Shown here piece after piece: positions 1 through 64,000 of a DNA stretch of 64,000 nucleotides. Below the pieces are notes generated by a model. It ran no database searches and was not told the DNA's origin. It saw nothing but the letters and a program-made list of their open reading frames with translations. The translations under genes were made by a program, and so were the position numbers. How positions within the stretch are numbered: position 1 is the stretch's first letter; each line of letters begins with the position of its first letter. Location: the IMG/VR virus record IMGVR_UViG_2609460125_000009; one strand, written 5' to 3'. Origin of the DNA: a virus. Lineage: Duplodnaviria; Heunggongvirae; Uroviricota; Caudoviricetes.

Positions 1-972
1 AGCCTGCGTTACTACTACACTGCGAAACTCTCTTCGCGCATTGATGATATCGATCTCAACCTGGAGGATTTCGTTCAGCGTGTGAATGCCGATATCGTGA
101 ACAAAGTGGTTAACCTGGCGTCCCGTAACGCTGGCTTTATCAATAAGCGTTTTGACGGTGTGCTGGCAAGCGAGCTGGCTGACCCGCAGTTGTACAAAAC
201 CTTCACTGATGCCGCTGAAGTGATTGGTGAAGCGTGGGAAAGCCGCGAATTTGGTAAAGCTATCCGTGAAATCATGGCACTGGCTGACCTGGCTAACCGC
301 TATGTCGACGAGCAGGCTCCTTGGGTAGTCGCAAAACAGGAAGGTCGCGATGCTGACCTGCAGGCGATTTGCTCAATGGGCATCAACCTGTTCCGCGTGC
401 TGATGACTTACCTGAAACCGGTACTGCCGAAACTGACAGAACGTGCGGAAGCATTCCTGAATACGGAACTGACCTGGGATGGCATCCAGCAACCGCTGCT
501 GGGCCATAAAGTGAATCCGTTCAAAGCACTGTATAACCGTATCGACATGAAACAGGTGGAAGCATTGGTGGAAGCGTCTAAAGAAGAAGTGAAAGCTACT
601 ACCGCGCCAGTTACTGGCCCGCTGGCAGACGACCCGATTCAGGAAACCATCACCTTTGACGACTTTGCCAAAGTTGACCTGCGCGTGGCACTGATCGAAA
701 ACGCAGAGTTTGTTGAAGGTTCTGACAAACTGCTGCGCCTGACGCTGGATCTCGGCGGTGAAAAACGCAATGTCTTCTCAGGCATCCGTTCTGCTTATCC
801 AGACCCACAGGCACTGATTGGTCGTCACACCATTATGGTGGCTAACCTGGCTCCGCGTAAGATGCGCTTCGGCATCTCCGAAGGTATGGTGATGGCTGCT
901 GGCCCCGGCGGGAAAGATATCTTCCTGTTAAGCCCGGATGCTGGTGCTAAACCTGGCCACCAGGTTAAGTAA
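1..972 (+). CDS. metG: methionyl-tRNA synthetase, C-terminal part (5' end outside window)
   Basis: Frame open from base 1; translation matches the MetRS C-terminal anticodon-binding and tRNA-binding region as recalled (…[47 protein letters not shown]…); stop at 970-972. Confidence 0.9.
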
Positions 973-991
973 TTAAGCAACCTCTGTTCGC

Positions 992-1018
992 AATGCCCGG
1001 CAACACGCTGGGCATTTT
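992..1018 (+). terminator. rho-independent terminator after metG
   Basis: ATGCCC…GGGCAT stem followed by TTTT. Confidence 0.6.
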
Positions 1019-1055
1019 CATATAGACACAATCCCTCCTGATTTACACAAGCCCT

Positions 1056-1070
1056 AAAACAATTTGTTTT
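1056..1070. promoter_or_regulatory. palindromic operator-like site AAAACAA-T-TTGTTTT (motif family 1)
   Basis: Perfect inverted repeat; first occurrence marks the left edge of element-specific sequence. Confidence 0.5.
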
Positions 1071-1105
1071 CTATCTTTTGTTGATTGAGATAATAAGCCA
1101 CATAA

Positions 1106-1121
1106 GAAAACAAATTGTTTC
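1106..1121. promoter_or_regulatory. motif family 1 site GAAAACAAATTGTTTC
   Basis: Palindrome 13 bp upstream of the ATG at 1134, overlapping the RBS region. Confidence 0.55.
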
Positions 1122-1133
1122 GGAGTGGTTGAA

Positions 1134-1433
1134 ATGTTGAACATTACCCAAGCCTACCAGGTGGCATTGATCAGTTCATCTCATACATCAGAGGAAGATG
1201 CTCGCCGATTCATGATCGCAAGCAATGAGCTGGATTGGGTTTCACAAATTGATGGCGGTTGTATTGTCCACGCCGGGTTACAGGATGATGTCTGGAAAGA
1301 CGACTTGCGTCGATATGGTATATCCGAAGGCGCGATTGCTAACATTCAGAAAGTACTTGATGTAGGCTTTGACTCTGTACATTTTGATTGTGGTGCGCCG
1401 ATCGTTGAAGGGCTTGAGTGCTGGTGTTGGTAG
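1134..1433 (+). CDS. hypothetical early protein
   Basis: ORF with GGAG RBS; ATG 1134 preferred over the GTG at 1125; family 1 operator upstream. Confidence 0.45.
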   Translation: MLNITQAYQVALISSSHTSEEDARRFMIASNELDWVSQIDGGCIVHAGLQDDVWKDDLRRYGISEGAIANIQKVLDVGFDSVHFDCGAPIVEGLECWCW

Positions 1434-1564
1434 AGTGTATAAGCGGATCAATGAGTTACGGAAACAGTTAATAATGAGGAGCTTGTAATAAGCTGTATAC
1501 CCTAGAAAAGCTAGACTAGGGAATAAAATGACGTGAAACTGGGCGAGACAGTAAATAATTCCGA

Positions 1565-2794
1565 ATGATAATTGAACAAATAACCCCTTGCTCGGAGCTT
1601 GGAATGACTGATACCGCTTTTTCAAAATCGTTACAAAAAGAAGTCGATCCTGAGCAGTACTTGGCGCTAAAGAATTTAGATGACAGCTCGGTTCATGCTA
1701 TTGCCCGTGACGATATCATCTGCCCCATTTGCAAAGTTGGAGGTGGTTCGTTCGTTAGAGCCACTAGGAATGGTGGCTATCACAAGAAGGCGCATTTCAG
1801 ATTTACCGGTGAAGATGGTCAAGGCCATCATCCATCATGTGATTTCTATGGAGATAGACTAACATCTGAGGTGAAGCAGCACCTTGTCTCATTCACAAAA
1901 GATCGAACAAAGTATTCGCAGGTAATACGAAAGCTGGTCTGTGCCGGCATACAGGAAGGGATATTTACTCAAGAAAAAATGTGGCAGATGAGGGAATGGT
2001 TCTTCAATAAGCGAAAGGATTCCACATTTGAAATATGGTTAGAAAGCGAGCATTTAGACTGGCTTTATTATATTAGTGGGTTACGTGATGCATATCTAGC
2101 ATGGACAACTCCTGATATTCTACCTTTCGCGCCCATTCAGGTTACTGTGCCTGGTTTTTCTTGGAAGCGTGCGATTGACAAAGAGGTGCTAAGAGTTCAC
2201 ATCAAGACTCTCCAGCAATTGCGTGAAATTTCAGTCTCACATAGAGACATTGCTGTAATCTTAGAACACATAAACAATAATCGTGACCGCACAATTCTCG
2301 ATCCATCGCATTTGGAGGACGAGATAAGTAAGACCTATAAGCTTACTAGTTTTGTGATGGGCAATTACATTGAGTTTCAGACAAAAACGGTTAGCGACAG
2401 AGCATACGGGGAAGCTAAGTTTCTGGCATTTGCAGCACTTTTGTTGTTCGTGTCAGATTGGGACCTCAACATTGCTATTGGTAAGTTTTCTAAGATTGCC
2501 AGAGTGAAGGAGGTTGATGACATGCTGGCTGGTAATTTCATTGGTCTTAATCCTTACTTCCGATACGACCTGGCTAATGCAGTGAAGAGATTGCAGGATA
2601 ACTGGCCGATTGAATACCAAGAGTTGGAGCATTGGAATGTTGAGAAATCCATGCGTGACGCATATGAAAAGTGGCGTGCGACAGAGCCTGAATTCGCTCC
2701 ACCCCTATTGCCAGACTTGTATATTGCCAAACATGAGAAAGAAGTCGCACAAGACGAGCAAGTCAGGCAGTGGATTAAGAACGGGGATGTTTGA
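1565..2794 (+). CDS. hypothetical protein with N-terminal zinc-ribbon-like Cys/His cluster
   Basis: 409-aa ORF; CPICK…HHPSCDFYG motif; start uncertain (ATG 1604 has a better RBS). Confidence 0.5.
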   Translation: MIIEQITPCSELGMTDTAFSKSLQKEVDPEQYLALKNLDDSSVHAIARDDIICPICKVGGGSFVRATRNGGYHKKAHFRFTGEDGQGHHPSCDFYGDRLTSEVKQHLVSFTKDRTKYSQVIRKLVCAGIQEGIFTQEKMWQMREWFFNKRKDSTFEIWLESEHLDWLYYISGLRDAYLAWTTPDILPFAPIQVTVPGFSWKRAIDKEVLRVHIKTLQQLREISVSHRDIAVILEHINNNRDRTILDPSHLEDEISKTYKLTSFVMGNYIEFQTKTVSDRAYGEAKFLAFAALLLFVSDWDLNIAIGKFSKIARVKEVDDMLAGNFIGLNPYFRYDLANAVKRLQDNWPIEYQELEHWNVEKSMRDAYEKWRATEPEFAPPLLPDLYIAKHEKEVAQDEQVRQWIKNGDV

Positions 2795-2849
2795 GTGTAA
2801 TTAGCTTAATCAATCAGTTGATAATGGCGGTCACAATTTGATTCTTTTC

Positions 2850-3720
2850 TATAAGAATCCGTTGATCGCCACTACTCTTCTTCCATACCTGCAATCACAC
2901 CTTTAAATATCAATAAGTTATAGTTGTTTATACAATCAAGAAAACAACTGAATAACAGATCAACGAAACATCAACGCTTTCACCCGATTTGGTCTAAAAA
3001 ATTGACGTATTCACACATCACTTCTTATACCCGTAATTCTACGCAGCAGACAGCGCCACAGCGTCCAATTTTCACCACAGACGACCCAACACACTACCAA
3101 CAAAAACACACGCTCAAAATCGCTCCCGTTGCGTTACACAACCATATAAACAACTTATTTTCAGGCATAACAAAACAACTAAATAACACACATGCCATTC
3201 CCCAAAACAACCAACCTCTTTATGGCAGGCTACCGAAAAGACCCACCTCTTCTCCCCAGGCTACCGGACAACCAACCTAACTTTCACAGGCAATCCGAAA
3301 ACATTCATACGCGCGATACCCACGACACGCCATTACCCAAACAGCGAAGAAACACCAGAATCACTGAAACCCCAACGAAGCCTGTAACCGCAAGGTTTCT
3401 CTCAATCCCAAAAGACACGAAACATAACAATCACGGGAAACGCCATTACCCAATACACGAATAACTACAAAAGCCTTTCACACACTCCAGACAAACAACT
3501 CAAACACAATAACGAAAGGAATCGCCCACCTGCCATTACTCCATACACGGAGAAGAACAATCACCAAAACGACGAGAACACCCCATAGAAGAACCACCGC
3601 AAAACGAACGAAACCACATACACCGACAGAGAGAACAACACACCCAATTCACAAACAGAAATAGTCGCCGCATAGAACGTTCTGGAAGGGGTGAGCATTA
3701 ACGCCTATAGAGAGGTTGAG
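2850..3720 (+). other. strongly A+C-skewed non-coding region with degenerate direct repeats
   Basis: G and T are scarce on the given strand; no ORF >=60 aa on the opposite strand; repeated GCCATTACCCAA and CAGGCTACCG units. Confidence 0.6.
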
Positions 3721-3787
3721 ACAGATAAAACACGAAGAAAACACAACATGTATAGCGAACAAGACAGGTATGTATAAGTGGGGAGGG

Positions 3788-3811
3788 AAGGAGGGGTGTC
3801 GCCTCCTTTTT
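3788..3811 (+). terminator. terminator-like hairpin
   Basis: AAGGAGG…CCTCCTT stem followed by TTTTT. Confidence 0.4.
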
Positions 3812-3894
3812 CGTATTTATTCAACTCCTGATTTTATCCCCCGTAACACCCCTACGGTCAGCCTTCGATCCATACAGGGAAAAGGTTGCATCCC

Positions 3895-4015
3895 GCTACA
3901 GAAACGGCTGGGTTGCCTTCGGGGAACGGCTGGAGGTTTTCAGGGAAACGGTCGAGTTGCCTGTGTGGATTTCGGGAAAAGGCTCGATGCCGGTTCAGGA
4001 ACGGTGGAGTACCGG
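3895..4015. repeat. iteron-like direct repeats (GGGAAACGGC-type, ~21 bp period)
   Basis: Five tandem units: AGAAACGGCTGG, GGGAACGGCTGG, GGGAAACGGTCG, GGGAAAAGGCTCG, AGGAACGGTGG. Confidence 0.6.
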
Positions 4016-4341
4016 TATAGCGAGAGGGAGAGTTGCGGCTATCCACCTGTAATGTGCGGGAAGAAGAGAGGCGCTCACGTGCAGGCGGACTAACTTACCG
4101 TTGGACTCCCTCTGAATGCCCAGTTACAGCGTAATTGTGCCAGACAGCCAACGGGTCACAATCGATTTCAGTAGGTTTTCGGGGAGATGATTATTCTGCC
4201 CACCAGCCACCTTCGGCCACTAAATCAGAATAATGTAAAAAGTGTTCTCGGTACTGAACCTGAAAACTCACTGCCAAAACCACATTCACCGGAATAAAAT
4301 CCTTTTTCGCCTGTGCGTTATTGCGATAATAACACCATCAA

Positions 4342-4356
4342 GAAAACATGTTGTTT
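4342..4356. promoter_or_regulatory. motif family 1 site GAAAACATGTTGTTT
   Basis: Palindrome downstream of a GATAAT -10-like hexamer and upstream of the 4369 ORF. Confidence 0.5.
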
Positions 4357-4368
4357 AAGGATTGCTTT

Positions 4369-4698
4369 ATGTTTGCAAATATCGACATCAACCAAATCAA
4401 GAAATTAACTCAAAAAGAGTTTGACCAGTTCTATGAGCTGGAAGGTTGGTCTTCCACTCTGATTAATTCAAGATGGGTGCTGGAGCTGATGACTCGTGAT
4501 GATGCACCTGCTTTGATGATCAGCGACCTGGGTGAAGATGCTGACTTTATGGATATGAGCGAATTTTGTGTGGACACATACAACCGCAGCCAGAAGTACT
4601 ACTTCACATGCGATAGCGAAAATGACGTGATTTCTAAGGTCTATCTTCACCTCGTCCAGCATTGGGACGTTCAGGAGTTTCTTGAGGTATTCGCGTAA
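4369..4698 (+). CDS. hypothetical early protein
   Basis: ORF with AAGGA RBS; ATG 4369 preferred because the ATG at 4348 lies inside the operator. Confidence 0.45.
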   Translation: MFANIDINQIKKLTQKEFDQFYELEGWSSTLINSRWVLELMTRDDAPALMISDLGEDADFMDMSEFCVDTYNRSQKYYFTCDSENDVISKVYLHLVQHWDVQEFLEVFA

Positions 4699-4707
4699 TC
4701 CCAACCA

Positions 4708-4733
4708 AAGCCAGCATTGCTGGCTTAATTTCT
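4708..4733 (+). terminator. rho-independent terminator-like hairpin
   Basis: AAGCCAGC…GCTGGCTT stem. Confidence 0.5.
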
Positions 4734-4825
4734 CTATAGCCGCAGGGAAGAACCTGCATATCGCTCATGCACCTGATCATTATGCTTTGTAGCCGTTTTC
4801 TTATTGGTATTATTTACGCCATTGA

Positions 4826-4840
4826 GAAAACAAGTTGTTT
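4826..4840. promoter_or_regulatory. motif family 1 site GAAAACAAGTTGTTT
   Basis: Palindrome immediately upstream of the RBS of the 4852 ORF. Confidence 0.5.
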
Positions 4841-4851
4841 ACGGAGTTGTG

Positions 4852-5163
4852 ATGAAAAAATCATTGGTTCTTGGTCTGGACAAAGACCAGAAGAGAAAAG
4901 AGAAGCCTGCGCTGGTTGCTCAATTAACTTTGCTGGACATCGTTGCCAATGGAACCTCTATTCGTCTGTTCCGTGAAACAGCGGTGTCTTTCGATAAAAA
5001 CACCTTTACTCGTTATGTAATGAATGTTCGTCGCCAGCGTGGAAAAGGCTGGATGGCATTTCAAAGAATGTGGCCGGAACATCAGCTCGAACTGGCTTTG
5101 ATGGAAGTTAACCGCGTGGCCCAGCAAGAAATTCAGAGAGCATCAGTGATGGCAATAGCCTGA
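4852..5163 (+). CDS. hypothetical early protein (basic)
   Basis: ORF with GGAG RBS. Confidence 0.45.
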   Translation: MKKSLVLGLDKDQKRKEKPALVAQLTLLDIVANGTSIRLFRETAVSFDKNTFTRYVMNVRRQRGKGWMAFQRMWPEHQLELALMEVNRVAQQEIQRASVMAIA

Positions 5164-5197
5164 TAATGTGCAAGTGGTAATTAGTCGACAGTACGAC

Positions 5198-5226
5198 AGC
5201 CCCGCCATCCTTACGGGGCTTTTTTG
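5198..5226 (+). terminator. rho-independent terminator
   Basis: AGCCCCG…CGGGGCT stem followed by TTTTTT. Confidence 0.7.
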
Positions 5227-5230
5227 TATT

Positions 5231-5246
5231 GTAAGTACATACTTAC
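5231..5246. promoter_or_regulatory. motif family 2 palindrome GTAAGTACATACTTAC
   Basis: Perfect inverted repeat ~45 bp upstream of the 5290 ORF. Confidence 0.45.
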
Positions 5247-5289
5247 GATCATAGAATATAAAAATAACCAATACACTACGGAGAGTGAA

Positions 5290-5685
5290 ATGACCGTTAA
5301 ACGCGAAAAACTGACAGTTGATGTTTACTATGCCTCTGAAACCGCCGAAGGTAAGAATGTGGCAAAAATCACCGTTGTTACGTACAACACCGAAACTGGT
5401 GCCGAAGTACAGGCCAGTACGATCGTGCGTAAAGGTGATGCCTCCGGCGGCGAGTACGCGACTCAATACCAGTCCATTCTCGATGCAACTGACCCGCTGC
5501 TGCTGAAAATCGAGAACTACTTCCGCCAGGTTGATGAAGAGGTGTTTGAAACCATGATGAATATGGTTAACACCGTATTCGCCTCCAGCCTGAACACCAG
5601 CACCACCTGGATTGGCCAGTACGGTCTGCGCATTACCTCTGGCATTCCTGCCGACACCTTAATCCCTGAAAGCGTATTCGCTTAA
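5290..5685 (+). CDS. hypothetical protein
   Basis: ORF with GGAGAG RBS. Confidence 0.45.
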   Translation: MTVKREKLTVDVYYASETAEGKNVAKITVVTYNTETGAEVQASTIVRKGDASGGEYATQYQSILDATDPLLLKIENYFRQVDEEVFETMMNMVNTVFASSLNTSTTWIGQYGLRITSGIPADTLIPESVFA

Positions 5686-5695
5686 TCCTCTTTAA

Positions 5696-5722
5696 ATGGC
5701 GCGTAAACCGCGCCATTTTATT
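5696..5722 (+). terminator. rho-independent terminator
   Basis: ATGGCGCG…CGCGCCAT stem followed by TTTTATT. Confidence 0.65.
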
Positions 5723-5731
5723 AAGCCCGAT

Positions 5732-5746
5732 AACAATTTGTTTTCT
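5732..5746. promoter_or_regulatory. motif family 1 site AACAATTTGTTTTC
   Basis: Palindrome upstream of the 5803 ORF. Confidence 0.45.
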
Positions 5747-5802
5747 GCCTTATCTGATTTGTGAAAATGATTTCACTGAAGCAACTTAATAAGGAAACCA
5801 TC

Positions 5803-6177
5803 ATGGGACTTGATATCTATATCGAGACACAGCCTAAAAACGATCTGAATAACGAGGCATCCAGAAAGCGGGTTGCTTACTTCCGTAAGTTCAATGCGCT
5901 CGTTGGGTGGATGGAGCGCAACGTAGGTGAAGTCGAAAATTGTGAGCTTTTAGAATTAACGATGAATGACATTTGTTTTCTGAAGGCTCATTTGATGCAC
6001 ATAAACGAAAGTAATTGCGAAGAGTACTTGCCTACCCGGGAAGGTTTTTTCTTCGGCAGTCAGGAGTACGATGAAGGTTACTGGCATGATGTGGGGGAGT
6101 TGAAAGAGCTTGTGGAAGATCTGATTAAGAACCACGACTTTCACAATAACAGACTGACCTTCTGCGCCTGGTGGTAA
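5803..6177 (+). CDS. hypothetical early protein
   Basis: ORF with AAGGAAACC RBS; the longer frame from 5761 would start at GTG. Confidence 0.45.
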   Translation: MGLDIYIETQPKNDLNNEASRKRVAYFRKFNALVGWMERNVGEVENCELLELTMNDICFLKAHLMHINESNCEEYLPTREGFFFGSQEYDEGYWHDVGELKELVEDLIKNHDFHNNRLTFCAWW

Positions 6178-6179
6178 AT

Positions 6180-6323
6180 ATGGGCGATTTCAAGAAACGC
6201 CTGAAGGAGAGAGCCGAGATGGTCAGAAAGCGAAACGCCTCTTCTGTCATCAGATACGCAAGGCAGTTTAGTCGCAACAACAAATCAGTTGAGGAAAAGA
6301 TCCTTAGCGTAATCGGGCGATAA
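6180..6323 (+). CDS. small basic hypothetical protein (47 aa)
   Basis: Short ORF starting 2 nt after the stop of the previous gene; not in the supplied track because <60 aa. Confidence 0.3.
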   Translation: MGDFKKRLKERAEMVRKRNASSVIRYARQFSRNNKSVEEKILSVIGR

Positions 6324-6330
6324 TTATTAA

Positions 6331-6350
6331 GGCCACCAGCATTGGTGGTC
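6331..6350 (+). terminator. terminator-like hairpin GGCCACCAGCATTGGTGGTC
   Basis: Stem-loop without a strong T-run; near-identical copy at 6800. Confidence 0.4.
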
Positions 6351-6478
6351 TTAAATGACTTTTAATAACCGAAGGTTAGTTTGAAACCTGGCTATCAACT
6401 TCCAGAACCTTTCTTGTGTATTCAGCCTGTATTAACTTCTTTTATGCCTTATCTACACTGCGATAATTACACCAACAA

Positions 6479-6493
6479 GAAAACAACATGTTT
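6479..6493. promoter_or_regulatory. motif family 1 site GAAAACAACATGTTT
   Basis: Preceded by the conserved CGATAATTACACCAACAA promoter-like block. Confidence 0.5.
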
Positions 6494-6506
6494 ACGCAGT
6501 GAGGAT

Positions 6507-6794
6507 ATGCTCATGACTGATTTCACCATTACCCCTAAAGCACAAAATGTATTCCTTGAATCATGGCTGGACTTGCCGGAAACAGAACAGCAAGAAATGG
6601 ATCATGTGGATTATGACGAGCAGGTAAGCACGCGATTCTTCCACTTTGAGGGATGCGTTTACGACATTGCCGACTTCATGCGAGATGACCGCTTCCCTGA
6701 ATGGCACGCAAGCTATCCACTAAACGCCTTTGCCATGCTGATGATCCGTGTGGATGATTCAGGGGATACCATCGACATCGGTCTGCTCCACTAA
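6507..6794 (+). CDS. hypothetical early protein (acidic)
   Basis: ORF with GAGGAT RBS; start at 6507 or 6513. Confidence 0.45.
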   Translation: MLMTDFTITPKAQNVFLESWLDLPETEQQEMDHVDYDEQVSTRFFHFEGCVYDIADFMRDDRFPEWHASYPLNAFAMLMIRVDDSGDTIDIGLLH

Positions 6795-6799
6795 AGATT

Positions 6800-6823
6800 A
6801 AGGCCACCAATGCTGGTGGCCTT
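6800..6823 (+). terminator. terminator-like hairpin AAGGCCACCAATGCTGGTGGCCTT
   Basis: Perfect stem; near-identical to the 6331 hairpin. Confidence 0.45.
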
Positions 6824-6963
6824 AAATGACCATCCTGTTTCCCGCAGGCTAAAAACACCAACCTCTTACCTCCAGGCAACCGACAAACCCACCTGTTCCC
6901 GTCCGGCTACCGCAACTTTCCACTTTGACGCCTTATTCGTACAACGATAATTAACACCAACAA

Positions 6964-6977
6964 GAAAACAATTTGTT
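6964..6977. promoter_or_regulatory. motif family 1 site GAAAACAATTTGTT
   Basis: Preceded by the CGATAATTAACACCAACAA block. Confidence 0.5.
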
Positions 6978-6998
6978 ATTTACGATAAGGAATTAATC

Positions 6999-7481
6999 AT
7001 GAATTTTATCGCTACTGTAAACGCACCCGCACATGGCAATATCGCTGTAACGTTCTCTGACATTGAAAAACGAGTACTTGGTGCATGGCGCGACAATGAG
7101 ACGGTAGAACTGTCAGCACAAGAAAAATGCATTATTGCACGCGACATCATTGGCAATCGTCGTTACTCGCGGGTATTTGAGAAAGCATATGTGGTAAATT
7201 CTGGATTCGGAACGTTCGTCTTTCCGGTGCGCTCCGGGCGATTCTGCCAGTCCAAGCTGATTGAGTTCGCTACGCAGATTTCTGTCTGGATTAAAACTCA
7301 ATCGTCGTTCAAATTTTCCGACGATGAAGCAGTATCGCAGGGGATGCGGATCGCCAACAATGCGATTAAATGCAAAAACATTACGTATACCGCTGGCGTT
7401 GATACATGGAAACTGTTTTGCGCTAACTTTATGCTGAATGTATACGCAAGCAACCGCATCCACATCCTTGATGGCGTGTAA
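6999..7481 (+). CDS. hypothetical protein
   Basis: 160-aa ORF with AAGGA RBS. Confidence 0.5.
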   Translation: MNFIATVNAPAHGNIAVTFSDIEKRVLGAWRDNETVELSAQEKCIIARDIIGNRRYSRVFEKAYVVNSGFGTFVFPVRSGRFCQSKLIEFATQISVWIKTQSSFKFSDDEAVSQGMRIANNAIKCKNITYTAGVDTWKLFCANFMLNVYASNRIHILDGV

Positions 7482-7494
7482 CTGAGAAGAGGGC

Positions 7495-7620
7495 CAGAAA
7501 CGGCCCTTTCTCTACAGCCACCAGCTGCCGCAGGGAAATTTTCAGAAACGGCGAGGAACGTATTCATGAGCCGACGGGAAACGGCCAGGATTTTTTCGGG
7601 AAACGGCTGCATTCGCCTTT
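7495..7620. repeat. second iteron-like array (AGAAACGGCC / GGGAAACGGC units)
   Basis: Four or more direct repeats of the same core as the 3895-4015 array. Confidence 0.55.
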
Positions 7621-7725
7621 ATATAGAAAAAACATCGGGAAGCTGGTGGAATCCAACCAGCGGTTGTCGGACAGGTGAGCGGGGAAAATCATGATGACTT
7701 TCGTCGCCTGAGACATCCAGATTTC

Positions 7726-7780
7726 TTTCGTAGCGTAATCACATATGTGATTAAGTGGTGTGATTATGTGAAAAATCACG
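7726..7780. promoter_or_regulatory. cluster of perfect palindromes (TAATCACATATGTGATTA; ATTATGTG-N12-CACATAAT)
   Basis: Inverted repeats in a convergent intergenic region. Confidence 0.4.
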
Positions 7781-8071
7781 CGCACATAATACGAGAGCGG
7801 ATACGGAACAAAACAAAATGCCGATCCGCGCCGACAATTAAACGCGGATCACATAGCAAGAATAAAAGCCAATGATTAACCATACACCATAACGCAATAT
7901 AACGCGATTTAAGCGCGTTAATGCGCTAAGTAATGGGTATGTACTGGTAAGGATATAAAAGCGCGTCTATGGCGTTATTTTGGCGCTTATTTTTATGTTG
8001 TTGGTGTGAGTCAAAGACAATAAAAAACGCGCTAATGATGGCGCGTTATGGTGGGAGTATTGGAAACGAAA

Positions 8072-8093
8072 AAAGCGCCCATAGTGGGCGCTC
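8072..8093 (-). terminator. hairpin AGCGCCCA-TAG-TGGGCGCT downstream of the 8098 gene
   Basis: Perfect 8-bp stem; identical copy at 8568. Confidence 0.45.
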
Positions 8094-8097
8094 GATT

Positions 8098-8328
8098 TTA
8101 TTTATGTAAACTGATTTCAAATCCCATTTCTACAAACGCTTTTAACATTAAAAATATATCAGCGTCATTCACGTCTGCTTTTTTTCGCTCCTGGTCGCTC
8201 AATAAGTCAATTTTGCGCGTCGTTTCATCTATAAGCTCGACTGCGCGCCCAGCGTAACCAGCGATCCCAGCGATGCGATTAACATAATATTCGTTATGGA
8301 CGTTAACGCCAGCGATAAGAACAAACAT
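8098..8328 (-). CDS. hypothetical protein (76 aa)
   Basis: ORF in an AT-rich operon. Confidence 0.4.
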   Translation of the reverse strand: MFVLIAGVNVHNEYYVNRIAGIAGYAGRAVELIDETTRKIDLLSDQERKKADVNDADIFLMLKAFVEMGFEISLHK

Positions 8329-8348
8329 GATTAAGCTCCTTAAAAAAA

Positions 8349-8552
8349 TTAAATAGAATTTTGAAGTTTTCCGATTAATGCGCTTAAACGTAAGTATTCA
8401 CGTTTGCGCTTGCAATCTCGCTTGCTGTTAAGCAAATCAGAAAACGTAAAATTTAATTGGTCGCGTTGCGCGATTAAATCATCGATTAATTCCAGTTTAT
8501 AAGCGCGATACTTTGCGCGATATTCCGCGCGGATCTTGTCATAGCTGACCAT
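8349..8552 (-). CDS. hypothetical basic protein (67 aa)
   Basis: Start moved to the internal ATG with an AAAGGAG RBS; the longer track ORF would run through the 8568 hairpin. Confidence 0.4.
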   Translation of the reverse strand: MVSYDKIRAEYRAKYRAYKLELIDDLIAQRDQLNFTFSDLLNSKRDCKRKREYLRLSALIGKLQNSI

Positions 8553-8567
8553 TTTCAAAGCTCCTTT

Positions 8568-8589
8568 AAAGCGCCCATAGTGGGCGCTT
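8568..8589 (-). terminator. hairpin identical to the 8072 copy
   Basis: AAAGCGCCCATAGTGGGCGCTT between the 8601 gene stop and the next RBS. Confidence 0.45.
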
Positions 8590-8600
8590 GATTCCATTAA

Positions 8601-9251
8601 TTACGCTTTGAAAGCATCAGCTAAATAATTGTAGAAATCATTTTTAATGAAGCGATATTGCTGAGTACCAGCTTTCGCACTCCCAGCTCCTTTGACTTTT
8701 TCAACAAGTCCAAGACGTTCGCAAAGATTGATCAACTGGTTGGCTTGAGTATAGCCAGCGTCCAATTTAATTTCACACGCTTTTTTAGCTTCATTCATTA
8801 AATCGAAAACAGCGCCATTGGTGAACGTGTCGATCTCGTCGTTAATCATATCGATTAAAGCGAATACACGAGATCCTGACATATCAGCGATGGAATAAAC
8901 GCATTTACCAGATTTAATTGATTTAACCAGATAAACCAGTTTTTCCAGAGAATAACTATTAGTCATTGCATCACGGAAAAATACTTCTGGCGCTTGTTTG
9001 CTTGCTTTAATCGCATAGTAGAAAACAGAGCATAATTTTTCGTCTTCTACTGCGTTTACGACGTTGTTGATGAAGTAAGCAAGTTTAGTGGTCGCAGCTT
9101 GCATATTTGCTTTGTCTGCTTTAGTGTGCGTACCATTTTTATAATGTTCGTTATATGTTTGAGTTGCCAGATCTGCTTTTTCGCGCAGCTCGTCGGATAC
9201 AATAGATGCAGCTTCAATGATGGACTTTTTAGAAATGATAATGTTAGCCAT
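8601..9251 (-). CDS. hypothetical protein (216 aa), no recognisable motif
   Basis: First gene of an AT-rich operon; long AT-rich promoter region upstream (9252-9500). Confidence 0.5.
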   Translation of the reverse strand: MANIIISKKSIIEAASIVSDELREKADLATQTYNEHYKNGTHTKADKANMQAATTKLAYFINNVVNAVEDEKLCSVFYYAIKASKQAPEVFFRDAMTNSYSLEKLVYLVKSIKSGKCVYSIADMSGSRVFALIDMINDEIDTFTNGAVFDLMNEAKKACEIKLDAGYTQANQLINLCERLGLVEKVKGAGSAKAGTQQYRFIKNDFYNYLADAFKA

Positions 9252-9502
9252 GATAATTTTTCCTTATGTAAATTTAAAATTTATTGTCGTTAGCGTCTTC
9301 GCTTTCGACGAGTTCAATTATCGATACGCGAAAAAAGATTGCAAGTGTTTTTTTTAAATTTTTTGCAGGGATGAAAGTCCTAGAAATAAAAGCGAGATCG
9401 TCGAAGGTGTTCCCTAAATAAATAATCAATTCGGGCTTTTAACCTTATATATATTTAGGTTATTTGATTTGTAGATATAAAGAAGTGATGTGAAAAATAA
9501 TA

Positions 9503-9524
9503 ACCGGACTTAGCCGGTTATTAA
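9503..9524 (-). terminator. hairpin AATAACCGG…CCGGTTATT
   Basis: Stem-loop downstream of the 9535 gene. Confidence 0.45.
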
Positions 9525-9534
9525 CCTTATAGAT

Positions 9535-9843
9535 TTATTGAACAGACTCTACAGCCTTACGATTGGTGTCAAATAGCGCATCAACGAACTGTGCCGATGA
9601 CTCGCTAGATTCGCAATCCAACATTGCCCGTTCTTCATTTGCCACTTTCTTACACAGTTCCACATTCTCACCTATCGCTTTTCCTGCTTTTACGGCTGCC
9701 GAAAATTGATACATGCAAACTGATACATTCTGAGACGTTGAGCACACGTCATTCATCAGCGACTGAATGACAGGCTTATAGTCCATTGCATTTGCCGCAA
9801 CTGAGCAAAGTAAAAATAATGGTGGTAACAATATCGATTTCAT
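9535..9843 (-). CDS. secreted cysteine-rich small protein
   Basis: N-terminal hydrophobic signal-like segment (MKSILLPPLFLLCSVAANA); six Cys residues. Confidence 0.5.
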   Translation of the reverse strand: MKSILLPPLFLLCSVAANAMDYKPVIQSLMNDVCSTSQNVSVCMYQFSAAVKAGKAIGENVELCKKVANEERAMLDCESSESSAQFVDALFDTNRKAVESVQ

Positions 9844-9846
9844 AAC

Positions 9847-10371
9847 TCAAAAAGGCAAAATTCGTTCAACCCAATCGAACAAAACAACTATTTTTCTACC
9901 GTTCTCGACACGTAGTGTAACCTGACAAGCATCTGCGCCTGCTGACACCCCCTCAATTTCACGGCCATCCGCCATGTACACCCTTATAGATTTGTTTGCT
10001 TTGTAGGCTTGGTTGCAAATTGCAAAAAAATCGCGGCGTGATGGCCGATTATCGACATAATCAGGGTGAACTGTTAATCGACCTTTGAAATCGTGAGCGA
10101 TACTGTCAACCACACCTGATTCAATTGTACTAATGCGTTCAAGTGGGAGCCTTATACGATTTTCTTTGTCAAAAGGGGCTGGGCAAAGGTCAACTTTGTT
10201 GCGAGATGGCATGAGGCCATAAACGTACATGCAAAACGCCTGACCATCTTCGAGAGTGACCCTTACAGGAATTTGTTCTCTGCGCCAGAACATCAGTAGT
10301 TTTTCAACGTTAGTGTAATCTCGCGGCAAGAGTTCAGCTTGGATACCGTAGGTAATATCTTTGGTTGTCAT
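9847..10371 (-). CDS. hypothetical protein
   Basis: Start moved to the internal ATG (MTTKDITYG…) to avoid overlap with the upstream lipoprotein gene. Confidence 0.4.
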   Translation of the reverse strand: MTTKDITYGIQAELLPRDYTNVEKLLMFWRREQIPVRVTLEDGQAFCMYVYGLMPSRNKVDLCPAPFDKENRIRLPLERISTIESGVVDSIAHDFKGRLTVHPDYVDNRPSRRDFFAICNQAYKANKSIRVYMADGREIEGVSAGADACQVTLRVENGRKIVVLFDWVERILPF

Positions 10372-10375
10372 GTCA

Positions 10376-10798
10376 TCACAGAGTTGTTGGCAGAATGTCG
10401 ATGTTACCAGAATTGCTGGTGAACACCCTGAACGCTTTTGTGTCTCCATTCTTCAGAGTCGTTTCTCGCTCTTGACGAGCGGGGTTTAGAGCACATAAAC
10501 CTGCACCTTCAAGAGATGCACCCACAATTAATTCTCCGGCATTTAAATGGAAAGTCGCTTTTTCGCCTGTAGCCAGTTTTGCGACAGTTTCGCCATTGAT
10601 GAAAATGGAAGCATCACATCCAGCTCCTACAAAACCTGTGTCTCTCATTACCACCAACGTAGCTGGCGCTGCGCTTTGATACTTGAACACTTTGGCCTGC
10701 GGTGCTGGTTTGGCGTCATGGATTGATATTGGACGTGATTGGCACGCGGTAAGCATCAACACTGGTAACGTTAGTAGAGGGAGAAGCGAGTATTTCAT
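10376..10798 (-). CDS. putative lipoprotein
   Basis: Signal peptide with lipobox (…VLMLTAC); start at MKYSLL. Confidence 0.5.
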   Translation of the reverse strand: MKYSLLPLLTLPVLMLTACQSRPISIHDAKPAPQAKVFKYQSAAPATLVVMRDTGFVGAGCDASIFINGETVAKLATGEKATFHLNAGELIVGASLEGAGLCALNPARQERETTLKNGDTKAFRVFTSNSGNIDILPTTL

Positions 10799-10866
10799 GT
10801 TAGTTTTAGAACAGAAAGTGAACAGTATGGGAGACTTCATCTTTGTCTCCCTAATTGATAGCGTGA

Positions 10867-11145
10867 TTATTTTAATCTGCTTAATAGCGTTTCGAGATCT
10901 TCCTTTGTCATATTAGAGTTCTCATAGATACGCATGATTTTCTCACGAGTCTTAGCGGAAGCCCCGACAGAAGATATAACCTTGTCAAAGTCGGCCATTG
11001 TCAATTGTTCCAGAATGGTATTAATGACTTCAGCCTTAGACATTTTGATATTTTTTTCTTTTAGTTTCACTTGAAACTTTCCAAGTTTGTCATTGGCCTT
11101 ATCAGACAATGCTACCTGACAGTAAGTTGTTTTCTTTTCACTCAT
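10867..11145 (-). CDS. hypothetical small protein (92 aa)
   Basis: ORF immediately downstream of the helicase gene. Confidence 0.4.
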   Translation of the reverse strand: MSEKKTTYCQVALSDKANDKLGKFQVKLKEKNIKMSKAEVINTILEQLTMADFDKVISSVGASAKTREKIMRIYENSNMTKEDLETLLSRLK

Positions 11146-11147
11146 AA

Positions 11148-12707
11148 CTAATCTCGTTTCAGAACTCCAAAATCGAATGCTCCATCAATAGGCAATACAC
11201 CTTCTGCAAAGCCAGGTGTGGTGTCGATGATGTGTTTTCGCTCATAAGAGTGAGACAACAGGTATTTGTTGCTAATGTCAATGAAATCAGTGATAAAACA
11301 CACGTTTGCCTGATTTTTTTTGGCTCGTAAGCCACGACCGACACGTTGTCTCATTTCAACTTCTGCTTTCCCACCACCAGCAAGAATGACCGCACCAACG
11401 CTTGGCACATCAACACCAACATCCAGAATAGTCGAGCCTATTAAAACATCTATTTCACCAGACGCTAAACTGTTCAGCTTTGCTTGCCTTGTCGTCTGGT
11501 TAGATTCCCCATAGATGAAATCAACTCTAAGACCTGACTCCTTCATCATCTCCATCAGGATTTGCCCGTGGCGTTTAAGACGAACCAGAGTCATGCAGTT
11601 GAGTGAATGTTGCTTATAAAGCAATGCCTCGCGCACTATGGCCTCGTTACGTCCCAAATTATACACGATCCCCAACTGATAAGCCTTTTGGTAGGCGGTG
11701 CTCATACCAACTCTAAAATTGAGATGTTTGTTGGCAAGTTCGGCCTTGATTCTGGCCTCGTCTGGCTTGTAGGCAACTTTATGATAAAGGAAGTACGGCT
11801 TTGCCAGAATGCCTCGATCAATCAGGTACTTTTCTGTGACTTTAATTTCAATTCGCCCGGCCACCGCCATCAGGCGCATGTTGGCTTCCGTCGAATCCTT
11901 CATGAACGGCGTGGCTGTAAGCGCCAGACGATAGTCTGCGTTCACACATAATCTGGCGATGTCATAGAAATTTGAGCCTGAAGACTCATGCGCCTCTTCC
12001 AGAATAAGAAGAGAGACACTTGAAAGGAAGCGTTTCACCAACTCCCGACGTTTGAGGTGGTAGCTTTTCTTATCTGGTGTTGCATCGCGTGGTGGTTCTT
12101 CGAGGAAACTTGCAAGAGTTTGAACTGTAGCGACGTTGATATGTCGTGATACCTGGAACTCACCCGAGCCAATGACTCCAACCTTTTGGTCTTTTAACCA
12201 CGGTTCGCCATTTTTGGCGCGGTAGTCGATGGATCTCTGGAAGTTTTCGGCCATTTGAAACATCAGAACAGAGCGGGTTGTTAAAAATAATGTCATTCGA
12301 CCGATACGTGCAGCTGCTTTGCAGGCAACATTAGATTTCCCGCCACCAGTAGCGATCTGCGCAATCATCATTCCCTCTCGAACCAGTGTTTCCACAGTCT
12401 GATCCTGATACGCATAATCAGGATTGTATGGGAATGGGTTAACCGCCGGATTTGGTTTACCAAGCGCCGGGGCTTTGTCTTTGCGGATATGAACACATTT
12501 GATGCCCGCCTTGTTCAAGTTCGCCGCTACAGGCTTGGCAAAGCCAGCAGGGAACGAGTTTTTACTCCAGTTGAACATCGTGCTTGTGCCCTTCCAGTCG
12601 CCAGTCTCGACTTCGTAGCTCAACATTTGCTGCACCAGTTGCTTTACCTTGTCATCTGCGCCAGAAATAAGCGCATTTACTGCGTTAGATACAATCCGAA
12701 CAGTCAT
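11148..12707 (-). CDS. superfamily-2 DEAD/DEAH-box helicase
   Basis: Motif I ATGGGKS, motif II LILEEAHE, motif III TATP, motif VI QRVGRGLR. Confidence 0.75.
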   Translation of the reverse strand: MTVRIVSNAVNALISGADDKVKQLVQQMLSYEVETGDWKGTSTMFNWSKNSFPAGFAKPVAANLNKAGIKCVHIRKDKAPALGKPNPAVNPFPYNPDYAYQDQTVETLVREGMMIAQIATGGGKSNVACKAAARIGRMTLFLTTRSVLMFQMAENFQRSIDYRAKNGEPWLKDQKVGVIGSGEFQVSRHINVATVQTLASFLEEPPRDATPDKKSYHLKRRELVKRFLSSVSLLILEEAHESSGSNFYDIARLCVNADYRLALTATPFMKDSTEANMRLMAVAGRIEIKVTEKYLIDRGILAKPYFLYHKVAYKPDEARIKAELANKHLNFRVGMSTAYQKAYQLGIVYNLGRNEAIVREALLYKQHSLNCMTLVRLKRHGQILMEMMKESGLRVDFIYGESNQTTRQAKLNSLASGEIDVLIGSTILDVGVDVPSVGAVILAGGGKAEVEMRQRVGRGLRAKKNQANVCFITDFIDISNKYLLSHSYERKHIIDTTPGFAEGVLPIDGAFDFGVLKRD

Positions 12708-12752
12708 AAACCTCTTTCCTTAGTGCCTTTTGTATGTTATTTGGCTATTATA

Positions 12753-12772
12753 ATAAGTAAGTGATTACTTAG
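12753..12772. promoter_or_regulatory. motif family 2 palindrome ATAAGTAAGTGATTACTTAG in a divergent promoter region
   Basis: Inverted repeat between the helicase operon (-) and the ParB-like operon (+). Confidence 0.45.
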
Positions 12773-12789
12773 TGGATTGTAGCAATAAA

Positions 12790-13470
12790 ATGGATGTAAA
12801 AATCACGATTTTGCAGGTTGATGTTGCCAACCTTCGCCCGAATACCTGGAACACCAATTCGGTTGGTGCGCAGAATTTTGAAAAACTGAAAGGTTCTATC
12901 GAAAAATTGGGCTTTTTTAAGCCAATTTTGGCTCGTGAACTTGAAGATGGATTTTTTGAAATCCTCGGCGGCGAACATCGCTGGCGTGCTGCTATTGAGC
13001 AAGGAATTTCAACGGTTCCGGTGCTTTCTGTGGGCAAAATTAGCGATGTCGTAGCTAAACAGATGTCACTGGTGGACAACGAGCGATACGGTGAAGACGA
13101 CCAAATCGCATTGCAACGCTTCATTGAAGAAATTCAGTCAGAACTTGACTATCAACTGTCTGAAATCGCCCCGTATGACGACGAAATCTCGATGGTTTTA
13201 GCAAAAGAGGCGGCAATCGACCTTGAAGCACTGGAGGCGTTGTCTCGTGGTAGTGATGAGCCTGTCGATACCGACAAACGAGAGAAAACCGAACGTGTGG
13301 GTGCGGAACATCAGACCATGCGCTTCAAAGTAACTTTCGATGCGTCAGATCGTGTTGCAGAAACCATAAAAAACATCATCAAAGAGCAGGCTATTAACAC
13401 CGGTAATGAAATGGAGAACGCTGGTGAGGCTCTGGTGTGGCTGGTCGACTACTACAAGGAGCGTATGTAA
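12790..13470 (+). CDS. ParB/Srx-fold nuclease-like domain protein 1
   Basis: ParB N-terminal-like motif (…FEILGGEHRWRAA…); start could be 12772. Confidence 0.6.
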   Translation: MDVKITILQVDVANLRPNTWNTNSVGAQNFEKLKGSIEKLGFFKPILARELEDGFFEILGGEHRWRAAIEQGISTVPVLSVGKISDVVAKQMSLVDNERYGEDDQIALQRFIEEIQSELDYQLSEIAPYDDEISMVLAKEAAIDLEALEALSRGSDEPVDTDKREKTERVGAEHQTMRFKVTFDASDRVAETIKNIIKEQAINTGNEMENAGEALVWLVDYYKERM

Positions 13471-14138
13471 TGACCAAAAAGTTTGAAATCGTATATCGCG
13501 ACCCGGCAGATCTTATTCCCTATGAGATGAATGCCAAAAAGCATGATGAACAGCAGATCCGAGATCTGGCCGCAGCCATTAAAAAGCGCGGATTTGACCA
13601 GCCAATTACGGTCGATAAGAACGACGTAATTATTACTGGCCACGGCCGCCGTGAGGCTGCAATTTTTGCTGGACTTGAGCGCGTACCGGTTATTGTTCGC
13701 GATGATCTCAGTGATGACGAGGTTCGTGCGAAGCGCCTTGAAGATAACCGACTTGCCAGCATTGATTACGATGCAATTAAGCTACAGAAAGAGCTTGAGT
13801 CGCTTGTTCTGGACGATATCGAGGTTTTCGGCTTTGAAGAGCGTGAGTTGAATGTTCTCGTTGGCAGCATGACAGAAGAAATGGACACCGACTCGCTAGT
13901 TATCGATCTTGGCGAAGAAACTAAACGACAGAAGGATGAACACACCGAGATCAGTCGTGAAGTTGCAGCGGAAGAAGTACGTGTTGTCGACGTATTGGGC
14001 TTTAAAACGCTTCCTGCTGGCTCTGCCATTGTTGTTGGTGATTTGCTTGCCCACATGGAAGAAATGACGGGAGAAAGCGGGGTAGACGCATTTGTGGCAT
14101 ATGCGGAGAAGATCTCTTCCGGGGAGATGGCTGCATGA
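13470..14138 (+). CDS. ParB/Srx-fold nuclease-like domain protein 2
   Basis: ParB-like motif (…VIITGHGRREAA…); start overlaps the upstream stop (TAATG). Confidence 0.6.
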   Translation: MTKKFEIVYRDPADLIPYEMNAKKHDEQQIRDLAAAIKKRGFDQPITVDKNDVIITGHGRREAAIFAGLERVPVIVRDDLSDDEVRAKRLEDNRLASIDYDAIKLQKELESLVLDDIEVFGFEERELNVLVGSMTEEMDTDSLVIDLGEETKRQKDEHTEISREVAAEEVRVVDVLGFKTLPAGSAIVVGDLLAHMEEMTGESGVDAFVAYAEKISSGEMAA

Positions 14139-14800
14139 GCAAATACATCATCAACGTATCGTTTCAGACTCGCGTAAATAAAACCACGCGCACGTTGGAA
14201 ATCGCTGAGTCGTTCGGGCTTGGCCTGGACGAAAAAGAGTGGACGCTTTACGACAATCTGGAGCTGGAAGTGAAGCAGGGCGATGTGGTGTACATCACCG
14301 GCCAATCCGGTTCCGGCAAATCCGTTGTGCTGCGCGAGTTGCAACGACAGATGAAGGATGAAGGGCTGTCTGTAGCCTCCATCGATGATTTTACCTTCGA
14401 TAATGAGGTTAACGTCATCGATCAGTTGGGCAAAACGACCAGCGATGCGCTTGGGTTGTTATCTATGGCTGGTCTGAACGATGCATATCTGTTTGTTCGC
14501 AAGCCTTCTGAAATGTCAGACGGTCAGAAATATCGTCTCAAGATTGCCAAATTGATTGAGTCAGGCGCTAAAGTGTGGGCTGCTGACGAGTTCGGTGCTG
14601 TTCTAGACCGTGTAACCGCTCAGGTTGTGGCATCTAACCTCCAGCGTGCCGCTCGAAAGGTTGGTGCGACGGTAATGGTGGCGACGACTCACGAAGACCT
14701 GAAGAACGCGCTGCGCCCGGATATGCAGATCACCAAGCACTACAAAGAACGCGTGAAGGTGGAATATCACAATGGTAGTCATGATGAGGTTCATTTATGA
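14135..14800 (+). CDS. stand-alone ABC-type ATPase domain protein
   Basis: Walker A GQSGSGKS, ABC-signature-like MSDGQKYRL, Walker B AADEFG; start overlaps the upstream stop. Confidence 0.6.
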   Translation: MSKYIINVSFQTRVNKTTRTLEIAESFGLGLDEKEWTLYDNLELEVKQGDVVYITGQSGSGKSVVLRELQRQMKDEGLSVASIDDFTFDNEVNVIDQLGKTTSDALGLLSMAGLNDAYLFVRKPSEMSDGQKYRLKIAKLIESGAKVWAADEFGAVLDRVTAQVVASNLQRAARKVGATVMVATTHEDLKNALRPDMQITKHYKERVKVEYHNGSHDEVHL

Positions 14801-15687
14801 CGGACATCATCATTAAACGCTACCGCCCTGAAGAGTTTCCGCGTCATCTGGACTTTCTGGAGCGAATGACTGTCACAAAGGGAACTGTAGAGGACTGGCA
14901 CGCTCTTAAGTCGCTTCACTACAAAACAGACGGCAAACCTTTCGCGCCAACTTACTATCGCTGCGAACTTGATGACCGTCTGGTGGGCGTCGTGGTTATG
15001 GCTTACCCGAAACTACTGCTGGCACCTCGCCACCGCATGTTTCCTAAGTTGAAACCAACCACTAATACCACCGTGGCTAACCAGTACTGGGGTCGGTACG
15101 TGAATAACAACTTTGCGGTGATCAGTCGCTCAGTTGTGGATACTCAGTATCGTGGCGTAGGCGTCTCTTATCGAATGATTAACCTGGTTAGCAGGATGCA
15201 TGACCGGCCAATCATTGAGATCCAGTCCTCGATGAGCAAATACAATCCCTTCGCCATGAAAGCAGGGTTTAAGTTCATCCGCCCTGAGCGACCGAAGAGC
15301 TATGAAAGTGCACTGCGTGTATTCCAGCGCCATTTCCGTTCCGACCCGGGTGATAACGAGGCGATCGTCAAAGAGTTGTTCGCAATGAGCGAGTCTCGTC
15401 GTCGCCGTGCACTGCGTGATCTGGTGGCGGACTACCACAAGAACAGTTCCCTGGCAAAAGCTGGGCGGAATCGTGGCACGACGATTCAGGACATTGCCGA
15501 CAGTCTGGTGGACGAGGCCAGCATTGTGAAGCTGCTCAAGGACATTCACAACCTGAGCTTTACGTCTCCGTTGTATGGTGTGTACCGAAACCCTGACTTT
15601 GGCCGTCGACTGCCTGACACGCTGCCACTGCTGGCATTCGACAAACAACCTTTGGATAAACCGTTAGAAATTGCTTTACCGGCATAA
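14797..15687 (+). CDS. hypothetical protein with GNAT-like acyl-CoA binding motif
   Basis: Q-x-x-G-x-G motif (VVDTQYRGVGVSYRMINLV) after a hydrophobic strand; translationally coupled to the ATPase gene. Confidence 0.45.
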   Translation: MTDIIIKRYRPEEFPRHLDFLERMTVTKGTVEDWHALKSLHYKTDGKPFAPTYYRCELDDRLVGVVVMAYPKLLLAPRHRMFPKLKPTTNTTVANQYWGRYVNNNFAVISRSVVDTQYRGVGVSYRMINLVSRMHDRPIIEIQSSMSKYNPFAMKAGFKFIRPERPKSYESALRVFQRHFRSDPGDNEAIVKELFAMSESRRRRALRDLVADYHKNSSLAKAGRNRGTTIQDIADSLVDEASIVKLLKDIHNLSFTSPLYGVYRNPDFGRRLPDTLPLLAFDKQPLDKPLEIALPA

Positions 15688-15696
15688 GGATTTGCC

Positions 15697-15963
15697 ATGA
15701 CGTTAACCGATAAACAAAAGGACATCATCAAAACGCTCAATCTCGGTTATGAGCGAGGTCATCTACTTGACCTGGACGAATTGCTTGAAGTTTTGCCGTA
15801 CAAGACAACTAAGCAAAGTATCCAGTTCTCAATTCGCGCTCTGATAAAAAAGGGGCTGGTGGAGAAAGGGCATACGCGCCAACGCAGTGACAATCGCTAT
15901 CACCGCCGAACTCTTGGGTTAACCACTTTAGGTCGAGCCAAAGCGAAGTTACTGGTGATGTAA
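15697..15963 (+). CDS. small DNA-binding protein (winged-helix-like)
   Basis: 88-aa basic ORF; HTH call is by pattern only. Confidence 0.4.
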   Translation: MTLTDKQKDIIKTLNLGYERGHLLDLDELLEVLPYKTTKQSIQFSIRALIKKGLVEKGHTRQRSDNRYHRRTLGLTTLGRAKAKLLVM

Positions 15964-15987
15964 TCGGTCTGGGAGCTTATTTAAAGA

Positions 15988-16042
15988 CCTGCTTCTGTAT
16001 ATATAAATAATAAGTAACTTATTAAATATATACGGAAGCAGG
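15988..16042. repeat. 55-bp hairpin element, copy 1 (CCTGCTTCTGTATATATAAATAATAAGTAACTTATTAAATATATACGGAAGCAGG)
   Basis: Imperfect palindrome with a motif-family-2-like centre; identical copy at 48434-48488. Confidence 0.7.
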
Positions 16043-16104
16043 CTTCGTAAGACATGCCAGACCTAATTAAACACCCCAGAAAACAAGTTGGTTAGCAGAT
16101 GCAG

Positions 16105-16119
16105 TAAACAAGTTGTTTT
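16105..16119. promoter_or_regulatory. motif family 1 site TAAACAAGTTGTTTT (degenerate second copy at 16078-16093)
   Basis: Upstream of the terminase small subunit gene; followed by a GAGCGC…GCGCTC hairpin. Confidence 0.5.
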
Positions 16120-16158
16120 AGAGCGCATGGACGCGCTCTGTGTGTTTTAGAGGGATCT

Positions 16159-16791
16159 ATGACGGTCGAAAAAGACGAGGTAAAAACTCGCCTGACACCA
16201 GCGGAGTGGGCCGAAGCTGAAGCCAAATGGACGTCAGGCGAATATACACTCTCAAAGCTGGAGGAAGAGTACGGCATTCGTCGTGAAACACTCTCCAGAC
16301 ATTTCAAAAAGCGAGGATTAGAGAAAGGCGCGGACTCTGTTGGGAAGATGGTTCGTGAGTCTCTTAAATCTGACGCAGAGCTTCGCGCTAAAGCCCGTGC
16401 GGAAAAGATAGAAGAACGTCGTACACGTTATGACGGCTGGGCGTATGCGTTGGGGCAGATGGTGATGGTCGAAGTCACTACGGCCAAACGTGAGGGTAAG
16501 CCTTTAGGGGCGATTGAGGATTCTCTCAAGAGCTTACAGAGAGCCAGTAATACCCTTGCAAAATGCTTTGAAGTTTCGTCCAAAGCATTGGGCATGGATC
16601 ATGCGGAAAATGACGAGGAAGAAATTCCGAACCTGGTATTTGGTGAGCTTACGCCTTCCCAGGTGGCGAAATTACGTCAGGAAGACGACGAGCCTGAAAT
16701 CATCGATGACGAATTGCTTGAGACGTTGGAAGAAGAAGCTCTAAGCGAATTTGATGCGACAGATGATGGAAGTGAAGGGGAGGACGAATAA
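16159..16791 (+). CDS. terminase small subunit (putative)
   Basis: Position immediately upstream of terminase large subunit; acidic C-terminus. Confidence 0.55.
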   Translation: MTVEKDEVKTRLTPAEWAEAEAKWTSGEYTLSKLEEEYGIRRETLSRHFKKRGLEKGADSVGKMVRESLKSDAELRAKARAEKIEERRTRYDGWAYALGQMVMVEVTTAKREGKPLGAIEDSLKSLQRASNTLAKCFEVSSKALGMDHAENDEEEIPNLVFGELTPSQVAKLRQEDDEPEIIDDELLETLEEEALSEFDATDDGSEGEDE

Positions 16792-18047
16792 TGGCAATCC
16801 CGTCCTCGCTCAGTCTTGTGCAACTGCATTCTGGACAGATGAAAGTCTTCCAGTCTCCGCATCGATTTAAAGTTGTTTGTGCTGGTCGACGCTGGGGAAA
16901 ATCCCGGTTGTCGATCTCCACTATTATTCGTGCGGCGGCAAAGGAAAAAAAGCAAAGGGTCTGGTATGTCGCTCCTACTTACCAGATGGCTCGCCAGATT
17001 TTGTGGGACGATCTACAGGAAGTTCTGCCTCGTAAGTGGGTTAGGAAAAAGAACGACACCACGATGACAATCGTGTTGAAGAACGGTTCGGAGATCGCCC
17101 TCAAAGGTGCTGATAAGCCTGACACTCTGCGCGGCGTAGCGTTGCATTTTGTAGTGCTTGATGAATTTCAGGATATGAAGGCTGACACTTGGTACAAGGT
17201 GTTACGACCTACTCTTTCATCGACACGCGGCGGTGCACTGATCATTGGTACGCCAAAAGGCTTCTCGGAATTTCACAAACTGTGGACTATAGGCCAGAAC
17301 GTAGAGCTGCAAAGAAAGGGACAGTGGAAGAGCTGGCAGTTTGTAACTGCCGATTCTCCGTTTGTACCTACGGCGGAAATTGAAGCTGCTAAGAACGATA
17401 TGGACCCCAAATCGTTCGCTCAGGAGTACCTGGCCAGCTTTGAGAACATGTCCGGGCGCGTTTACTACCCGTTCGATCGTAACGTGCATGTAAAACCGCT
17501 TCAGTTCAACCCTCGGTTACCTATATGGGTAGGGCAGGACTTCAACATTGACCCGATGTCTTCCGTAATTTTGCAACCTCAGCCAAATGGTGAGCTATGG
17601 GCAATTGATGAATTGGTGCTCTTTTCCTCTAACACGGCAGAGGTTTGTGATGAGCTTGAGAGACGCTTCTGGCGCTGGAAATCACAGATAACGATATTTC
17701 CAGATCCGGCAGGTGCTTATCGCCAACATGCTCGCGGGGAGTCTGACGTCGACATATTCAAAGAGAAGGGATTCTTACGTGTCGATTATTCGAAAAAGCA
17801 CCCGCCAATTGCGGATCGTGTTAATGCTGTTAACCGAATGCTGATGACCGCATCTGGAGATATCCGGCTGTATATCGATCCGAAGTGCAAGCATTTGATT
17901 GATTCACTGGAAAAAGTCATCTACAAGCCTGGAACACGAGATATGGATAAGACAGGTGGCATTGAGCATAGTGCAGACGCATTGGGCTATCCAGTACATC
18001 GTAGGTATCCAGTCAAAAACCGTGTTATTCTTGGTGGTTCTCGATAG
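16791..18047 (+). CDS. terminase large subunit
   Basis: Walker A-like VCAGRRWGKS, Walker B VVLDEF; gene order. Confidence 0.8.
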   Translation: MAIPSSLSLVQLHSGQMKVFQSPHRFKVVCAGRRWGKSRLSISTIIRAAAKEKKQRVWYVAPTYQMARQILWDDLQEVLPRKWVRKKNDTTMTIVLKNGSEIALKGADKPDTLRGVALHFVVLDEFQDMKADTWYKVLRPTLSSTRGGALIIGTPKGFSEFHKLWTIGQNVELQRKGQWKSWQFVTADSPFVPTAEIEAAKNDMDPKSFAQEYLASFENMSGRVYYPFDRNVHVKPLQFNPRLPIWVGQDFNIDPMSSVILQPQPNGELWAIDELVLFSSNTAEVCDELERRFWRWKSQITIFPDPAGAYRQHARGESDVDIFKEKGFLRVDYSKKHPPIADRVNAVNRMLMTASGDIRLYIDPKCKHLIDSLEKVIYKPGTRDMDKTGGIEHSADALGYPVHRRYPVKNRVILGGSR

Positions 18048-18073
18048 GTAAGTAATTATCTAAGGTTATTCAA

Positions 18074-19648
18074 ATGGAATTGAACGACAAACAAATTAAG
18101 GATCTGGTGGCGCGACGCCACCCGGAATACGAAAAGAAAAAAGAACATTGGGACTTCCTCGCCAGCACTTACGCTGGCGGGCGTGGTTGGTTTACAGACA
18201 ATATCTTTCGTTACTTTAAAGAGGGAGATCAGGAGTTTAAGGAGCGAGTTGAACGTGCTTATCGCTTCAACCACACTCGTGAGGTGGTAAACCTCATCAA
18301 CAAATATCTCTTTAAAGAAGACATTCATAGAAATATCGAAGAGGCACCAGAGCAGATCCGCAATTTCTGGAAACGTGCGACTCGCCAGAATGCCTCTATT
18401 GACTCATTTATGGCCGCTATTGATTTGCAGTCGTCTATTTACGGTCGCATATGGGTTGTTGTCGATAGCACGATGAGTGGTGATGTTGAGTCAGTAGCTG
18501 ACGAGAAAAAGAAAGATGCTCGCGCCTACGCCTACTGGATTTCACCTCAGCAAATGCTGGATGTGGCATGGGACGACGACGGGAATATGTTGTGGGCGTT
18601 AATTGTGGAAGTCGCTCGTGATGACGCAGATCCTTTTACTTCTACAGGTCAGGAATACCAACGTTATCGTCTGTGGACACAAAACGAGTGGTATCTGTTC
18701 CGTGAGGAAGTGAAGAAGGGCGCTGGTGGAGCAGGTCGCCGTCAGGCAAAAGTTATTTTAGAGGATAGCGGTGAGCATAATCTCGGCGTAGTTCCTGTGT
18801 TTCCTGTTGATTGTATTGGAGAAAGTGAATCACCGTATTTCAGCCCATCGTTGATCGATGATATCGCTTATCTTGATCGTGCGGTTGCAAACTATCTGTC
18901 AAACCTTGATGCCATTATTCAGGATCAGACATTTAGCCAGTTGGCTATACCGGTACAGTCGCTTTTACCTGGTGATGAAAACCACACTAAAGTGCTTGAA
19001 ATGGGCACAAAGCGAGTCTTCACCTACGATTCTGAAGGCGGAAACCAGCCGTTTTATCTGTCACCAGACCCGAAACAAGCTCAGATGATCATCACTACGA
19101 TTAAGACGGTGATTAACGAAATCTACCATTCAGTTGGTGTAGCTGGTGAGCGAACGAAGCAGGACAACGCACAGGGAATCGATAATTCATCTGGTGCCGC
19201 AAAAATGTATGACTTCCAGCGTGTAAATAGCTTGCTTGTCACAAAAGCAGAGCGTCTGGAAAGGGCTGAACGCCAAATCATGCTACTGGTTGCGAAATGG
19301 ATGGGGGTAGATCTGGACGAAGACCACTCTTTAATTGCGTATCCAGAAAGTTTCGATATTCGTGGCCTTACTGATGAATTTTCTGTTGCCGAGAAACTGT
19401 CATTACTTCAGGCACCGGACTCTGTACGTCGTCACCAGATGGAAATGCTTATTGAGAAGATTTTCCCGAACATTACTGAGGCGATGAAAAAGGAATTTGA
19501 TAAAGATCTCTTGAATTTTCCTCCAAAAAATGATCTAAATACCCTTGAAAATAAGTCAGTACTTACTTATGATCGTGGTGCAGCCCAAGAAAGCGGGCAA
19601 GATCAACCCCGAGGGAATGGGGACTCATCTACTCAAGAGAACGAGTGA
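18074..19648 (+). CDS. portal protein (putative)
   Basis: 524 aa directly after terminase large subunit. Confidence 0.65.
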   Translation: MELNDKQIKDLVARRHPEYEKKKEHWDFLASTYAGGRGWFTDNIFRYFKEGDQEFKERVERAYRFNHTREVVNLINKYLFKEDIHRNIEEAPEQIRNFWKRATRQNASIDSFMAAIDLQSSIYGRIWVVVDSTMSGDVESVADEKKKDARAYAYWISPQQMLDVAWDDDGNMLWALIVEVARDDADPFTSTGQEYQRYRLWTQNEWYLFREEVKKGAGGAGRRQAKVILEDSGEHNLGVVPVFPVDCIGESESPYFSPSLIDDIAYLDRAVANYLSNLDAIIQDQTFSQLAIPVQSLLPGDENHTKVLEMGTKRVFTYDSEGGNQPFYLSPDPKQAQMIITTIKTVINEIYHSVGVAGERTKQDNAQGIDNSSGAAKMYDFQRVNSLLVTKAERLERAERQIMLLVAKWMGVDLDEDHSLIAYPESFDIRGLTDEFSVAEKLSLLQAPDSVRRHQMEMLIEKIFPNITEAMKKEFDKDLLNFPPKNDLNTLENKSVLTYDRGAAQESGQDQPRGNGDSSTQENE

Positions 19649-19669
19649 TAAGTAACAAAAGGAATTTTT

Positions 19670-20557
19670 ATGAATCTGTGGCAAATGCTTTTGGCCCGTC
19701 GTGGTCTGATGGATGTCGCTGAAGCGCATGAGCGTGGAGGCGCTGGCGGTGTAGCTGCTGATAATGAGCAGAGTACACAAGATCCTGATAAACAGGGTGA
19801 ACAAAAAGAGCAGCCGAAGGGCGATGACGAATACGCTGGCATGACTCAGGAAGAGTTACTGGCCGAACTTCGTAAAACCAAGAAAGCTGGTGCTGAACTG
19901 CTGAAGGAGAACATGAAGCGCAAAGAGAAAGAGCGCACATTGGCCGATCAGCTTGCTCAGTACGGTGATATCGATCCGGCTCGTGCTCGCCAGCTTTTAG
20001 AAGCTGAACAGGCCGCAGAAAACGCACGTCGTGAGGCGGAGCAAGCTGAACTGGAGCGTCGTGGTGAGTTCGATGCTGTTAAAAAACAGATGATCGAAGC
20101 ACACCAGGCAGAGCTGGCACAGCGTGACGAATGTTATGCAGCACTGGAAAGTGAAAACGCATCACTGAAATCTCAATTAGTCGAGATGACCGTGGGCGCT
20201 TCCTTCAGTAACTCTCTCTTCCTACGTGACAAAGTTCTGATGACCCCGGCAAAAGCCCGCGTGATCTACGGTTCTCATTTTGAAGTGGGTGAAGACGGTA
20301 GCGTAGTGGGTTATGACAAACCGGCAGGTCACAAAGAACGAGCTGTTCTGGTTGACGGTGAAGGTAAGCCGTTGCCGTTTGAATCCGCGATTGAACGCAT
20401 TGTGCGGGCAGATCCGGAAGCTGACGCATTGATGCGTAGCGAAGCCAAGCAGGGTGTAGGCTCACATTCCAAATCGACCTACACAATATCCCAACCGAAG
20501 AACAAGTCGACTATGGATAAGTTGGCCTCCGGTCTGGGGAAAATTGGACTTAAGTAA
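19670..20557 (+). CDS. scaffolding protein (putative)
   Basis: Charged, coiled-coil-like sequence between portal and capsid genes. Confidence 0.55.
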   Translation: MNLWQMLLARRGLMDVAEAHERGGAGGVAADNEQSTQDPDKQGEQKEQPKGDDEYAGMTQEELLAELRKTKKAGAELLKENMKRKEKERTLADQLAQYGDIDPARARQLLEAEQAAENARREAEQAELERRGEFDAVKKQMIEAHQAELAQRDECYAALESENASLKSQLVEMTVGASFSNSLFLRDKVLMTPAKARVIYGSHFEVGEDGSVVGYDKPAGHKERAVLVDGEGKPLPFESAIERIVRADPEADALMRSEAKQGVGSHSKSTYTISQPKNKSTMDKLASGLGKIGLK

Positions 20558-20582
20558 CATCTAAATCAAAGGGAATTGATAG

Positions 20583-21458
20583 ATGCCATTACTGCGTGAA
20601 GAAGCTGAAAAGCTGTCTAACAACGAACTTGAACAGGGTGTGATCGAAACTATCATCGATCGCGATGACCTGTTTGCCATCCTGCCTTTTATGAAAATTA
20701 ATTCAAAGGCATATCTGTACAACCGTGAAAAAACGCTGAGTGAAGCTACCTTCATCGACGTTAACGACACCATCCCTGAAGGTGCAGCAACCTTCGAAGA
20801 ATGCGTTGCGAAACTGCGTATTCTGGCTGGTGACGTAGACGTTGATAAATTCCTGGCGACCACTATGGCCGACACCAACAACCAGTTGGCTATTCAGGTT
20901 CGTCAGAAAGTTAAAGGTCTGGCTCGTGCGTTCCGTCGCAACCTGATTTTGGGTGACTCCAGCTCCAACAACAAGGCGTTTGACGGCATTCCACGCCTGA
21001 TGCACGCAGATCAGAAGATCGATATCGCCGGTGCATCTATGACTTTCTCTATGTTCGACGAACTGGTCGATGCGGTGAAAGATCTTGGTGCTGACTGCAT
21101 CATGATGCGTTCAGAGCACCTGCGTGCTTACCGTGCGCTGCTGCGTACAGTAAACGTAGGTCCGTCTGAAATCATGATGGAGAACTTCGGTCGTCCGATG
21201 CTGTGTCATAATGGCGTTCCGTTCATCATCAACGACTTCATCCCGACCGATGCTGGCAAAGCAAGCATCTACTGCCTGCATCTGTCAGAAGAGAACGGCG
21301 TTACTGGTCTGTATGGCGGCGATAACGCAGGTATCGTTGTTGAAAACATTGGTACTGTACAGAACAAAGACGCAGTACGTACCCGTGTGAAGTGGTACTG
21401 CTCTCTGGCGAATAAGCACGATAAGGCTATCGCTGCACTGACCAATGTAAAAATTTAA
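20583..21458 (+). CDS. major capsid protein (putative)
   Basis: Gene order; strong terminator immediately downstream. Confidence 0.65.
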   Translation: MPLLREEAEKLSNNELEQGVIETIIDRDDLFAILPFMKINSKAYLYNREKTLSEATFIDVNDTIPEGAATFEECVAKLRILAGDVDVDKFLATTMADTNNQLAIQVRQKVKGLARAFRRNLILGDSSSNNKAFDGIPRLMHADQKIDIAGASMTFSMFDELVDAVKDLGADCIMMRSEHLRAYRALLRTVNVGPSEIMMENFGRPMLCHNGVPFIINDFIPTDAGKASIYCLHLSEENGVTGLYGGDNAGIVVENIGTVQNKDAVRTRVKWYCSLANKHDKAIAALTNVKI

Positions 21459-21492
21459 TCAGTGTGATAGATAAGCAATTATCTATGTTTAA

Positions 21493-21518
21493 GGGTGGGC
21501 TATACGCCCACCCTTTTT
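21493..21518 (+). terminator. rho-independent terminator after the capsid gene
   Basis: GGGTGGGC…GCCCACCC stem followed by TTTTT. Confidence 0.7.
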
Positions 21519-21531
21519 GTAGGAGCGAGAA

Positions 21532-22452
21532 ATGCCAGAACAAAAGATGAAGATTACGGAAGAGGCATTTTCGGATTTTACGGGGCATATGTGCCGCGCC
21601 GGATTTACCAATTCTATCTCCGATGAACCTTTAACCGAGCGGCAACAAAGTCAGCTATCTGCTTGTTTGCAGGCGGTTCCCCTCTCCCAATCCGTAAACA
21701 TAACCCCGGCTTCACCGTCAGTTTTGGTTGGGAAAACTGTTCAACTTAGTGCAGGTATTAGTATGGGTAAGAGTGCCAGTTCATTCACCTGGAAGTCAGC
21801 GAATGATCAAATTGCAACCGTTAACGGCACTGGATTAGTAACTGGTGTAGCACCAGGCAAAGTAAAAATTACTGCAACTGATCAGGAAACCCAGCTTTCC
21901 GCGTCAGTGGAAGTCACCGTAAATCCGGTAGCCGTTCAATCCGTAACGGTAACGCCAGACTCAACCTCTGTTGAGAAAGGGAAATCAGTCAGTCTGAAAG
22001 CGAATGTTCAGCCGTCAAATGCGACGAATAAGGCTGTTACCTGGTCTTCAAAAAATGAAGATAAGGCAACGGTAGACCAGAGCGGGAACGTTACTGGTGT
22101 AGAAGTTGGCACTGCGACGATTGAGATCGTTTCCCAAGATGGCAGCAAAAAGGCAACTGCAACGGTGGAAGTAACTGCGCCTGTTGTGGCTGTTACCGGC
22201 GTCGAAATCGACCCAAATAGCACAACCGTTGAGGCAAACAAAACTGTTCAGCTGACCGCAAATGTCGAGCCGGCAGGAGCCACAAATAAAACCGTTACTT
22301 GGGAATCCAAAAATACCGAGTTTGCAACGGTTGACAGCGAAACCGGTGTTGTAACTGGTGTTGCGGCTGGTACTGCCACAATCGAGGTTACTACCCAAGA
22401 TGGTAGCCACAAAGCGACAGCAACTGTAGAAGTTACTGCCGCACAGGAATAA
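21532..22452 (+). CDS. Ig-like (Big_2-type) domain protein, probable capsid decoration
   Basis: Three tandem ~85-aa repeats (…VTVTP…ATNKAVTWSS…GTATIE…). Confidence 0.6.
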   Translation: MPEQKMKITEEAFSDFTGHMCRAGFTNSISDEPLTERQQSQLSACLQAVPLSQSVNITPASPSVLVGKTVQLSAGISMGKSASSFTWKSANDQIATVNGTGLVTGVAPGKVKITATDQETQLSASVEVTVNPVAVQSVTVTPDSTSVEKGKSVSLKANVQPSNATNKAVTWSSKNEDKATVDQSGNVTGVEVGTATIEIVSQDGSKKATATVEVTAPVVAVTGVEIDPNSTTVEANKTVQLTANVEPAGATNKTVTWESKNTEFATVDSETGVVTGVAAGTATIEVTTQDGSHKATATVEVTAAQE

Positions 22453-22496
22453 CCGATATTGGGCGGCTTTCGCCGCCCAAGTGGAGAGAAAGCGTT

Positions 22497-22931
22497 ATGA
22501 AACCAGCAAAAATTGTTTTATTAGAACCGCAATTTTCCGGTTATTCGGGAATGCTGTGTGGCGTTCAGTTCGAGAACGGGGTATCCGTAGCGGAGTTGCC
22601 TTTTATCGATCAGCAGAGGATTTGTGCTTCAATGCGAGCGTCAACAGTAGAGGGCAAAAATGTTTCTCCGTCTGCCGCATACAGTGATCGTGGTGAATTG
22701 ACAGCAGACCTGATTACCGAGCCAGCAGCGCCTGACATTGTGCCAATGAAACGTGGGACACCAGATGAACCGGCCAAACAGATCCAGACTTTCACACGAG
22801 AAGAACTGGAGTCAATTGCAGACAACGAAGGTATTGCCGGTCTACGAGTTATTGGTAATCAGGTTGGTGTCAAAGCGAAAGGAATTGTCGAAATGATTGA
22901 CGGCATCCTGAAAGCACAAGGTGGTGAGTAA
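22497..22931 (+). CDS. hypothetical head-completion region protein
   Basis: ORF in the head-tail joining gene block. Confidence 0.45.
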   Translation: MKPAKIVLLEPQFSGYSGMLCGVQFENGVSVAELPFIDQQRICASMRASTVEGKNVSPSAAYSDRGELTADLITEPAAPDIVPMKRGTPDEPAKQIQTFTREELESIADNEGIAGLRVIGNQVGVKAKGIVEMIDGILKAQGGE

Positions 22932-23764
22932 TGGCGCAGATCGACTCGTATCGTAGCGGTGAAGCTGTTTCTCTTTCATTTGCCTTCAACGTGCTGGATA
23001 TCGAATCTGCCACCTACACAGTAAAGGACAGCACCGGGGCTATTCTCGTTGATGGCGAGCCGCTAGAAATTACCAACGGTCAAATGTCGATTCCGGTTGT
23101 CGTGTCGGCTGAATATAACCAGCTCTCTGAGAAAGAGCGAGATCTGCGGTACGTCATTGTGAAGGCTGTTGCATCGGGTCTGACGCATGAAGAGCGGCAA
23201 ATGTATGTTCTGCTGAATAGTTTTGAACTGTCGATACCAGAACAGTCGTTTGCAACTGTCGCTGATGCTCAAATGCAGGCGATCGATATGCTGAATGGGG
23301 ACACTTTGCTGTCGGATGGTGAAGGCTTAATGCGCAAGCGTCTCATTGAGGCTACCAGACGAATTAAAACTTTACCGTTCTCAATCCGCAAAATTCTACG
23401 TATCGACTTTGACCGATACGATCGCCCTCAAAATATGCTGAATGTGTATGATATTCCGTGGGGAGCAGATGGAGCGTACCGGCATGATTTAGTCGATTGG
23501 GAAAAGATGACGCAGGAGAAGTTTGAAGAGTTCCCTGACTACTTCAAAGAAGCGTTGATGCTTGCCGTTGTCAACGAAGCGTGTGAGATCGCAAATGGCA
23601 ATGATGTAGCCGCAGCACGAGAGGATGGCATTTTGTCAGAGTCCATCGGTGAAACAACCAACATGTACCGTACCGGTAAAGCTGCAAACGTGCATGTGGC
23701 TCGTAGTACCTGGCGCTTGCTGGTCAGTTACATCAACAACCGTATGATTGTTCGCCGTGCGTAA
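22931..23764 (+). CDS. hypothetical head-tail connector region protein
   Basis: ORF; start overlaps the upstream stop. Confidence 0.45.
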   Translation: MAQIDSYRSGEAVSLSFAFNVLDIESATYTVKDSTGAILVDGEPLEITNGQMSIPVVVSAEYNQLSEKERDLRYVIVKAVASGLTHEERQMYVLLNSFELSIPEQSFATVADAQMQAIDMLNGDTLLSDGEGLMRKRLIEATRRIKTLPFSIRKILRIDFDRYDRPQNMLNVYDIPWGADGAYRHDLVDWEKMTQEKFEEFPDYFKEALMLAVVNEACEIANGNDVAAAREDGILSESIGETTNMYRTGKAANVHVARSTWRLLVSYINNRMIVRRA

Positions 23765-23843
23765 CGCCAGTCGCATTATTTACTTTTGGTCTAAAGGGTT
23801 TTTGGCCAGTAATGAGAGCGACCGACAACAACAGGGAGAGAGC

Positions 23844-24188
23844 ATGAATATTTCATGGCAAACAGAAATTGCGCTCTACCGCTTTGGCGCAAAGAACGTT
23901 TACGGTGAGGCGCAATTACAATTCGTCAGGAAGACGAATGTCGGCGTGGTTAAGTTCGAACAGAGTAATGAGAAATCGTCAGTTCGTGCTGATAGCTCTG
24001 GTAGTCGTGGTAAGGCGAGTCTGGAGCTGTTTGATGCTGTGTTAGTTGTCCCTTTAGAAGCGGCTGTACAACTTGATGATGTACTGATCCTTGAAGGTCA
24101 AAAATTAAAGGTGTCCAGTGTTCATCGCCGCTGGGGGCTACGAGGAAGACCTGGGCATCTTGAAGTAGGGGCGAATATATGGGTCTGA
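23844..24188 (+). CDS. hypothetical head-tail joining protein
   Basis: ATG with GGGAGAGAG RBS. Confidence 0.45.
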   Translation: MNISWQTEIALYRFGAKNVYGEAQLQFVRKTNVGVVKFEQSNEKSSVRADSSGSRGKASLELFDAVLVVPLEAAVQLDDVLILEGQKLKVSSVHRRWGLRGRPGHLEVGANIWV

Positions 24189-24652
24189 AATACGATGCGC
24201 ATCAGTTCAAACGTGCGGGGAATAGACTCAACAACAGCCAGAAAGCATTTAAGCGATATCTTATTCGGGACATGGAAAAGCTGGCGCGTTTGGTTGAGCG
24301 CCTCAGCCGTGCAATGGCCCCGCTGGAAACCGGATCTCTGGAGACAGCCATCTTTGCCAGGGTGATTAAAGAAGGTTATTCAGGGCTGCGCATTGAGCTT
24401 TCTGTGTCTGGAGCAAAACCACGTCAGGGGCATCCGGGCGTAGAAGTCGGTGACTATGCTAAGTACATGGAGCTGGGTAAATACCGACTCGGTTATCTTT
24501 CTCGAATGAAGAACGTGACAAACCCACCAATTGCCGGTGTTAAACCTCGTGTTGGGCCGCACTTTCTGGAAAGAGCGGTGGAAATTAGCGAGAAGCAGTT
24601 CTCAGAAGCGATTCTTGAGGCTGCCAGAAAAGCCGGTTTTACGAGAGGTTAA
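24179..24652 (+). CDS. hypothetical tail-completion region protein
   Basis: ORF in the expected position. Confidence 0.45.
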   Translation: MGLKYDAHQFKRAGNRLNNSQKAFKRYLIRDMEKLARLVERLSRAMAPLETGSLETAIFARVIKEGYSGLRIELSVSGAKPRQGHPGVEVGDYAKYMELGKYRLGYLSRMKNVTNPPIAGVKPRVGPHFLERAVEISEKQFSEAILEAARKAGFTRG

Positions 24653-24653
24653 T

Positions 24654-25037
24654 GTGTTTATCGAAGCGTTTGCAAGTTTGATGCAGAAGGCAAAGATTGG
24701 CACGGTCGGGGCTGACATTTTCTGTCACTACTTGCCTGCCAATGTGAAATCTGGCGTCCTGCTTATTAACCCAAATACCGGCATCAGCATCGATCATGAG
24801 CTACAGGGCTTTTATCACGAATCATTCACAATCATTGTGCGTGGTTCGTCAATTACTACGACGGTTGAGAAAGCCAATAAAATCATTGAGATGTTTCCAG
24901 TAGAGGAAACGGAATCTGGTGGTGTGTATTTTCGACTTGTACGACCGATGGCGATGCCAATCATTTATCCCAAAAATGATGGGGCATTAATAGAAGCAGG
25001 CATTCCTGTTGAATTTGCTGGCTATTTATTGAATTAA
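24654..25037 (+). CDS. hypothetical tail terminator/completion protein (GTG start)
   Basis: GTG with GAGAGG RBS immediately after the previous stop; alternative ATG at 24681. Confidence 0.4.
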   Translation: MFIEAFASLMQKAKIGTVGADIFCHYLPANVKSGVLLINPNTGISIDHELQGFYHESFTIIVRGSSITTTVEKANKIIEMFPVEETESGGVYFRLVRPMAMPIIYPKNDGALIEAGIPVEFAGYLLN

Positions 25038-25045
25038 CTCAATTG

Positions 25046-25061
25046 GTAAGTATATACTTAC
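25046..25061. promoter_or_regulatory. motif family 2 palindrome GTAAGTATATACTTAC
   Basis: Perfect inverted repeat ~50 bp upstream of the major tail gene. Confidence 0.5.
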
Positions 25062-25111
25062 TATTAGCGCAATGAATGCGTAGAATTAACGGAAAAAGGA
25101 GTTTTCCATCA

Positions 25112-25858
25112 ATGTCTAATACCCATGTAAAAAACATCAAACTTGGTGCCTGTAAGGTGTCGTTTGGTGGTGTGGATTTGGGTTACACCAAAGGTGGTGT
25201 TCAGGTTGAAGTAGCCACTGAAACGCTGAAAGTCACCGTCGATCAGTTGGGGCAGACCGTAATTTCCGAATTAGTTCAGGGGCGCAACATTACCATCACC
25301 GCGCCTCTGGCTGAGTCTGTACTCCAAAACATGGTTGACCTGATGCCTGGTTCTACTCTGAGCGAAGATGACAACTCTGTCACGATCACATCTGCACAGG
25401 GCGTTAACCTGATTGATGTGGCGAAGGAGCTGGTTCTGACTCCGCAGGACACCACCGACTATGTGTTGACCATCCCGAAAGCGGCAACCGCGGGCAACTT
25501 CACTATGACCTACCAGTCTGATGATGTTCGTGTGTTCTCTGTTCAGTTCAGTGCGTACCCTGATGACGAAGGCGTTCTTGGAAGAATGAGCGGCCCTAAA
25601 CCGGTAAAAACTGTGTCGATAGCACCGGAATCTCCAACCGTAAAAGCTGGAGAAACTGTGCAACTGACAGCCGAAATCACTCCAGCTGATGCCGCAGACA
25701 AAACCGGTGTTTGGGAATCCGAAGACCAGGAAAAGGCCACGGTAGATCAAACGGGTCTGGTACGTGGTGTGGCGCAGGGTTCTACAAATATCTCCTTCAC
25801 CAGCAATAGCGGTGGTAAGAAGGCAACTAAATCAGTAACGATTAACCCCGCAGATTAA
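25112..25858 (+). CDS. major tail protein with C-terminal Ig-like domain
   Basis: Position upstream of chaperone and tape measure; C-terminal Big_2-like segment. Confidence 0.65.
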   Translation: MSNTHVKNIKLGACKVSFGGVDLGYTKGGVQVEVATETLKVTVDQLGQTVISELVQGRNITITAPLAESVLQNMVDLMPGSTLSEDDNSVTITSAQGVNLIDVAKELVLTPQDTTDYVLTIPKAATAGNFTMTYQSDDVRVFSVQFSAYPDDEGVLGRMSGPKPVKTVSIAPESPTVKAGETVQLTAEITPADAADKTGVWESEDQEKATVDQTGLVRGVAQGSTNISFTSNSGGKKATKSVTINPAD

Positions 25859-25871
25859 TCAGTAATTAAGC

Positions 25872-25897
25872 AGAGGCTCAGGATGGGCCTCTCTTTT
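25872..25897 (+). terminator. rho-independent terminator after the major tail gene
   Basis: AGAGGC…GCCTCT stem followed by TTTT. Confidence 0.6.
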
Positions 25898-25913
25898 AAA
25901 AGGATTTTAACCA

Positions 25914-26231
25914 ATGACCAAATTACTCGATCTAGATTCCATTCTGCCTCCGAAGAAAAGCATCAAATTTGGCGGTCAGGAATATCCCATCGTTGAAATG
26001 ACGGTAGGTCTGTTCGTTTCCATCAAGCAGATGGAAGGCAAAGATCTCATGAACATGTCTCCTGTTGAGCAAGTGACAGCTTATGCAGATCTGGTTCGTA
26101 AGGTTATCCCTTCAGTACCTGACGAAGTTCTTGAAAAACTGACTGTTCCGCAACTCCAGCAGATCTTCACCTTCGCTATGGAAGTGATTGATGAAGAAAA
26201 CGAAAAAGCGGCTGGCGAAGGGGCAAAGTAA
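25914..26231 (+). CDS. tail assembly chaperone (lambda G-like position)
   Basis: Small acidic ORF directly upstream of the tape measure gene. Confidence 0.55.
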   Translation: MTKLLDLDSILPPKKSIKFGGQEYPIVEMTVGLFVSIKQMEGKDLMNMSPVEQVTAYADLVRKVIPSVPDEVLEKLTVPQLQQIFTFAMEVIDEENEKAAGEGAK

Positions 26232-26311
26232 TTTCCCGCGATGAATCCGGGACAAGGACCGTCTCAATAGATCTCGGATTCTATTTCAGTCGTGTAGTTG
26301 CTCACTACGCC

Positions 26312-26581
26312 GTGTCGCCATTAGAGCTACTGAACGTTCCTCTCACGATGTTCTGGATGCTCAGTCGCAATATAGACCGTCTGCGTGCGGAAGAGGATGT
26401 CCGCAACTTACAAGTCGCTCGTGCGTCCCAGGCGGATGGCGAGGCTGTGAAGGCGTTCATGGAGGGTTTGCAACTCAGGATTGGAAGACCAGTCGTAACA
26501 GATAAAGTCTACGATCCAAGCCAGGATAAGGCAGACCCTGACGCCAAAGAGCAACTGATGCAAATATTTGGCAGAGGATGA
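26312..26581 (+). CDS. tail assembly chaperone extension (lambda T-like position); mode of expression unresolved
   Basis: ORF in the -1 frame relative to the upstream chaperone gene; -1 frame is open from 26195. Confidence 0.35.
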   Translation: MSPLELLNVPLTMFWMLSRNIDRLRAEEDVRNLQVARASQADGEAVKAFMEGLQLRIGRPVVTDKVYDPSQDKADPDAKEQLMQIFGRG

Positions 26582-26588
26582 CAAGGGA

Positions 26589-29500
26589 ATGTCACAAAAC
26601 GTAGAGTTTATCCTGTCGCTGGAAGACAAACAGTTTACAGCGTCAATCGATCGTGCGGGGAAACTGCTTACTCGATTTGGTGAGCAGGTAACAAAGCCTG
26701 CTCAAAAAATCCAAACCTTTGAACGCTCTTTGGGTTCGGTCGCCCGTATCATTGGCGTTCTGGAAAGCAAGCTCGATTCTACGGCAGATAAACTACAGGA
26801 TGTAGCTGCCGGTTTTGAGCTTGCTTCAGATGCTACGCGTAAAATGCGTGGCAACATCACCAGCCTCAATTCTGGTCTTAAAGCCCTGATTGAGCGCGTC
26901 GATACGACAACTTCTTCAGTAGATAAACTCACCGCGTCATTACGTAAAGTGCAATCAGAGCTAAATGATTTCTCTGATTGGGCGACCTATGCAAGCAAAA
27001 GCGCAAGCCGCTTTGGTACGGAGGTCAAAGAAGCCTCTGCGTCCGTGAGTGGCATGAATACGCGCCTTAATACCACGACGAAGCGACTCAGTAATTGGGG
27101 TGTCACAACGAGTCAGGCTGCCGAGGGACTGAAAAAGGTTCGTGAGCAGATGGACGAAGTTATCGGACGTCAGCAACTGATTAGCAAGCCGGTACGCGTT
27201 CGTACATCTGGAAGTGGCGATGGTGGTAGCGGGCGGCGTAGCGGCGCTTCTGGCCATAGCGGTAAAAGTAACGAAGGAGGTATGTTCTCTGGCCTTCGTG
27301 GCAACATTTTCCTGCTTGGCGAGATCGGAGATGCAGCCAGAACGGTTACTGACATCATGTTTGGGTGGCAGAAGCCTATTGTTGAAGCTGCGGCCGAAAT
27401 GGAACGTATGCGGGTGATGCTTCGAGGGTTGAATAAGGAGAAGTCCAACCCGGGCCAGGCTGCCGCTGATGATATGAAGTACATCGTAGACATGGCTCAA
27501 AATGCGCCGTTCGCGATGCAGGCGTTAACAGACTCCTTCGTGAAGTTTCGTTCTGCTGGCTTAGATCCAACCGATGGTTCTCTGAAGGCGCTGGTGGACT
27601 CCGTTGCTCGTTTTGGTGGTGATAGTGAGCTGTTGAAACGAGCGGCTGTGGCCGTTCAGCAGATGTCCGGTAAGGGCGTTGTGTCAATGGAAGAGCTACG
27701 TCAGCAATTAGGTGAAGCCGTTCCTAACGCGATGCAGGCAATGGCAGACGCCGCAGGCATCACTATGGGGGAACTGACTAAAGCCGTTGCCAGCGGTACG
27801 GTTGAGGCAAAACAGGCGTTGTCTCTGATGTTTGTTGGTCTGCGTGCGGAGAATGAGAACGCAGCGAAAGACATGATGCAAACCTACACAGGTGCGCTGG
27901 CGCAACTTCAGACGTCATTCACGTTATTTGCTGATCGGGTTGGTCAGGCCGGATATCTGGATTCTCTATCGAAGGGGATGAAAGAACTGGCTTCAATCAT
28001 GAATAGCGCCGAAGGGATTTCGTTTGCCAATTCTTTAGGCTCGGGGTTAACGACGGCAATCGATGGGTTGCGTCAGCTTGCTCAATGGTTAGCAAAGAAC
28101 CAAGAGCTGGTAATTAATCTCGGTAAGGTCGTGGCCGCGATGGTTGCGTTCAAACTGATGCGAGCAGGGATCATGGGGGTAGTTGGCGCAGGCAGCCAGA
28201 TGGTTAGCACCTTTGCCACGATGGCGACAGCCATACAGACTCCATTTAACCTCGGCGCTACAGCAGTAACCCGATTCAATCGTGCGGCACGTATGGGGCT
28301 GGCTCCGATCCCCTCTCTTATTTTCGCCATCCGTGGGGCGATTACGGGGCTTAAAGGCGCTTTTGCTGGATTAACGGCGTTCATTGCAGCAAACCCTATA
28401 GGGGCAGCATTTACAGTTGCCACTGTAGCTGTTGCTGGCCTAATCACGTACATGACCATGCTCCGCAGCGAAACTTCAAAGGTCGTTGACGAGATTAGGA
28501 AAATACCAGAGGCGATGACGGCGGCCAAACGTGCACAAATGGCCGACCGCGCAGAAAAGCTCGAAAAGCAGATTCTTGCTGATCAACGAGCATTAAAAAC
28601 TGGTGAGGGTGTTAATTACGTATCTAACTCTGCCGGTGTTATTACTCACAAAGAGTCGAAGGCTGACATCGAAGCACGCCTGAAAAAAAATCAGGAAGAG
28701 TATCAAAAGATAACCGGCACGATAGCTCTTGGTGACGGCGCTGTAGCAAAGCGTTTGGCTAAAGAGGCTGCCGAATCTCAGATTGAGAAAATTCGAGCGG
28801 AAAACCAGATTTTTGCGGCAACATTCGTGAAAGCCCGGCAGGAGGCTCTGGACAAGATCCAGAAAATCAATGATGACGGTTCACTTTCAGATGACGAAAA
28901 GAACAAGCTATTGGCACCGTTACGTGAAACGGTAAACAAAAGCTATCTGGAGCCTGCGCAAAAACTGGTTGATTCACTTTCTTCTCGTAAGAATGCCACC
29001 GAGAAGCAAATAGCGACTCTTAATGATCAGCTTGAAAAAGCCAAAAAGGATGGAAATACCGAGCAAATCCAGAAACTGCAAGGCAGTATCCGTGGTTATC
29101 AGGAGCATTTGGAAGCCGTTGCTCAGGAGCTGACTCAGGCAGAGTTCGAGAGAGATAACGCGGCCAAAACTGGTAAGGGCGTAATGTCAAACCAGGGGAC
29201 TGTTCTTGGGTTAGGTACAACTGATAAAGCCGCTCAGAAGGCGCTGGCGCAATATATGCGAAACCAGATGGATTCTGCGACTTATCAACGTACTTTGCCT
29301 GACGGCACTCCGATGATGGACTTCGAAGGTAAGCCGATTATTGGGCCTAAACAACTCAAGACGCAGCTTAATTTGCAGAAAGCATCCAGCGCCAGCTCTC
29401 TGGAGAAAATGAGCGATGAAGAGCGTGCCGCAGCCATTGCTGCACTAACTAAAGCTCGTGAACAGGATGCAGCAGCTGCCGAGAAAGCAGCCCAACGATC

Positions 29501-31142
29501 AGCTAACGCCTCGCAGCGTGCGGCCAAGAAGGAACAGGCAGCGCAACAGAAACTGGCAGCCGGATACCAGAAGGCTCTGGACAAAGCCGATCAGCTTATG
29601 GGGCAAATGGGTGAAAGCTCTAAGGCTACGGTATCGTTTGATCAGTCTCTTCGCGATACAACGAAATCGCTGACAGATTTGGCTAATGCGGTTCCTAACG
29701 AGTTCATCACTCAAGAGATGATCGACAAGGCGAAAAAACGTCTTGAAGACCTCAAAAATGCGACACCTGAATATCGCGAGATGTTTAATCGCCGCAATGT
29801 TGAGCAGATGATCTCCACTTGGGCACCGGAGGCGGATTCCATTATTAGTGCTGGCTATACGCCGTCTCGCGAAGAGAAAGTTGCTGATTTCGAAGACACC
29901 TACAACCGCAATCTCAAAGCGTTGATAGAACTTCGTGATAAGGCGTCTGATCCTAAAGTTGTGGCGCTTTATACAAAGAAAATCAATCAACTGATTGCTG
30001 CTGGCAATACCGCGCTTATTAAAGAGACGGGGACTGCGACGCAGAAGTTGGCACTGGAATACGAAAACCTGGCAGAGCAGATCGAAAGCACCTGGACTGA
30101 TTTGTTTAGTGGCTTAACTGATGTCCTGACTGATTTCGTTATTAACGGGAAGATGAGCTTCTCCAGCCTATCTCAGTCCATTTTGAAAGATATCACCAAT
30201 ATGGTCGTGAAGTCGCAGATCACGCTGCCTCTAATGAACATGTTGGGGATGGGAACCACCGCAGCTGGTAGTTCACAGAGTGGTAATTTGCTGACCGGGG
30301 TTGCTTCCGCCGTTGCCAATCAAGGGGTACGAATGGGCAACACTGTTAACGGCGACAAGTCGGTAGGAGAAGCCACGAAGGAGACGTCCAGTTCGGTAAC
30401 TGGATTGGGGCAAACAACACAGCAGACCACCAGCGCAATTGGCACTGCAACAAATGCGATTGGTAGCTGGGTATCAGGGCTATTTGATAGCACTGAAGCC
30501 AAAGATGCCGAGACAAAAGCCGTGAAGGACTCCATCTTCTCGATGCAGAACCTCAGCTCTGTTACCGGCGCGCTGTCTGCCGCGTTTGCAATGCTTGGAG
30601 CTAATGCTTCCGGCTCTGGTAATAAGTGGTTGAGTTTTGGAGCAACGGTTGCATCTGGTCTTGTTTCAGCTTGGGCTGGCGGTGGTTTCGACAGCGTGAC
30701 ATCAAGCTCTGCTAAAACCGCAACCAGCAGTGTGGCTGACGGAACTAAAGGCATTCCTGCAATCCCGAAGTTTGCAAATGGAGGAATATTCGGAAAAGAC
30801 GGCGTGATCCCGCTCCGGGCATACCAGAAAGGCGGTATTGCTAACTCGCCTCAATTAGCGTTGTTTGGGGAAGGTTCTATGAATGAGGCGTATGTTCCAT
30901 TGCCTGATGGCCGAACAATCCCTGTAACGCTCAGTACCGATGGTATGAGTGGAGGCGGAAATGTTCTTTCTCCTGTATCAATTGAGATCAACGTCCATAG
31001 TGACGGTAGCACGACAGAATCCGGCGATACAGAAAGCATATGGAACAATGCCGCTCAACGGATGAAAGCAATCGCGCTTGAGACTATCGCTCAAGAGAAA
31101 CGCCCTGGCGGATCACTCAACCCAAACACTCAACGTAACTAA
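26589..31142 (+). CDS. tail tape measure protein
   Basis: About 1500 aa, coiled-coil-rich with hydrophobic segments and a Gly-rich C-terminus; gene order. Confidence 0.85.
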   Translation: MSQNVEFILSLEDKQFTASIDRAGKLLTRFGEQVTKPAQKIQTFERSLGSVARIIGVLESKLDSTADKLQDVAAGFELASDATRKMRGNITSLNSGLKALIERVDTTTSSVDKLTASLRKVQSELNDFSDWATYASKSASRFGTEVKEASASVSGMNTRLNTTTKRLSNWGVTTSQAAEGLKKVREQMDEVIGRQQLISKPVRVRTSGSGDGGSGRRSGASGHSGKSNEGGMFSGLRGNIFLLGEIGDAARTVTDIMFGWQKPIVEAAAEMERMRVMLRGLNKEKSNPGQAAADDMKYIVDMAQNAPFAMQALTDSFVKFRSAGLDPTDGSLKALVDSVARFGGDSELLKRAAVAVQQMSGKGVVSMEELRQQLGEAVPNAMQAMADAAGITMGELTKAVASGTVEAKQALSLMFVGLRAENENAAKDMMQTYTGALAQLQTSFTLFADRVGQAGYLDSLSKGMKELASIMNSAEGISFANSLGSGLTTAIDGLRQLAQWLAKNQELVINLGKVVAAMVAFKLMRAGIMGVVGAGSQMVSTFATMATAIQTPFNLGATAVTRFNRAARMGLAPIPSLIFAIRGAITGLKGAFAGLTAFIAANPIGAAFTVATVAVAGLITYMTMLRSETSKVVDEIRKIPEAMTAAKRAQMADRAEKLEKQILADQRALKTGEGVNYVSNSAGVITHKESKADIEARLKKNQEEYQKITGTIALGDGAVAKRLAKEAAESQIEKIRAENQIFAATFVKARQEALDKIQKINDDGSLSDDEKNKLLAPLRETVNKSYLEPAQKLVDSLSSRKNATEKQIATLNDQLEKAKKDGNTEQIQKLQGSIRGYQEHLEAVAQELTQAEFERDNAAKTGKGVMSNQGTVLGLGTTDKAAQKALAQYMRNQMDSATYQRTLPDGTPMMDFEGKPIIGPKQLKTQLNLQKASSASSLEKMSDEERAAAIAALTKAREQDAAAAEKAAQRSANASQRAAKKEQAAQQKLAAGYQKALDKADQLMGQMGESSKATVSFDQSLRDTTKSLTDLANAVPNEFITQEMIDKAKKRLEDLKNATPEYREMFNRRNVEQMISTWAPEADSIISAGYTPSREEKVADFEDTYNRNLKALIELRDKASDPKVVALYTKKINQLIAAGNTALIKETGTATQKLALEYENLAEQIESTWTDLFSGLTDVLTDFVINGKMSFSSLSQSILKDITNMVVKSQITLPLMNMLGMGTTAAGSSQSGNLLTGVASAVANQGVRMGNTVNGDKSVGEATKETSSSVTGLGQTTQQTTSAIGTATNAIGSWVSGLFDSTEAKDAETKAVKDSIFSMQNLSSVTGALSAAFAMLGANASGSGNKWLSFGATVASGLVSAWAGGGFDSVTSSSAKTATSSVADGTKGIPAIPKFANGGIFGKDGVIPLRAYQKGGIANSPQLALFGEGSMNEAYVPLPDGRTIPVTLSTDGMSGGGNVLSPVSIEINVHSDGSTTESGDTESIWNNAAQRMKAIALETIAQEKRPGGSLNPNTQRN

Positions 31143-31184
31143 CTATCGACTGCCCCGACCGGGGCAGTCTCACAAGGATGTGAG

Positions 31185-31520
31185 ATGGAAAGACAAACGT
31201 TTAATTGGTATCCAGATTACGAATCTGAAAAAAGCGTAAAACCGAATGTAACGGTACTTAATTTTGGTGATGACTACGAGCAGCGACAGGCTCAAGGTCT
31301 TAATCGTATTAAAGAAGAATGGTCGTTAACCTTTACCAGATCATACAACGAAATTAATGCAATCGATGACTTCCTGACTGAGCGATCAGGCGTTGAATCG
31401 TTCTATTGGGTTAATCCAAGAGGCAAGCAGATTGTAGTTGTATGTGACAGTCATACGGTCAAGCGATATCAGGGGTACTGTGTCTTAACTGCTACATTCA
31501 GACAAGTATTTGAGGCTTAA
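31185..31520 (+). CDS. minor tail protein (lambda M-like)
   Basis: Size and position; recalled similarity pattern to lambda M. Confidence 0.65.
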   Translation: MERQTFNWYPDYESEKSVKPNVTVLNFGDDYEQRQAQGLNRIKEEWSLTFTRSYNEINAIDDFLTERSGVESFYWVNPRGKQIVVVCDSHTVKRYQGYCVLTATFRQVFEA

Positions 31521-31602
31521 GCATCTGGATAAGTAAGTACTAATTTACTATCATTGTGGCGCTGACAGGATGTTAGCGCCTACTTATTTCAAGGATGAAA
31601 CA

Positions 31603-32301
31603 ATGGGAATTAAAGCTGATATTCAGAGCTTATCTCCCTCTGCACTCATTGAGTTGTTCGTATTGGATATGTCGAACACAACTTCAGGGGGGAAGCTATT
31701 CTTCCACGCCGGAACAAACGAACTGATGCAACCGGTCGTCTGGCAAGGAGTGACATACGAGCCGTGGCCAATCAAAGCATCAGGCTTTGACAAAACTGGC
31801 CAGGGAACGTTGCCACGTCCAAAAATTCAGGTATCGAACTTTGCCGGAACCGTCTCTGCGGAAGTTCAGGCGAACGACGATCTTGTTGGCTGCCGCATTA
31901 TTCGCAAGATGACGCTGGCTCGCTTCCTCGATGCCGTTAATTTTAAAGACGGCAACCCAACAGCAGATCCAAACCAACATTTCCCGGATGAAATGTGGTT
32001 TATCGAACAGAAAACTCTCGAAACTCGTCAGGTTGTCGAGTTTGAATTGTCCAGTGTGTTCGATTTGATGGGGGTGCAACTGCCGTATCGTCAGATCATT
32101 AAAAACACCTGCCCGTGGAAATACCGAGGGCCAGAATGCGGCTATACCGGTCCATATTTCGACAAAAATAACCAGCAGACGTCTATGTCTGGTGCGGATT
32201 ACTGCACAAAACGTTATGACGCCTGTAATGCGCGTCGGAATTATTTTGCCGACGGTGTGATCCATTTTGGCGGATTTATTGGAGCTACGCGGTATGGGTA
32301 A
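31603..32301 (+). CDS. minor tail protein (lambda L-like)
   Basis: Cys cluster (…CPWKYRGPECGY…C…C) as in L-type tail tip proteins. Confidence 0.7.
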   Translation: MGIKADIQSLSPSALIELFVLDMSNTTSGGKLFFHAGTNELMQPVVWQGVTYEPWPIKASGFDKTGQGTLPRPKIQVSNFAGTVSAEVQANDDLVGCRIIRKMTLARFLDAVNFKDGNPTADPNQHFPDEMWFIEQKTLETRQVVEFELSSVFDLMGVQLPYRQIIKNTCPWKYRGPECGYTGPYFDKNNQQTSMSGADYCTKRYDACNARRNYFADGVIHFGGFIGATRYG

Positions 32302-33091
32302 TAAAGCAATCCCTGAGCTTGGCTCTGACGTTATGCAGCAAATCTATCTCTGCGCCATAAATCGCTACCCTAATGAAGCGTGTGGCTTTCTGGTTAGAAC
32401 TAATGGCGACAAATATCGCTTTATGGAAGCGCGGAATGTTTCGGAGAACCCGCAGAACACTTTTGTAATGCACGTTGACGACATTATGGCGGCAGAGGAT
32501 GCGGGTGATGTTATCGCAATCTGGCATTCACATACTGATGAATCAGCAGAAGCATCTGATGCCGATCGTGCAGGCTGCGAAGCGACGGAAGTTCCGTGGA
32601 TGATTCTGGCTATTCGCAAGAATGTTGAGGGAGATGCCCCTTTCCATTTTAGCGAGATGAATGTGATCACACCTGATGGTTTCGAAATGCCATACCTGGG
32701 CAGACCGTATGTATTTGGCGTATTCGATTGCTGGATGTTGTGTCGGGACTATTTGAAGCGTGAGTTTAACGTCGAACTAAACCCGAACGCACACCTGCAT
32801 ATTCCATCGTGGTACACCGGCGATAACGACATTCTCGATCAGAACTACCGTAACGAGGGATTGGTGCGTCTTGCGCCCGGAACAGAGCCTCAACGTGGGG
32901 ACATCTTCTTTATCCAATACGGGAAAATGCCTGACCACTGCGCGGTTTATATCGGCGATGGAATGATTCTTCATCACCAGATCGACCGCCTAAGTTGTCG
33001 TGCTTATTACGGCGGGATGTATCAGAAACATACGACGCATCACTTGCGTCACAGAGACTTGCTCAAGGGAGATGAGACGTGTCTGAGTTAG
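32294..33091 (+). CDS. tail assembly protein (lambda K-like; MPN/JAB + NlpC/P60-like)
   Basis: JAMM-like H-x-H motif (AIWHSHTDE); C-terminal Cys/His region; start overlaps the L stop. Confidence 0.7.
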   Translation: MGNKAIPELGSDVMQQIYLCAINRYPNEACGFLVRTNGDKYRFMEARNVSENPQNTFVMHVDDIMAAEDAGDVIAIWHSHTDESAEASDADRAGCEATEVPWMILAIRKNVEGDAPFHFSEMNVITPDGFEMPYLGRPYVFGVFDCWMLCRDYLKREFNVELNPNAHLHIPSWYTGDNDILDQNYRNEGLVRLAPGTEPQRGDIFFIQYGKMPDHCAVYIGDGMILHHQIDRLSCRAYYGGMYQKHTTHHLRHRDLLKGDETCLS

Positions 33092-33669
33092 TTCATGTGC
33101 AGCTTGGCGGCCCTATGGCCAAACATTTTGGCCGCCACTGGCATCTAAAGGTGCGTAATACAAAACAGGCTCTGGATTTAATTGAGGCCAACAAGCCTGG
33201 GTTTAAAGCATGGATGAAGCGCAATATCAAAACCTATGACAGATACCACATCCAGATCACCAATAAACAGGGCCACAAGTGGTCTGTGGACGAGAGTGAA
33301 TATCAGATGATGGGGCAGTCTGACAATATTGCAAAAATCCGCATTACCCCTGTTCCGCGAGGAAGTGGTGGATCTGCTTTTGGATGGTTTCAGACGGTTG
33401 TTGGAGCAGTATTAATGGTTGCCTCGATATGGGTGCCCGCTCTTGCGCCTCTCGGTTTGTCACTGATGATGGGCGGTATAGCACAAATCATATCTCCGCA
33501 AGCCACTAACGAAAGTGTGAGGCAGGCGGATAACTCGAACTCTTATTACTTTGATGGACCTCAAAACACAACAAACCAGGGGAACCCTGTACAGCTTATC
33601 TATGGCGAGGAAATTTTAGTTGGCTCACAGGTCGTGAGTTCTTCTATCACCATCGACCAGCTTATGTAA
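33079..33669 (+). CDS. tail assembly protein (lambda I-like)
   Basis: Position; C-terminal hydrophobic segment. Confidence 0.65.
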   Translation: MSELVHVQLGGPMAKHFGRHWHLKVRNTKQALDLIEANKPGFKAWMKRNIKTYDRYHIQITNKQGHKWSVDESEYQMMGQSDNIAKIRITPVPRGSGGSAFGWFQTVVGAVLMVASIWVPALAPLGLSLMMGGIAQIISPQATNESVRQADNSNSYYFDGPQNTTNQGNPVQLIYGEEILVGSQVVSSSITIDQLM

Positions 33670-33680
33670 TCAAGGATTTT

Positions 33681-36600
33681 TTGGACATGGAACAGTTCAA
33701 GAAGAAAAAATTACCGCTTCTTATTGCCGGTGCTGGTGGCAAGAAAAGTAAAAGCTCCAGCCGTACCCCGGTTGAAGCTGATGATACTGTCAATTCTCGT
33801 GCTATGGCAGCCATCCTCGACCTTCTTGGCGAGGGGGTTATCGGTGGCCTGGTAAATGGCGCAAAGTCGATCTTCATCGACGATTTACCGATCTTGAATG
33901 AAGATGGCTCTTCCAACTTCAGCGGTATTACATGGGATTTTCGTGACGGCTCACAAGATCAGACGCCAATGGCTGGTTTTGATTTTGTCGAAACGCCTAA
34001 GTCCGTAAATATTCAGCTTAAAAAAACACACGACGTTACGGTTTCAATCGATAACGATGAAGCTGATCGCGTTCGTGTCATCATGAAATTCCCCTCTTTA
34101 CGTAGCGTTGATAAAAGCTCTGGCGATACAAATGGCACTACGGTGAAGTACAAATTCCAGATCGCCAACGCAGACGCAACATTTTCTGATGTAGTGGCAG
34201 AAGGTGAGAAAAGCGTTGATATCACGCTAACGGCAAAGAAAACCGGCGTGTATTACCGTAGCTATGAGCTGAAACTGCCTAAGCCTGGTCGTGCATACAA
34301 GGTTAGGGTGATTCGTCTTACAGATGATAATAGTAGCCAGTACCTCTACAACGACACATGGGTTGATTCCATCGGTGAGATTGTCGACACGCCAATGAAC
34401 TACCCTAACTCTGCTCTTGTTGGCTTGAAGGTCAATTCAGAGCAGTTTGGTAGCACAATGCCTTCCCGTTCGTATTTGGTGCGCGGTATCAAAATCCGAG
34501 TACCGTCAAACTACAACGAATACACCAATACTTATGTCGGCGTATGGGACGGTACTTTTAAGCTGTTGTCTTCTTCAAACCCTGCGTGGATTCTCTACGA
34601 TTTGCTTACCAATACTCGGTATGGTCTTGGGCAATTTGTGTCGGAATCCATGATTGACCTCGGCCAGCTCTACCAGATTGGTCGATATTGTGACGAAGAG
34701 GTCGATGATGGCTTTGGGGGTAAAGAGAAACGCTTTGCAATCAATACGCAGATCACCAGTCGACAAGACGCATACCGATTAATTCAGGATATTGCCGGTG
34801 CATTCCGCGGCATGGTGTTTTGGGCTGGTGGCATGGTTAACATCATGCAGGATAGCCCATCAGATCCGGTAATGATGTTTACCAACTCCAACGTCAAAGA
34901 TGGACTGTTTACCTATAAAGGTTCTGCGCGTAAAGATCGCCCATCCGTTGCGCTCGTAACCTACAACAACAAGGAGGACGGTTATAAGCAAAACATCGAA
35001 TACGTTGAAGATCAGGACGCAATGCGCCGTTATGGTGAGCGTAAAACAGAAGTCGTAGCATTTGGATGTACAAGCCGAGGCCAGGCTCACCGAGTTGGTT
35101 TGTGGCTTTTGTATACCGCCAGAATGGAGTCGGATGTAATTACATTTACTGCCGGCTTAGACGCCTCATTTCTGATGCCTGGTGAAACCGTTCTGATTCA
35201 GAACAAATATCGTGCAGGTAAACGTAACTCCGGTCGAATTGTGGAGTTTACCAAAAACAGCATCACTCTCGATGCGCCTGTGTCGTTAGCTAAAAGTGGC
35301 AGCTTTATTCGGATATTGAATCAGGAAGGCAAAATCGTTGAACGCGATGTTCTTGAAACTGGCGAAAACATAACAAAGGTTACGTTTTCAAAAGCCCTGT
35401 CGTCAGCGGAAACGCCTGTTTTGAACGGTGTCTGGACAATTACAGAACCAGATCTCGAACCTATGCGCGTTCGCATCGTTAACATCGCGCAGGGGGAAAC
35501 GCCGGGTAGCTTTGACATCACCGCTGTTGAGAACAATCCGTCTAAATATGAGGCAATCGACAATGGCGCAACGCTGATCCCGCAGAATACGACGGTATTG
35601 GACCCAACTTACTCCAAGCCATCTAATCTGCAAATCACTGAAGGGACTTATCTCTCAAGCCCGGGCAACCTGTCAGTAAAACTGACTGCAACATGGGAAG
35701 GAAAATCTCCAGAGTATTGGATCAGTTGGCGACGTTCTGATGAAAACAATGTATCGAACTGGCAATCGGCGCGTGTAACCGAAGAGCAATACGAAATCGT
35801 TAATGTCGCGGAGAATGGACACTACGACTTCCAACTGTATGCGGTTTCATTCAACGGTAAAAAAACAGAGATTATCAGTACCGTTTATCAGGTGTTGGGC
35901 ACAATGACACCGCCGGATGCCCCAACGTCATTAACGGCCGTTGGAGACTATCGTAATGTGATACTGAATTGGGTTAATCCAGATTCGGTAGACCTTGATC
36001 ACATTAATGTTTACGCATCCCAGACCAACAATCTGGATACGGCGAAACTGATCGCAGAGTCTGCAAGCACCACCTTTACACATGCTGGTCTTGGGGATAG
36101 CGAAACGTGGTATTACTGGGTTCGAGCATCGAACAAGCGAGGTATGTTAAGCCCTCCGAACTCAAACTTGGGTACAGAGGCGACAACTCGCGATGTACTG
36201 TCGTTCCTGGCTGGCAAAATTACATCTTCCGAGCTTGGTCAGGCTCTGCTTGAGGACATCAACAGCAAAGCCTCTCAAGAAGCAGTTGACGAGTTAAATG
36301 AGCATATCAACCAGAGCGTCGAATCTTTGGAGGGGGCGGTAAACGACGTTAAGGAAGATATAGCTGAATTAGATAAGCAGTTCAGCGATAACCTCGCGGA
36401 TTTTGAAATAAAATTCAACGAGCGTAGCGATGCTTTGGAGAGCGCGCAAACCGAGCTTAAAGGTGAGGTTTCGGCAACGATCGACAAGGTCAATGAAGCG
36501 TTTGAAAAAATTGATGCTACTGATGCTGCAATTGTTGAAATCGAAAACACCGTATCTGAACACGATAAAGCTCTCGCTAATACAGTCGAGGCAATAAAGG

Positions 36601-38411
36601 CTGCAAGAGATGAAGCGGCGGCTCTTATTGCTAAGGAAAGCGAGGCTCGTGTTGAAGGCGATGCTGCAAACGCTAAACAACTGGAAGTGTTGCAGTCAAC
36701 GGTAGAGGAAAGCTCCGCTGCCGTTGAAGAAATGAAAAAGACGGTTGCAGAGGTCGATCGTGCCAGTGCAGAACTGACTACGAACATTGAGGCGTTAGCC
36801 AAAACAAATATTGACCTGGCTCTTCGTCAAGATGAAGACCAGCACAAGCAGATGGTCAATAACGCGAAGATCGCAACAACACAGAAAACCTTTGCTGATG
36901 ATATGTCTGCAATGGCCACGAAGGTTGAGGAAATTCGCGTAGAAATTGGCGAAGACATTAAGGCCAGTATTCTGGAAGAGTCCACCGCTCGTGCCGATGG
37001 CGATGAAGCGTTGGCAAAGCGTGTCACTCAGCTGCAATCTAAGTTTGAAGGAGATATCAGCGCGGCGATTAGTACAGAGCAGGAGGCTCGCACATCTGCC
37101 GATGAAGCTCTGACGACACAGATCACTCAGCTTGAGTCGAAAGTAAGCAACGATATCGTCGCAGCTATTAAGGAAGAGCAAGAAGCCCGAGCAACGGAAG
37201 ATTCGGCTCTGGCAAGCCAGATCACCCAACTTCAGGCAAAGGTTGATGATGATATTTCTGCTGCAATACGTAGTGAGCAGGAGGCCCGAGCAAGCGGGGA
37301 CTCTGCGTTAGCCAAACAAATAAACCAGCTTCAGTCAAAGGTTGACGGTGATATATCCGCGGCCATCACTCAGGAGCAGGAGGCCAGAGCAAGTGCTGAC
37401 CAGGCGCTCTCACGAGAAATTAACAGCCTGCGAGCACAAACCGGAACTGATATTGCCGCAGCGGTTGCTGTAGAGACAAAAGCAAGGACTGATGCCGATA
37501 GTGCATTGTCTACCCAGATTACGTCTCTTACAGCAAAAGCTAATGATCTCGAGGCGTCTCTTGCCAGAGAAACAACGGCTCGTGCAGATGGTGATACCGC
37601 TTTAACAAAAGAGGTTTCAAGTTTAAAAGCACAGACAGCGAAAGATATTAGTGCGGCCGTTGCAGTTGAAACGCAGGCTCGAACTGATGCTGACTCGGCG
37701 TTGTCGTCTCAGATCACCAAGCTGACCTCTCAATACAAAGAGGATATTAAAGCGGCTGTAGCAACCGAAACGAAAACGCGTACAGAGCAAGATGCTGCAT
37801 TGGCGACTCAAATCACAAACTTAGAGTCTCAAACGGCAGCCAACATTTCCGCGGCGGTAACAACTGAAACGACAGCGAGAACGCAGGCAGATAATGCTCT
37901 GAGTGGGCGAATCGATACTCTGAAAGCAGAGGTGGATGGAAATACCGCGACAATTCAACAGCAGGCAACAGCTATTGCTGATACCAACAAAAAAGTGTCA
38001 ACCGCGTGGACGTTGAAAATGGAAACTTCAACGAGCGGAGGGCAGAAGTATGTTGCCGGTATTGCGCTTGGTATTGACACCACTGGGCTATCTCAGTTTT
38101 TGGTTCAGGCGGACAGGTTTGGTTTGGTCAACTCTGTTAACGGGAAGATCACAACGCCATTTGTTATCGAAAACAGTATCGCCTATATGAATGGAGCGTA
38201 TATCAAGGATGGCACAATCACCAATGCAAAAGTAGGCGATCTGCAATCTACCAATTTTGTTAGCGGTAGATCTGGATGGCGGTTCGGCAAAAATGGAACG
38301 CTTGAGATCAACGGTAATAGCGGGGGTAATGGGCGACTGGTCATAAATGGTCAGCGGATTGACGTTTATGACGATAACAACGTCCTACGAGTAAGAATTG
38401 GCCTTCTGTAA
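33681..38411 (+). CDS. central tail fibre / host specificity protein (lambda J-like) with a long inserted repeat region
   Basis: Recalled J-like blocks (…NYPNSALVGLKVNSEQFGS…, …GVWDGTFK…, …CDEEVDDGFGG…EKRF…); 1576 aa. Confidence 0.85.
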   Translation: MDMEQFKKKKLPLLIAGAGGKKSKSSSRTPVEADDTVNSRAMAAILDLLGEGVIGGLVNGAKSIFIDDLPILNEDGSSNFSGITWDFRDGSQDQTPMAGFDFVETPKSVNIQLKKTHDVTVSIDNDEADRVRVIMKFPSLRSVDKSSGDTNGTTVKYKFQIANADATFSDVVAEGEKSVDITLTAKKTGVYYRSYELKLPKPGRAYKVRVIRLTDDNSSQYLYNDTWVDSIGEIVDTPMNYPNSALVGLKVNSEQFGSTMPSRSYLVRGIKIRVPSNYNEYTNTYVGVWDGTFKLLSSSNPAWILYDLLTNTRYGLGQFVSESMIDLGQLYQIGRYCDEEVDDGFGGKEKRFAINTQITSRQDAYRLIQDIAGAFRGMVFWAGGMVNIMQDSPSDPVMMFTNSNVKDGLFTYKGSARKDRPSVALVTYNNKEDGYKQNIEYVEDQDAMRRYGERKTEVVAFGCTSRGQAHRVGLWLLYTARMESDVITFTAGLDASFLMPGETVLIQNKYRAGKRNSGRIVEFTKNSITLDAPVSLAKSGSFIRILNQEGKIVERDVLETGENITKVTFSKALSSAETPVLNGVWTITEPDLEPMRVRIVNIAQGETPGSFDITAVENNPSKYEAIDNGATLIPQNTTVLDPTYSKPSNLQITEGTYLSSPGNLSVKLTATWEGKSPEYWISWRRSDENNVSNWQSARVTEEQYEIVNVAENGHYDFQLYAVSFNGKKTEIISTVYQVLGTMTPPDAPTSLTAVGDYRNVILNWVNPDSVDLDHINVYASQTNNLDTAKLIAESASTTFTHAGLGDSETWYYWVRASNKRGMLSPPNSNLGTEATTRDVLSFLAGKITSSELGQALLEDINSKASQEAVDELNEHINQSVESLEGAVNDVKEDIAELDKQFSDNLADFEIKFNERSDALESAQTELKGEVSATIDKVNEAFEKIDATDAAIVEIENTVSEHDKALANTVEAIKAARDEAAALIAKESEARVEGDAANAKQLEVLQSTVEESSAAVEEMKKTVAEVDRASAELTTNIEALAKTNIDLALRQDEDQHKQMVNNAKIATTQKTFADDMSAMATKVEEIRVEIGEDIKASILEESTARADGDEALAKRVTQLQSKFEGDISAAISTEQEARTSADEALTTQITQLESKVSNDIVAAIKEEQEARATEDSALASQITQLQAKVDDDISAAIRSEQEARASGDSALAKQINQLQSKVDGDISAAITQEQEARASADQALSREINSLRAQTGTDIAAAVAVETKARTDADSALSTQITSLTAKANDLEASLARETTARADGDTALTKEVSSLKAQTAKDISAAVAVETQARTDADSALSSQITKLTSQYKEDIKAAVATETKTRTEQDAALATQITNLESQTAANISAAVTTETTARTQADNALSGRIDTLKAEVDGNTATIQQQATAIADTNKKVSTAWTLKMETSTSGGQKYVAGIALGIDTTGLSQFLVQADRFGLVNSVNGKITTPFVIENSIAYMNGAYIKDGTITNAKVGDLQSTNFVSGRSGWRFGKNGTLEINGNSGGNGRLVINGQRIDVYDDNNVLRVRIGLL
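36950..37930 (+). repeat. about 15 tandem 63-bp coding repeats inside the J-like gene
   Basis: 21-aa unit of the form ITQLQSKVxxDISAAIxxEQEARxxADxALA. Confidence 0.75.
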
Positions 38412-38441
38412 TGTAGAAAAAAATATTTATATCGGTAAAAA

Positions 38442-38460
38442 TAAGTAGGTACATACTTAG
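38442..38460. promoter_or_regulatory. motif family 2 site TAAGTAGGTACATACTTAG
   Basis: Inverted repeat ~45 bp upstream of the tail fibre gene. Confidence 0.45.
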
Positions 38461-38503
38461 TGGTGGGCAAGGATAGCCCACCAAATCAAGGAGCATATTC
38501 AAC

Positions 38504-41500
38504 ATGTGGTACAGGGAAGGTACTATCACATTTACACAGGGCAGCAATACTCTGGTTGGGGCAGGGACAGCCTGGAACGTAACAGCTAATGGTGTGTTGC
38601 CGGGGATGATCGTCATTGGCCCCGACAATAAGCTGTATGAGATCAAGCGCGTAACCAGTGATACGAACATTGTTCTCTCAGAACCTTATACCGGCGAAAC
38701 TCAGTCTGAAGTTCCGTGCCGAATCATTACGACCTATGAAGGCGACTTAACACAGTTTAGCGCGCGCTTTACAGCACTAATGTCGCGTATGTCGGCTGAT
38801 TCCAAGTCCATGCGCAGTTGGTTGACTGCTCTGGATGAGGTGACAATCGAGCGTGAAGACGGTACAGAAGTGACCGTTAAGCCGCTAATGCAGATCGTCA
38901 ACGAGCACAACGAAAACGTTGAGTGGTATAAAAATAACACTGACGCGATTGATGCTGCTGGCGACAAAGCTCGTGAGGCGGCGGCCAGTGCTGCCGCAGC
39001 AGCAGAAAGCGCCAATATCGCTGGAGAAAAAGCCTCTCAAGCGTCTCAAAGTGCATCCGCTGCAGAGTCCTCAAAAAGCGCGGCGGCCACAAGTGCCGGT
39101 GCCGCGAAAACGTCTGAAACGAATGCTGCAGCGTCACAAAAATCTGCAGCCACTTCTGCATCCACCGCGACCACGAAGGCGTCAGAAGCTGCCACCTCAG
39201 CCCGGGATGCGGCGGCCTCAAAAGAGGCAGCGAAATCATCAGAAACGAGCGCAGCCTCGAGCGCCAGTAATGCCGCTTCCTCGGCAACGGCGGCAGGAAA
39301 TTCCGCGAAGGCGGCAAAAACGTCCGAGACGAACGCCAGGTCTTCTGAAACGGCAGCGGGACAGAGCGCCTCGGCTGCGGCAGGCTCAAAAACAGCGGCT
39401 GCGTCGTCTGCCAGTGCCGCGTCAACAAGTGCCGGGCAGGCCTCAGCCAGTGCCACCGCCGCCGGAAAATCGGCAGAAAGTGCCGCATCGTCTGCTTCAA
39501 CAGCCACAACGAAGGCTGGCGAAGCCACTGAACAGGCCAGCGCAGCAGCGAGGTCTGCTTCCGCAGCGAAGACATCCGAAACGAACGCGAAAGCGTCGGA
39601 AACCCGTGCAGAATCCTCAAAAACGGCAGCCGCATCGTCCGCCAGTTCGGCAGCGTCATCGGCATCATCTGCGTCTGCTTCAAAAGATGAGGCGACCAGA
39701 CAGGCGTCAGCAGCGAAGGGCAGCGCCACGACGGCATCCACGAAAGCAACAGAGGCGGCAGGCAGTGCGACGGCAGCATCTCAGAGCAAAACTGCTGCTG
39801 AATCCGCTGCGACCCGTGCGGAAGCTGCTGCTGATCGTGCTGAAGAGATTGCCGGTGCAGTTGCGATGGAAGACGCAAGCCTTACAACTAAAGGTGTTGT
39901 GAAACTTAGCAGTGCTGTCGACAGCACCAGTGAATCGCTGGCCGCAACGCCAAAAGCAGTTAAAGTAGTCAATGACAATGCGAACAGCAGGGTGCCATCT
40001 AACCGAAAAATTAACGGGAAAGCACTGACTGCGGATATCACATTAACGCCGAAAGATATTGGTACTTTAAATTCAATAACGATGTCTTTCTCTGGCGGGG
40101 CCGGGTGGTTCAAACTGGCTACTGTTACAATGCCACAAGCGAGTTCCATCGTTTACATCGCATTGATTGGTGGCGCTGGTTACAACGTCGGCTCCCCACA
40201 TCAGGCAGGCATTTCAGAACTGGTTCTACGAGCAGGCAATGGAAACCCCAAAGGGATTACAGGTGCTTTGTGGAAGCGTACAGCTGTCGGATTAACGAAT
40301 TTCGCCTGGATCAACACATCCGGCGATACATATGATATTTACGTTGAGATTGGCAATTATGCGACTCGTGTAAATATCCATTGGGATTGTACTGCAAATG
40401 CGACAGTTTCTATTTATACATCGCCAACATATTCAGCTAGTAAGCCTTCCAGCGTTACCGATGGTGTTGTTTATACGATGTATAGCACACATCAGAAACC
40501 GACGCCGTTAGATATTGGAGCACTGCCAACAACCGGAGGAACAGTTTCAGGTCCGTTGTCTGTTACTGGTGGGATCACCGGAACATTAAATGGTAATGCA
40601 AGTACAGCAACGAAATTGCAGACGGCAAGATCTATCGGTGGAGTTGGTTTCGACGGTTCTGCAAATATCAACCTTCCAGGTGTAAATACTACGGGTAATC
40701 AGAACACCACTGGTAATGCTGCAACTGCTACAAAACTTCAGACGGCAAGAACTATCGGCGGCGTGAGCTTTGATGGTACTGCGAATATTAATTTGCCAGG
40801 TGTTAATACGACTGGTAATCAGAATACAACGGGCAACGCGGCTACTGCTACGAAGTTGCAGACTGCGCGTACTATCAATGGGGTGTCGTTTGACGGCTCG
40901 GCAAATATTTCCTTGTCGCCAGCAAATATAGGTTGCCCGGCATCTCCTACTGGTTGGTTAACTACAGGAAGTAATGGCGGAGCAATAACAACAGCACAGT
41001 TAGTGACGTTATTGCAAAATAATGGAGCATTTAACACAAAGTCATGGATTGCTCGATGTGCTTGGGCCTATGCCAATAGTGCAACCATACCAAATAGTGA
41101 AACTGGTTGTGGCGTTATTCCATTGGCAGGAGCTGTTATAGAGGTATTTAATAACGGTAGTAGCTCAAACAATTATACGATCCGTATAACAACGGCCACA
41201 ACGACGAGTGTCTCTGGTGCTCTCACTAATGCGGAGTTTATCTATGTATTTAATGGCACAGATTATTCTCCGGGATGGCGAAGAGTATATAACACGAAAA
41301 ACAAACCAACAGCCTCTGATGTCGGTGCATTACCTCTTACCGGTGGTACATTATCTGGAGGTTTGACATCTTCTGGCGAGATCATTTCAAAATATGCAAA
41401 TGGTTTCCGCATTGCTTACGGTAGCTTTGGGTTCTTTATCCGTAATGATGGATCGAACACATATTTCATGCTAACAGCATCAGGAGACACATTAGGTTCA

Positions 41501-42661
41501 TGGAACGGTTTGCGACCAATTACAATTAATAATACCAGCGGTGCTGTATCAATTGGTAATGGACTAAATGTGACTGGTGGCGTAAATGGTAGTTTGAACG
41601 GTAATGCTTCAACAGCTACGAAGTTGCAAACAGCGAGAAACATCAATGGTGTTAAGTTTGATGGCTCAGGCGATATCAACATTAATACATTGGTATCTCG
41701 TGGCCGAGTTACGGCGTTAAGCGGCTCTACTCAAGGCACTGCTGGCATTCAAATGTACGAGGCGTACAACAATAGCTACCCGACCACGTATGGCAACGTA
41801 TTGCACATGAAAGGTGCGAGTGCTGCTGGTGAGGGCGAGTTGCTTATTGGCTGGAGTGGTACGAGCGGTGCACATGCGCCAGTTTTCATTCGCTCACGAA
41901 GAGATACCACAGATGCGGCATGGTCAGCGTGGGCGCAGGTATATACTGCTAAGGATTCAATCCCTGGTGTGAATACAACCGGTAATCAGAATACTACTGG
42001 TAATGCCGCAACAGCCACAAAATTGCAGACAGCAAGGAAAATTGCTGGTGTGGCGTTTGATGGCTCTGCCGATATTACTTTGACTGCGGCTAACCTTAAT
42101 GCTTATACGAAAACAGAGGTAACAAACCTTCTAAGTTCCTATGCAAGCAGATCATCACTGACAGGCTATAGTGGCAACCTGGATATTATTGCTGAAACAC
42201 TGGTTGTCAAATCAGGCGGTAGTGGAGGGTTTGCTATATGGGATATTGGCACAACTACTAGCGGTGCCAATATGTACATTGATCCAAACCCTGGTATCAA
42301 TACAGTTTGGCGTTCAACATCTTCAAGGCGCTATAAAAAGGATATTGAAACATTACAAGATCGATATGCTGATGAACTTTTGTCATTAAGACCTGTTTGG
42401 TATCGTTCAATTTGTCGAGGTGACCGAAAGGATTGGGGGTATTACGGCCTTATTGCTGAAGAGGTTGGTGAGATTGCCCCGCAATATGTCCATTGGCGTG
42501 AACCAACAAATAATGATTCTCCAGAAGATATTTCCTCAAATGGTATGGTCGCTGAAGGGGTGATGTATGAGCGTTTGGTTGTACCACTCATTCATCATAT
42601 TCAGCAATTGACCAAAAGGGTTGAGGAGCTTGAAACGAAGTTAAATTCACCTAAAGAATAA
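38504..42661 (+). CDS. side tail fibre with C-terminal intramolecular chaperone (peptidase S74-like) domain
   Basis: Ala/Ser-rich low-complexity region, five GNAATATKLQTAR-containing repeats, C-terminal chaperone-like block (…YGLIAEEV…). Confidence 0.8.
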   Translation: MWYREGTITFTQGSNTLVGAGTAWNVTANGVLPGMIVIGPDNKLYEIKRVTSDTNIVLSEPYTGETQSEVPCRIITTYEGDLTQFSARFTALMSRMSADSKSMRSWLTALDEVTIEREDGTEVTVKPLMQIVNEHNENVEWYKNNTDAIDAAGDKAREAAASAAAAAESANIAGEKASQASQSASAAESSKSAAATSAGAAKTSETNAAASQKSAATSASTATTKASEAATSARDAAASKEAAKSSETSAASSASNAASSATAAGNSAKAAKTSETNARSSETAAGQSASAAAGSKTAAASSASAASTSAGQASASATAAGKSAESAASSASTATTKAGEATEQASAAARSASAAKTSETNAKASETRAESSKTAAASSASSAASSASSASASKDEATRQASAAKGSATTASTKATEAAGSATAASQSKTAAESAATRAEAAADRAEEIAGAVAMEDASLTTKGVVKLSSAVDSTSESLAATPKAVKVVNDNANSRVPSNRKINGKALTADITLTPKDIGTLNSITMSFSGGAGWFKLATVTMPQASSIVYIALIGGAGYNVGSPHQAGISELVLRAGNGNPKGITGALWKRTAVGLTNFAWINTSGDTYDIYVEIGNYATRVNIHWDCTANATVSIYTSPTYSASKPSSVTDGVVYTMYSTHQKPTPLDIGALPTTGGTVSGPLSVTGGITGTLNGNASTATKLQTARSIGGVGFDGSANINLPGVNTTGNQNTTGNAATATKLQTARTIGGVSFDGTANINLPGVNTTGNQNTTGNAATATKLQTARTINGVSFDGSANISLSPANIGCPASPTGWLTTGSNGGAITTAQLVTLLQNNGAFNTKSWIARCAWAYANSATIPNSETGCGVIPLAGAVIEVFNNGSSSNNYTIRITTATTTSVSGALTNAEFIYVFNGTDYSPGWRRVYNTKNKPTASDVGALPLTGGTLSGGLTSSGEIISKYANGFRIAYGSFGFFIRNDGSNTYFMLTASGDTLGSWNGLRPITINNTSGAVSIGNGLNVTGGVNGSLNGNASTATKLQTARNINGVKFDGSGDININTLVSRGRVTALSGSTQGTAGIQMYEAYNNSYPTTYGNVLHMKGASAAGEGELLIGWSGTSGAHAPVFIRSRRDTTDAAWSAWAQVYTAKDSIPGVNTTGNQNTTGNAATATKLQTARKIAGVAFDGSADITLTAANLNAYTKTEVTNLLSSYASRSSLTGYSGNLDIIAETLVVKSGGSGGFAIWDIGTTTSGANMYIDPNPGINTVWRSTSSRRYKKDIETLQDRYADELLSLRPVWYRSICRGDRKDWGYYGLIAEEVGEIAPQYVHWREPTNNDSPEDISSNGMVAEGVMYERLVVPLIHHIQQLTKRVEELETKLNSPKE

Positions 42662-42721
42662 ACAACTTCAATCGGGGCTGGAACTAAACCAGCCCCTGCT
42701 TAAAAGTATAAGGATATATTT

Positions 42722-42976
42722 ATGAGCTATGGTGCACAGGTATGGTCGCCATCAAGACAGGAGATGGTCGATGCGTTGGCCCCTGTTTATTACCTCGATT
42801 ATTTTACTCCCTCTGGTTCTGGAAGTAGAACATATGAGGTTGAGGCGGGATTGGGAATCGACTATTACATAATGGACGTAACCAATGGGAAATACACAAG
42901 TCTTACGGTTTCTGGAAATACCATTTCATGGTCTGGAGCTAGTGGCAATTTAAACATATTGGTTTTTCAAAAATAA
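42722..42976 (+). CDS. hypothetical protein downstream of the tail fibre
   Basis: 84-aa ORF. Confidence 0.4.
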   Translation: MSYGAQVWSPSRQEMVDALAPVYYLDYFTPSGSGSRTYEVEAGLGIDYYIMDVTNGKYTSLTVSGNTISWSGASGNLNILVFQK

Positions 42977-43584
42977 TGTACGGAAGCAAGATATATCGAT
43001 CTGACGGGAAGGTCTGGATGTCTCCTTCTTTGTCTCCTATCGTCTTTCAGAGAAAGCAGGTTGTTTCTTTGTCTGGCGGGACAGAGTTTAACACCCAAAT
43101 ATCTCCAGATCGTTCACCGATGATTTTTGTTGCCTATTCGAAAGCTGTTTCATTAATAGCCAACAGAATAGTGCGTAACAACCAGGTGATTTACAGTTTC
43201 GGAGGTCAGGGTAGCGACTCTAGTGCCACGATATACGTATTTTCGAAAGGTATAGCCAAAAAAGAAACTTGGGGCATGAGTTTTTTCAATGCACAAGGGG
43301 AGGAAATCTATAATACGGCAAATATCCCACTTTCATTTACCTTTCTTAATAATACGGAGTGGAACAGCTCTGGAGGGCATGTTTTTGATTACCCACCAGC
43401 GATAATCCCAACATATGCGAATGTGTTCGCTGTTCCAGTACCGGGCGGAGCCATGACAATGGTTTATGGATATGCGGCATATGGAAATACTGTTAGCTCG
43501 ATATTCGTAAACCAACTTAATGGCGGCCATAGTTTTAGCGTAAATGGCAGAGTACCGGTAATAAATAGAAATCTGTATAACTGA
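42976..43584 (+). CDS. hypothetical protein
   Basis: 202-aa ORF overlapping the upstream stop. Confidence 0.45.
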   Translation: MYGSKIYRSDGKVWMSPSLSPIVFQRKQVVSLSGGTEFNTQISPDRSPMIFVAYSKAVSLIANRIVRNNQVIYSFGGQGSDSSATIYVFSKGIAKKETWGMSFFNAQGEEIYNTANIPLSFTFLNNTEWNSSGGHVFDYPPAIIPTYANVFAVPVPGGAMTMVYGYAAYGNTVSSIFVNQLNGGHSFSVNGRVPVINRNLYN

Positions 43585-43591
43585 TGAGTAA

Positions 43592-43825
43592 ATGATGAAA
43601 AGATTATTTCTAACAATAGCTGTTGTTCTCTCTCTTACTGGCTGCCAGAAATTGCCGACACCTATATGTTACGGTGAGGCTATCATTGGTGGACAGGAGA
43701 CAGTCATACCCATATATGCTGTTAAAAAAGTGAACGACTATACCTTATACAAAGCGGGTAGCATCTATAACTGGCGATGGGTAGGAGTAGGTGCTTTCTC
43801 ATCAGTCCGTTGCAATGTTGAATGA
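43592..43825 (+). CDS. small lipoprotein, candidate superinfection-exclusion protein
   Basis: Signal peptide with lipobox LTGC; 77 aa; located after the tail fibre genes. Confidence 0.55.
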   Translation: MMKRLFLTIAVVLSLTGCQKLPTPICYGEAIIGGQETVIPIYAVKKVNDYTLYKAGSIYNWRWVGVGAFSSVRCNVE

Positions 43826-43906
43826 TAAGTAAGTACACACCTACAACAAGAAGGTGAAATGTGATATAAATCCGCCATCCCGATTTGACTTTTCATGGAG
43901 GAAAAC

Positions 43907-44230
43907 ATGTCGAACGAGATGGCGGGCGTTACAACAGAGCAAGTTGAGCGTATTGCCGCGATCGTTGCTCGGGAGGTTGTTGGCAAATTAGGTAAAGAGC
44001 TACGTGAAGAAATTGGCCAGGAGGTCAATGATCAGCTGAAAACCTACTTTGGTGATATGACCCCGGCGCAACATAGTATTCAACACTCCAACCTGGACAA
44101 ACTCCTTAACCGGTTAGATTCCATCTCCAGTGGGTTCTTTGGCGGCATTGTTTCTAAAATAACGTCGTTCATTATTACTGCACTGCTTTTGGGGTTAGCC
44201 GCGTATGGCGTAAAAAATGGACTGCAATAA
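43907..44230 (+). CDS. putative holin-like membrane protein
   Basis: C-terminal transmembrane segment; first gene of the lysis block; start at the ATG with GGAGGA RBS. Confidence 0.4.
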   Translation: MSNEMAGVTTEQVERIAAIVAREVVGKLGKELREEIGQEVNDQLKTYFGDMTPAQHSIQHSNLDKLLNRLDSISSGFFGGIVSKITSFIITALLLGLAAYGVKNGLQ

Positions 44231-44243
44231 CAGGAGATCAAGG

Positions 44244-44936
44244 ATGAAGACTCCGAGAGGCATTCGTAATAATAACCCCGGTAATCTTGATAAAGGATCA
44301 CCGTGGCAAGGTCTGGTTGCGAATCCAGACGAACCGCGCTTTTGCACGTTTAAAGACCCTGTTTGGGGGATTCGTGCGCTGGCGGTGACTCTAATTACCT
44401 ACCACGACAAACGTCGCGCAAAAGACGGCTCAAGTATCGATACCATTCGTGAAGTTATTGAACGTTGGGCACCGCCGAATGAAAACAACACTGACGCCTA
44501 CATTAATGAGGTGTCTAAAGCCGTTGGTGTAACCGCAGACATGATCATCGATCTGCATGATTACGACATCCTTCGACCTTTGGTTGAGGCAATCATTCGC
44601 CACGAGAATGGTCGAGGTCCACTAAAAACGCTGAACACCTGGTATGCGGCAGAAGTTATTGAAGAAGGTCTGCGTCGAGCTGGCGTCGTTAAGCCGGTGA
44701 AAACCGTGAAGGCTGTTCCTGTAACTAAAGAAACCGCAGGCGCAACTGTCACAGCAGGTATTGGTCTGGCGCAGCTTGCCGATGTTATGCCGCAGGTTTC
44801 CGCTGCTATGGATAAAGCACAAGGTCATATCTCTAGCGGGGATACAGTACGCATCATCTTCGGTATTGCCACTATTTTTGTGGCCGGATTCATTGCCTGG
44901 TCGCAGGTAAGAAGACACCAGAAAGGGATGGTCTAA
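44244..44936 (+). CDS. putative cell-wall hydrolase / lysis protein with C-terminal membrane anchor
   Basis: Position between holin-like gene and spanins; C-terminal transmembrane segment; enzymatic class not determined. Confidence 0.4.
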   Translation: MKTPRGIRNNNPGNLDKGSPWQGLVANPDEPRFCTFKDPVWGIRALAVTLITYHDKRRAKDGSSIDTIREVIERWAPPNENNTDAYINEVSKAVGVTADMIIDLHDYDILRPLVEAIIRHENGRGPLKTLNTWYAAEVIEEGLRRAGVVKPVKTVKAVPVTKETAGATVTAGIGLAQLADVMPQVSAAMDKAQGHISSGDTVRIIFGIATIFVAGFIAWSQVRRHQKGMV

Positions 44937-44937
44937 T

Positions 44938-45189
44938 ATGCTAGGCAGCCTGATGACAAAGCTAAAAGTTGCTTTGATTACGCTGGCTGCCGTTCTTTTC
45001 GTTCTTGTCGGCGCTTACACGATGGGCGGAAATGCGGCGCGACGAGCAATGGAAGAGAAGGCAAAACAGGAAGACAGAAAACGACTTCAAAACACAGTGA
45101 AAGTGGTGAATGAGACGAGCAGTAAAATACGTCAGAAAGATGCTTCTGCCGTTCATCGTGAGTTGTATGATAAGTGGGTGCGTCATTAA
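44938..45189 (+). CDS. i-spanin (Rz-like)
   Basis: N-terminal transmembrane segment followed by a charged coiled-coil. Confidence 0.6.
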   Translation: MLGSLMTKLKVALITLAAVLFVLVGAYTMGGNAARRAMEEKAKQEDRKRLQNTVKVVNETSSKIRQKDASAVHRELYDKWVRH

Positions 45190-45325
45190 ACCACAAACAG
45201 CCAGCGTGTTGTTCTGCGATGGGGCTGAGCCTATCTATATCAGCAATAATGATGTAATGACTGAAGAAACCGAACGCCAAATCCTTTTTCACAATACGAT
45301 GGGAGAGAGGGTTTGTGGTTGGTGA
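45140..45325 (+). CDS. o-spanin (Rz1-like lipoprotein), overlapping the i-spanin gene in another frame
   Basis: Signal peptide with lipobox ISGC; begins inside the i-spanin gene and extends beyond it. Confidence 0.55.
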   Translation: MLLPFIVSCMISGCVIKPQTASVLFCDGAEPIYISNNDVMTEETERQILFHNTMGERVCGW

Positions 45326-45357
45326 TGTCGAAGTTCCCCTCAAATGAGGGGAACACA

Positions 45358-45879
45358 TTATTCTTCGAACAATTTTTCGATAGATTTTGTAGGATAGAAC
45401 AAAGAACGCTCGTTGTTACCAACCAGCTGGATAAAGCCTAAACTTTTATAAAACGCCTTGGCTTTGTCATTTAACGCCTCAACGAAAAGTCCATGAATGC
45501 CTACAGCAAGAGATGCATTGTACACAACGCGCATTGCATGTGTTACAAGCATTGAGCCAAATCCTTGACCTTGAAGGGACTTGTCCAAAGCCAGCCTACC
45601 CAAAGTAACACTTGGAACATTCCGATAAGGAACCTTCTTTTGTTTGCTTCTTGAAGGTAAGGACTCCTTTTCAAAACAACTACCTGACAAAGTGTAATAT
45701 CCTAACACTTTTGGCCTTTCTTCTTGAGTGCAAAGCACATAAGCACGAAGAATTTTTCCCTCATGCTGCCTTTTTAAGTGGTTGGCTAAAAAGGCGTTTA
45801 GTGACTCTTCGCCGCAATCAAAACCGTTTAGATCATAATCTTTCTCTCCAGAGAAAATCTCTATCGTTGTATTGCTCAC
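45358..45879 (-). CDS. GNAT-family acetyltransferase toxin (TacT/KacT/AtaT-like)
   Basis: GNAT motif QGQGFGSMLV; directly downstream of an RHH antitoxin-like gene. Confidence 0.7.
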   Translation of the reverse strand: MSNTTIEIFSGEKDYDLNGFDCGEESLNAFLANHLKRQHEGKILRAYVLCTQEERPKVLGYYTLSGSCFEKESLPSRSKQKKVPYRNVPSVTLGRLALDKSLQGQGFGSMLVTHAMRVVYNASLAVGIHGLFVEALNDKAKAFYKSLGFIQLVGNNERSLFYPTKSIEKLFEE

Positions 45880-45886
45880 GAGTAAA

Positions 45887-46156
45887 CTACTCCATGCTTT
45901 TCAGACGATCAGCAGCTCGTTTCAGCTTGTCGTTCGGTGCCGGAGGATTGCTTATAGCGTCCATAACCAGATTCCAGGATTCTTCATTCAGAACTAGTCT
46001 ACGGTGTTGCTCTATAACTTTCACGGCACGTTCAGATGCACTGCTAACCATAAACTGAGTAATGCTCTGGTTAGACATTGCGGCAGCTTCCTCGATGATG
46101 CTTTTATCGTCATCGGTTAATCTCAAATCGATGCGCTGCTTTTTTAGTGCTGACAT
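45887..46156 (-). CDS. RHH antitoxin (DUF1778-like)
   Basis: Small ORF with AGGAGG RBS; 8-bp gap to the toxin gene. Confidence 0.6.
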   Translation of the reverse strand: MSALKKQRIDLRLTDDDKSIIEEAAAMSNQSITQFMVSSASERAVKVIEQHRRLVLNEESWNLVMDAISNPPAPNDKLKRAADRLKSME

Positions 46157-46424
46157 GTATTCCTCCTGATGGCCGTGATGTAGGAAGGCCATCAATCTCC
46201 TCTGTTCAAACTGAGTTTTCGACTCAAAAATTACTTTAAAAGGCTATAGCCCATTACGTGTGCATTATCAAATTGTGTACGGCATAACACCGTACTTGTA
46301 ATATAGAGGTCATTGTTACTTTTTTCAACAGACAAATACAAGCTATGATTGCCAATTGTTAATCACAACCTACCATTTAACCTTTACACCGCAGCCGTAG
46401 GCATTTAGGCTATATCACATATAA

Positions 46425-46440
46425 GAAAACAAGTTGTTTC
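46425..46440. promoter_or_regulatory. motif family 1 site GAAAACAAGTTGTTTC
   Basis: Palindrome ~35 bp upstream of the ParA gene. Confidence 0.5.
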
Positions 46441-46474
46441 AGACGATAATTATATACGCAAAGGGAACTCTCCA

Positions 46475-47143
46475 ATGACCAAGATCTTTGTGGTTGGCGG
46501 CACAAAGGGCGGGCCTGGCAAATCCACCCTTGCCCAGCAAATTGCCGTTTGCCTTAAAGTCAAAAAGAAGAAGAAGGTTTATATCACTGATATAGATATT
46601 CAGCGCACGACAACAAGCTGGTGTGAAGACCGTCGACAGAACGAAGACCTTGAGCTGATTCCTTTTGCATACGTTCAGGATGACATCATTAAGCACCTAA
46701 AATCGCTTCAGGGTAGAGCTGAGTATGTAGTGGTAGATGCTGGTGGCTTCGACTCCGAAATTCAGCGACAAGCGATGCTGATGGCTGACGTTATCATTAT
46801 CCCGCTGCGTCCTAAGCGTCGTGATTTGAAATCTTTACGTGACATCGATCCTATTATCGACAATGTTCGCAATGTAAACGATAAAGTGAAGGTCCGCGCG
46901 GTCATGAACCAGTGCCCGGCTTTGCCATCACAAGTGTCTCGCATTCTGGCGGCTAAAGAGATTGTTGAGACGTTTGGAATCGAGTCTGCGCCAGTCAATC
47001 TGTATAACCGCAACGTCTATGATGATGCGGAAGAGTCTGGTCGTTCTATCTTTGAAATGACCGGTAGCGAGCGCGACAAAAAGGCGGAAGCCGAGTTTGA
47101 AGAATTTGTAGATTATCTGTTGAGTCTGGAGGAAGAAGAATAA
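46475..47143 (+). CDS. ParA-family partition ATPase
   Basis: Deviant Walker A GGTKGGPGKST. Confidence 0.8.
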   Translation: MTKIFVVGGTKGGPGKSTLAQQIAVCLKVKKKKKVYITDIDIQRTTTSWCEDRRQNEDLELIPFAYVQDDIIKHLKSLQGRAEYVVVDAGGFDSEIQRQAMLMADVIIIPLRPKRRDLKSLRDIDPIIDNVRNVNDKVKVRAVMNQCPALPSQVSRILAAKEIVETFGIESAPVNLYNRNVYDDAEESGRSIFEMTGSERDKKAEAEFEEFVDYLLSLEEEE

Positions 47144-47502
47144 TGTCCATGAAAATGGGTGACCTAGCAAAGCGCAAAGAGCCTGATGCACCGGCTAAGA
47201 ACACAACTCCTTTGCGCCAACCAGTCAGACCACAGGGACGCCCGACTCGTGGCAAAGAGAAAATTAAAAGCCGCACAATGTCACTGGAGGACGAATACTT
47301 CGAACTGCTGGAGATGATGAAGTTCATCCCTCGCTTCGAGAAGTTCACTCGTTCTGACGTGATTCGAGCAGCCATTTTCCATCTGGCAGAGAAGTCACCG
47401 CAGGAAATCGAGGACATCGTGAAATTGAATGAGGCGATCACCGCTGCCGATGTCACGATGCGTACCGATGAAATCAAACGAGAGTTGATGAAGAAAGGTT
47501 AA
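47143..47502 (+). CDS. partition adaptor / centromere-binding protein (ParG-like RHH, putative)
   Basis: Small ORF translationally coupled to ParA (TAATG); basic disordered N-terminus. Confidence 0.5.
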   Translation: MSMKMGDLAKRKEPDAPAKNTTPLRQPVRPQGRPTRGKEKIKSRTMSLEDEYFELLEMMKFIPRFEKFTRSDVIRAAIFHLAEKSPQEIEDIVKLNEAITAADVTMRTDEIKRELMKKG

Positions 47503-47554
47503 AAATCATGCATTGGCGCGTACATTGCGCCAATGCATAACTACAGTGTCAGCT

Positions 47555-48322
47555 TTATGCCGCGCTAACACTATGTTCAGTCCTAACCACCCCAACCTTC
47601 ACAAAAGGGCTACCGTAGCTTGGTGGCTTCTTGATTAATTTGCCTACATACAGTTTTCTAATATGCTCATCGGCTATTCTGCCAACAAATTCATAACGTT
47701 TTGTGTCGGGGCCAAGAGCTATATCCCTTGTAAAGTACTGCTGAGAACCGGCTTTGACCCAGCATTCAATCTGATAAACTTCCATTATCAGCCCACCATA
47801 TGTAGCGTAGGCATATTTGAGATTCTCGTCTCTTGGAACCTTTGCCCATACGCCACGCGTAGCTTCATATAATGCCAGAGCGGACATTCCTGACTTGTAG
47901 GTGCTGTTTAGCAGGAAGGCAAGACCGGCGTGCTCAGGAGCAATTTCAGTTTCCTCTTGCAGCACTAAGTGATGGTAGGCGTCCAGTGATATTCTGCCCA
48001 TCATGGAACCACTTCCTCGTACCTTATTCGTAAGCTCTCCGACCCCCATAAGGTCGATGCATGTCGCCTCAACAAGTTTGGCTGTGGTTTCATCCATACC
48101 ATGACGAAGTATATCTATGCCTAATTTTTTATTAGCCAAAAGTTCTTTGATCCGCATGGATTTGGGAGAGTCATCGGGATACTTGATGTGATCGAGACAA
48201 CGAGTCGATTTGCCTTTTCCTATGTAAAACGGTCTTTTCATCTTGTCTTCTGTATCATAGAGACAGTAAACATAGTATTTAGCCTTATCCAATGATCTCG
48301 CGTATACCGATAAATCGTCCAT
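47555..48322 (-). CDS. GIY-YIG nuclease domain protein
   Basis: N-terminal YVYCLYD…FYIGKGK…R…H motif; C-terminal domain unassigned. Confidence 0.55.
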   Translation of the reverse strand: MDDLSVYARSLDKAKYYVYCLYDTEDKMKRPFYIGKGKSTRCLDHIKYPDDSPKSMRIKELLANKKLGIDILRHGMDETTAKLVEATCIDLMGVGELTNKVRGSGSMMGRISLDAYHHLVLQEETEIAPEHAGLAFLLNSTYKSGMSALALYEATRGVWAKVPRDENLKYAYATYGGLIMEVYQIECWVKAGSQQYFTRDIALGPDTKRYEFVGRIADEHIRKLYVGKLIKKPPSYGSPFVKVGVVRTEHSVSAA

Positions 48323-48433
48323 TATTGCATCTCTTTGCTACTGACTAATGCGTTCTATTTTACACATAAGTTTTTAATCAATTTAACAGGCTCAAAGTGT
48401 AGAGCTTCTGGGCGTCTAAGACGACAAGTTATG

Positions 48434-48488
48434 CCTGCTTCTGTATATATAAATAATAAGTAACTTATTAAATATATACGGAAGCAGG
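48434..48488. repeat. 55-bp hairpin element, copy 2
   Basis: Identical to 15988-16042. Confidence 0.7.
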
Positions 48489-48595
48489 TCTTTTAAAAGA
48501 CACCACCAGAACAACTCCCTTCCGTTTCCACTTCCAAAAACTGCCACCAGTCGCTATCATCCGCTCATTGTGATAAGTAAGTAACTACCTACCAG

Positions 48596-49345
48596 GTGAG
48601 CCACATGAGCCAAATCTTTTTCGATACCATCGACAACGACCAGTACGACTTCATGACAGAGTGGAATACCGCTGTTATGGACAAGTGGGTCGCTGAAAAC
48701 ATTGGTTTGTCGCGCTGTAAAGACGAGGCTGAACTCTTCGAGACGAAGTGGTTTGATTACCGCGACATGCATCCTCTCATGGCCACCTGTCTTTTTACGG
48801 AGGCATACAAACGTCAGTACTCAAATATCATGCTGACGCACGGTCGCGAACACTTTGAAACAGCTCCGTTCACCACCGGGTTAAAACGCCTGCCTTATCA
48901 GGAGTTGTCGACTGCCAATAAAACGTCGCTATGGAAAGCACGCCAGTTTGCGGATCGCTATTGCTGCTCATACGACTACTTTATCTCCACCGTTCTTTCC
49001 GCAGCTGCACGACGGCTGTGGGACAAGCTGCCGCGCCCACAGCATTTGTGGCAGCCAGAGCTGATTGAGATATTCGAAGAGAAATTAGCCAGACGCGCAA
49101 CAACCCGTCTGGATGACTCTCTCGTTAGCTTTAAGCATATGGGAGACATGCAGTTCAACCCGATTCAGGAAAGCTATTTTGAGTGGATTCTGGAGCGTTT
49201 ACGCACCATCCCCCGCAGCAAGCGCATACGCGCAATTTTCTCCGCTATCTGGCTAATGGAAATCGTTCCAGAGCGCCTTATTTCCGCCCACTTTCCAGAA
49301 GAACTGGAAGAAGCACGGCGGTTTATTGATCCCCTATCTAATTAA
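48596..49345 (+). CDS. hypothetical protein upstream of the helicase (candidate initiator or loader)
   Basis: 249-aa ORF; function suggested by position only. Confidence 0.4.
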   Translation: MSHMSQIFFDTIDNDQYDFMTEWNTAVMDKWVAENIGLSRCKDEAELFETKWFDYRDMHPLMATCLFTEAYKRQYSNIMLTHGREHFETAPFTTGLKRLPYQELSTANKTSLWKARQFADRYCCSYDYFISTVLSAAARRLWDKLPRPQHLWQPELIEIFEEKLARRATTRLDDSLVSFKHMGDMQFNPIQESYFEWILERLRTIPRSKRIRAIFSAIWLMEIVPERLISAHFPEELEEARRFIDPLSN

Positions 49346-49354
49346 CTAATACTA

Positions 49355-49369
49355 GAAAACAATTTGTTT
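49355..49369. promoter_or_regulatory. motif family 1 site GAAAACAATTTGTTT
   Basis: Palindrome ~20 bp upstream of the helicase gene. Confidence 0.5.
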
Positions 49370-49388
49370 AAAAAACAAAGGAAAGCAC

Positions 49389-50729
49389 ATGACCGAACTT
49401 TGCCATACAGGACGCGGGCTGTCCGAAGAGTTTGATGAAGATTTTCAGAACAGATTGACGGCCTATTTTTGTCGTGATCACGAGTTTCTTACTCGTGCTG
49501 GAGATCTGGTTGTACCTAGCCAATTTGCCAATGCGGCCAATGCCATATTGGTTAATATGGTTTCGGGCTATTACCGTATGTACAAGAGCGCGCCCTCTTC
49601 ATCTGCGATTCTGGATATGCTTAAGCGTGCGAAACGCGATAAGACTATCCGTGAGGAACTATTCGCCGATGTTGTTGCTGCGTTTAAGCGCATCCTTGCA
49701 GAAAAATTGTCTGATACCTCGTACATGGTTGACCAGGTATCAACCTTCGCAAAAAGCGTAGCGTTTGATGATGCTCTGATTAAGGCTGCTGAACTGAAAG
49801 AGAAGGGCGACTTTCAGGGGGCGATGGCAATCATGGCCAAGGTTCAGCAGATTGGATCGAACGAAGCGACCGGAATCTATGACTACTACACCTCCGCAAG
49901 TGAGCGATTGAAAGCGCGTGAATATGAGGCTTCAGAGGAGTATGTGCCAAACAGCATTACAACTGGACTCCCTCTGCTCGATAGGTTGCTGTACCAAAAA
50001 GGCTGGGCGAAGCGTGAAATGGTGCTCTTCATGGGGTTCGCTAAATCCGGTAAATCGACCGCAATGGGTGAGTTTTCCATAAACGCAACGCTTGCTGGCT
50101 ACAATGTTCTGTATCTCTCGCTGGAGGTTCACACCACCATTTTATCCGACCGTTTTGATGCAAGATTGTCGGAGACAGAAATGTCCAAGCTGGTGGAACG
50201 GCGCGATGAGGTTCATCGTAAGTTGGCAGAGTTGGGAGCCACGAAGGGGATTGGTAGTTTGTGGGTTGTTGAGCGTCCGTCAGGAAGTATGTCACCGGCA
50301 GATCTGGACCGTATGCTTAACAGCATGAAAGCCAATGGCATGGTGCCTGACATGGTTGTTGTCGACTACGCAGATTTGATGCGTGCCAGTTATGACCTTC
50401 GTGATGATCGCGCCAACATTCGTAGTATCTACACCGATTTACGTGCTCTTTATGACAAGCATAACGTTGCTGGGATCACGGCATCGCAGACAAACCGTGA
50501 AGGTGGCGCGTCAGAAGTTGCCACAATGATGCACGCTGCCGACAATATCGAAAAAGTACGTATTGCTGACCTGGTAATAACGATCAACAAAACCGAAGAA
50601 GAAGAAGCGAAAGGAGAGGCTCGTCTCTACTTTGCTGGTTCACGTAACCAGCAGGGAGGGATCAGCATTCGCGTTAAACAAAACCTCGAACAAATGCGCT
50701 TCATTGAGCGAATCTTAGACGTTACCTAA
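49389..50729 (+). CDS. DnaB-family replicative helicase
   Basis: RecA-like core: Walker A GFAKSGKST, Walker B VVVDYADL. Confidence 0.75.
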   Translation: MTELCHTGRGLSEEFDEDFQNRLTAYFCRDHEFLTRAGDLVVPSQFANAANAILVNMVSGYYRMYKSAPSSSAILDMLKRAKRDKTIREELFADVVAAFKRILAEKLSDTSYMVDQVSTFAKSVAFDDALIKAAELKEKGDFQGAMAIMAKVQQIGSNEATGIYDYYTSASERLKAREYEASEEYVPNSITTGLPLLDRLLYQKGWAKREMVLFMGFAKSGKSTAMGEFSINATLAGYNVLYLSLEVHTTILSDRFDARLSETEMSKLVERRDEVHRKLAELGATKGIGSLWVVERPSGSMSPADLDRMLNSMKANGMVPDMVVVDYADLMRASYDLRDDRANIRSIYTDLRALYDKHNVAGITASQTNREGGASEVATMMHAADNIEKVRIADLVITINKTEEEEAKGEARLYFAGSRNQQGGISIRVKQNLEQMRFIERILDVT

Positions 50730-50810
50730 AAAATAAGCGTGGAGAACACCTCCACGCTTGATTCATTGGTGAAACAACTTTTCTTTTGCCAAACCACAAA
50801 AGAAAAACAC

Positions 50811-51992
50811 ATGAGCCTTTATGTTATATCAACATTTAGGTTGGTCACAATATTGCCTGTTAAAAGTGGAATTATCGTGAGCGAGCTGAAAGAGCTAATT
50901 ACCGAATTAGATTTTGAACAATGGTTGGATACTGAAGGTATCGTTTATCGACGTGGAGGCGTGAGTACTCGCGGTCGTGAAGTGAATATCAAGGAGTGTC
51001 CGGTATGTGGCAGCTCCAACTGGAAGGTATATTTCAATCTGACCAGTGGCGTCGGTAAATGCTTCGCTGGTGATCATCCCGAAGAGATTCAGTTCAATAA
51101 GCTGGTCTTCCTCAAGCACTACAGCGGCAAATCACGACGACAGTTCGAGGAATATGTGCAGAACGCCCTTCTTTCCCAGGGGTGGGCACCAAAGAAAGAA
51201 GAGATAGTGCTTGCAAGCACAGTCGAGTTAGAGGGACCACTTGCACTCCCTCGTCATTACGAACTTCCTATAGATGGCCGTCTTCCAGACTATCTGGTTG
51301 AACGAAACATATCGCCTGAAATGGCAAAGTATTTTGACCTACGATACTGCGTCGAAGGCAAGCACGCTTATGTAGATCCGTATACAGATCAGGTTAAAGG
51401 ACAGATATTCGATATGCGAATACTGATACCGGTTTACGATCTGGATGGGGTAATGAAGACATTTCAGGGGCGAGACATTACCGGTACAGCTGAACGTCGC
51501 TACCTCTTTCCTATGCAGCTTCCAGCTTCAGGTAAGTTTCTCTACAACGGCCATAATGCGGTCGGCAAACAGACTGTAGTTGTCTGTGAGGGGGCGTTCG
51601 ATGTTATGGGAGTTAAACGAGCTATTTTTGATGAAGAAACATTACGTGATTACGTGGAACCGATAGGAACGTTCGGGATGCATCTATCTGGTAACACCAC
51701 TCAGGATGCAGAAGATCAGTTGGGCGCGTTCCTGACGCTCAAGGCGCGTGGATTACGTAATGTGATCATGATGTGGGATAGTGAAAAGCAAGCTATACGC
51801 AACACTATGGCCGCAGCCAGGCGACTGACCAGTATTGGTCTTAATGTCAAAGTAGCATGTTTGGGCGAGGAAGGACTCGACCCAGGCGATGCAACGCCAG
51901 AACAAATTATCAAAGCCTATTATCGGGCAAAACCGTATACCAAACAGTTGGAGTTGCAAAGCAAGGTTTTGGGCATTAAGGCGCTATCGTAA
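50811..51992 (+). CDS. DNA primase (zinc finger + Toprim)
   Basis: CPVCGSS…C…H zinc-binding motif; Toprim-like VVVCEGAFD. Confidence 0.65.
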   Translation: MSLYVISTFRLVTILPVKSGIIVSELKELITELDFEQWLDTEGIVYRRGGVSTRGREVNIKECPVCGSSNWKVYFNLTSGVGKCFAGDHPEEIQFNKLVFLKHYSGKSRRQFEEYVQNALLSQGWAPKKEEIVLASTVELEGPLALPRHYELPIDGRLPDYLVERNISPEMAKYFDLRYCVEGKHAYVDPYTDQVKGQIFDMRILIPVYDLDGVMKTFQGRDITGTAERRYLFPMQLPASGKFLYNGHNAVGKQTVVVCEGAFDVMGVKRAIFDEETLRDYVEPIGTFGMHLSGNTTQDAEDQLGAFLTLKARGLRNVIMMWDSEKQAIRNTMAAARRLTSIGLNVKVACLGEEGLDPGDATPEQIIKAYYRAKPYTKQLELQSKVLGIKALS

Positions 51993-52005
51993 CAAGTGCC
52001 GCTAA

Positions 52006-52026
52006 AATAAGTAGATGATTACTTAT
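52006..52026. promoter_or_regulatory. motif family 2 site ATAAGTAGATGATTACTTATC
   Basis: Inverted repeat upstream of the 52068 ORF. Confidence 0.45.
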
Positions 52027-52067
52027 CTTTCTGTAAGAATACTTTCATCTGTTAGCTAGGAGTTGGT

Positions 52068-52850
52068 ATGAAAGACGAAATTCAGAAATTAGCCTGCGAC
52101 ATCATTGATAAAACTGGTTTAGAAATCAGCGAGTGCAATCGGCTAGACATCATTGAAAAAGCCGTAAAAACAGCAATGGATCATATCGCCACTCGTTTGG
52201 TCGAGATCCCGCTACCGGGGCTACCTTATCTGAAGGTTAAGTTACACGTATGGGGTGAACCTTCTTGTGCACGGCGTTATGCATTAGTTGTTTTTATTAG
52301 CAAAGAAAACCCGATCAGTCTTAAAGTGCAGGTTGGGGCATGGATGGATGGCAAAGTGATCTACACAAATACCGTTTTTTGTGCGTCAAATGACAGTATT
52401 ATTGAAGAGGCTATTCAAGAATCACTTCTAACTATGCATAGCTTAGTTTTGCTGGAAGACAAGCAAAACTACGAAGAGTACTTACGGTCGATAAAAGGTG
52501 AGAGAACATTGTCACTTAAAGCCGATTTCGTTACCCCGACAAACCTGTTGGAAGTCTTGCTTAATAAAGGGGCTAATGATGCCGTAAATGTAATCAGGGA
52601 GAGCGAATATTCGACTCTTTGGGACATGTGCAAAAGCCAGTTGGATCTGGTGCATATCGTTATTGATGCTGGGAAGGCATGTGATGGCGTAATGGCGGAA
52701 TTTGCTGGGAAGGTGGTCAGGATTGCTAACGAATTACCGATGATAGAGCAAGAGGCCAAATCATACGCCACCAATCATGTCACAGAGCTTCTTGTCCCCT
52801 ATCGCTTAGAAAGCAATCAGCGCAAGATGGTTAGCTGGGGAAGTTGGTAA
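52068..52850 (+). CDS. hypothetical protein
   Basis: 260-aa ORF. Confidence 0.45.
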   Translation: MKDEIQKLACDIIDKTGLEISECNRLDIIEKAVKTAMDHIATRLVEIPLPGLPYLKVKLHVWGEPSCARRYALVVFISKENPISLKVQVGAWMDGKVIYTNTVFCASNDSIIEEAIQESLLTMHSLVLLEDKQNYEEYLRSIKGERTLSLKADFVTPTNLLEVLLNKGANDAVNVIRESEYSTLWDMCKSQLDLVHIVIDAGKACDGVMAEFAGKVVRIANELPMIEQEAKSYATNHVTELLVPYRLESNQRKMVSWGSW

Positions 52851-52905
52851 TCTCTCCGCGCGTCGTTTTTTACGCAAATAACGATAGGTAAGTACAAGAT
52901 TATTT

Positions 52906-53388
52906 ATGGCGGTAGTTGTGAAAGCTGATTTGTCAAAAATCCCTTCTATTTCAGGAAATAACGGTTATTCACTTCGTTGTGAGGAAGTAAAGATAAACGG
53001 TGAGTCGGCATATTGCAGCTATTCCGTTTGCCAGCACACCATTCTTGCCTTCAAAGAAAACCGTCTTCCTCGAACTTCTTTCCAGTCGTGCGCAACCGCT
53101 ATTAAAGCAGGCAAATGCAAGGCGTTAAAAATGATGGTTGAAGAGATTCGTAAAGGAGAATCTCTGTATTTCGAAGATATGACCGCGCTCATTAAGGAGG
53201 TTGAAGAACGGAATAAACAAGCCAGAACTATAAAACGAAAACGTGACAGTGTAACGATTAATAGCATGGTTAAGAAGAGCACCACATCACAAACAGCGAT
53301 CACTGACGTGTATGCGGCGTTGCTTGAAGAAACAACAAAAGAAACACATGAGCAAATCGATCAACATATGGAGGCAAAACAACAATGA
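52906..53388 (+). CDS. hypothetical protein
   Basis: 160-aa ORF; overlaps the ligase start. Confidence 0.45.
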   Translation: MAVVVKADLSKIPSISGNNGYSLRCEEVKINGESAYCSYSVCQHTILAFKENRLPRTSFQSCATAIKAGKCKALKMMVEEIRKGESLYFEDMTALIKEVEERNKQARTIKRKRDSVTINSMVKKSTTSQTAITDVYAALLEETTKETHEQIDQHMEAKQQ

Positions 53389-54707
53389 AAAAGTTGATCG
53401 CACTTAAGCATAAGCTGGACGAAATGAAAGCTATGGGAACCAATGCAAAAAAAGAGGCATTGGCCAACATGGATGACTTCGAGCAAAGCATGGTTTCATT
53501 GATGCTCAACCCTTTCATCCGTTTTGGGGTAAAGAAATACAAAGTGGCAGAGCCGCTTAGTGAGTCCGTCCCAAGTGACGAAAAAGCCATTGATATACTG
53601 AATAAGCTGGCCTCTCGCGAGCTGACGGGGAACGCAGCAATAGCAGCTGTTGAGTCTATCGTGGCGTCAATGTGCGCCGATGGGCAGGACGTGTTCCGTC
53701 GTTTCCTCTTAAAAGACCCGAAAGCAGGTGTTGGGATTAGCCTATGCAACAAGGTTTTTGAAAATCCCATTCCGAAATTCGAGGTGCAGCTGGCGTCACC
53801 GTATAAAGAAAAAGGCGACAAATACCCCTTCAAGCCAAATCCTAAAGCCAAATGGCCGATGATTGGCAGCCTTAAGCTCGATGGTTTGCGAGTAATTTGC
53901 GAGGTTATTGTTGACGAGGAAGAGGTTAACTTCCTTTCTCGTACTGGTAATCCAATCACGTCTCTCGATCACCTAAAGCCAGCCATGCTCGAATTAGGCA
54001 AACTTTCAGGCCACAAACACATCTTCTTCGATGGTGAAGGAACAGCCGGTTCATTTAACCAGTCCGTATCTGCATTGCGCAAAAAGAACGTGCAGGCAAT
54101 TGGCGCTATTTATCATGTTTTCGACTTCTTCCTACCGGAATGGCGGGCACAGGCTAAATCCAAAGAGTATGCAAAGACAGGTATGAAGCTGAAAGAGCGC
54201 CTGGCTATTCTCGTGGCGTTGTTCAAAAACGATCGCAGTGAAGACTACGCGCAAGACATTCACCTACATCCGTTCTACATCATCCATAGCCACGAAGACT
54301 TCATCGAACGCTTCATGAAACGCCTGGACGATAACGAAGAAGGGGAGATGGGCAAAGATCCGAACTCTGTTTACGAGTTTAAACGTACCCGCAGCTGGTG
54401 GAAGTTAAAAGACGAAGATTCAGAAGATGGTGAAATTATCGACTTTGAGCCGGGCGACCCGGACTCTGGTTTTGCCAACACACTTGGAAAAATTGTTATT
54501 CGTCTTGAAAACGGCGTCATCGTTCGTGCGAGCGGCATTAAGCATAAATATCTGGACGAGATCTGGAACAACAAAGAGAAGTACCGTGGTCGTATTGTCG
54601 AGGTTCATTGTCACGAGAAAACACCGGACGGCAGCTTACGCCACCCACGACTGAAATGGCCGCGTTGCTTACGCGATACAGAAGATCGAATCGGAGATAA
54701 AGAATGA
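53385..54707 (+). CDS. ATP-dependent DNA ligase
   Basis: Adenylation motif KLDGLRV. Confidence 0.8.
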   Translation: MKKLIALKHKLDEMKAMGTNAKKEALANMDDFEQSMVSLMLNPFIRFGVKKYKVAEPLSESVPSDEKAIDILNKLASRELTGNAAIAAVESIVASMCADGQDVFRRFLLKDPKAGVGISLCNKVFENPIPKFEVQLASPYKEKGDKYPFKPNPKAKWPMIGSLKLDGLRVICEVIVDEEEVNFLSRTGNPITSLDHLKPAMLELGKLSGHKHIFFDGEGTAGSFNQSVSALRKKNVQAIGAIYHVFDFFLPEWRAQAKSKEYAKTGMKLKERLAILVALFKNDRSEDYAQDIHLHPFYIIHSHEDFIERFMKRLDDNEEGEMGKDPNSVYEFKRTRSWWKLKDEDSEDGEIIDFEPGDPDSGFANTLGKIVIRLENGVIVRASGIKHKYLDEIWNNKEKYRGRIVEVHCHEKTPDGSLRHPRLKWPRCLRDTEDRIGDKE

Positions 54708-54883
54708 TGCTCGGCTGGATGATTGCATTTTTAGCGGTTGGTTTTTTAATCGGTATTGTGGTGATGTCCAGTTGCATCAATGACTACATTAAAAGCGGTG
54801 TTATAGAACGACGCGGTCGTATTTATCGCATTGTAGAAATAACCCGCACAGTGAAGGAGATTAAGGATGATCGTATTAAGTAA
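54704..54883 (+). CDS. small membrane protein (59 aa)
   Basis: ATGA overlap with the ligase stop; hydrophobic N-terminus; not in the supplied track (<60 aa). Confidence 0.35.
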   Translation: MMLGWMIAFLAVGFLIGIVVMSSCINDYIKSGVIERRGRIYRIVEITRTVKEIKDDRIK

Positions 54884-55082
54884 GCGGGAGAAGGAAACGC
54901 TTCATGAAATCAGTAAGTGGCCGGAGTTCCCTGAGTACTGGAAGCCTAAAACGCGGGCTAAGTTAGAGCGGTTAGGGTTGGTTGCAAACGTTTCTGAAAC
55001 GTGGTGTTCGGCCAACTACCAGTTAACTGATAAAGGGAAAGTATTGCTACAGCAATTAGTAGAATCAGGAGCGTTAAAATGA
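54867..55082 (+). CDS. hypothetical small protein
   Basis: 71-aa ORF overlapping its neighbours. Confidence 0.4.
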   Translation: MIVLSKREKETLHEISKWPEFPEYWKPKTRAKLERLGLVANVSETWCSANYQLTDKGKVLLQQLVESGALK

Positions 55083-55231
55083 TTCCATACATCTCATTAG
55101 CTTTTATGGGTGGCTTCCTTATCGGCTTCGGCATCTGTCGTGATTTAATTAAGCAGGAACTTAAAACCAAAACACTGTGCATCGGAAAGCGTGTGTATCG
55201 GGTAGTTCATGAAACAAAGGTTAGAAAATGA
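55079..55231 (+). CDS. small membrane protein (50 aa)
   Basis: ATGA overlap; hydrophobic N-terminus. Confidence 0.3.
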   Translation: MIPYISLAFMGGFLIGFGICRDLIKQELKTKTLCIGKRVYRVVHETKVRK

Positions 55232-55518
55232 GCAATTTAACTTCTTGGGACTGGTGGTTGGCCACCTATTTCTTAGCGGCCGGAGTCGCATTCGCCTTTT
55301 ACGTAGGTCAGTTAGTCGTAAAACTGCTGCTGATTAAATTTGCCAGTCATAAACGTATCGATGATGGTCTGTGGCGTCTTGGCACCCTGGTGGAAACTCG
55401 CTACGGGCAACTTAAGGAGAACGAAACCATTACTATCCAAGCGAAACGATTCACTGCCACCATCACAAGAACACCTAGTCGTAGAGTGGCCTTGATCAAA
55501 AAAGTCACAACCGAATAA
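55228..55518 (+). CDS. small membrane protein
   Basis: 96-aa ORF with N-terminal transmembrane segment. Confidence 0.45.
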   Translation: MSNLTSWDWWLATYFLAAGVAFAFYVGQLVVKLLLIKFASHKRIDDGLWRLGTLVETRYGQLKENETITIQAKRFTATITRTPSRRVALIKKVTTE

Positions 55519-55538
55519 AAACATGGTGATAAGTATTT

Positions 55539-55560
55539 ACTTACTTATCTTTTATGTATA
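55539..55560. promoter_or_regulatory. motif family 2 site GATAAGTATTTACTTACTTATC
   Basis: Inverted repeat at the start of the tRNA-containing non-coding region. Confidence 0.45.
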
Positions 55561-56294
55561 AGATGACTTTGTTTTCGTTGAGACGCGACTGTTTGAACTT
55601 AAATACAAGTGCAAACGAAGAAGTCTATCTGGCAGTAGCCTAATAAGCCAAACACCAGCGAGGTCAGTTTCCAGCCTCGTTACCGAAATGGGACACACTG
55701 AGCGAGTGTGATTGCAGAACGCAGGAGGGAACATTCATGTTCCCTCCGATGAAGTAACAGAATGGGCGGTTGGTATATTTTCAACTCCATATGACTCCCG
55801 GATTCTTAGCCACTGACCGCCCATCCTGTTACGTCATTTTGTTCAATTATGTCGTTTATACTGGGTTAAAAAGCGGCGACGTAGCCCGGCTGGTATGGTT
55901 AGCCAGCACACAACGTTGAGGCCATTACATTTTTATCAATTCTAAGGTTCTATTCACAGAGATACCGGCGAGCGTTGATATGTAACATGTTGGGCAAACA
56001 TTCAATCGGAGTAGTGGCCTCAACGTTGTGAAGACAGGATTGTTGTGTAGGTTTAACCACTGTTGCCATTGGTGCCTGTTTTCACAACAAATGATTCCAT
56101 ACATCACATTGTATAAATTACAAAGTAGGTGCTGTCCTCAGAAACATCATCTACTTAAAGATTTTGCCTTCTATTGAGCGAAGTCGAAAACGTCTGGCAC
56201 TAACGGAAAGTGCAAGTAGCGGTGTGTTTCCTGGCAGAAACTAACACCGCCGCGATTGGCACTGTTGAGTAATAAATACTGGCAGTGCTGAATT

Positions 56295-56369
56295 GATGGT
56301 GTAGCTCAGCGGTAGAGCAGTTGGCTGTTAACCAACTGGTCGGTGGTTCGAATCCACCCACCATCGCCA
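56295..56369 (+). tRNA. tRNA-Asn (anticodon GTT)
   Basis: Hand-folded cloverleaf: acceptor GATGGTG/CACCATC, anticodon loop CTGTTAA, T-loop TTCGAAT, 3' CCA encoded. Confidence 0.8.
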
Positions 56370-56374
56370 ATTTA

Positions 56375-56461
56375 GGGGAGTTAGTCCGTAGAGGTAGCGG
56401 GGTAGACTGTAAATCTACTGTCATTGCGACTCGGGTGGTTCGACTCCATCACTCCCCACCA
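56375..56461 (+). tRNA. tRNA-Tyr (anticodon GTA), long variable arm
   Basis: Acceptor GGGGAGT/ACTCCCC, anticodon stem-loop GTAGA-CTGTAAA-TCTAC, long variable arm; D-arm pairing is atypical. Confidence 0.6.
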
Positions 56462-56465
56462 AATT

Positions 56466-56541
56466 GCCGGTTTAGCTCAGTTGGTAGAGCGCCTGCCTTG
56501 TAAGCAGGATGTCAGCGGTTCGATCCCGTTAACCGGCACCA
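56466..56541 (+). tRNA. tRNA-Thr (anticodon TGT)
   Basis: Acceptor GCCGGTT/AACCGGC, D-arm GCTC-AGTTGGTA-GAGC, anticodon loop CTTGTAA, T-loop TTCGATC. Confidence 0.8.
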
Positions 56542-56904
56542 ACACAACAGGTAAGAGCATTGGGCGAATCGGCGATACTGACCCACAAGCCCGTAAATCG
56601 ATAGAGTCAGACCAGTGCTCTTACCGTTGTGAGGAAGTGCAGCTCTTTGAAGCAACCAGAAGATAAGCATCTGGCTTCACAACACAACGATAAGATCATT
56701 ACGGTTAATCGTCGTTCATGTGCACAATGACTGGTCGAAAGGTAGTGATCTTACCGTTGTGGTGGATTCGCAGACTGATGCGATAGCTTTCTTGGATGTT
56801 AGGGAAATGCGGCCGCAAATCTTCCCTTTCGCGAGCGGTGATCGTCCGTAGTCCTAATTGGCTGCACCGTATGCCGGAGATTCAGTACCGGCCACCACAA
56901 CGGC

Positions 56905-56991
56905 CGGAGAGTAGGGAGCATGGTGCTCAAGCGGTCTTGAAAACCGTCCCATTGCGCAAGCGATGATGGTTCGATTCCATTACTCTCCGCC
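56905..56991 (+). tRNA. tRNA-Ser (anticodon TGA), long variable arm
   Basis: Acceptor GGAGAGT/ACTCTCC, anticodon loop CTTGAAA, T-loop TTCGATT; D-arm atypical. Confidence 0.55.
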
Positions 56992-57147
56992 AGACACAGC
57001 GTTGAGCGGTTTGGCCTTTTAATCACCCAGATTAAGACTCCGCTAACATAAACCAGACCGCTCAACGCTGTGATAGACAATTACGGCAGACGTTCTTAAC
57101 CATAGCTTGCTAACATCCTAGCAACACTTTTTTTCAGCGCAAAATTC

Positions 57148-57170
57148 AAAGGGGCTTCGGCCCCTTTTTT
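57148..57170 (+). terminator. rho-independent terminator
   Basis: AAAGGGGC…GCCCCTTT stem followed by TTTT. Confidence 0.7.
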
Positions 57171-57213
57171 GCAACTGAAAGAGTCAAGTCTACGAACTTT
57201 GTAGGAAGAAATA

Positions 57214-57564
57214 ATGACCAGCAAAGATAACACACCACTAAAAGTCACCCCTGAACACATTGAACAACTCATTCAAAGTGAACATTATTTCACTGCATAT
57301 GATGCCAGCCACGGGGATAACTTCATCTCCGTTTACAATTCAAAAACAGATATCGACAAATGTCATGAGTCGTTAAAACTCTTAACGTTCTGCGTTATGG
57401 TTCTCAAAAATGGATATACCGTAACGGGAAAATCTGCGTGCGTAAGACCAGAAATCTTCAACTTTGATGTTGGTCGCGAGTACGCTCGAAAAGATGCTAT
57501 CGATCAAATCTGGCCCCTGGAAGGCTATCTCCTGAAGCAAAAGTGGCATGAGGCAAAGCAATGA
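57214..57564 (+). CDS. hypothetical protein
   Basis: 116-aa ORF with RBS; overlaps the glutaredoxin start. Confidence 0.45.
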   Translation: MTSKDNTPLKVTPEHIEQLIQSEHYFTAYDASHGDNFISVYNSKTDIDKCHESLKLLTFCVMVLKNGYTVTGKSACVRPEIFNFDVGREYARKDAIDQIWPLEGYLLKQKWHEAKQ

Positions 57565-57806
57565 CGATCACTATCTACGGACGAGATAACTGCTCATTCT
57601 GCAAACGTGCGGTCGAGCTGGCGAAGCAACTAAAGGGACATGGCTACGGTGATTATGAGTACATCGACATCACCACTGCCGGTATCGACAAGGAAAAACT
57701 AAGTGAAATTGTTGGTAAACCGGTAGAGACTATCCCCCAAGTGCTGATCGATGGCCAACCGATTGGCGGATACACAGAACTGGCTGCATACGTCAGCACC
57801 CTCTGA
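57561..57806 (+). CDS. glutaredoxin / NrdH-like redoxin
   Basis: CSFC active site and TIPQV/GG motifs of the thioredoxin fold. Confidence 0.75.
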   Translation: MTITIYGRDNCSFCKRAVELAKQLKGHGYGDYEYIDITTAGIDKEKLSEIVGKPVETIPQVLIDGQPIGGYTELAAYVSTL

Positions 57807-57812
57807 TTTTAA

Positions 57813-57835
57813 CGGCTCACAGGAGCCGTTTTTAT
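57813..57835 (+). terminator. rho-independent terminator
   Basis: ACGGCTC…GAGCCGT stem followed by TTTTT. Confidence 0.65.
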
Positions 57836-58016
57836 TCCCACCAAACTCACTCCCGTTTCCCTTAAAATTCAAAAAACAACGTCAAAATGATTCCATACCT
57901 ACTATGTATGGAATCATTAGTAAAAATGAGTTACTTTTACTCTTGATCCTATAAGAATCTATGCCTAATATACTGTTTACTTATACAGTACATCGGCGTA
58001 ACTCGGTGATTGTCAT

Positions 58017-59120
58017 ATGAAAAATAGCTTTGACAGAGCACGCGCTGCGGAGAACACCTCAAAAGAGGCGATTGAGTATCTCGAAAGAGCATCTCAAATG
58101 CAGGCCGTTATGATCTCCCAGGTCAGCAATGACATGAGATTCTCGGACGCATTCATGTTATTCACTCGCTTATCTCTGCTGATAACAAGACGTCGGCCAG
58201 AGATCGCTGTTCATTGTATTTTGATACATGTTTTGCCGCACATTGCCGATGTAAAAGTAAGTGATATTAATAGGTTCATGGTGAACCAACTGGTCAACCC
58301 ACTAATACTGGATGGCAAAATTGTTATGGGTCGCCGCGTTTTCTCTCTGATGAAGCAGTTCCTCAGCTGGTGCGCCTTCCAGGGGATGATCGACGTGTCA
58401 CCGTTAAACGATATGTCACTTAACAAAGTTGCCGGTGGCGCAAAGCCCACACCTCGCGAGCGGAAGCTGACCGACGCAGAGGTATGGGTGTTCTGGAATA
58501 TATGGGACTACTTCAATGTGTGTGCTGGTACAAAATGGGCGGCCAGGCTATGTCTTGTATCCGCAAGACGACCTGACGAAGTACTGCGGGCTAAAAAAAG
58601 TGAGTTCAATCTTAAGCGTGGGGTTTGGAATCAAGGCAAGAGGAACAAATCTGCCCGTGAGCATTCTCTGCCTTTAAGCTCATTAATGCGCACTTGTATT
58701 GAAGAGTTGTTCGAATATGGTAAAGACAGCCAGTGGCTCGTGCCTTCGAATAAAAAAATCGGGAAAGACCTTCCTATGTCTAAAGTGGCAATAGCCCAGG
58801 CATTACGTCGTATTCTGGAACGACCAGAACTGATGGAGCTTGAGCCATTTACACCCCGAGATTTGCGCCGTACTGCGCGTAGTTACTTCCCAGCATTAGG
58901 CATAAGCCAGGAGGTATCACGTAAAATCATGAACCACAGTCTTGAGGGGATAGATCGGGTCTACGACCGGCACGATTATATGGACGAGATGCGAGACGCC
59001 TTAGAAAGTTTCTCGACGTACATCGCATCAATCGTAGAGCAACCGGATTTAGACGAAATTGACCACAAATTTAAGGGAGATCGTCTATCAACAGAGCTTA
59101 TTCGTGTAAATTTTTCATAG
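58017..59120 (+). CDS. tyrosine recombinase / integrase
   Basis: C-terminal catalytic pattern RDLRRTARS…H…VYDRH; N-terminal start uncertain. Confidence 0.6.
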   Translation: MKNSFDRARAAENTSKEAIEYLERASQMQAVMISQVSNDMRFSDAFMLFTRLSLLITRRRPEIAVHCILIHVLPHIADVKVSDINRFMVNQLVNPLILDGKIVMGRRVFSLMKQFLSWCAFQGMIDVSPLNDMSLNKVAGGAKPTPRERKLTDAEVWVFWNIWDYFNVCAGTKWAARLCLVSARRPDEVLRAKKSEFNLKRGVWNQGKRNKSAREHSLPLSSLMRTCIEELFEYGKDSQWLVPSNKKIGKDLPMSKVAIAQALRRILERPELMELEPFTPRDLRRTARSYFPALGISQEVSRKIMNHSLEGIDRVYDRHDYMDEMRDALESFSTYIASIVEQPDLDEIDHKFKGDRLSTELIRVNFS

Positions 59121-59501
59121 AGACTTTATGGCCTCAACAACCTTTTGTGATGCGCCTTTCTCTTTACCGAATCGCTCGTTATATGCAGCAAGAACCTGTT
59201 TTTCGTCCTCGTTAAGAGGAGCAGTGCCTTCTTTGTATAAAAATGCTGCGAGTTCGGGTTGGCGTTCTTCCAGCACCATCATCATAAGACGACTTGGCTC
59301 AATACCCAGTGCCAGCGCCAGCGGACGAACCTTATCGATAGGCAAAGGAATTTTGCCGCTTTTAATTAAAGAAAGGTTGTTGGCGTTTTTATACCCAATT
59401 GTTTTGGCTATCTGGGCCTGGCTCATAGGTGAGGATTCAATCAACCCTGCGATAAAAGCAGCGTAGCGACTTTCTATAAATTCAATCTTGTTATCAGACA
59501 T
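59115..59501 (-). CDS. XRE-family HTH transcriptional repressor
   Basis: HTH (…SQAQIAKTIGYKNANNLSLIKSG…); divergent from a small plus-strand ORF. Confidence 0.65.
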   Translation of the reverse strand: MSDNKIEFIESRYAAFIAGLIESSPMSQAQIAKTIGYKNANNLSLIKSGKIPLPIDKVRPLALALGIEPSRLMMMVLEERQPELAAFLYKEGTAPLNEDEKQVLAAYNERFGKEKGASQKVVEAIKSL

Positions 59502-59752
59502 GGTTACAACCTTTGCGCGTTCAATTCTCTCTGGTAAGTGCTTACCGATATTACATCAAAGGTTAGGGTTGTAAAGCTATTATCATTTTTTTCGATAGGC
59601 ACTTAAAAGACCGGTTAAAGGCCATTGCACGGAGAAAAATTAGCCCAAAATAGGTAAGAAAATCAACTTGCATATGATATGAATGTATTCAGTATTGATA
59701 CAAATTTTAGTAGTATTCCTTACCATAGTATAAGTTAGAATGGATTGATTGA

Positions 59753-59965
59753 ATGAACACCACTATTTCCAGCCTAATCGCTCTTGAGATCGGACACGTA
59801 CAGAAATTAGCTGATGAGTGTGTAGCTGACATCCTCACCGATCTACCGAATGAGCAGATTCAGGTTGGTGTGAATGACACAACTGGATTTATATTCGAAC
59901 TTAACAACAAACGCTTCACGCTTCTCAATACCGGCTCCGGGTCTTTAGCCGTCAGAATCTGTTAA
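59753..59965 (+). CDS. hypothetical small protein
   Basis: 70-aa ORF divergent from the XRE gene. Confidence 0.35.
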   Translation: MNTTISSLIALEIGHVQKLADECVADILTDLPNEQIQVGVNDTTGFIFELNNKRFTLLNTGSGSLAVRIC

Positions 59966-60032
59966 CCCCTCTTCTCCCTGCGCGAATGGCTTAGTTCCCT
60001 GTTCGCGCAGTGCTACATTAAACACACTAGTA

Positions 60033-60046
60033 AATAATTTGTTTTC
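60033..60046. promoter_or_regulatory. motif family 1 half-site AATAATTTGTTTTC
   Basis: Upstream of the CobT-like gene. Confidence 0.4.
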
Positions 60047-60063
60047 ATAACAAAGGATTAGCC

Positions 60064-62172
60064 ATGTCTAAAAAACGTTCCATCAAAGAGGTTCAGGACT
60101 TCCGTGACAGTGTAAAACGAGTAGTCGCTCTCCTTTCAGGTAAAAACATCCCTGTTGCAGAACGAGGGGACGACGCTTATGTACGCTATAACGATGATGG
60201 AGAGCCAATTCTCGTAAACATCCCATCAATCCCGGATAACGCAACACCGGCATTGATGAATGCTGTGCGCGGATTTCTCGATCATGAGGTTGCTCACATT
60301 TTGTTTACCGATATTCGTGTGTCCAACAAAATGAGAGAAAAAGGACGCGTTCCTTCCTGGTCGCTATGGAATGCCTTAGAAGACGTGTTCATCGAGCGAA
60401 AAATGGGTCAGGTCTTTAACGGAACAAGACGTAATCTGATGGCAACTCAGCGCCTTATAATCGAAAAAGTCTTTAAACCAAAGGCTTCAGAGGCTATTGC
60501 TTATTGTGGCAAAGATCAGCGCGCGCTTTTTCTAAACTTCTTTCTCTGTCCGGTTGTAAGAGCCTGGGATGGCCAAGCACCGTTCGTAGATTTCATGGAT
60601 GAATATTGGCCTGTCATTGAGAAACCAATTTCATTATTAAAAGAACATGGTATCGATGTGGCCGTGCGTAACATGTCTTGCACCGAGGATTGTGTAAAGG
60701 TGGCTGCGACCATAGCTAAGATCCTCAAAGACACTGAAAGTGAAAGCAAAGGTAAGGAGTCAGCTCCGGGAAAAACTTCCGATCCTTCAGACGCTGACCA
60801 GACGGATGCCTCTGGAGAAAACAATGAAGACAACGAAGATCATGAGACACCCTCAGCGTTAGATAATCACAAATCTATCAAATCAGAATCACACAGTAAG
60901 CACAAACATGATAATAACGACGGTGATGATTCAGATAATTCTGAATCATCAGAAACAATATTCGATGATACAGAAAATGATAAAGAGGTATCAGATTCTG
61001 ATGCTTCTGATAACGCGGTGTCAGAATCATTTACCGCTGACCACGAAAAAAGAAAAACGACAGAAGACGGCTCTTCAGATATCCCAACTCCGTCAAAAAT
61101 GAGTCTGGAAGAGGCTTTAGAGGAGCTGGATAGCATAGAAGATGAAGTCGGAGGCATGACAGAAGATGCTCTATCCGAAACGATTAAAAGCGAGTTAACA
61201 GAAACCTCGAAAAGCGAATACAGGCCATACAATCGCTCATACGACTTCATCGGCTCGATTGATCAGGCAGAAGCCCATATCAAACGGCTTATTAAAACAT
61301 TCTCCGATATTGATTTAGGAGGATATCCAATCAGCCGCTATCGCATCGTTCCTGAAGGCAACCAGCTCTTCGACAAATATATTGAAAAGCATCTTTCGTC
61401 AGGTGTTTCGTCGACGCTGGCAAAAGACCTGGAGCGAGCAATAGCAAGCAGAAACAGAGTTCAGTTTATACCGGGCCAGCGTCGGGGGCGCATTCATGGT
61501 TCTAGTATCTACAGATTAGCAATGAATGATGATCGCGTGTTTCGTAAAAAAGAAGAATCTAAAGCCGTTAACGCCTGTGTTCAGCAAGTGATTGATTTAT
61601 CAGGTTCAATGAGTGGTATAACGATACAATTGGCTCTTGCAAGTGCATATACCATCGCCGATGCCCTTGATCGAATAAATGTTCCCAACATTATCACCGG
61701 CTTCACTACATTTGGTAGTCATATGGCGGCAGGAGAACTTAAGGCTGTCAAGTATGAGTTCTCTCGCTTTGAATCTTTAATGCTACCTATCATCAAAAAT
61801 TGGAATGAAAAGGTAAATTCTCGCGAAGTTCGCTCACGTATGGGGTGCGTAGGCTACACATTCCCACTTCTTAATAACGTGGATGGTGAAAGCATAGCCA
61901 GCCTTGCATCGTTATTTTCCGGTCGCATGGAGGACAGGAAGATCATGCTTGTTCTGAGTGATGGCGCGCCGTGGGCTGTTGGGAGAGGTTTTGACGCTCA
62001 TTTGCGTTCGGTTGCGAAGCAAATTGAAACGCAGACTGACATTGATTTGATGGCAATTGGCATCATGACTGACGCACCGGAGAGATTATACTCAAATCAT
62101 GCCCTGGTAACGAGCGTTGATAGTCTTGGTTCATCTGTAGTTACTGAACTATCTCGTATCATTTTAAAGTGA
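60064..62172 (+). CDS. CobT-like protein with C-terminal vWA domain
   Basis: Long acidic linker; MIDAS-like DLSGSMSG in the C-terminal domain. Confidence 0.6.
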   Translation: MSKKRSIKEVQDFRDSVKRVVALLSGKNIPVAERGDDAYVRYNDDGEPILVNIPSIPDNATPALMNAVRGFLDHEVAHILFTDIRVSNKMREKGRVPSWSLWNALEDVFIERKMGQVFNGTRRNLMATQRLIIEKVFKPKASEAIAYCGKDQRALFLNFFLCPVVRAWDGQAPFVDFMDEYWPVIEKPISLLKEHGIDVAVRNMSCTEDCVKVAATIAKILKDTESESKGKESAPGKTSDPSDADQTDASGENNEDNEDHETPSALDNHKSIKSESHSKHKHDNNDGDDSDNSESSETIFDDTENDKEVSDSDASDNAVSESFTADHEKRKTTEDGSSDIPTPSKMSLEEALEELDSIEDEVGGMTEDALSETIKSELTETSKSEYRPYNRSYDFIGSIDQAEAHIKRLIKTFSDIDLGGYPISRYRIVPEGNQLFDKYIEKHLSSGVSSTLAKDLERAIASRNRVQFIPGQRRGRIHGSSIYRLAMNDDRVFRKKEESKAVNACVQQVIDLSGSMSGITIQLALASAYTIADALDRINVPNIITGFTTFGSHMAAGELKAVKYEFSRFESLMLPIIKNWNEKVNSREVRSRMGCVGYTFPLLNNVDGESIASLASLFSGRMEDRKIMLVLSDGAPWAVGRGFDAHLRSVAKQIETQTDIDLMAIGIMTDAPERLYSNHALVTSVDSLGSSVVTELSRIILK

Positions 62173-62187
62173 ACAAAACAGCCTTAA

Positions 62188-62210
62188 CGATAAGTAACCA
62201 CTTACGATAG
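62188..62210. promoter_or_regulatory. motif family 2 site GATAAGTAACCACTTACGATAG
   Basis: Inverted repeat between the CobT-like and CobS-like genes. Confidence 0.4.
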
Positions 62211-62267
62211 ATAATGATATATTTATATAAGAAGTTGAACGCTCATTAGAAAACAAAGGAAAAACGC

Positions 62268-63503
62268 ATGACTACTACTGCACTGCAAAATGAAAACAAT
62301 CCTTCTGATTACCTTGTTTGCAAGTGGTGCGGAAAATCATTTCACTATTTTAAGTCCCATGTTGCCAATGGTAATTGCGAGGGCATTCCTGAGTCAGTAA
62401 AAGATGCCGATCCTGACACCGTACTGAAAATGTACACAACACAGTTTCCAGATGAGCCAACGCTATCGAAAAAGGCACTTGATGCAATTCAAGCTAAACG
62501 TGCCGAGCAAAAAAGCGAAATGGCCAAATCATCTGGCGTGACCAGTAGCCCAGGCTACACAGGCACAGTTGAGTACAAGACAGATCTGGTCGCAGCTCAC
62601 GAACTGCTAAATGTAACGGTGAAAGAACTCGGAACAAAACGTGGGACGCCGCTCATGGTTAGCGTCAACGTCAATACGCCGTTTCCAGAGTTCGTTCCAG
62701 AAGTGAAGAAGGGATACGTATATGGCGACTTCGAACTGATCAAAGACATTTTCATGATGCTTGAACTTGGCATACCTGGCTATTTGTGGGGTCATGCAGG
62801 AACAGGCAAATCGTCATTGCCTACACAACTATGTGCTTTGCTCAATCGTCCGTTGATCCGTGCCCAACATACAGCATCAATGGAAGAGGCACATGTTACG
62901 GGGCAAATTCTGGCGCGTGATGGCTCTACGTATTTCGAGCCTGGCTTGCTTGCGCTCGCAATGAAGCATGGCTGGGTTTACCTCGCGGATGAATACGACT
63001 TTGCGTTTCCACAAATTCTTGGCGTGTATCAGCCAGTGCTGGAAGGTGAAGCGTTAGTCATCAAAGAGGCGACTCCAGAATGGCGTCGCATTACTCCGCA
63101 TGAACGGTTTGCTTTCATTGGCACTGGCAACACGAACGGATCTGGTGATGAAACCGGCTTGTACCAGGGTACAAACATCCAGAACGCCGCGAACTTTTCG
63201 CGTTTTGGCATCGTTTCGAATGTGAAATACATGAGCAAAGAGGCAGAGATCAACATGTTGATAAATGCCGGTATCGTGGATGAATACGCAGAAAAGATGG
63301 TTAAGTTTGCCGGTATCGTTCGCGATGGATACGAAGAACACCTTATCAGTCAGCCAATTGGCCCTCGTGAACTTTTGTTGTCGGCCAAGATTGGAATGAT
63401 GCGAGGCGACTTTGTGACAGGTATTGAGCGTTCTTTCATTAACAAACTCCCTTCAGCTTCTGCACAAGCGGCTCGTGAAGTTGTTCAAAAAATATTTGGT
63501 TGA
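62268..63503 (+). CDS. CobS-like MoxR-type AAA+ ATPase
   Basis: Walker A GHAGTGKSS; Walker B LADEYD. Confidence 0.6.
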   Translation: MTTTALQNENNPSDYLVCKWCGKSFHYFKSHVANGNCEGIPESVKDADPDTVLKMYTTQFPDEPTLSKKALDAIQAKRAEQKSEMAKSSGVTSSPGYTGTVEYKTDLVAAHELLNVTVKELGTKRGTPLMVSVNVNTPFPEFVPEVKKGYVYGDFELIKDIFMMLELGIPGYLWGHAGTGKSSLPTQLCALLNRPLIRAQHTASMEEAHVTGQILARDGSTYFEPGLLALAMKHGWVYLADEYDFAFPQILGVYQPVLEGEALVIKEATPEWRRITPHERFAFIGTGNTNGSGDETGLYQGTNIQNAANFSRFGIVSNVKYMSKEAEINMLINAGIVDEYAEKMVKFAGIVRDGYEEHLISQPIGPRELLLSAKIGMMRGDFVTGIERSFINKLPSASAQAAREVVQKIFG

Positions 63504-63683
63504 TCGTGCGTAAAGGATGTTTCGGCTCTCTTATCGCTGCTTCTGAAACTGGTAAGGCTTGTCTGGTGTGTCCAGACAAGCCCGATTGTCACCAATCAGC
63601 AAAAGAAGTTGCGATTTCGATGCATGGGAAGTTCGTAGGCTTCCCAAATGACAAAATCAAAAAAACCAGAAAGGTAAAAACAC

Positions 63684-64000
63684 ATGAAGGCACTGATGGT
63701 TCGAACTGACTTCTCACTTGGGGAGTCGGCTTTAAAAGCAGAAAACGCGGTGAAGATTGCCAGAGAAGCTGGCTACACCGCTGTAATTTCAGCAGATAGC
63801 ATGAATATTGCGAGCGTTATTCCACTACAACGTGCCGCTGGTGACGACATGGCGGTTATTTGTGGTGTGAAACTAAACATCGTTGATGATCCCACATACG
63901 AGCACCGGGCTAAACTTGCTAAAGAGTCTAAGGGATGTATGGAATCATTGGAGCGAGGACGTAACTACTCGTTTACCGCTCTAATTAAAAATGAGAAAGG
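63684..64000 (+). CDS. PHP-domain DNA polymerase alpha-like protein, N-terminal part (3' end outside window)
   Basis: ATG with AAGGTAAAAA RBS; frame open to the window end; N-terminus resembles the DnaE PHP start but lacks the first His pair. Confidence 0.4.
   Translation, partial: MKALMVRTDFSLGESALKAENAVKIAREAGYTAVISADSMNIASVIPLQRAAGDDMAVICGVKLNIVDDPTYEHRAKLAKESKGCMESLERGRNYSFTALIKNEK

Follow-up and report, generated by a model that had tools for sequence, protein, structure and literature searches.

Positions 2850-3811 of the window, by which the whole 64,000-nucleotide stretch of viral DNA analysed is meant, raise the question of why a region with no evident protein product should be so strongly biased in composition on one strand. 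A sequence-only reading of this DNA had offered two answers: a long structured or protein-sponging non-coding RNA, or a strand-specific origin or priming region. The question is of wider significance, as phage-plasmids of the SSU5/pHCM2/pECOH89 type, which carry ESBL genes, are common among clinical E. coli, Klebsiella, Enterobacter and Salmonella Typhi. The cassette to which the region belongs occurs in 839 PLSDB plasmids and all sequenced phages of the group, yet the RefSeq (PGAP) records inspected leave it without any annotated feature, and the literature searched on SSU5, pHCM2, phage-plasmids, Nickievirus and phage sponge RNAs did not mention the region.

Extent and coding potential of the A+C-rich tract

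The compositional bias is strong, at about 73-75% A+C, although the earlier description of the strand as almost entirely A and C was overstated and the biased length of 0.9 kb shrinks to a core of about 0.6-0.7 kb. The maximal A+C segment lies on the plus strand at 3073-3661 (589 nt, 74.8% A+C, z about 7; A.414, C.334, G.119, T.132). The top 600-nt window in the tract reaches 74.5% A+C against a mean of 50.3% for the 64-kb window (sd 3.3%, z 7.4), the best 600-nt window outside the tract region having 59.3%. In 300-nt windows starting at 2851-3301, GC skew runs from -0.42 to -0.51 and AT skew from +0.20 to +0.54; the sequence at 2850-3040, which flanks the biased core on the left, is T-rich or mixed. 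The flanking genes have the A/C-rich strand as their sense strand. No global switch in replication skew was found at the cassette, and elsewhere in the window the coding strand shows ordinary purine loading. A decayed tandem array was ruled out, overall periodicity being absent across the tract. The tract has two parts:

3073-3661, plus strand: core A+C-rich tract, non-coding and predicted to be unstructured, recognised by its composition and conserved bias
3661-3784, plus strand: tract tail, A+G-rich and T-poor, partly replaced or indel-rich between clades, with low conservation at 3716-3775

The tract is non-coding. As had been read from the sequence, the minus strand holds no ORF of at least 60 aa inside the region (the longest are 41-45 aa), and the plus-strand ORFs at 2924-3280, 3192-3464 and 3716-4093 are artefacts. 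No protein frame conserved across genera, the finding that had been named as telling against a non-coding role, emerged from the comparison of homologues. Of the 11-12 indels in each lineage, 7-9 have lengths not divisible by 3; the counts of variable sites at codon positions one, two and three are 24/20/18 and 16/12/15; the stop-free stretches of the plus strand vary from lineage to lineage; and ORF118 and ORF90 are disrupted in 12 of 26 near-identical copies. The tract ORFs have no Pfam or PHROG match; the flanking genes tested all match PHROG.

The 409-aa ORF upstream, earlier called a zinc-ribbon protein, does contain a CPIC...HHPSC motif and has no Pfam match, and the assignment is plausible as a prediction. 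The upstream neighbours are variable cargo genes, which differ between lineages right up to the left edge of the cassette (2816), and none of the six downstream neighbour proteins (0/6) has a Pfam match. A type III toxin-antitoxin RNA (ToxI-like) was rejected, as there are just three 30-nt units and no ToxN/AbiQ match among those six downstream proteins.

Repeats, promoter-like sites and operators of the cassette

The tract makes up the upstream half of a cassette of about 1.5 kb that is conserved and wholly non-coding (roughly 2816-4297 of the window) and lies within a 1.5-kb gap (2795-4347) that is unannotated in RefSeq. The other features of the cassette, and one related array outside it, are given below; the promoter-like sites are throughout consensus matches, from a PWM scan over 18 diverse copies.

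2816-2875, plus strand: left edge of the cassette, with CGTTGAY repeats, an inverted repeat and a promoter-like site; the most conserved block
2925-2978, no strand assigned: degenerate copy of the promoter module (repeat families D2-D4; exact motif positions)
3002-3031, plus strand: promoter-like site TTGACG-N18-TATACC, reading into the tract, in 18/18 diverse copies
3145-3160, plus strand: orphan promoter-operator module, a -10-like TATAAA with the 13-bp palindrome AAACAACTTATTT
3194-3560, plus strand: dispersed direct repeats GCCATT(A/C)C(C/T)C..ATAC(A/G)CGGAGAAGAAC (family D7)
3204-3300, plus strand: three tandem units of about 30 nt, ACCnACCTCTT-N7-CAGGCTACCGAAAAG (repeat family D1)
3871-4017, plus strand: six iteron-like units of about 22 nt, C(A/G)GGRAAMGGCTGG (repeat families D8 and D11)
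4134-4161, minus strand: promoter-like TTGTGA-N16-TGgCACAAT, reading leftward through the iteron-like units toward the tract
4289-4364, plus strand: promoter-operator module of the next gene (families D5 and D6), marking the right end of the cassette at about 4297
6823-6916, plus strand: second copy of the three units of about 30 nt, flanked by a terminator hairpin and by the promoter module of the gene for a 160-aa protein

The left edge shows a plurality identity of 0.91-0.97 in 19 diverse copies. Its promoter-like TTGAYA (2818-2823)-N16 site is present in 18/18 copies, and its invariant inverted repeat, TGGCGGTCA (2825-2833) and TGATCGCCA (2863-2871), is the sole consensus helix. The degenerate module at 2925-2978 includes the operator half-site AAGAAAACAA (2938-2947), a pair of inverted CGTTGAY motifs (2959 and 2970) and, in 17/18 copies, a sigma70-like promoter-like site on the minus strand. 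The 3002-3031 site is similar in its -10 part to a degenerate GCCAT...ATAC repeat unit.

No SD, start codon or ORF lies downstream of the module at 3145-3160. Its -10-like element is TATATT in other genera, and a plus-strand PWM match (about 3139) is found in 10/18 copies. The operator at 3148-3160 is one of 13 sites of the 13-bp palindrome AAACAAnTTGTTT in the 64-kb window, the other 12 each standing about 20-50 nt upstream of an ORF start. One short operator repeated before many separate operons, with one copy in the tract, recalls the network of the P1 C1 repressor, which has 17 or more dispersed operators. Unlike the P1 Op sites, AAACAAnTTGTTT is palindromic and is unrelated to them in sequence, and its binding protein is hypothetical.

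The direct repeats that had been claimed in the tract are present, with coordinates about 10 nt away from those first given: the GCCATTAC-type units start at 3329, 3442 and 3532, with a fourth at 3194, and six copies occur in the pHCM2, SSU5 and Enterobacter lineages. The recurrence of the 30-nt units downstream was also borne out, as the copy at 6823-6916 holds all three and is retained in lineages without the cassette. At 3204-3300 these units are kept in most lineages, Buttiauxella being without two and the third being unrecognisable in Klebsiella. The iteron-like motif of about 22 nt recurs at 5040 and 7530-7620 (7576/7598). The leftward site at 4134-4161 is the highest-scoring conserved site in the PWM scan, present in 13/18 copies. 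A likeness of GGCGGTCAC to RfaH ops or sigma54 was dismissed on inspection, as key positions differ, and a 15-base pattern scan of genome contigs gave chance matches only.

Conservation, natural variants and distant counterparts

Comparison with related elements, which the sequence-only reading had proposed, shows the region to be conserved and the 30-nt units to be kept in most lineages, with varying copy number of the repeats. The gap is homologous in the 839 PLSDB plasmids, and the cassette is found in all 12 enterobacterial SSU5-like phage records, the same 12 that have a TerL of at least 95% identity, and is conserved across at least seven enterobacterial genera. An A+C bias of 65-72% persists at 59-69% nucleotide identity, and the neighbouring 160-aa protein, 67-82% identical across the same lineages, shows a divergence similar to that of the tract. 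In the E. coli clade two repeat copies have been replaced by different, still A+C-rich sequence. When alignment columns are sorted by conservation, A+C makes up 73% of the highly conserved, 65% of the intermediate and 55% of the poorly conserved ones; the bias is thus strongest in the most conserved columns, which argues for selection and not mutational drift. Within conserved columns, A is more strongly selected than C. Strand-specific selection on the tract is supported by these comparisons.

Two kinds of natural disruption are seen. One natural plasmid carries IS1 inside the tract at 3568-3576, and the deletion variant L063 has lost the whole cassette in a 5.5-kb deletion, with homology resuming at 4289-4364. 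The cassette is absent from at least this one relative, so the element can persist without it.

In three distant phage relatives (TerL 55-58% identity), the syntenic gap is also non-coding, its sense strand is rich in A/C or poor in T, and a repeat array accompanies it. In Stenotrophomonas phage ANB28, for which the full genome was scanned, the top sense-strand A+C window (68.8% over 400 nt, z 5.6) is the syntenic unannotated gap, followed by repeat units. For the other two phages, 16-20 kb around the expected position was scanned: Rhizobium phage RHEph10 reaches 71% A+C over 300 nt, in a gap preceded by three ATGTTGACAG direct repeats and two further TGTTGAC-type copies, and Pseudomonas phage nickie has a T-poor tract of 557 nt, followed by a 13-bp hairpin with a U-run and then at least seven AGCCGCGG repeats. 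In each of the four phage lineages examined, it is the sense strand that is A/C-rich. No sequence homology of the tract to the ANB28, nickie and RHEph10 gaps was detected with nhmmer; only composition and layout are common to them, which makes the question of function testable in several host systems. A 'CnTAGAG' motif common to SSU5-type and distant phages was suggestive by eye but not statistically clustered.

Putative transcript and possible roles of the cassette

The proposal of a structured RNA is not supported by folding, since the plus-strand fold has only -0.16 kcal/mol per nt and consensus folding of 3100-3750 is near zero on both strands. Over that interval the structure conservation index ranges over 0.02-0.17 for the plus and 0.07-0.30 for the minus strand, with no covariation, and a search of 1-12000 at E <=1 against Rfam 15, its large phage ncRNA families included, returned none but two chance matches elsewhere. 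The hairpin said to end the stretch does exist: GGAGG...CCTCC followed by T5 lies at 3785-3811 on the plus strand, folds at -16.7 kcal/mol (z -2.4) and has a stem in which A-U and G-U pairs extend a core of 5 G-C pairs, a form that fits an intrinsic terminator. The consensus hairpin of 13 diverse copies has -7.8 kcal/mol, with pairs mostly G.U and a covariation term of -0.08, and outside the E. coli clade its U-tract is broken. Among the cassette copies, those of the E. coli clade alone have a hairpin that resembles an intrinsic terminator.

In lysogen RNA-seq, CYRAN_103, which corresponds to window 2924-3280, has 0 FPKM; the upstream moron CYRAN_102 has about 57 FPKM in LB and more in other conditions, and the next 360 nt after it have 0 FPKM in LB (PMC9928086 Table S1). 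The silence of 2924-3280 in lysogeny fits repressor control.

Of the roles first suggested, that of a plasmid origin or incompatibility locus does not hold, as a RepB-type replicon with different iterons lies about 33 kb away and both the IS1 insertion and the 5.5-kb deletion are tolerated. In pECOH89 the rep gene is flanked by at least 16 TATGCTGTCAGCGG iterons (RepB/IncFIB-type oriR); with up to 3 mismatches this iteron has 4 matches in the window against 4.5 expected by chance, and 0 near the tract. No partition or Rep gene adjoins the tract, plasmid maintenance functions mapping elsewhere, and neither an AT-rich unwinding element nor an initiator gene was found beside the 22-nt repeats. 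Since oriR lies elsewhere with unrelated iterons and the disruptions are tolerated, a phage rather than a plasmid function is indicated, and the best explanation assigns the cassette to the phage side of SSU5-type phage-plasmids. The other half of the earlier suggestion, an RNA or priming role, is plausible given a non-coding tract, strand-specific selection, a promoter-operator module and a coupled iteron-like array, and an origin or priming role in phage lytic replication is possible.

The reading favoured here, and put forward tentatively, is that the cassette (tract, hairpin and six 22-nt repeats) may be a repressor-controlled, strand-specific early or lytic unit, probably serving phage replication. 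Once an operator-binding repressor was lifted by induction or infection, the tract would be transcribed rightward into an untranslated, G/U-poor RNA unable to fold, and the displaced DNA strand would likewise be unable to fold. The structure-free, strand-specific zone and the repeat array could then act in cis as an early control region or lytic origin; the region would be opened or primed by transcription, with the single-stranded zone admitting the helicase, primase and Pol III of the element. The element is annotated with a DnaB-like helicase, primase, Pol III alpha, ligase, 5'-3' exonuclease and UvsW-like helicase. In a variant of this mechanism, leftward transcription from 4161-4134 would give a G-rich RNA (GC skew about +0.45) in the R-loop-prone orientation; in the sense direction GC skew is about -0.45, a negative skew that is unfavourable to R-loops and gives an RNA ideally suited to Rho. 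Against the lytic unit, besides the sense skew and the missing AT-rich unwinding element and initiator gene, iteron-like units also occur outside the cassette, the leftward site is missing in 5/18 copies, only in the E. coli clade and nickie does the 3' hairpin make a convincing terminator, the distant phages resemble the cassette in composition and layout alone, and L063 persists without it.

Transcription-activated or R-loop-primed origins are known from ColE1 RNA II, phage T4 oriF/oriG, the T7 primary origin and lambda ori (pR transcription). Like these origins, the cassette has a candidate regulated promoter toward or next to repeats and a proposed untranslated transcript of several hundred nt; it sits in an element that encodes a UvsW-like helicase and a 5'-3' exonuclease (R-loop or primer processing); and as with P1 oriL and lambda, firing would depend on loss of the lysogenic repressor. 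It differs from these origins in having no AT-rich unwinding element, origin activity here being a proposal, and from ColE1 RNA II, which is highly structured, in that the tract RNA would be structure-free. The sense GC skew of the tract is opposite to that favouring R-loops, and its biased zone exceeds known strand-asymmetric unwinding elements about tenfold in length. If it is a lytic origin or early control region, the cassette would offer a handle on the induction and replication of SSU5-type elements; if an origin, its architecture would be unusual, with a 0.6-kb strand-biased, structure-free zone replacing the AT-rich unwinding element.

The same features could instead reflect a trans-acting product, a somewhat unlikely but still serious alternative in which the tract yields a discrete, structure-free lytic-phase lncRNA of about 0.65-0.8 kb that acts as a decoy or sponge for a single-stranded-RNA binder. 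Its candidate targets, each proposed with the same reserve, are Rho, a ribonuclease, a defence sensor or some phage protein recognising GCCAUUAC-type repeats. Such an RNA would account for a promoter-operator module without an ORF, for an A/C-rich strand that is sense in all four phage lineages, for a composition kept where sequence is not, for terminator hairpins at the tract end in the E. coli clade and nickie, for 4-7 direct copies of a motif of about 27 nt in a single orientation, and for the very weak predicted fold of -0.16 kcal/mol per nt. It is opposed by the 0 FPKM in lysogens, the varying copy number of the motif and the loss of its GGA in the E. coli clade, the unconserved 3' end and the liability of a C-rich untranslated RNA to Rho termination. 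A sponge for known RNA-binding factors likewise finds no support, as GGA/ANGGA, (ARN)n, YC, ACA and GcvB pairing show no consistent excess over composition; across lineages this holds for the CsrA, Hfq (ARN)n, MazF ACA and Rho YC motifs, with 18 lineages compared for CsrA and Hfq, and the copy in the window has 5 GGA against 5.8 expected and 4 (ARN)3 against 7.3. AUACACGGAGAA resembles the CsrA SELEX consensus, which had suggested a CsrA sponge; this was rejected because GGA is unenriched and that of AUACACGGAGAA is lost in the E. coli clade. A GcvB sponge was rejected on a mean duplex energy of -21.1 kcal/mol against -19.7 +/- 0.9 for composition-matched shuffles, the best GcvB R1 pairing site in the tract being no better than many others elsewhere in the window. 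Searches for antisense targets, both in the rest of the element and in Cyrano's highly expressed CYRAN_43 region, gave chance matches only, and neither specific GcvB pairing nor complementarity to the rest of the window was found to support a trans-acting RNA. The predicted RNA resembles the sponge RNAs CsrB/CsrC and CrcZ in being non-coding with repeated single-stranded motifs, and differs from them in having no GGA/ANGGA or (ARN)n enrichment. It shares with AgvB-type anti-sRNAs the C/A-rich type of sequence that GcvB recognises; however, the tract is about 10 times longer, pairs with GcvB R1 no better than shuffles and, unlike AgvB-type RNAs, which prophages express, is silent in lysogens. 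It is improbable that the whole lineage of siphophages of about 110 kb (SSU5-type with the Stenotrophomonas, Rhizobium and Pseudomonas relatives) makes an early-lytic lncRNA, under selection to be nearly free of G and U and unable to fold, as a trans decoy for a host single-stranded-RNA binder (Rho, a ribonuclease or an RNA-sensing defence). If a trans-acting RNA were made, it would represent a novel type of viral non-coding RNA, one whose identity lies in its composition and not in its fold.

Other explanations place the function in termination or in the DNA itself. The tract has the sequence traits of a rut site (at least 80 nt untranslated, unstructured, with C well above G) and, like the rut regions of Rho-dependent terminators such as lambda tR1, is C-rich and G-poor, with a C/G ratio of 2.1 over 3040-3780; the two longest runs with C >=25% and G <=15% on either strand of the 64-kb window are 2992-3289 and 3378-3575. 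A Rho-loading zone could thus be an orientation-specific insulator blocking read-through from the variable, lysogen-expressed cargo genes upstream into the repeat array and repressed early genes, in line with the fall from expressed CYRAN_102 to zero in the next 360 nt, but this, though still a serious rival, is doubtful: a rut site needs about 80 nt and the tract has 600, and termination needs no sequence conservation, no repeated motifs and no internal promoter-operator module, whereas the tract has motif-level conservation and such a module. YC dinucleotides are also unenriched beyond composition, the Cyrano signal is already zero ahead of most of the tract, and A is under stronger selection than C in conserved columns, the tract being A-rich and not pyrimidine-rich. 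An array of double-stranded binding sites for a phage or plasmid protein (regulator titration, centromere-like or handcuffing), with the bias a by-product of co-oriented asymmetric sites, would explain the three 30-nt direct repeats, spaced by about three helical turns, the GCCATTAC units, and the CGTTGAY motifs, invariant inverted repeat and operator half-sites. A DNA-level role is the natural reading of the units at 6823-6916, which lie upstream of a promoter and after a terminator. Such an array is nonetheless a poor prospect for the tract, as the bias runs through the spacers between repeats, the E. coli clade has swapped two repeat copies for other A+C-rich sequence, distant phages keep the composition and not the motifs, the spacing of the GCCATTAC units is irregular (90-135 nt), and partition and Rep genes are not adjacent, with plasmid maintenance elsewhere. 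Lastly, a tract without function, either a decaying pseudogene or a mutational skew from frequent single-strandedness, would fit long stop-free plus-strand stretches that vary between lineages and an element that survives insertion and deletion there. It is very improbable, however, given an identity across genera like that of the neighbouring 160-aa gene, a bias that peaks in conserved columns and falls near background in the least conserved, the opposite of a mutational signature, and an extreme composition that recurs independently in ANB28 and RHEph10.

Composition and coding potential of the tract

The region of the window that holds the tract matches phage-plasmids of the SSU5/pHCM2/pECOH89 type, the top plasmid match being 97.8% identical and the phage Cyrano of E. 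coli LF82 97.6% identical. The tract is unannotated in the RefSeq records inspected, in which nothing lies between the upstream gene's stop codon (2794) and the next gene (4348), and it is absent from the literature searched; one phage record places two 'hypothetical proteins' in this gap. The tract is compositionally unusual, widespread among clinically relevant elements and open to direct testing. Just upstream of the region (window 82-972 and beyond; metG in pECOH89; CYRAN_99/100 in Cyrano) the element encodes a complete methionyl-tRNA synthetase and an ApbC/MinD-like ATPase, the gene of the latter being among those expressed in the lysogen (PMC9928086).

Computation of windowed composition and skew bears out the strong strand bias: A+C reaches 74.5% in the best 600-nt window (z 7.4) and at most 59% elsewhere in the 64 kb, so that the description of the strand as almost entirely A and C was an overstatement. 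The maximal A+C segment runs from 3073 to 3661 (A.41, C.33, G.12, T.13), and 300-nt windows starting at 2851-3301 have GC skews of -0.42 to -0.51 and AT skews of +0.20 to +0.54. A long biased stretch is therefore present, with a core of 0.6-0.7 kb rather than the 0.9 kb proposed. As the final 120 nt ahead of the hairpin are A+G-rich, the property common to the entire stretch is T-depletion.

The stretch is non-coding, as had been proposed. Stop-free plus-strand stretches are expected because T is rare, and their position and frame vary among genera; of the 11-12 indels in each lineage, 7-9 have lengths not divisible by three, and in 26 distinct E. coli-clade copies the variable sites favour no codon position. 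The ORFs at 2924-3280 and 3192-3464 are each disrupted in 12 of these 26 copies and have no Pfam or PHROG match, while every flanking gene tested matches a PHROG.

Anatomy of the cassette and a putative operator network

The repeats and the hairpin fall within about 10 nt of the positions given in the sequence-only reading.

Features of the cassette, the palindrome sites and the pECOH89 replicon
2816-3031: left edge, where an invariant inverted repeat of 9 bp and CGTTGAY motifs facing either way accompany two promoter-like sites kept in 18/18 diverse copies
3148-3160: orphan operator copy, a 13-bp palindrome inside the tract with a -10-like element upstream
within the tract: three 30-nt tandem units, with a second set upstream of another promoter (6823-6916)
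within the tract: unit of about 27 nt, GCCATTAC...CGGAGAAGAAC, 4-7 copies, all in the same orientation
3785-3811: hairpin with T5, downstream of the tract
3871-4017: six iteron-like units of about 22 nt, downstream of the hairpin
4161-4134: leftward promoter-like site, conserved in 13/18 copies
1057, 1108, 3148, 4344, 4828, 5731, 6481, 6966, 16081, 16106, 46427, 49357, 60032: sites of palindrome AAACAAnTTGTTT
pECOH89 1-1900: plasmid-prophage replicon, a RepB-family gene flanked by at least 16 TATGCTGTCAGCGG iterons (5 upstream, at least 11 downstream), with a DnaA box and a GATC-rich cluster just upstream

The window has 13 copies of the palindrome AAACAAnTTGTTT (up to 1 mismatch), 12 of which sit between a -10 element, often TGcGATAAT, and an ORF start; many separate operons are preceded in this way, that of the terminase among them, and four further copies lie in the first 50 kb of pECOH89. 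From their placement, these putative operators look like a dispersed-operator immunity network of the P1 style. Downstream of the copy at 3148-3160 there is neither a Shine-Dalgarno sequence nor a start codon or ORF.

The small early gene cluster (4348-7481) is bracketed by two iteron-like arrays, the second of which, of GGGAAACGGC units, lies at 7530-7620 downstream of a 160-aa gene and precedes about 0.7 kb of non-coding DNA (7640-8340) rich in GCGC-containing repeats and hairpins. Chi or its complement (GGCCACCAGCATTGGTGG) forms the core of terminator-like hairpins at 6327-6354 and 6798-6825; the 64 kb hold 16 copies of Chi itself (GCTGGTGG), where length alone would predict about 2.

Conservation and distant counterparts

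By a distant-mode search, 839 PLSDB plasmids contain the tract region, chiefly from Klebsiella (431), Escherichia (224), Enterobacter (90) and Salmonella (49), with further ones from Citrobacter, Cronobacter and Buttiauxella. It likewise occurs in 12/12 enterobacterial SSU5-like phage records, the same 12 carrying TerL at 95% identity or more. Conservation sets in abruptly at about 2816, and the upstream neighbour differs by lineage (a 409-aa protein, a GIY-YIG nuclease, Ivy, or DUF262 plus type I restriction-modification). The 409-aa protein (1565-2794), directly upstream in only some lineages, has an N-terminal CPIC...HHPSC motif and belongs to phrog_12525, with no Pfam match. Over the homologous ~700 nt identity falls to 59-69% and A+C is still 65-72%; by alignment column, A+C is 73% in highly conserved, 65% in intermediate and 55% in the least conserved columns, the opposite of what mutational skew would produce. 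Unrelated but still A+C-rich sequence has taken the place of two repeat copies in the E. coli clade. Judged from the aligned copies, the tract is conserved and under selection.

The tract was rejected as the plasmid replicon: the RepB-family gene of pECOH89 lies about 33 kb away, and the TATGCTGTCAGCGG iteron is not above chance frequency in the window and has no match near the tract. Natural variants are also known, as plasmid NZ_CP083480 carries IS1 inside the tract (target duplication 3568-3576), and the IMG/VR element L063, a 97-100% identical relative by comparison with a further related element, L061, is without a 5.5-kb block of upstream cargo and the whole cassette, probably through recombination between repeated promoter modules.

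ANB28, RHEph10 and nickie, siphophages of about 110 kb with TerL identities of 55-58%, share the synteny of tract, small genes, opposite-strand helicase and then terminase, each having an unannotated gap at the corresponding place. In Stenotrophomonas phage ANB28 this gap contains the genome-wide top sense-strand A+C window (68.8% over 400 nt, z 5.6; next 61%) and is followed by short repeats. Scans of the expected neighbourhood in the other two found, in Rhizobium phage RHEph10, three ATGTTGACAG direct repeats and two more TGTTGAC-type copies, then 300 nt at 71% A+C, and in Pseudomonas phage nickie a T-poor tract of 557 nt, closed by a hairpin of 13 bp and a U-run (-20.8 kcal/mol), beyond which lie at least 7 AGCCGCGG repeats. 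In 4/4 lineages the flanking genes have the A/C-rich strand as their sense strand. As nhmmer found no homology of the tract to these three gaps, the likeness is limited to composition and layout.

Expression and candidate functions

RNA-seq of the LF82 lysogen gives 0 FPKM in LB, and at most 14 in other conditions, for CYRAN_103 (window 2924-3280), and about 57, higher elsewhere, for the 'moron' immediately upstream in Cyrano (PMC9928086, Table S1); the tract is thus not expressed during lysogeny, and read-through from upstream ends before reaching it. The data fit a strand-specific, repressor-controlled, non-coding element of the phage early/lytic programme, physically coupled to the repeat array. 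It is possible, and tentatively preferred, that the cassette acts in cis in early control or as a lytic origin; here we infer transcription from the promoter-like sites and an origin from the iteron-like units. Transcription of a structure-free zone would then open or prime the adjacent repeats.

A structure-free long non-coding RNA acting in trans appears unlikely. Folding of the plus-strand RNA (3038-3815) gives -127 kcal/mol, or -0.16 per nt, shuffles of the minus-strand RNA are more stable than the RNA itself, and consensus folding is near zero on both strands within 3100-3750 among diverse copies, which argues against the structured RNA earlier suggested, although the weak plus-strand fold would suit a structure-free one; Rfam gave no match and no complementary partner was found elsewhere in the window. 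Sponging of known RNA-binding factors fares no better, since in 18 lineages GGA/ANGGA, (ARN)n, ACA and YC motifs are not consistently more frequent than composition predicts, and a GcvB sponge was rejected because pairing with R1 lacks specificity. The tract holds the window's longest C-rich, G-poor runs, which would make it a Rho substrate if transcribed; a Rho-loading insulator is nonetheless doubtful, less probable than the trans-acting RNA and on a par with an array of binding sites on double-stranded DNA, for which the same-orientation units would serve. Absence of function is highly improbable given the column-wise conservation, and the remaining probability belongs to mixtures of these readings and to unknowns. 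The 3' hairpin is convincing as a terminator in the E. coli clade only.

CYRAN_43, which has no complementarity to the tract and is absent from the window (the corresponding gap, 57806-58017, is only 210 nt), is by far the highest-expressed prophage locus in the LF82 RNA-seq, at about 3,000-11,000 FPKM; it is an extra minus-strand gene of Cyrano (40268-40822 in L215, the Cyrano sequence compared here), between the glutaredoxin and integrase genes.

Follow-up and report, generated by a model that had tools for sequence, protein, structure and literature searches.

What are the seven small genes that lie side by side at positions 4300-7490 of this element, how did they come together and what switches them? 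The window, i.e. the whole stretch of 64,000 nucleotides that was analysed, belongs to an SSU5/pHCM2-type phage-plasmid of E. coli: its flanking genes agree with those of SSU5-like elements (about 100-112 kb), and the region matches Cyrano/pLF82 with 99.1% identity over 100% of its length and is covered to at least 80% in 189-205 plasmids. Clinical E. coli, Klebsiella, Salmonella and Yersinia pestis often carry phage-plasmids of the SSU5/pHCM2/pMT1 type, the array is present in about 800 PLSDB plasmids, and the lysogeny control of these elements is essentially unstudied. In SSU5 and Cyrano the array products are annotated solely as hypothetical proteins, and the literature searched holds no description of the regulatory architecture of the array. 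The region is probably a variable accessory-gene array made of six autonomous transcription units.

Six units and their control elements

The seven genes (4369-7481) are all on the plus strand and encode products of 47-160 aa, the size range given in a preliminary description of this DNA. They form units A, B, C, D+E, F and G (Table 1), which all have a predicted sigma-70-type promoter and a ribosome-binding site and end in a stable terminator hairpin. The idea of self-contained cassettes therefore stands, but there are six of them and not seven, since E lacks both a promoter and an operator and is co-transcribed with D. Likewise, the family-1 operator that had been attributed to every unit was found in five of the six: no copy exists at cassette C, which has GTAAGTAcaTACTTAC instead, while the D copy covers the -35 element in inverted orientation.

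A generic sigma-70 scan of positions 3500-8500 returned three sites versus 8.9 expected and detected the C promoter alone. The other promoters were accepted because their -35, -10, operator and ribosome-binding site are conserved across genera, not for consensus strength. As previously noted, promoter blocks are common to several units (repeat families D1-D4 and D8), and families D1-D4, D6 and D8 are promoter/stem-loop motifs between small ORFs that are conserved across elements. The six hairpins, which the preliminary description had also recognised, are stable (-12.4 to -20.1 kcal/mol, z -3.0 to -5.3, with 0 of 200 shuffles folding equally well), three of them (after A, D/E and F) lacking a good T-tract. 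The near-identical pair among them, 28 nt each, in which the second is the reverse complement of the first, has no further copy in the 64 kb. A chance origin of operator and hairpins is ruled out by this absence elsewhere and by the 12 operator copies in the window (versus 0.67 expected). Rfam models run over the window found three tRNAs and no other RNA family.

Table 1. Features of the array and of candidate regulatory loci (positions in the window)
Feature	Position	Strand	Details
ORF A	4369..4698	+	109 aa, pI 4.2; dN/dS 0.07; phrog_7645 (function unknown)
ORF A, alternative annotated start	4348		in-frame ATG within operator
Hairpin of A (terminator)	4708..4726	+	8-bp stem, -12.4 kcal/mol, weak T-tract
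Cassette B control region	4786..4851	+	conserved in 9 elements
B promoter	4786-4791; 4808-4813		-35 TTTGTA; -10 TATTAT
B operator	4825-4840		AGA+AAACAAGTTGTTT; ribosome-binding site GGAG
ORF B	4852..5163	+	103 aa, basic, pI 10.5; dN/dS 0.07; phrog_5125 (function unknown)
Intrinsic terminator of B	5198..5226	+	7-bp GC stem, then TTTTTT
Cassette C control region	5229..5289	+	promoter TTGTAA-17-TAGAAT
C family-2 palindrome	5231-5246		GTAAGTAcaTACTTAC, between -35 and -10
ORF C	5290..5685	+	131 aa, pI 4.5; dN/dS 0.13-0.36; phrog_2473 (function unknown)
Intrinsic terminator of C	5694..5718	+	10-bp stem, -15.2 kcal/mol, then TTTATT
Cassette D/E control region	5731..5802	+	shared block GCCTTATCT
D/E operator	5731-5746		inverted family-1, TAACAATTTGTTT+TCT, over -35
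D/E extended -10	5760-5768		TGTGAAAAT; ribosome-binding site AAGGA 5791-5795
ORF D	5803..6177	+	124 aa, pI 4.8; dN/dS 0.12
ORF E (predicted)	6180..6323	+	47 aa, pI 11.3; begins 2 nt after D stop
Hairpin 1	6327..6354	+	TTAAGGCCACCAGCATTGGTGGTCTTAA; ends D/E; left boundary of F cassette
Cassette F control region	6434..6512	+	shared block GCCTTATCT
F promoter	6440-6445; 6462-6467		-35 TTTTAT; -10 GATAAT
F operator	6478-6493		AGA+AAACAACATGTTT; ribosome-binding site GAGGA 6501-6505
ORF F	6513..6794	+	93 aa, pI 4.1; dN/dS 0.07-0.14; AF2 pLDDT 67
Hairpin 2	6798..6825	+	reverse complement of hairpin 1; ends F; right boundary of F cassette
Cassette G control region	6924..6998	+	conserved in 11 elements
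G promoter	6924-6929; 6946-6951		-35 TTTGAC; -10 GATAAT
G operator	6963-6978		AGA+AAACAATTTGTTA; ribosome-binding site AAGGA 6987-6991
ORF G	6999..7481	+	160 aa, pI 9.2; dN/dS 0.10
Terminator of G	7484..7512	+	stem GAGAAGAGGGCC/GGCCCTTTCTC, -18.2 kcal/mol
FljA homologue	9847..10371	-	
ParB-like protein gene	12772..14138		
Family-1 site in parA promoter	46427		
Gene after parA	47143..47502		119 aa

Shared blocks are the junctions of cassette gain and loss

Comparing cassette content across related elements, as the preliminary description had proposed, revealed wide differences among about 800 plasmids, in which G has 804 records (including Y. pestis pMT1) and is the conserved anchor of the array, followed by B (745), F (653), D (342) and A (229); C was found in 930 plasmids. 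A is limited to Escherichia/Shigella elements and F, frequently misnamed 'ABC transporter', to SSU5-like ones. In relatives, the slot directly left of the array is filled with defence-type cargo that varies (DUF262, GIY-YIG, DUF4145, type I restriction-modification).

Whole cassettes are present or absent, in the order (Z)-A-B-C-(D,E)-F-G, which is colinear in all 14 elements examined. The junctions (3 of 3 examined) fall inside shared blocks, i.e. the operator/5'UTR for Z, GCCTTATCT for D/E and the 28-nt hairpin for F, whose loss leaves a chimeric hairpin. The repeated promoter/operator blocks and hairpins are thus recombination junctions for the gain and loss of whole cassettes, which bears out part of the cassette shuffling suggested earlier: the shared blocks are indeed the joints, but what varies is presence or absence and not order. 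Mechanistically, the blocks act as short homologies, and recombination between them removes or adds a cassette and leaves its neighbours undisturbed.

Escherichia phage Cyrano (CYRAN_105-111) has the same genes, operators and order and is 99% identical, while Salmonella phage SSU5 (SSU5_111-117) has a homologous array that agrees in the shared genes, their operators and order, but is devoid of A, D and E, has Z-type cassettes and carries a reverse-strand gene between F and G.

Silence in the lysogen and possible roles of the products

RNA-seq of the LF82 (Cyrano) lysogen gives normalised reads of 12.8 for A, 12.2 for B, 17 for C, 5.7 for D, 6.7 for F and 25.5 for G, where most Cyrano genes have 5-15 and the putative repressor has 96 (PMC9928086 Table S1). 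Six of the seven genes are therefore at or near background, the sole exception being E (6-fold above), and RNA-seq shows that the array is silent in the plasmid prophage, E excepted. Macrophage RNA-seq was rejected as a sign of 'early' induction, because constitutive plasmid genes increase equally.

The products are under purifying selection (dN/dS 0.07-0.36), and strong acidity (pI 4.1-4.8) is seen in four of them, namely A, C, D and F. Scans of A-G against Pfam, PHROGs, NCBIfam and PADLOC gave no functional assignment, and PDB sequence searches (A, F and G) and a profile search (D) no match. The structure-based search that the preliminary description had recommended also came back empty: the products searched had no fold match to any characterised family, including known anti-defence and defence families, and this applies to G as well, for which the AF2 model is confident. 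D comes from an uncharacterised family of very large size, with 2403 cluster representatives and the motif MGLD..Y(W/F)RK.N..LPT..GFFFGS.EYD..AWW; in a Bacillales genome this family is represented by a gene that stands alone on the chromosome. Most plausibly, the products serve accessory functions in the lytic cycle or in host interaction.

The narrower proposal, in which the cassette products are early proteins for anti-defence or host takeover, is possible but doubtful. Small and often acidic products, silence in the lysogen, the variability of A, D/E, F and Z among close relatives and the defence-type cargo next door are all what it would predict, but B, C and G, far from being variable, occur in nearly all relatives, the D family extends to a solitary gene in Bacillales, and none of the products resembles any known family or fold. 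In any case, the array provides a set of seven small orphan proteins for screening, among them D with its very large family.

The family-1 operator, its candidate binders and known parallels

The claim that the cassettes are individually regulated is contradicted by the distribution of their operator, since five units share AGAAAACAAnTTGTTT, a 13-bp palindrome that is also at the terminase, helicase, parA, nrdB and cobT promoters, so that the array is co-regulated with much of the genome. There are about 18 family-1 sites per genome (roughly 108 kb), and the sequence is identical in elements of Escherichia, Klebsiella, Salmonella, Enterobacter, Citrobacter and Yersinia and in SSU5, where protein identity goes down to 50-80%. 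Fourteen of the 18 sites are gene-proximal (10-45 nt before the start codon) and all of these are in sense orientation; the remaining four are inverted and upstream of -35. Relative to the promoter, the operator sits about 10 nt after -10 (roughly +7 to +22) or inverted over -35. Paired operators, at the DUF5983 promoter and the ancestral F promoter, have a fixed 51-bp centre-to-centre distance and mirrored AGA flanks, which argues for cooperative DNA binding. The operator lies in front of replication genes and of the late terminase operon alike; parA has one, yet is moderately expressed in the lysogen.

These features suggest a scheme in which a dimeric DNA-binding repressor on the family-1 operator would block RNA polymerase, and the use of one operator at so many promoters would switch the array together with replication, nucleotide-metabolism and packaging genes. 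Unit C would be governed instead by the palindrome found on the promoter of the CI-like repressor itself, to which the version in relatives (TGTAAGnnCTTACC) is identical. The CI-like repressor is unlikely to be the family-1 binder, because its own promoter has a different conserved palindrome, the one that recurs at cassette C; its divergence across genera (56-66%) did not discriminate for or against such binding.

An RNA-level element would also fit an operator that is asymmetric (AGA flank) and always in sense orientation in 5'UTRs. It is conceivable, although unlikely, that family-1 acts mainly on RNA, as a 5'UTR operator through which the FljA homologue would block translation and destabilise mRNAs, just as FljA does with the fliC mRNA. 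The gene is only 2.4 kb away and encodes a full-length FljA-family protein (PF03614, E 1e-82, residues 5-171, with a weak Hfq-like match), which is found in 13 of 13 relatives and, among phages, in SSU5-like ones only; the collection contains no FljA-carrying phage beyond the SSU5 group that could serve as a control. Moreover, the Salmonella fliC 5'UTR has ATAACATTGGTTAT, loosely like the G and D variants (AAAACAATTTGTTAT and ATAACAATTTGTT), but the half-site spacing is one base off the fliC dyad. The orientation of the gene-proximal sites favours RNA, whereas the four inverted sites would be outside the mRNA, and the 51-bp pairing and palindromic core indicate DNA binding.

Partition proteins are known to silence promoters (KorB on RK2, SopB on N15), and family-1 could represent dispersed centromere-like sites at which the protein encoded after ParA, or the ParB-like protein, binds and silences nearby promoters. 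One site is in the parA promoter, the activity of the parA operon in the lysogen is what autoregulation would produce, the window encodes two ParB_N proteins, and the KorB OB sites make a similar pattern, with a 13-bp palindrome in about a dozen dispersed copies. We nevertheless consider this quite unlikely, because parA has a single site and not an array and the 119-aa protein is devoid of a recognisable DNA-binding domain or PDB relative. The likeness to RK2 KorB OB and N15 sopC sites lies in a palindrome of about 13 bp with at least a dozen dispersed copies at promoters, a partition protein being only a candidate binder here.

Taken together, and tentatively, family-1 could define an undescribed SSU5-type regulon under a second factor (possibly an FljA-family or a partition protein), with the cassettes as its fast-evolving arm and a source of new inhibitors of host defence or other host functions, a composite that we regard as improbable. 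If true, it would be run by this second factor and not by the CI-like repressor, and an FljA-family protein would act on DNA and/or mRNA leaders. What is gained in either case is a regulatory map with two operator families, some 18 family-1 promoters and a few candidate regulators.

How does this arrangement compare with known systems? That the units are classical morons, i.e. lysogenic-conversion genes active in a repressed prophage, is very improbable: the promoter-gene-terminator layout, the presence/absence pattern and the expression of E agree with it, but in the LF82 lysogen all genes except E stay at or close to the background level, and the array shares its operator with lytic genes. 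The moron concept (Hendrix/Juhala, lambdoid phages) describes a promoter, a gene and a terminator inserted between core genes; autonomous units absent from some relatives are seen here too, but the expression in the repressed prophage that defines morons is restricted to E. The operators of the P1 C1 repressor are dispersed over a phage-plasmid genome, and one operator is similarly scattered here over many plasmid-prophage promoters, in some cases paired and inverted. However, the C1 operator is 17 bp and asymmetric (ATTGCTCTAATAAATTT), unrelated to the 13-bp palindrome plus AGA, and no C1 homologue was recognised among the proteins scanned (part of the ORFs).

For turnover, the closest parallel comes from the hyperplastic regions of T4-type phages, whose regulatory cassettes are termed PeSL, for promoter-early/stem-loop (Arbiol et al., 2010, PMC2839356; Comeau et al., 2014, PMC4122927). 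Both systems have runs of small orphan ORFs (non-essential in the PeSL description) separated by repeated promoter/stem-loop motifs, indel junctions are inside these motifs, and recombination between them explains the indels among close relatives. PeSLs are however single compact motifs of virulent T4-like myoviruses, with circular excision products, whereas here promoter and hairpin are 30-190 nt apart, the repeated block includes a predicted repressor operator, gene order is fixed, no mini-circles are known and the cassettes reside in a temperate phage-plasmid of siphovirus type. The exact junctions show that repeated regulatory blocks drive the turnover of genes in this temperate phage-plasmid, a part that PeSLs play in T4-type phages.

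Organisation of the array in a phage-plasmid

Along its whole length, the region 4300-7490 shares 99.1% identity with Escherichia phage Cyrano (pLF82). It also matches 722-776 plasmids, from Escherichia, Klebsiella, Enterobacter, Yersinia, Salmonella, Citrobacter and Cronobacter; E. coli chromosomes gave no match. Its surroundings are the same in annotated relatives, running from humD, apbC and metG through small hypothetical genes to UvsW-like helicase and ParB-like genes. Together, this identity, the plasmid matches and the common surroundings identify the window, as judged from its sequence, as an SSU5/pHCM2-type phage-plasmid.

The array consists of seven + strand ORFs in six units, each closed by a hairpin (-12.4 to -20.1 kcal/mol, z -3.0 to -5.3) for which 0/200 shuffles gave an equally good fold. 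T-tracts follow the hairpins of B, C and G and are absent after those of A, D/E and F. A generic sigma-70 scan, with an overall site count below chance, detected the promoter of C alone, and the other unit promoters are therefore weak matches. That these are nevertheless real is argued by conservation, since upstream alignments of B, F and G (8-11 elements, up to six genera) keep a -35, a -10 (GATAAT or TATTAT), the block ACCAACAAGAAAACAAnTTGTTT and a ribosome-binding site, with no conservation farther upstream. Open frames are kept in orthologues, and dN/dS values are between 0.07 and 0.36 for every ORF but E; copies of E are 96-100% identical among relatives, too alike for dN/dS. The preliminary description, which gave each of six or seven small ORFs its own promoter, operator and hairpin, is accurate for seven ORFs and six hairpins but has to be amended for E, which shares the unit of D, and for C, which lacks the operator of the other units (family 1).

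Coordinates of the array and associated features, with normalised LB values in lysogen LF82 (PMC9928086) and numbers of plasmids with a match
Feature	Position	Strand	Size	LB value	Plasmids	Remarks
DUF5983 promoter	1057-1120					two family-1 operators
DUF5983 gene	1125-1433
Variable slot	1565-2794					metG/DUF5983 to CA-rich stretch
CA-rich stretch	2900-3740		840 nt
Terminator	3785-3811
Repeats, left	3877, 3899, 3921, 3943, 3974 (3877-3990)
ORF A	4369-4698	+	109 aa	12.8	229	own unit; Escherichia/Shigella only
ORF B	4852-5163	+	103 aa	12.2	745	own unit
ORF C	5290-5685	+	131 aa	17.0	930	own unit
ORF D	5803-6177	+	124 aa	5.7	342	unit common to D and E
ORF E	6180-6323	+	47 aa	57.9		start 2 nt past stop of D
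Hairpin 1	6327-6354		28 nt			ends D/E
ORF F	6513-6794	+	93 aa	6.7	653	own unit; in Escherichia only 106/~220
Hairpin 2	6798-6825		28 nt			ends F
ORF G	6999-7481	+	160 aa	25.5	804	own unit; pMT1 among them
Repeats, right	7543, 7576, 7598 (7543-7610)
FljA homologue	9847-10371	-
Candidate binder	10867-11145		92 aa
GNAT toxin, TacA-like antitoxin	45358-46156	-
Small ParA ATPase (region)	46475-47502	+
tRNA cluster	56295-56538
Immunity-like region	59118-59760
CI-like HTH gene	59118-59501	-
CI-like promoter palindrome	59533-59546
Divergent gene	59753-59962		70 aa
CYRAN_43	40268-40822 (Cyrano record)	-

Several features lie to either side. The variable slot carries different cargo among relatives – a 409-aa unknown protein in the window, DUF262 in Klebsiella, a GIY-YIG nuclease in Salmonella and DUF4145 in another E. 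coli element (loci L002, L004, L006 and L007) – with a type I restriction-modification system near the equivalent slot of pAPSLC-111K, and looks like a defence-type hotspot. The CA-rich stretch (70% A+C on the + strand; A 0.40, C 0.30, G 0.14, T 0.17), which has no genes in any annotated relative and keeps its composition in 11/12 relatives (pMT1 excepted), runs from just past a family-1-like half site to a strong terminator. One inverted family-1 site (3148) lies inside it, and the stretch may be a long non-coding RNA. Iteron-like repeats of GGGAAACGGC (22-nt period) bracket the array in the same orientation, are kept in relatives including pMT1 and could be an origin or partition site.

Two operator families and their candidate binders

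Family 1 has a palindromic core of 13 bp that can be written AAACAA-N-TTGTTT but is described better by AACA-N3-TGTT, next to which, on one side, an AGA is always present. The pattern occurs 12 times in the window (0.67 expected) and at 18 sites once the remainder of the Cyrano genome is added. Fourteen of the 18 lie 10-45 nt 5' of a start codon and ~10 nt past a -10-like hexamer, the AGA always promoter-side. Among the genes that follow such sites are DUF5983, A, B, F, G, the small terminase subunit (two sites), parA, a DnaB-type helicase, cobT, nrdB and tciA. Four are inverted, over or upstream of the -35 (D, DUF5983, CYRAN_93 and one within the CA-rich non-coding stretch). The proposal that array genes are 'individually regulated' is not supported by this distribution, the same operator being common to units A, B, D, F and G and to terminase, parA, helicase, cobT and nrdB.

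Pairs of family-1 sites around a single promoter have a spacing of exactly 51 bp and inward-facing AGA flanks, as at DUF5983 (five elements), the F promoter of an E. albertii element without D/E (L005) and a Klebsiella promoter following C (L006, L012); the F promoters of Salmonella, Enterobacter and Yersinia also have an inverted upstream copy. The DUF5983 promoter, where two perfect mirrored operators bracket the -35 and -10, is the clearest example. Such fixed pairing would point to cooperative DNA binding. The operator sequence does not change from genus to genus or in SSU5 itself, with adjacent proteins down to 50-80% identity.

The unit of C, which has no family-1 site, carries the palindrome GTAAGTAcaTACTTAC between -35 and -10 (TGTAAG(nn)CTTACC in relatives). 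The same palindrome (GGTAAGyACTTACC) sits directly past the -10 (TAATAT) of a CI-like HTH gene, as the perfect GGTAAGTGCTTACC in the window, and is kept in E. coli, Klebsiella and pMT1, where the CI-like protein is only 56-65% identical. On the simplest reading, the CI-like protein would bind this second family, at C and at its own promoter, in which case family 1 belongs to a different protein. The CI-like gene is part of an immunity-like region, where it shares its sequence in part with the end of a gene for a tyrosine recombinase and where a divergent gene also lies.

Sequence searches of solved structures were no help in naming the family-1 binder. A possible lead is a full-length FljA homologue (PF03614, E 1e-82, with a weak Hfq-like match too), found in every relative and, among phages, in SSU5-like ones only. 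FljA is a post-transcriptional repressor of phase-1 flagellin. It binds the fliC mRNA leader (PMC4122451), in which a dyad, ATAACATTGGTTAT, loosely resembles the family-1 operator. The homologue is characteristic of SSU5-like phages; its identity to the Cyrano copy is only 78%, versus 99% for the array. Other candidates are the partition proteins, one family-1 site lying within the parA promoter, and a 92-aa protein expressed in the lysogen. A small ParA ATPase gene, with a family-1 operator in its promoter, is adjoined by GNAT toxin and TacA-like antitoxin genes; the 119-aa product of the next gene is without recognisable domain.

Expression and products

In public RNA-seq of the Cyrano lysogen LF82 (normalised LB values; PMC9928086, Table S1, where CYRAN_105-111 are A-G), most Cyrano genes have values of 5-15, the putative repressor 96 and parA 50. 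Apart from E, array values are near those of most genes, which makes the array essentially silent in the prophage. A rise in macrophage samples was rejected as array induction because constitutive plasmid genes rise as much, and the 'early' timing given to the array in the preliminary description found no support. E is the sole array gene above background (about 6-fold), with co-transcribed D at background, a difference that points to an internal promoter, a stable fragment of RNA or an antisense/small RNA. By far the element's highest signal, ~700-fold over background, is that of CYRAN_43, a 'hypothetical protein' near the tRNA cluster, where indels separate the window from Cyrano; a regulatory RNA is one possibility for this locus.

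The seven proteins have no Pfam or PADLOC match and their PHROG matches are all of 'unknown function'; an anti-defence role therefore stays a guess, prompted by size, charge, variability and the neighbouring slot with defence-type cargo in relatives. A, C, D and F are strongly acidic (pI 4.1-4.8), and B, E and G basic. The F and G families are limited to SSU5-like elements, and the predicted model of F is poor. D is one of a very large family of orphan proteins (2403 cluster representatives, at least ~8000 clusters at 90% identity) without relatives in Pfam or PDB; one member is in a phage-like contig amid tiny ORFs, and another is encoded on its own in a Bacillales chromosome. F, a small acidic protein, is named 'ABC transporter' in many database records; this was rejected for want of sequence support, and the name so appears to be a propagated mis-annotation.

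Cassette gain and loss

In 14/14 elements the genes are arranged as (Z)-A-B-C-(D,E)-F-G, Z being an extra cassette of relatives left of A, and there is so no permutation. Presence is variable (plasmid counts, by tblastn against PLSDB, are in the table): other elements have extra cassettes, such as Z-type ORFs of ~70 aa and further ORFs in pSAN1-1735, and in SSU5 and a Citrobacter plasmid F and G are separated by a gene on the reverse strand.

Three indels (F, D/E and Z) were resolved to base level. Elements without F have one chimeric hairpin, its left side from hairpin 1 and its right flank from hairpin 2; F is therefore a 471-bp cassette between two 28-nt hairpin copies, which occur nowhere else in the window and, as first noticed, are near-identical. 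In E. albertii without D/E, the crossover is within the common block GCCTTATCT, and the loss recreates a dual-operator F promoter as in Salmonella, Enterobacter, Yersinia and Klebsiella. In the window, which is without Z, the control region of A is the Z promoter joined to the A 5'UTR, with the junction within the operator.

The preliminary description was largely right: the 'cassette shuffling' that it envisaged finds support, at the level of sequence comparison, as gain and loss at common regulatory blocks, but not as permutation. A literature search found no description of this array architecture. The same behaviour, indels at repeated regulatory blocks, is that of the promoter-early/stem-loop (PeSL) cassettes of T4-type phages (PMC2839356, PMC4122927).

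Follow-up and report, generated by a model that had tools for sequence, protein, structure and literature searches.

A Second Family of Palindromes in a Phage-Plasmid

The 64,000 nt stretch of DNA analysed here (the window) belongs to a phage-plasmid of E. coli of the SSU5/pHCM2/pMT1 type, with 98% identity to phage Cyrano/pLF82. It contains a family of palindromes of the form GTAAGTA…TACTTAC, referred to as family 2, that precede genes for head, tail, fibre, lysis, replication, recombination, and nucleotide metabolism, and likewise the tRNA region and the gene for an XRE-type repressor. The consensus ATARGTAAGTACTTACYTAT is built from the half-sites ATARGTAAGT and ACTTACYTAT with GTAAGTACTTAC as core, and a few copies carry 4 extra central bp (GTAAGT-N4-ACTTAC). 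There are 15 copies in the window and about 25 in the entire phage-plasmid.

In the window, exact TAAGTA-N(0-12)-TACTTA was found 6 times (0.03 expected), GTAAGT-N4-ACTTAC with at most one mismatch 9 times (0.10 expected), and the 20-mer with at most three mismatches 8 times (0.00 expected). Occurrence is not equal in coding and non-coding regions, since 14 of the 15 copies are located in the non-coding 11.5% of the window. The full Cyrano genome has 19 matches versus 2.96 expected, 17 of them within its non-coding 13%. The motif of family 1, AAAACAAnTTGTTTT, occurs 14 times in the window (0.68 expected) and never coincides with a family-2 site (0/14), which bears out the complementary distribution of the two families that a first-pass annotation had described. 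The GTAAGTA…TACTTAC palindromes are a genuine second cis-regulatory class, separate from family 1.

All seven palindromes that the first-pass annotation had located are present, a few bases at most from where it had placed them; those given at 55539 and 62188 actually span 55529–55548 and 62190–62205. Five of its "half-site-like" versions (18044, 31529, 43825, 48573, and 52884) turned out to be complete 20-mers in which the left arm matches well and the right arm is degenerate. The sixth, at 19645, is indeed a left arm alone (GATAAGTAAC), and 95 bp upstream of it there is a full site that is nearly perfect (19551–19570). Two members, at 21467–21486 and 59533–59546, had been overlooked. The proposed restriction to late genes is too narrow, in view of the replication, recombination, and nucleotide-metabolism genes, the tRNA region, and the repressor gene.

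Position of the Palindromes Relative to Promoters and Genes

Promoters were assigned on the basis of consensus matches and cross-genome conservation. The copy GTAAGTACATACTTAC (5231–5246), a variant with 4 extra central bp, follows a terminator hairpin and is separated by 43 nt from the start codon at 5290 (ATG). It lies inside the promoter-like sequence TTGTAA (5229–5234)-17-TAGAAT (5252–5257), of which it covers −35 and spacer; 29 distinct orthologous sequences keep the −10 and both arms, while a 5 nt linker is variable. The best match to the 20-mer, ATAAGTCAGTACTTACTTAT (19551–19570, one mismatch), lies within the 3′-terminal part of the portal gene and forms the 17 bp spacer of the putative promoter TTGAAA (19545–19550)-17-TATGAT (19568–19573), which matches at 10 of 12 positions; Cyrano, SSU5, and the Klebsiella phage all retain this copy. 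The perfect copy GTAAGTATATACTTAC (25046–25061) precedes the major tail gene, and its centre provides the predicted −10, TATACT (25053–25058), of TTGAAT (25029–25034)-18-TATACT. Palindrome and −35 are identical or nearly identical in four genomes, and the intervening 11 nt differ. The core palindrome GGTAAGTGCTTACC (59533–59546) is positioned directly downstream of the −10 of the repressor-gene promoter, TTTACA-16-TAATAT (59575–59548, minus strand), at about +2 to +15.

Thus, the place of the palindrome varies: depending on the site, it covers the −35 or the −10, falls within the spacer, or coincides with +1. Such variable placement fits a repressor operator better than an activator box of fixed geometry like the Lpa box of P1. 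Complete sigma-70-like promoters are present at three or four sites, and at most copies in the window a recognisable −35 was not found. The first-pass annotation had considered a second promoter or operator class. An operator class is in agreement with our data; that the palindrome by itself constitutes a type of promoter is unlikely, because it shifts relative to the −35 and −10 hexamers between sites and because three or four sites already hold complete promoters. The two spacing classes, with 0 and 4 central bp, are awkward for a single rigid dimer.

The copy ATAAGTAAGTGATTACTTAG (12753–12772) lies between the divergent operons of a UvsW-like helicase (minus strand) and of ParB-like proteins (plus strand), and a putative leftward −10, TATTAT (reverse complement of 12750–12755), abuts its left arm. 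A weaker copy with four mismatches, ATAGATAAGCAATTATCTAT (21467–21486), is located in the gap between the major capsid gene and an Ig-like head gene and has orthologues in SSU5, the Klebsiella phage, and the divergent clade described below. ATAAGTAAGTACTAATTTAC (31529–31548), upstream of the minor tail gene L, is followed by the −10-like TATCAT (31549–31554). ATAAGTAGGTACATACTTAG (38441–38460) precedes the tail fibre gene (ATG at 38504); at the equivalent position Cyrano and SSU5 have differing versions that are palindromic all the same. Upstream of the holin gene, ATAAGTAAGTACACACCTAC (43825–43844) combines a perfect left with a degenerate right arm and shares the last base of the stop codon of the preceding gene (TGA, 43823–43825). 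Upstream of the 52068 ORF, ATAAGTAGATGATTACTTAT (52007–52026) is followed after 8 nt by the extended −10-like TGTAAGAAT. The tRNA region is preceded by ATAAGTATTTACTTACTTAT (55529–55548, two mismatches), which continues into TGTATAAGAT, and the CobS-like gene by the 4-bp-spaced variant ATAAGTAACCACTTAC (62190–62205), with GATAAT at 62210–62215.

A distance of 30–60 bp to the downstream gene had been noted earlier. This applies approximately to the copies at 5231, 25046, 38441, 52007, and 62190 (41–62 nt), but not to those at 52884, 18044, 48573, and 12753, where the start codon is only 2–17 nt away. The copy ATAGGTAAGTAATTATCTAA (18044–18063) fills the 26 nt gap between the stop codon of the terminase large subunit gene (TAG, 18045–18047) and the start of the portal gene (ATG, 18074). 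The first gene of the helicase/primase block starts 12 nt after ATAAGTAAGTAACTACCTAC (48573–48592), and ATAGGTAAGTACAAGATTAT (52884–52903) ends 2 nt from the ATG at 52906. With only 2–12 nt to the start codon, a space too short for a leader, these three cannot be ordinary promoter operators.

Conservation of the Palindromes and Their Change in a Divergent Clade

Orthologous positions keep the copies in Salmonella, Klebsiella, and metagenomic relatives, while the flanks drift; the same persistence amid diverging flanks is seen in Cyrano, SSU5, the Klebsiella phage, and IMG/VR loci. The promoter hexamers at the copies are also kept across genomes, and the linkers are variable. A perfect left arm is frequently found alongside a degenerate right arm, and A stands freely opposite C where R and Y positions of the arms mirror each other. 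Since one arm is kept alone and A opposite C is tolerated, it appears to be the sequence that is conserved, and not pairing. Family 2 most likely acts at the level of double-stranded DNA, as judged from its sequence.

In a divergent clade (loci L082–L088 and a Cronobacter plasmid) both arms have changed, to ATAGGTAGTT and AACTACCTAT, at the same orthologous positions; the orthologue of the 18044 copy reads GATAGGTGGTTAACTACCTATC. The window contains 8 E-type versus 3 C-type 20-mers, the Cronobacter plasmid 1 versus 7, and for the 12-mer cores the E-type:C-type ratios are 3:0 and 0:4, respectively. The two operator types are reciprocally exclusive between the window and the Cronobacter plasmid. 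Co-evolution with a symmetric dimer would be expected to alter the two arms in this mirrored way. The repressor promoter region of the Cronobacter plasmid shows no clean variant palindrome, but a solitary left arm close to the start, with a hybrid site some 120 nt upstream, and the co-variation argument is therefore incomplete.

A Candidate Binding Protein

The best candidate for a protein that binds family 2 is an XRE-family helix-turn-helix regulator of 128 aa encoded at 59115–59501 (minus strand), which is 100% identical to CYRAN_45, a "putative repressor". It matches Pfam HTH_19 (E = 7.8e-4), and its AF2 model (pLDDT 79) has five N-terminal helices. Foldseek matched C.BclI, C.AhdI, and the 434 and P22 c2 repressors; superposition gave an rmsd of 1.4 Å over 60 columns for P22 c2 and 1.9 Å for the 434 repressor. 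An S24 peptidase domain is absent from the 128 aa protein.

Homologs of this repressor are found in 865 plasmid records, and a backbone marker in 822 records with the same taxon spread. Phage SSU5 lacks a homolog, though it retains the operators. The repressor promoter together with GTAAG(C/T)ACTTAC shows no variation among some 80 IMG/VR loci, a Klebsiella plasmid, and Yersinia pestis pMT1, the flanks being variable, and promoter plus GTAAGYACTTAC are unchanged across homologs of 56–100% identity. Within the protein, the segment GYKNxNxLSLIKxGxIPLP is nearly invariant among 25 distinct homologs and is altered (K->E, L->N) solely in the clade with changed operators. This segment is presumably the recognition helix.

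Expression in Cyrano Lysogens

Expression data for Cyrano lysogens are available (PMC9928086, supplement 2). The repressor is expressed (96 versus a background of 9.8). Family-2 units with near-consensus promoters remain at floor level in LB. In column MB6 of that supplement, which we take to be macrophage at 6 h, the same units (genes 4–5, 12–13, 56–57, and 60–62) are among the most induced lytic genes, and the six sites with near-consensus promoters show a median induction of 3.6 versus 2.0 log2 (p = 0.02). All 24 family-2 genes of Cyrano together showed no significant step-up in expression or induction. The UvsW operon and gene 34 have a family-2 copy, yet are moderately expressed in the lysogen. 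A step-down at family-2 copies in one condition (p = 0.002) is confounded by terminators. Strong induction in Cyrano was seen for the divergent neighbour of the repressor gene (59753–59965).

The Palindromes as Putative Dispersed Operators

We lean towards the view that the palindromes are dispersed operators of the prophage's own lambda-type (XRE/lambda cI) repressor over lytic promoters. A dimeric regulator encoded by the element, with the 59115–59501 product as best candidate, would bind the family-2 operators, and the covered promoters would head the lytic units for head, tail, fibre, lysis, replication, and nucleotide metabolism. One operator would cover the promoter of the repressor itself. 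With operators on dispersed lytic promoters and on its own promoter, one protein could silence these units in plasmid lysogeny and regulate its own synthesis. In the shortest intergenic gaps, such as that between terminase and portal, the bound protein may additionally block read-through transcription. We infer binding, the identity of the binder, the repressive effect, and the true promoter starts. If the model is true, about fifteen gene blocks of a plasmid-borne virus would be kept silent by one protein.

The C1 regulon of P1 is similar in that both elements are enterobacterial plasmid prophages with many separate lytic transcription units, and in that one operator is repeated at the promoter of each unit and at that of the regulator; the dispersed C1 operators are visible in the annotated P1 record. 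However, in P1 an unrelated protein binds asymmetric 17-mers that have no sequence relation to family 2, whereas we find 20 bp palindromes and a small XRE-fold candidate. The lambdoid repressors (cI, 434, P22 c2) share the XRE-type helix-turn-helix fold, palindromic operators of 14–20 bp, and an operator at the repressor's own promoter next to a divergent gene (here 59753–59965). Lambdoid phages have two operator clusters at two early promoters, in contrast to about 25 single operators over 100 kb, some of them inside structural operons, and the candidate differs in having no S24 peptidase domain. The stoperators of mycobacteriophages L5/L1 resemble family 2 in number (about 25–30 sites), in their location in short gaps of early and late operons, and in often touching stop or start codons, as do the copies in the 26 nt terminase–portal gap and at 43825. 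Multiple dispersed operators bound by the L1/L5 repressors are described in PMC1934351. Stoperators are asymmetric 13-mers that function in one orientation, whereas the family-2 copies are palindromic, and the sole hint of a putative roadblock function is the step-down mentioned above.

Alternative Explanations

Family 2 could also be an activator box in promoters without a −35, used by a phage-plasmid activator late or in mid-infection in the manner of the P1 late promoters, which we consider rather unlikely. P1 late promoters read AAGT(G/T)ACTT-N4-TAnnAT in the annotated P1 record; the Lpa protein recognises AAGTnACTT centred at about −22, upstream of a −10 hexamer. Family 2 has the same AAGT/ACTT half-sites, likewise in many copies per genome, mostly without a −35, and with their centres some 20 bp 5′ of −10-like hexamers. 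In many family-2 copies TATCAT, TATTAT, or TATGAT overlaps or abuts the right arm. Further P1-like genes (Cra, TciA/B, S fibre) are present in the element, and the transcription units that follow the best copies can be induced in Cyrano. However, the half-sites are spaced by 0 or 4 bp and not by 1 as in P1, and the nearest −10-like hexamer is found anywhere from overlapping the centre to 5–6 nt past the arm. A mirror image of the TATCAT-like flank, ATGATA, is found to the left about equally often (forward 13/22, reverse 11/21 by our reading), and the flank therefore looks like a part of the palindrome. The three or four copies in complete sigma-70-like promoters need no activator and are silent in lysogens, the copy past the −10 of the repressor promoter is in a repressing position, and a tblastn search for an Lpa homolog found none (best E = 0.87).

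Slightly less probable still is that the operators belong to another conserved regulator, with the XRE protein merely a target. One such protein, encoded at 10867–11145 (minus strand), has a ribbon-helix-helix-like strand-helix-helix sequence pattern that agrees with the secondary structure of a poor AF2 model (pLDDT 57.6). Its homolog CYRAN_117 is expressed in lysogens (114 versus a background of 9.8) from an operon whose promoter region bears the 12753 copy. With their 4 bp periodicity (AAGT AAGT ACTT ACTT), the arms are reminiscent of ribbon-helix-helix operators. However, the presumed DNA-reading strand of the 10867–11145 product varies (Y/H/S, A/Q/K/P) among genomes with identical operators. 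The product of 15697–15963, just upstream of the terminase genes, has a weak match to a LexA-type winged helix (E = 0.07), but its presumed recognition helix is unchanged in the clade with changed operators and the Cyrano counterpart is silent in the lysogenic state (7.8). A further conserved small DNA-binding candidate is the winged-helix-like protein encoded at 54867–55082.

It is improbable that the palindromes are centromere-like or KorB-like sites for the ParB-domain proteins encoded at 12790–13470 and 13437–14138, serving partition or global silencing. Precedents for dispersed sites are KorB on RK2 and the SopB sites of N15; both proteins have a ParB N-terminal domain, and the 12753 copy is directly 5′ of their operon. 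One would expect a protein for partition or silencing to be made during lysogeny, and the background expression of this operon in Cyrano lysogens (5–9.5 versus 9.8) counts against this function. In addition, both proteins match phage "ParB-like nuclease" families, frequent companions of methylases and terminases, no helix-turn-helix domain was detected in either, and a separate ParA module (46475–47502) is preceded by a family-1 site and not by a family-2 site.

Least probable of all is an RNA element, a leader or intercistronic hairpin that controls translation or processing and is bound by the conserved Flag1_repress/FljA homolog encoded at 9847–10449 (minus strand; E = 1.7e-82). FljA acts post-transcriptionally on fliC mRNA (PMC2652032), many copies lie within operons 2–20 nt from start codons, and perfect copies could form hairpins of 6–8 bp (−6.8 kcal/mol); but several copies are unfoldable (43825: −0.7 kcal/mol, z +0.47), no Rfam family was matched, single arms are conserved without a partner, and mismatches, commonly A opposite C, are uncompensated. 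The degeneracy of the arms is symmetric (ARGT, ACYT), as duplex DNA would give, and the copies of the divergent clade all changed alike and not by independent compensation. The adjacent GC-rich hairpins do show compensatory change, and the contrast with family 2 is thus visible in the same regions.

Occurrence of the palindrome family

Palindromes of the form GTAAGTA…TACTTAC, referred to as family 2, occur 15 times in the window (each copy is named by its start coordinate). Between 20000 and 32000 the window is 98% identical to Escherichia phage CMS-2020a and to Cyrano (pLF82), a close relative with published RNA-seq data, 80% identical to Salmonella phage SSU5, and 78% identical to Klebsiella phage-plasmids, and it therefore represents about 60% of a phage-plasmid of the SSU5 type. 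Nearly all of its genes are on the + strand.

The first-pass annotation had described these repeats as a family of intergenic inverted repeats built on TAAGTA and TACTTA, and the counts bear this out: exact TAAGTA-N(0-12)-TACTTA was found 6 times in the window, compared to 0.03 expected. When matches were sorted by spacing, GTAAGT-N4-ACTTAC was the single favoured arrangement in the window, where 2 copies were perfect, 7 had a single mismatch, and 3 had two (9 matches versus 0.10 expected if at most one mismatch is allowed). The 20-mer ATARGTAAGTACTTACYTAT, with up to three mismatches, matched the window 8 times and was not found in 100 shuffles, and the most over-represented 9-mers of the window were ATAAGTAAG and GATAAGTAA. 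Motif discovery on intergenic regions, the check proposed with the original description, recovered the same element: an EM search over 80 Cyrano regions returned ...GATAAGTAAGTACTTACTTATC... / ...TGATAAGTAAGTACTTACTTATCAT... and placed a family-2 copy in about 24 of them. Occurrence was not equal within coding regions, since 14 of the 15 copies are located in the 11.5% of the window outside genes. The whole Cyrano genome has 19 matches (2.96 expected), 17 of which lie in its 13% non-coding sequence. Most of the places previously listed as half-sites are full sites with a degenerate right arm. The EM search, the enrichment, and a symmetric change of both arms in a divergent clade are the features of a two-fold symmetric, operator-like site of about 14–20 bp.

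Placement of the palindrome at predicted promoters

A scan with a sigma-70-like consensus gave fewer sites overall than expected by chance, and four of the + strand matches coincide with family-2 copies. At 5229-5257 (TTGTAA-17-TAGAAT) the palindrome extends over the -35 and the spacer, and the -10-like hexamer (5252) follows 5 nt past the arm. At 19545-19573 (TTGAAA-17-TATGAT) the palindrome constitutes the spacer and the -10-like hexamer at 19568 overlaps its right arm, while at 25029-25058 (TTGAAT-18-TATACT) the centre of the palindrome is the -10 itself (25053), and at 31526-31554 (TGGATA-17-TATCAT) the -10 (31549) abuts the right arm. In alignments of orthologous regions (up to 54 distinct sequences) hexamers and arms are conserved and the linkers are variable; across clades the -10 at 5252 reads TAGAAT, TAGTAT, TAATAT, or TACAAT. 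We also considered the TATCAT right end of the palindrome as a directional -10. The T at the sixth position of this putative hexamer is enriched, but so is the mirror A on the left, and since the mirror ATGATA is about as frequent there, it is preferable to assign this end to the palindrome itself. Three family-2 copies are followed, 8–9 nt on, by an extended -10-like motif (TGTAAGAAT or TGTATAAGAT; at 52034-52042 and 55555-55564 in the window and at about 84645 in Cyrano), which the SSU5 and Klebsiella orthologs share.

Late promoters of phage P1, AAGT(G/T)ACTT-N4-TAnnAT, contain the same half-sites as family 2, and the palindrome could be a late-promoter box of the type used by the P1 Lpa protein. 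The 9-bp arrangement AAGTnACTT is however not kept in family 2, in which the half-sites are separated by 0 bp (AAGTACTT) or 4 bp (AAGTAnnTACTT), and the distance between box and -10, fixed at 4 bp in P1, varies among the hexamers at 25053, 19568, 31549, and 5252. Moreover, a tblastn search with Lpa (PF25716) from the annotated P1 record gave a best E of only 0.87 in the window, Cyrano, SSU5, and a Klebsiella phage. Because the placement varies by site and some of the promoters are near consensus, the palindrome behaves as a repressor operator rather than as an activator box of fixed geometry. We conclude from sequence that family 2 is a putative regulon-wide palindromic operator that overlaps promoters.

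Recognition as DNA or as RNA

The evidence points to family 2 being recognised as duplex DNA by a symmetric protein. Between Cyrano, SSU5, and the Klebsiella phage, copies at orthologous positions keep their sequence while their flanks differ; four genomes share an identical 16-mer ahead of the major tail gene, and the 11 nt before and 25 nt after it vary. An A in the left arm opposite a C in the right arm occurs freely, without compensation of the A-C mismatch, and several copies have a perfect left arm beside an unrecognisable right arm. Stable hairpins in all copies together with compensatory changes, as expected for a structured RNA, were not observed: folding energies range from −6.8 kcal/mol (perfect copy) to −0.7 kcal/mol, and copy 43825 folds no better than shuffled sequence. 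No Rfam family matched the element.

These folding, compensation, and Rfam results also speak against a reader acting on RNA, for which the FljA-like protein encoded at 9847-10449 (-) was considered, FljA being of the RNA-binding type (PMC2652032). This homolog of the repressor of phase-1 flagellin matches Pfam Flag1_repress (PF03614, E=1.7e-82), and shows a weak Hfq-like match at its C-terminus; its conservation extends to SSU5, Klebsiella, and the divergent clade. The prophage may use it to shut off translation of host flagellin. The fliC leader of E. coli K-12 includes a stretch, GTAATCAACGACTTGC, with 3 mismatches to the family-2 16-mer, a resemblance that is probably due to chance (about p=0.02, post hoc).

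GC-rich hairpins are located between family-2 copies and the ribosome-binding sites of the major tail gene (25067-25081, −5.5 kcal/mol), the tail-L gene (31558-31580, −17 kcal/mol), and the fibre gene (38461-38483, −15.5 kcal/mol). Their stems differ in sequence among the E. coli, Salmonella, and Klebsiella relatives, and pairing is kept by compensatory substitutions, of which the neighbouring palindromes, in contrast, have none. These hairpins may stabilise the 5′ leader or serve as attenuators.

Expression of Cyrano genes downstream of family-2 copies

In Cyrano lysogens grown in LB almost all lytic genes are expressed at floor level (PMC9928086, supplement 2; bulk RNA-seq, not start-site maps). 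In the column MB6 of this data set, taken here as macrophage at 6 h, the most strongly induced lytic units start exactly at family-2 copies with good hexamers (Cyrano genes 4-5, 12-13, 56-57, and 60-62). Median induction was 3.6 log2 for the six sites with good hexamers versus 2.0 for the rest (p=0.02), and a step-up test over all 24 family-2 genes was not significant. In condition B6 expression stepped down across family-2 copies (−1.0 versus +0.45, p=0.002), a difference confounded by terminators and without counterpart in the other conditions; it could reflect roadblocking or simply terminators.

A candidate repressor

Among the binders considered, the XRE-family protein of 128 aa encoded at 59115-59501 (-), which is 100% identical to the Cyrano protein CYRAN_45, is the best-fitting candidate. 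Its AF2 model (pLDDT 79.2) has the five-helix DNA-binding fold of XRE/cI-type proteins (helices 12-23, 28-34, 41-47, 55-64, and 69-80). The best Foldseek matches were C.BclI, C.AhdI, HigA, 434 repressor, and P22 c2, with TM scores of 0.7–0.8 (normalised to target) and weak E-values of 0.01–0.09; Pfam HTH_19 was matched below its curated cut-off (E=7.8e-4), and a sequence search of the PDB gave no match. The gene is expressed in Cyrano lysogens (96 versus a background of 9.8). An operator is present at its own promoter, as expected for autoregulation, with GGTAAG(C/T)ACTTACC directly after the predicted TTTACA-16-TAATAT. No change to this arrangement was seen in any informative upstream sequence from about 80 IMG/VR loci, or in a Klebsiella plasmid or Y. 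pestis pMT1; across these, protein identity ranges from 56 to 100% and the flanks vary. Homologs were found in 865 plasmid records, and their distribution over hosts is that of a backbone marker (822 records).

Together with an integrase gene and a small divergent gene, the XRE gene forms a module (window 58017-59965) that is present in E. coli, Klebsiella, Yersinia, and Cronobacter plasmids. In the phage isolate SSU5 the syntenic interval from tRNA-Asn to the CobT-like gene (record 42525-42761) lacks this module, including the XRE gene, while the operators are retained; SSU5 may therefore be a repressor-less derivative.

IMG/VR loci L082-L088 together with a Cronobacter plasmid make up the divergent clade, in which the ParB-like protein shows 72–75% identity. 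Here both arms are altered symmetrically at the same orthologous positions (ATAGGTAGTT|AACTACCTAT; Cronobacter-type ATAGGTAGTTAACTACCTAT), and the window-type and Cronobacter-type motifs are reciprocally exclusive between the clades. In 25 distinct homologs of the XRE protein the segment GYKNxNxLSLIKxGxIPLP, which includes the predicted recognition helix, is nearly invariant; the Cronobacter clade, whose operator is altered, carries changes in it (K->E, L->N). The lysogen expression, the absence from SSU5, and this co-variation of the recognition helix lend indirect support to the proposed binding and repression by the XRE protein. A weakness of the assignment is that the repressor promoter region of the clade, taken from a Cronobacter plasmid, contains no clean variant palindrome, only a left arm and a hybrid site. 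An exact-pattern scan of viral contigs for the variant operator predicted at this promoter matched only five other contigs, none of them of the clade and probably by chance.

The RHH-like protein encoded at 10867-11145 (-) is likewise expressed in lysogens (CYRAN_117, 114 versus a background of 9.8) and could bind the palindrome, but its presumed DNA-reading strand is variable among genomes with the same operator, and its AF2 model (pLDDT 57.6) is too poor for a fold search. It is a small, conserved protein with a strand-helix-helix sequence pattern and belongs to PHROG 1466 (unknown function); few other prophage genes share the lysogen expression of CYRAN_117. Another candidate, the winged-helix-like protein at 15697-15963, is unchanged in the clade with the altered operator and silent in lysogens.

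Most likely, the XRE repressor of the element would bind family 2, silence the dispersed lytic units, and autoregulate; copies in very short gaps may additionally act as roadblocks.

At Cyrano 89250-89310, outside the window, a sequence resembling a LexA box (TACTGTATGTGTATACAGTA) precedes the S24 peptidase gene CYRAN_98. Expression of CYRAN_98 is high and rises further in macrophages, which points to a UmuD-like gene under SOS control and not to a repressor.

Relation to known systems

One repressor acting on many dispersed operators is a familiar strategy in concept, as in the P1 C1 operators or the mycobacteriophage stoperators; here a lambda-type fold would be combined with symmetric sites. 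Stoperators are asymmetric and oriented with transcription, whereas family-2 sites are palindromic. About three quarters of the copies have their better arm on the upstream side, a bias that results partly from stop codons within GATAA/GATAG. A bolder reading, which we regard as rather unlikely, is that the whole lytic programme of the SSU5/pHCM2/pMT1 family is kept silent by a single small XRE repressor acting at about 25 palindromic sites, which would serve as promoter operators and as roadblocks in very short structural-operon gaps (a palindromic enterobacterial counterpart of stoperators). The AAGT/ACTT core shared with P1 late promoters, where it lies at about -20, would in that case go back to one ancestral element that represses in one phage-plasmid family and activates in the other.

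The SSU5/pHCM2/pMT1 family comprises more than 800 sequenced enterobacterial plasmids, including Yersinia pestis pMT1, and SSU5-like phage-plasmids are common in E. coli, Klebsiella, Salmonella, Enterobacter, and Yersinia. They can carry resistance genes. In the literature we found no description of how they stay lysogenic, nor of such an operator regulon for the family. If confirmed, consensus, regulon map, and candidate repressor would provide a direct handle to induce or cure these elements, their promoters could be annotated, and immunity groups would be predictable, with the Cronobacter clade being heteroimmune.

Family 1 and other features of the window

The suggestion that family 2 is distributed complementarily to a separate class of intergenic palindromes (family 1) proved correct: AAAACAAnTTGTTTT gave 14 matches versus 0.68 expected and never coincided with family 2. 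In the window it is located at 1056, 1107, 4827, 5730, 6965, 16080, 16105, 46426, 49356, and 60031. In Cyrano upstream regions a family-1 copy typically follows a GATAAT/TATTAT -10 at a distance of 10–11 nt and is placed directly ahead of the ribosome-binding site. The genes behind family 1 include those for the terminase small subunit, ParA, helicase, a CobT-like protein, and many small ones, but no family-2 gene.

Two nearly identical AT-rich palindromes of about 55 nt (CCTGCTTCTGTATATATAAATAATAAGTAACTTATTAAATATATACGGAAGCAGG) are located at operon ends, before the terminase genes (15987-16043) and after the ParA module (48433-48489), with relatives in Cyrano near 31175, 78099, and 108364. 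The inverted-repeat finder missed both at its default seed; folding confirmed them, with energies of −29 and −30 kcal/mol (z −8.8 and −11, respectively). They could serve as bidirectional terminators or as sites of some other type. The ORF at 47555-48322 (-) encodes a GIY-YIG nuclease domain (LEM-3-like, E=5.5e-7). As Cyrano is annotated with a + strand hypothetical gene there, it may be a strain-specific insertion, e.g., a homing endonuclease. Four tRNA genes (Asn, Tyr, Thr, and Ser) are clustered at 56295-56992; since three are annotated in Cyrano (Asn, Thr, and Ser) and one in SSU5, the tRNA complement differs among close relatives.
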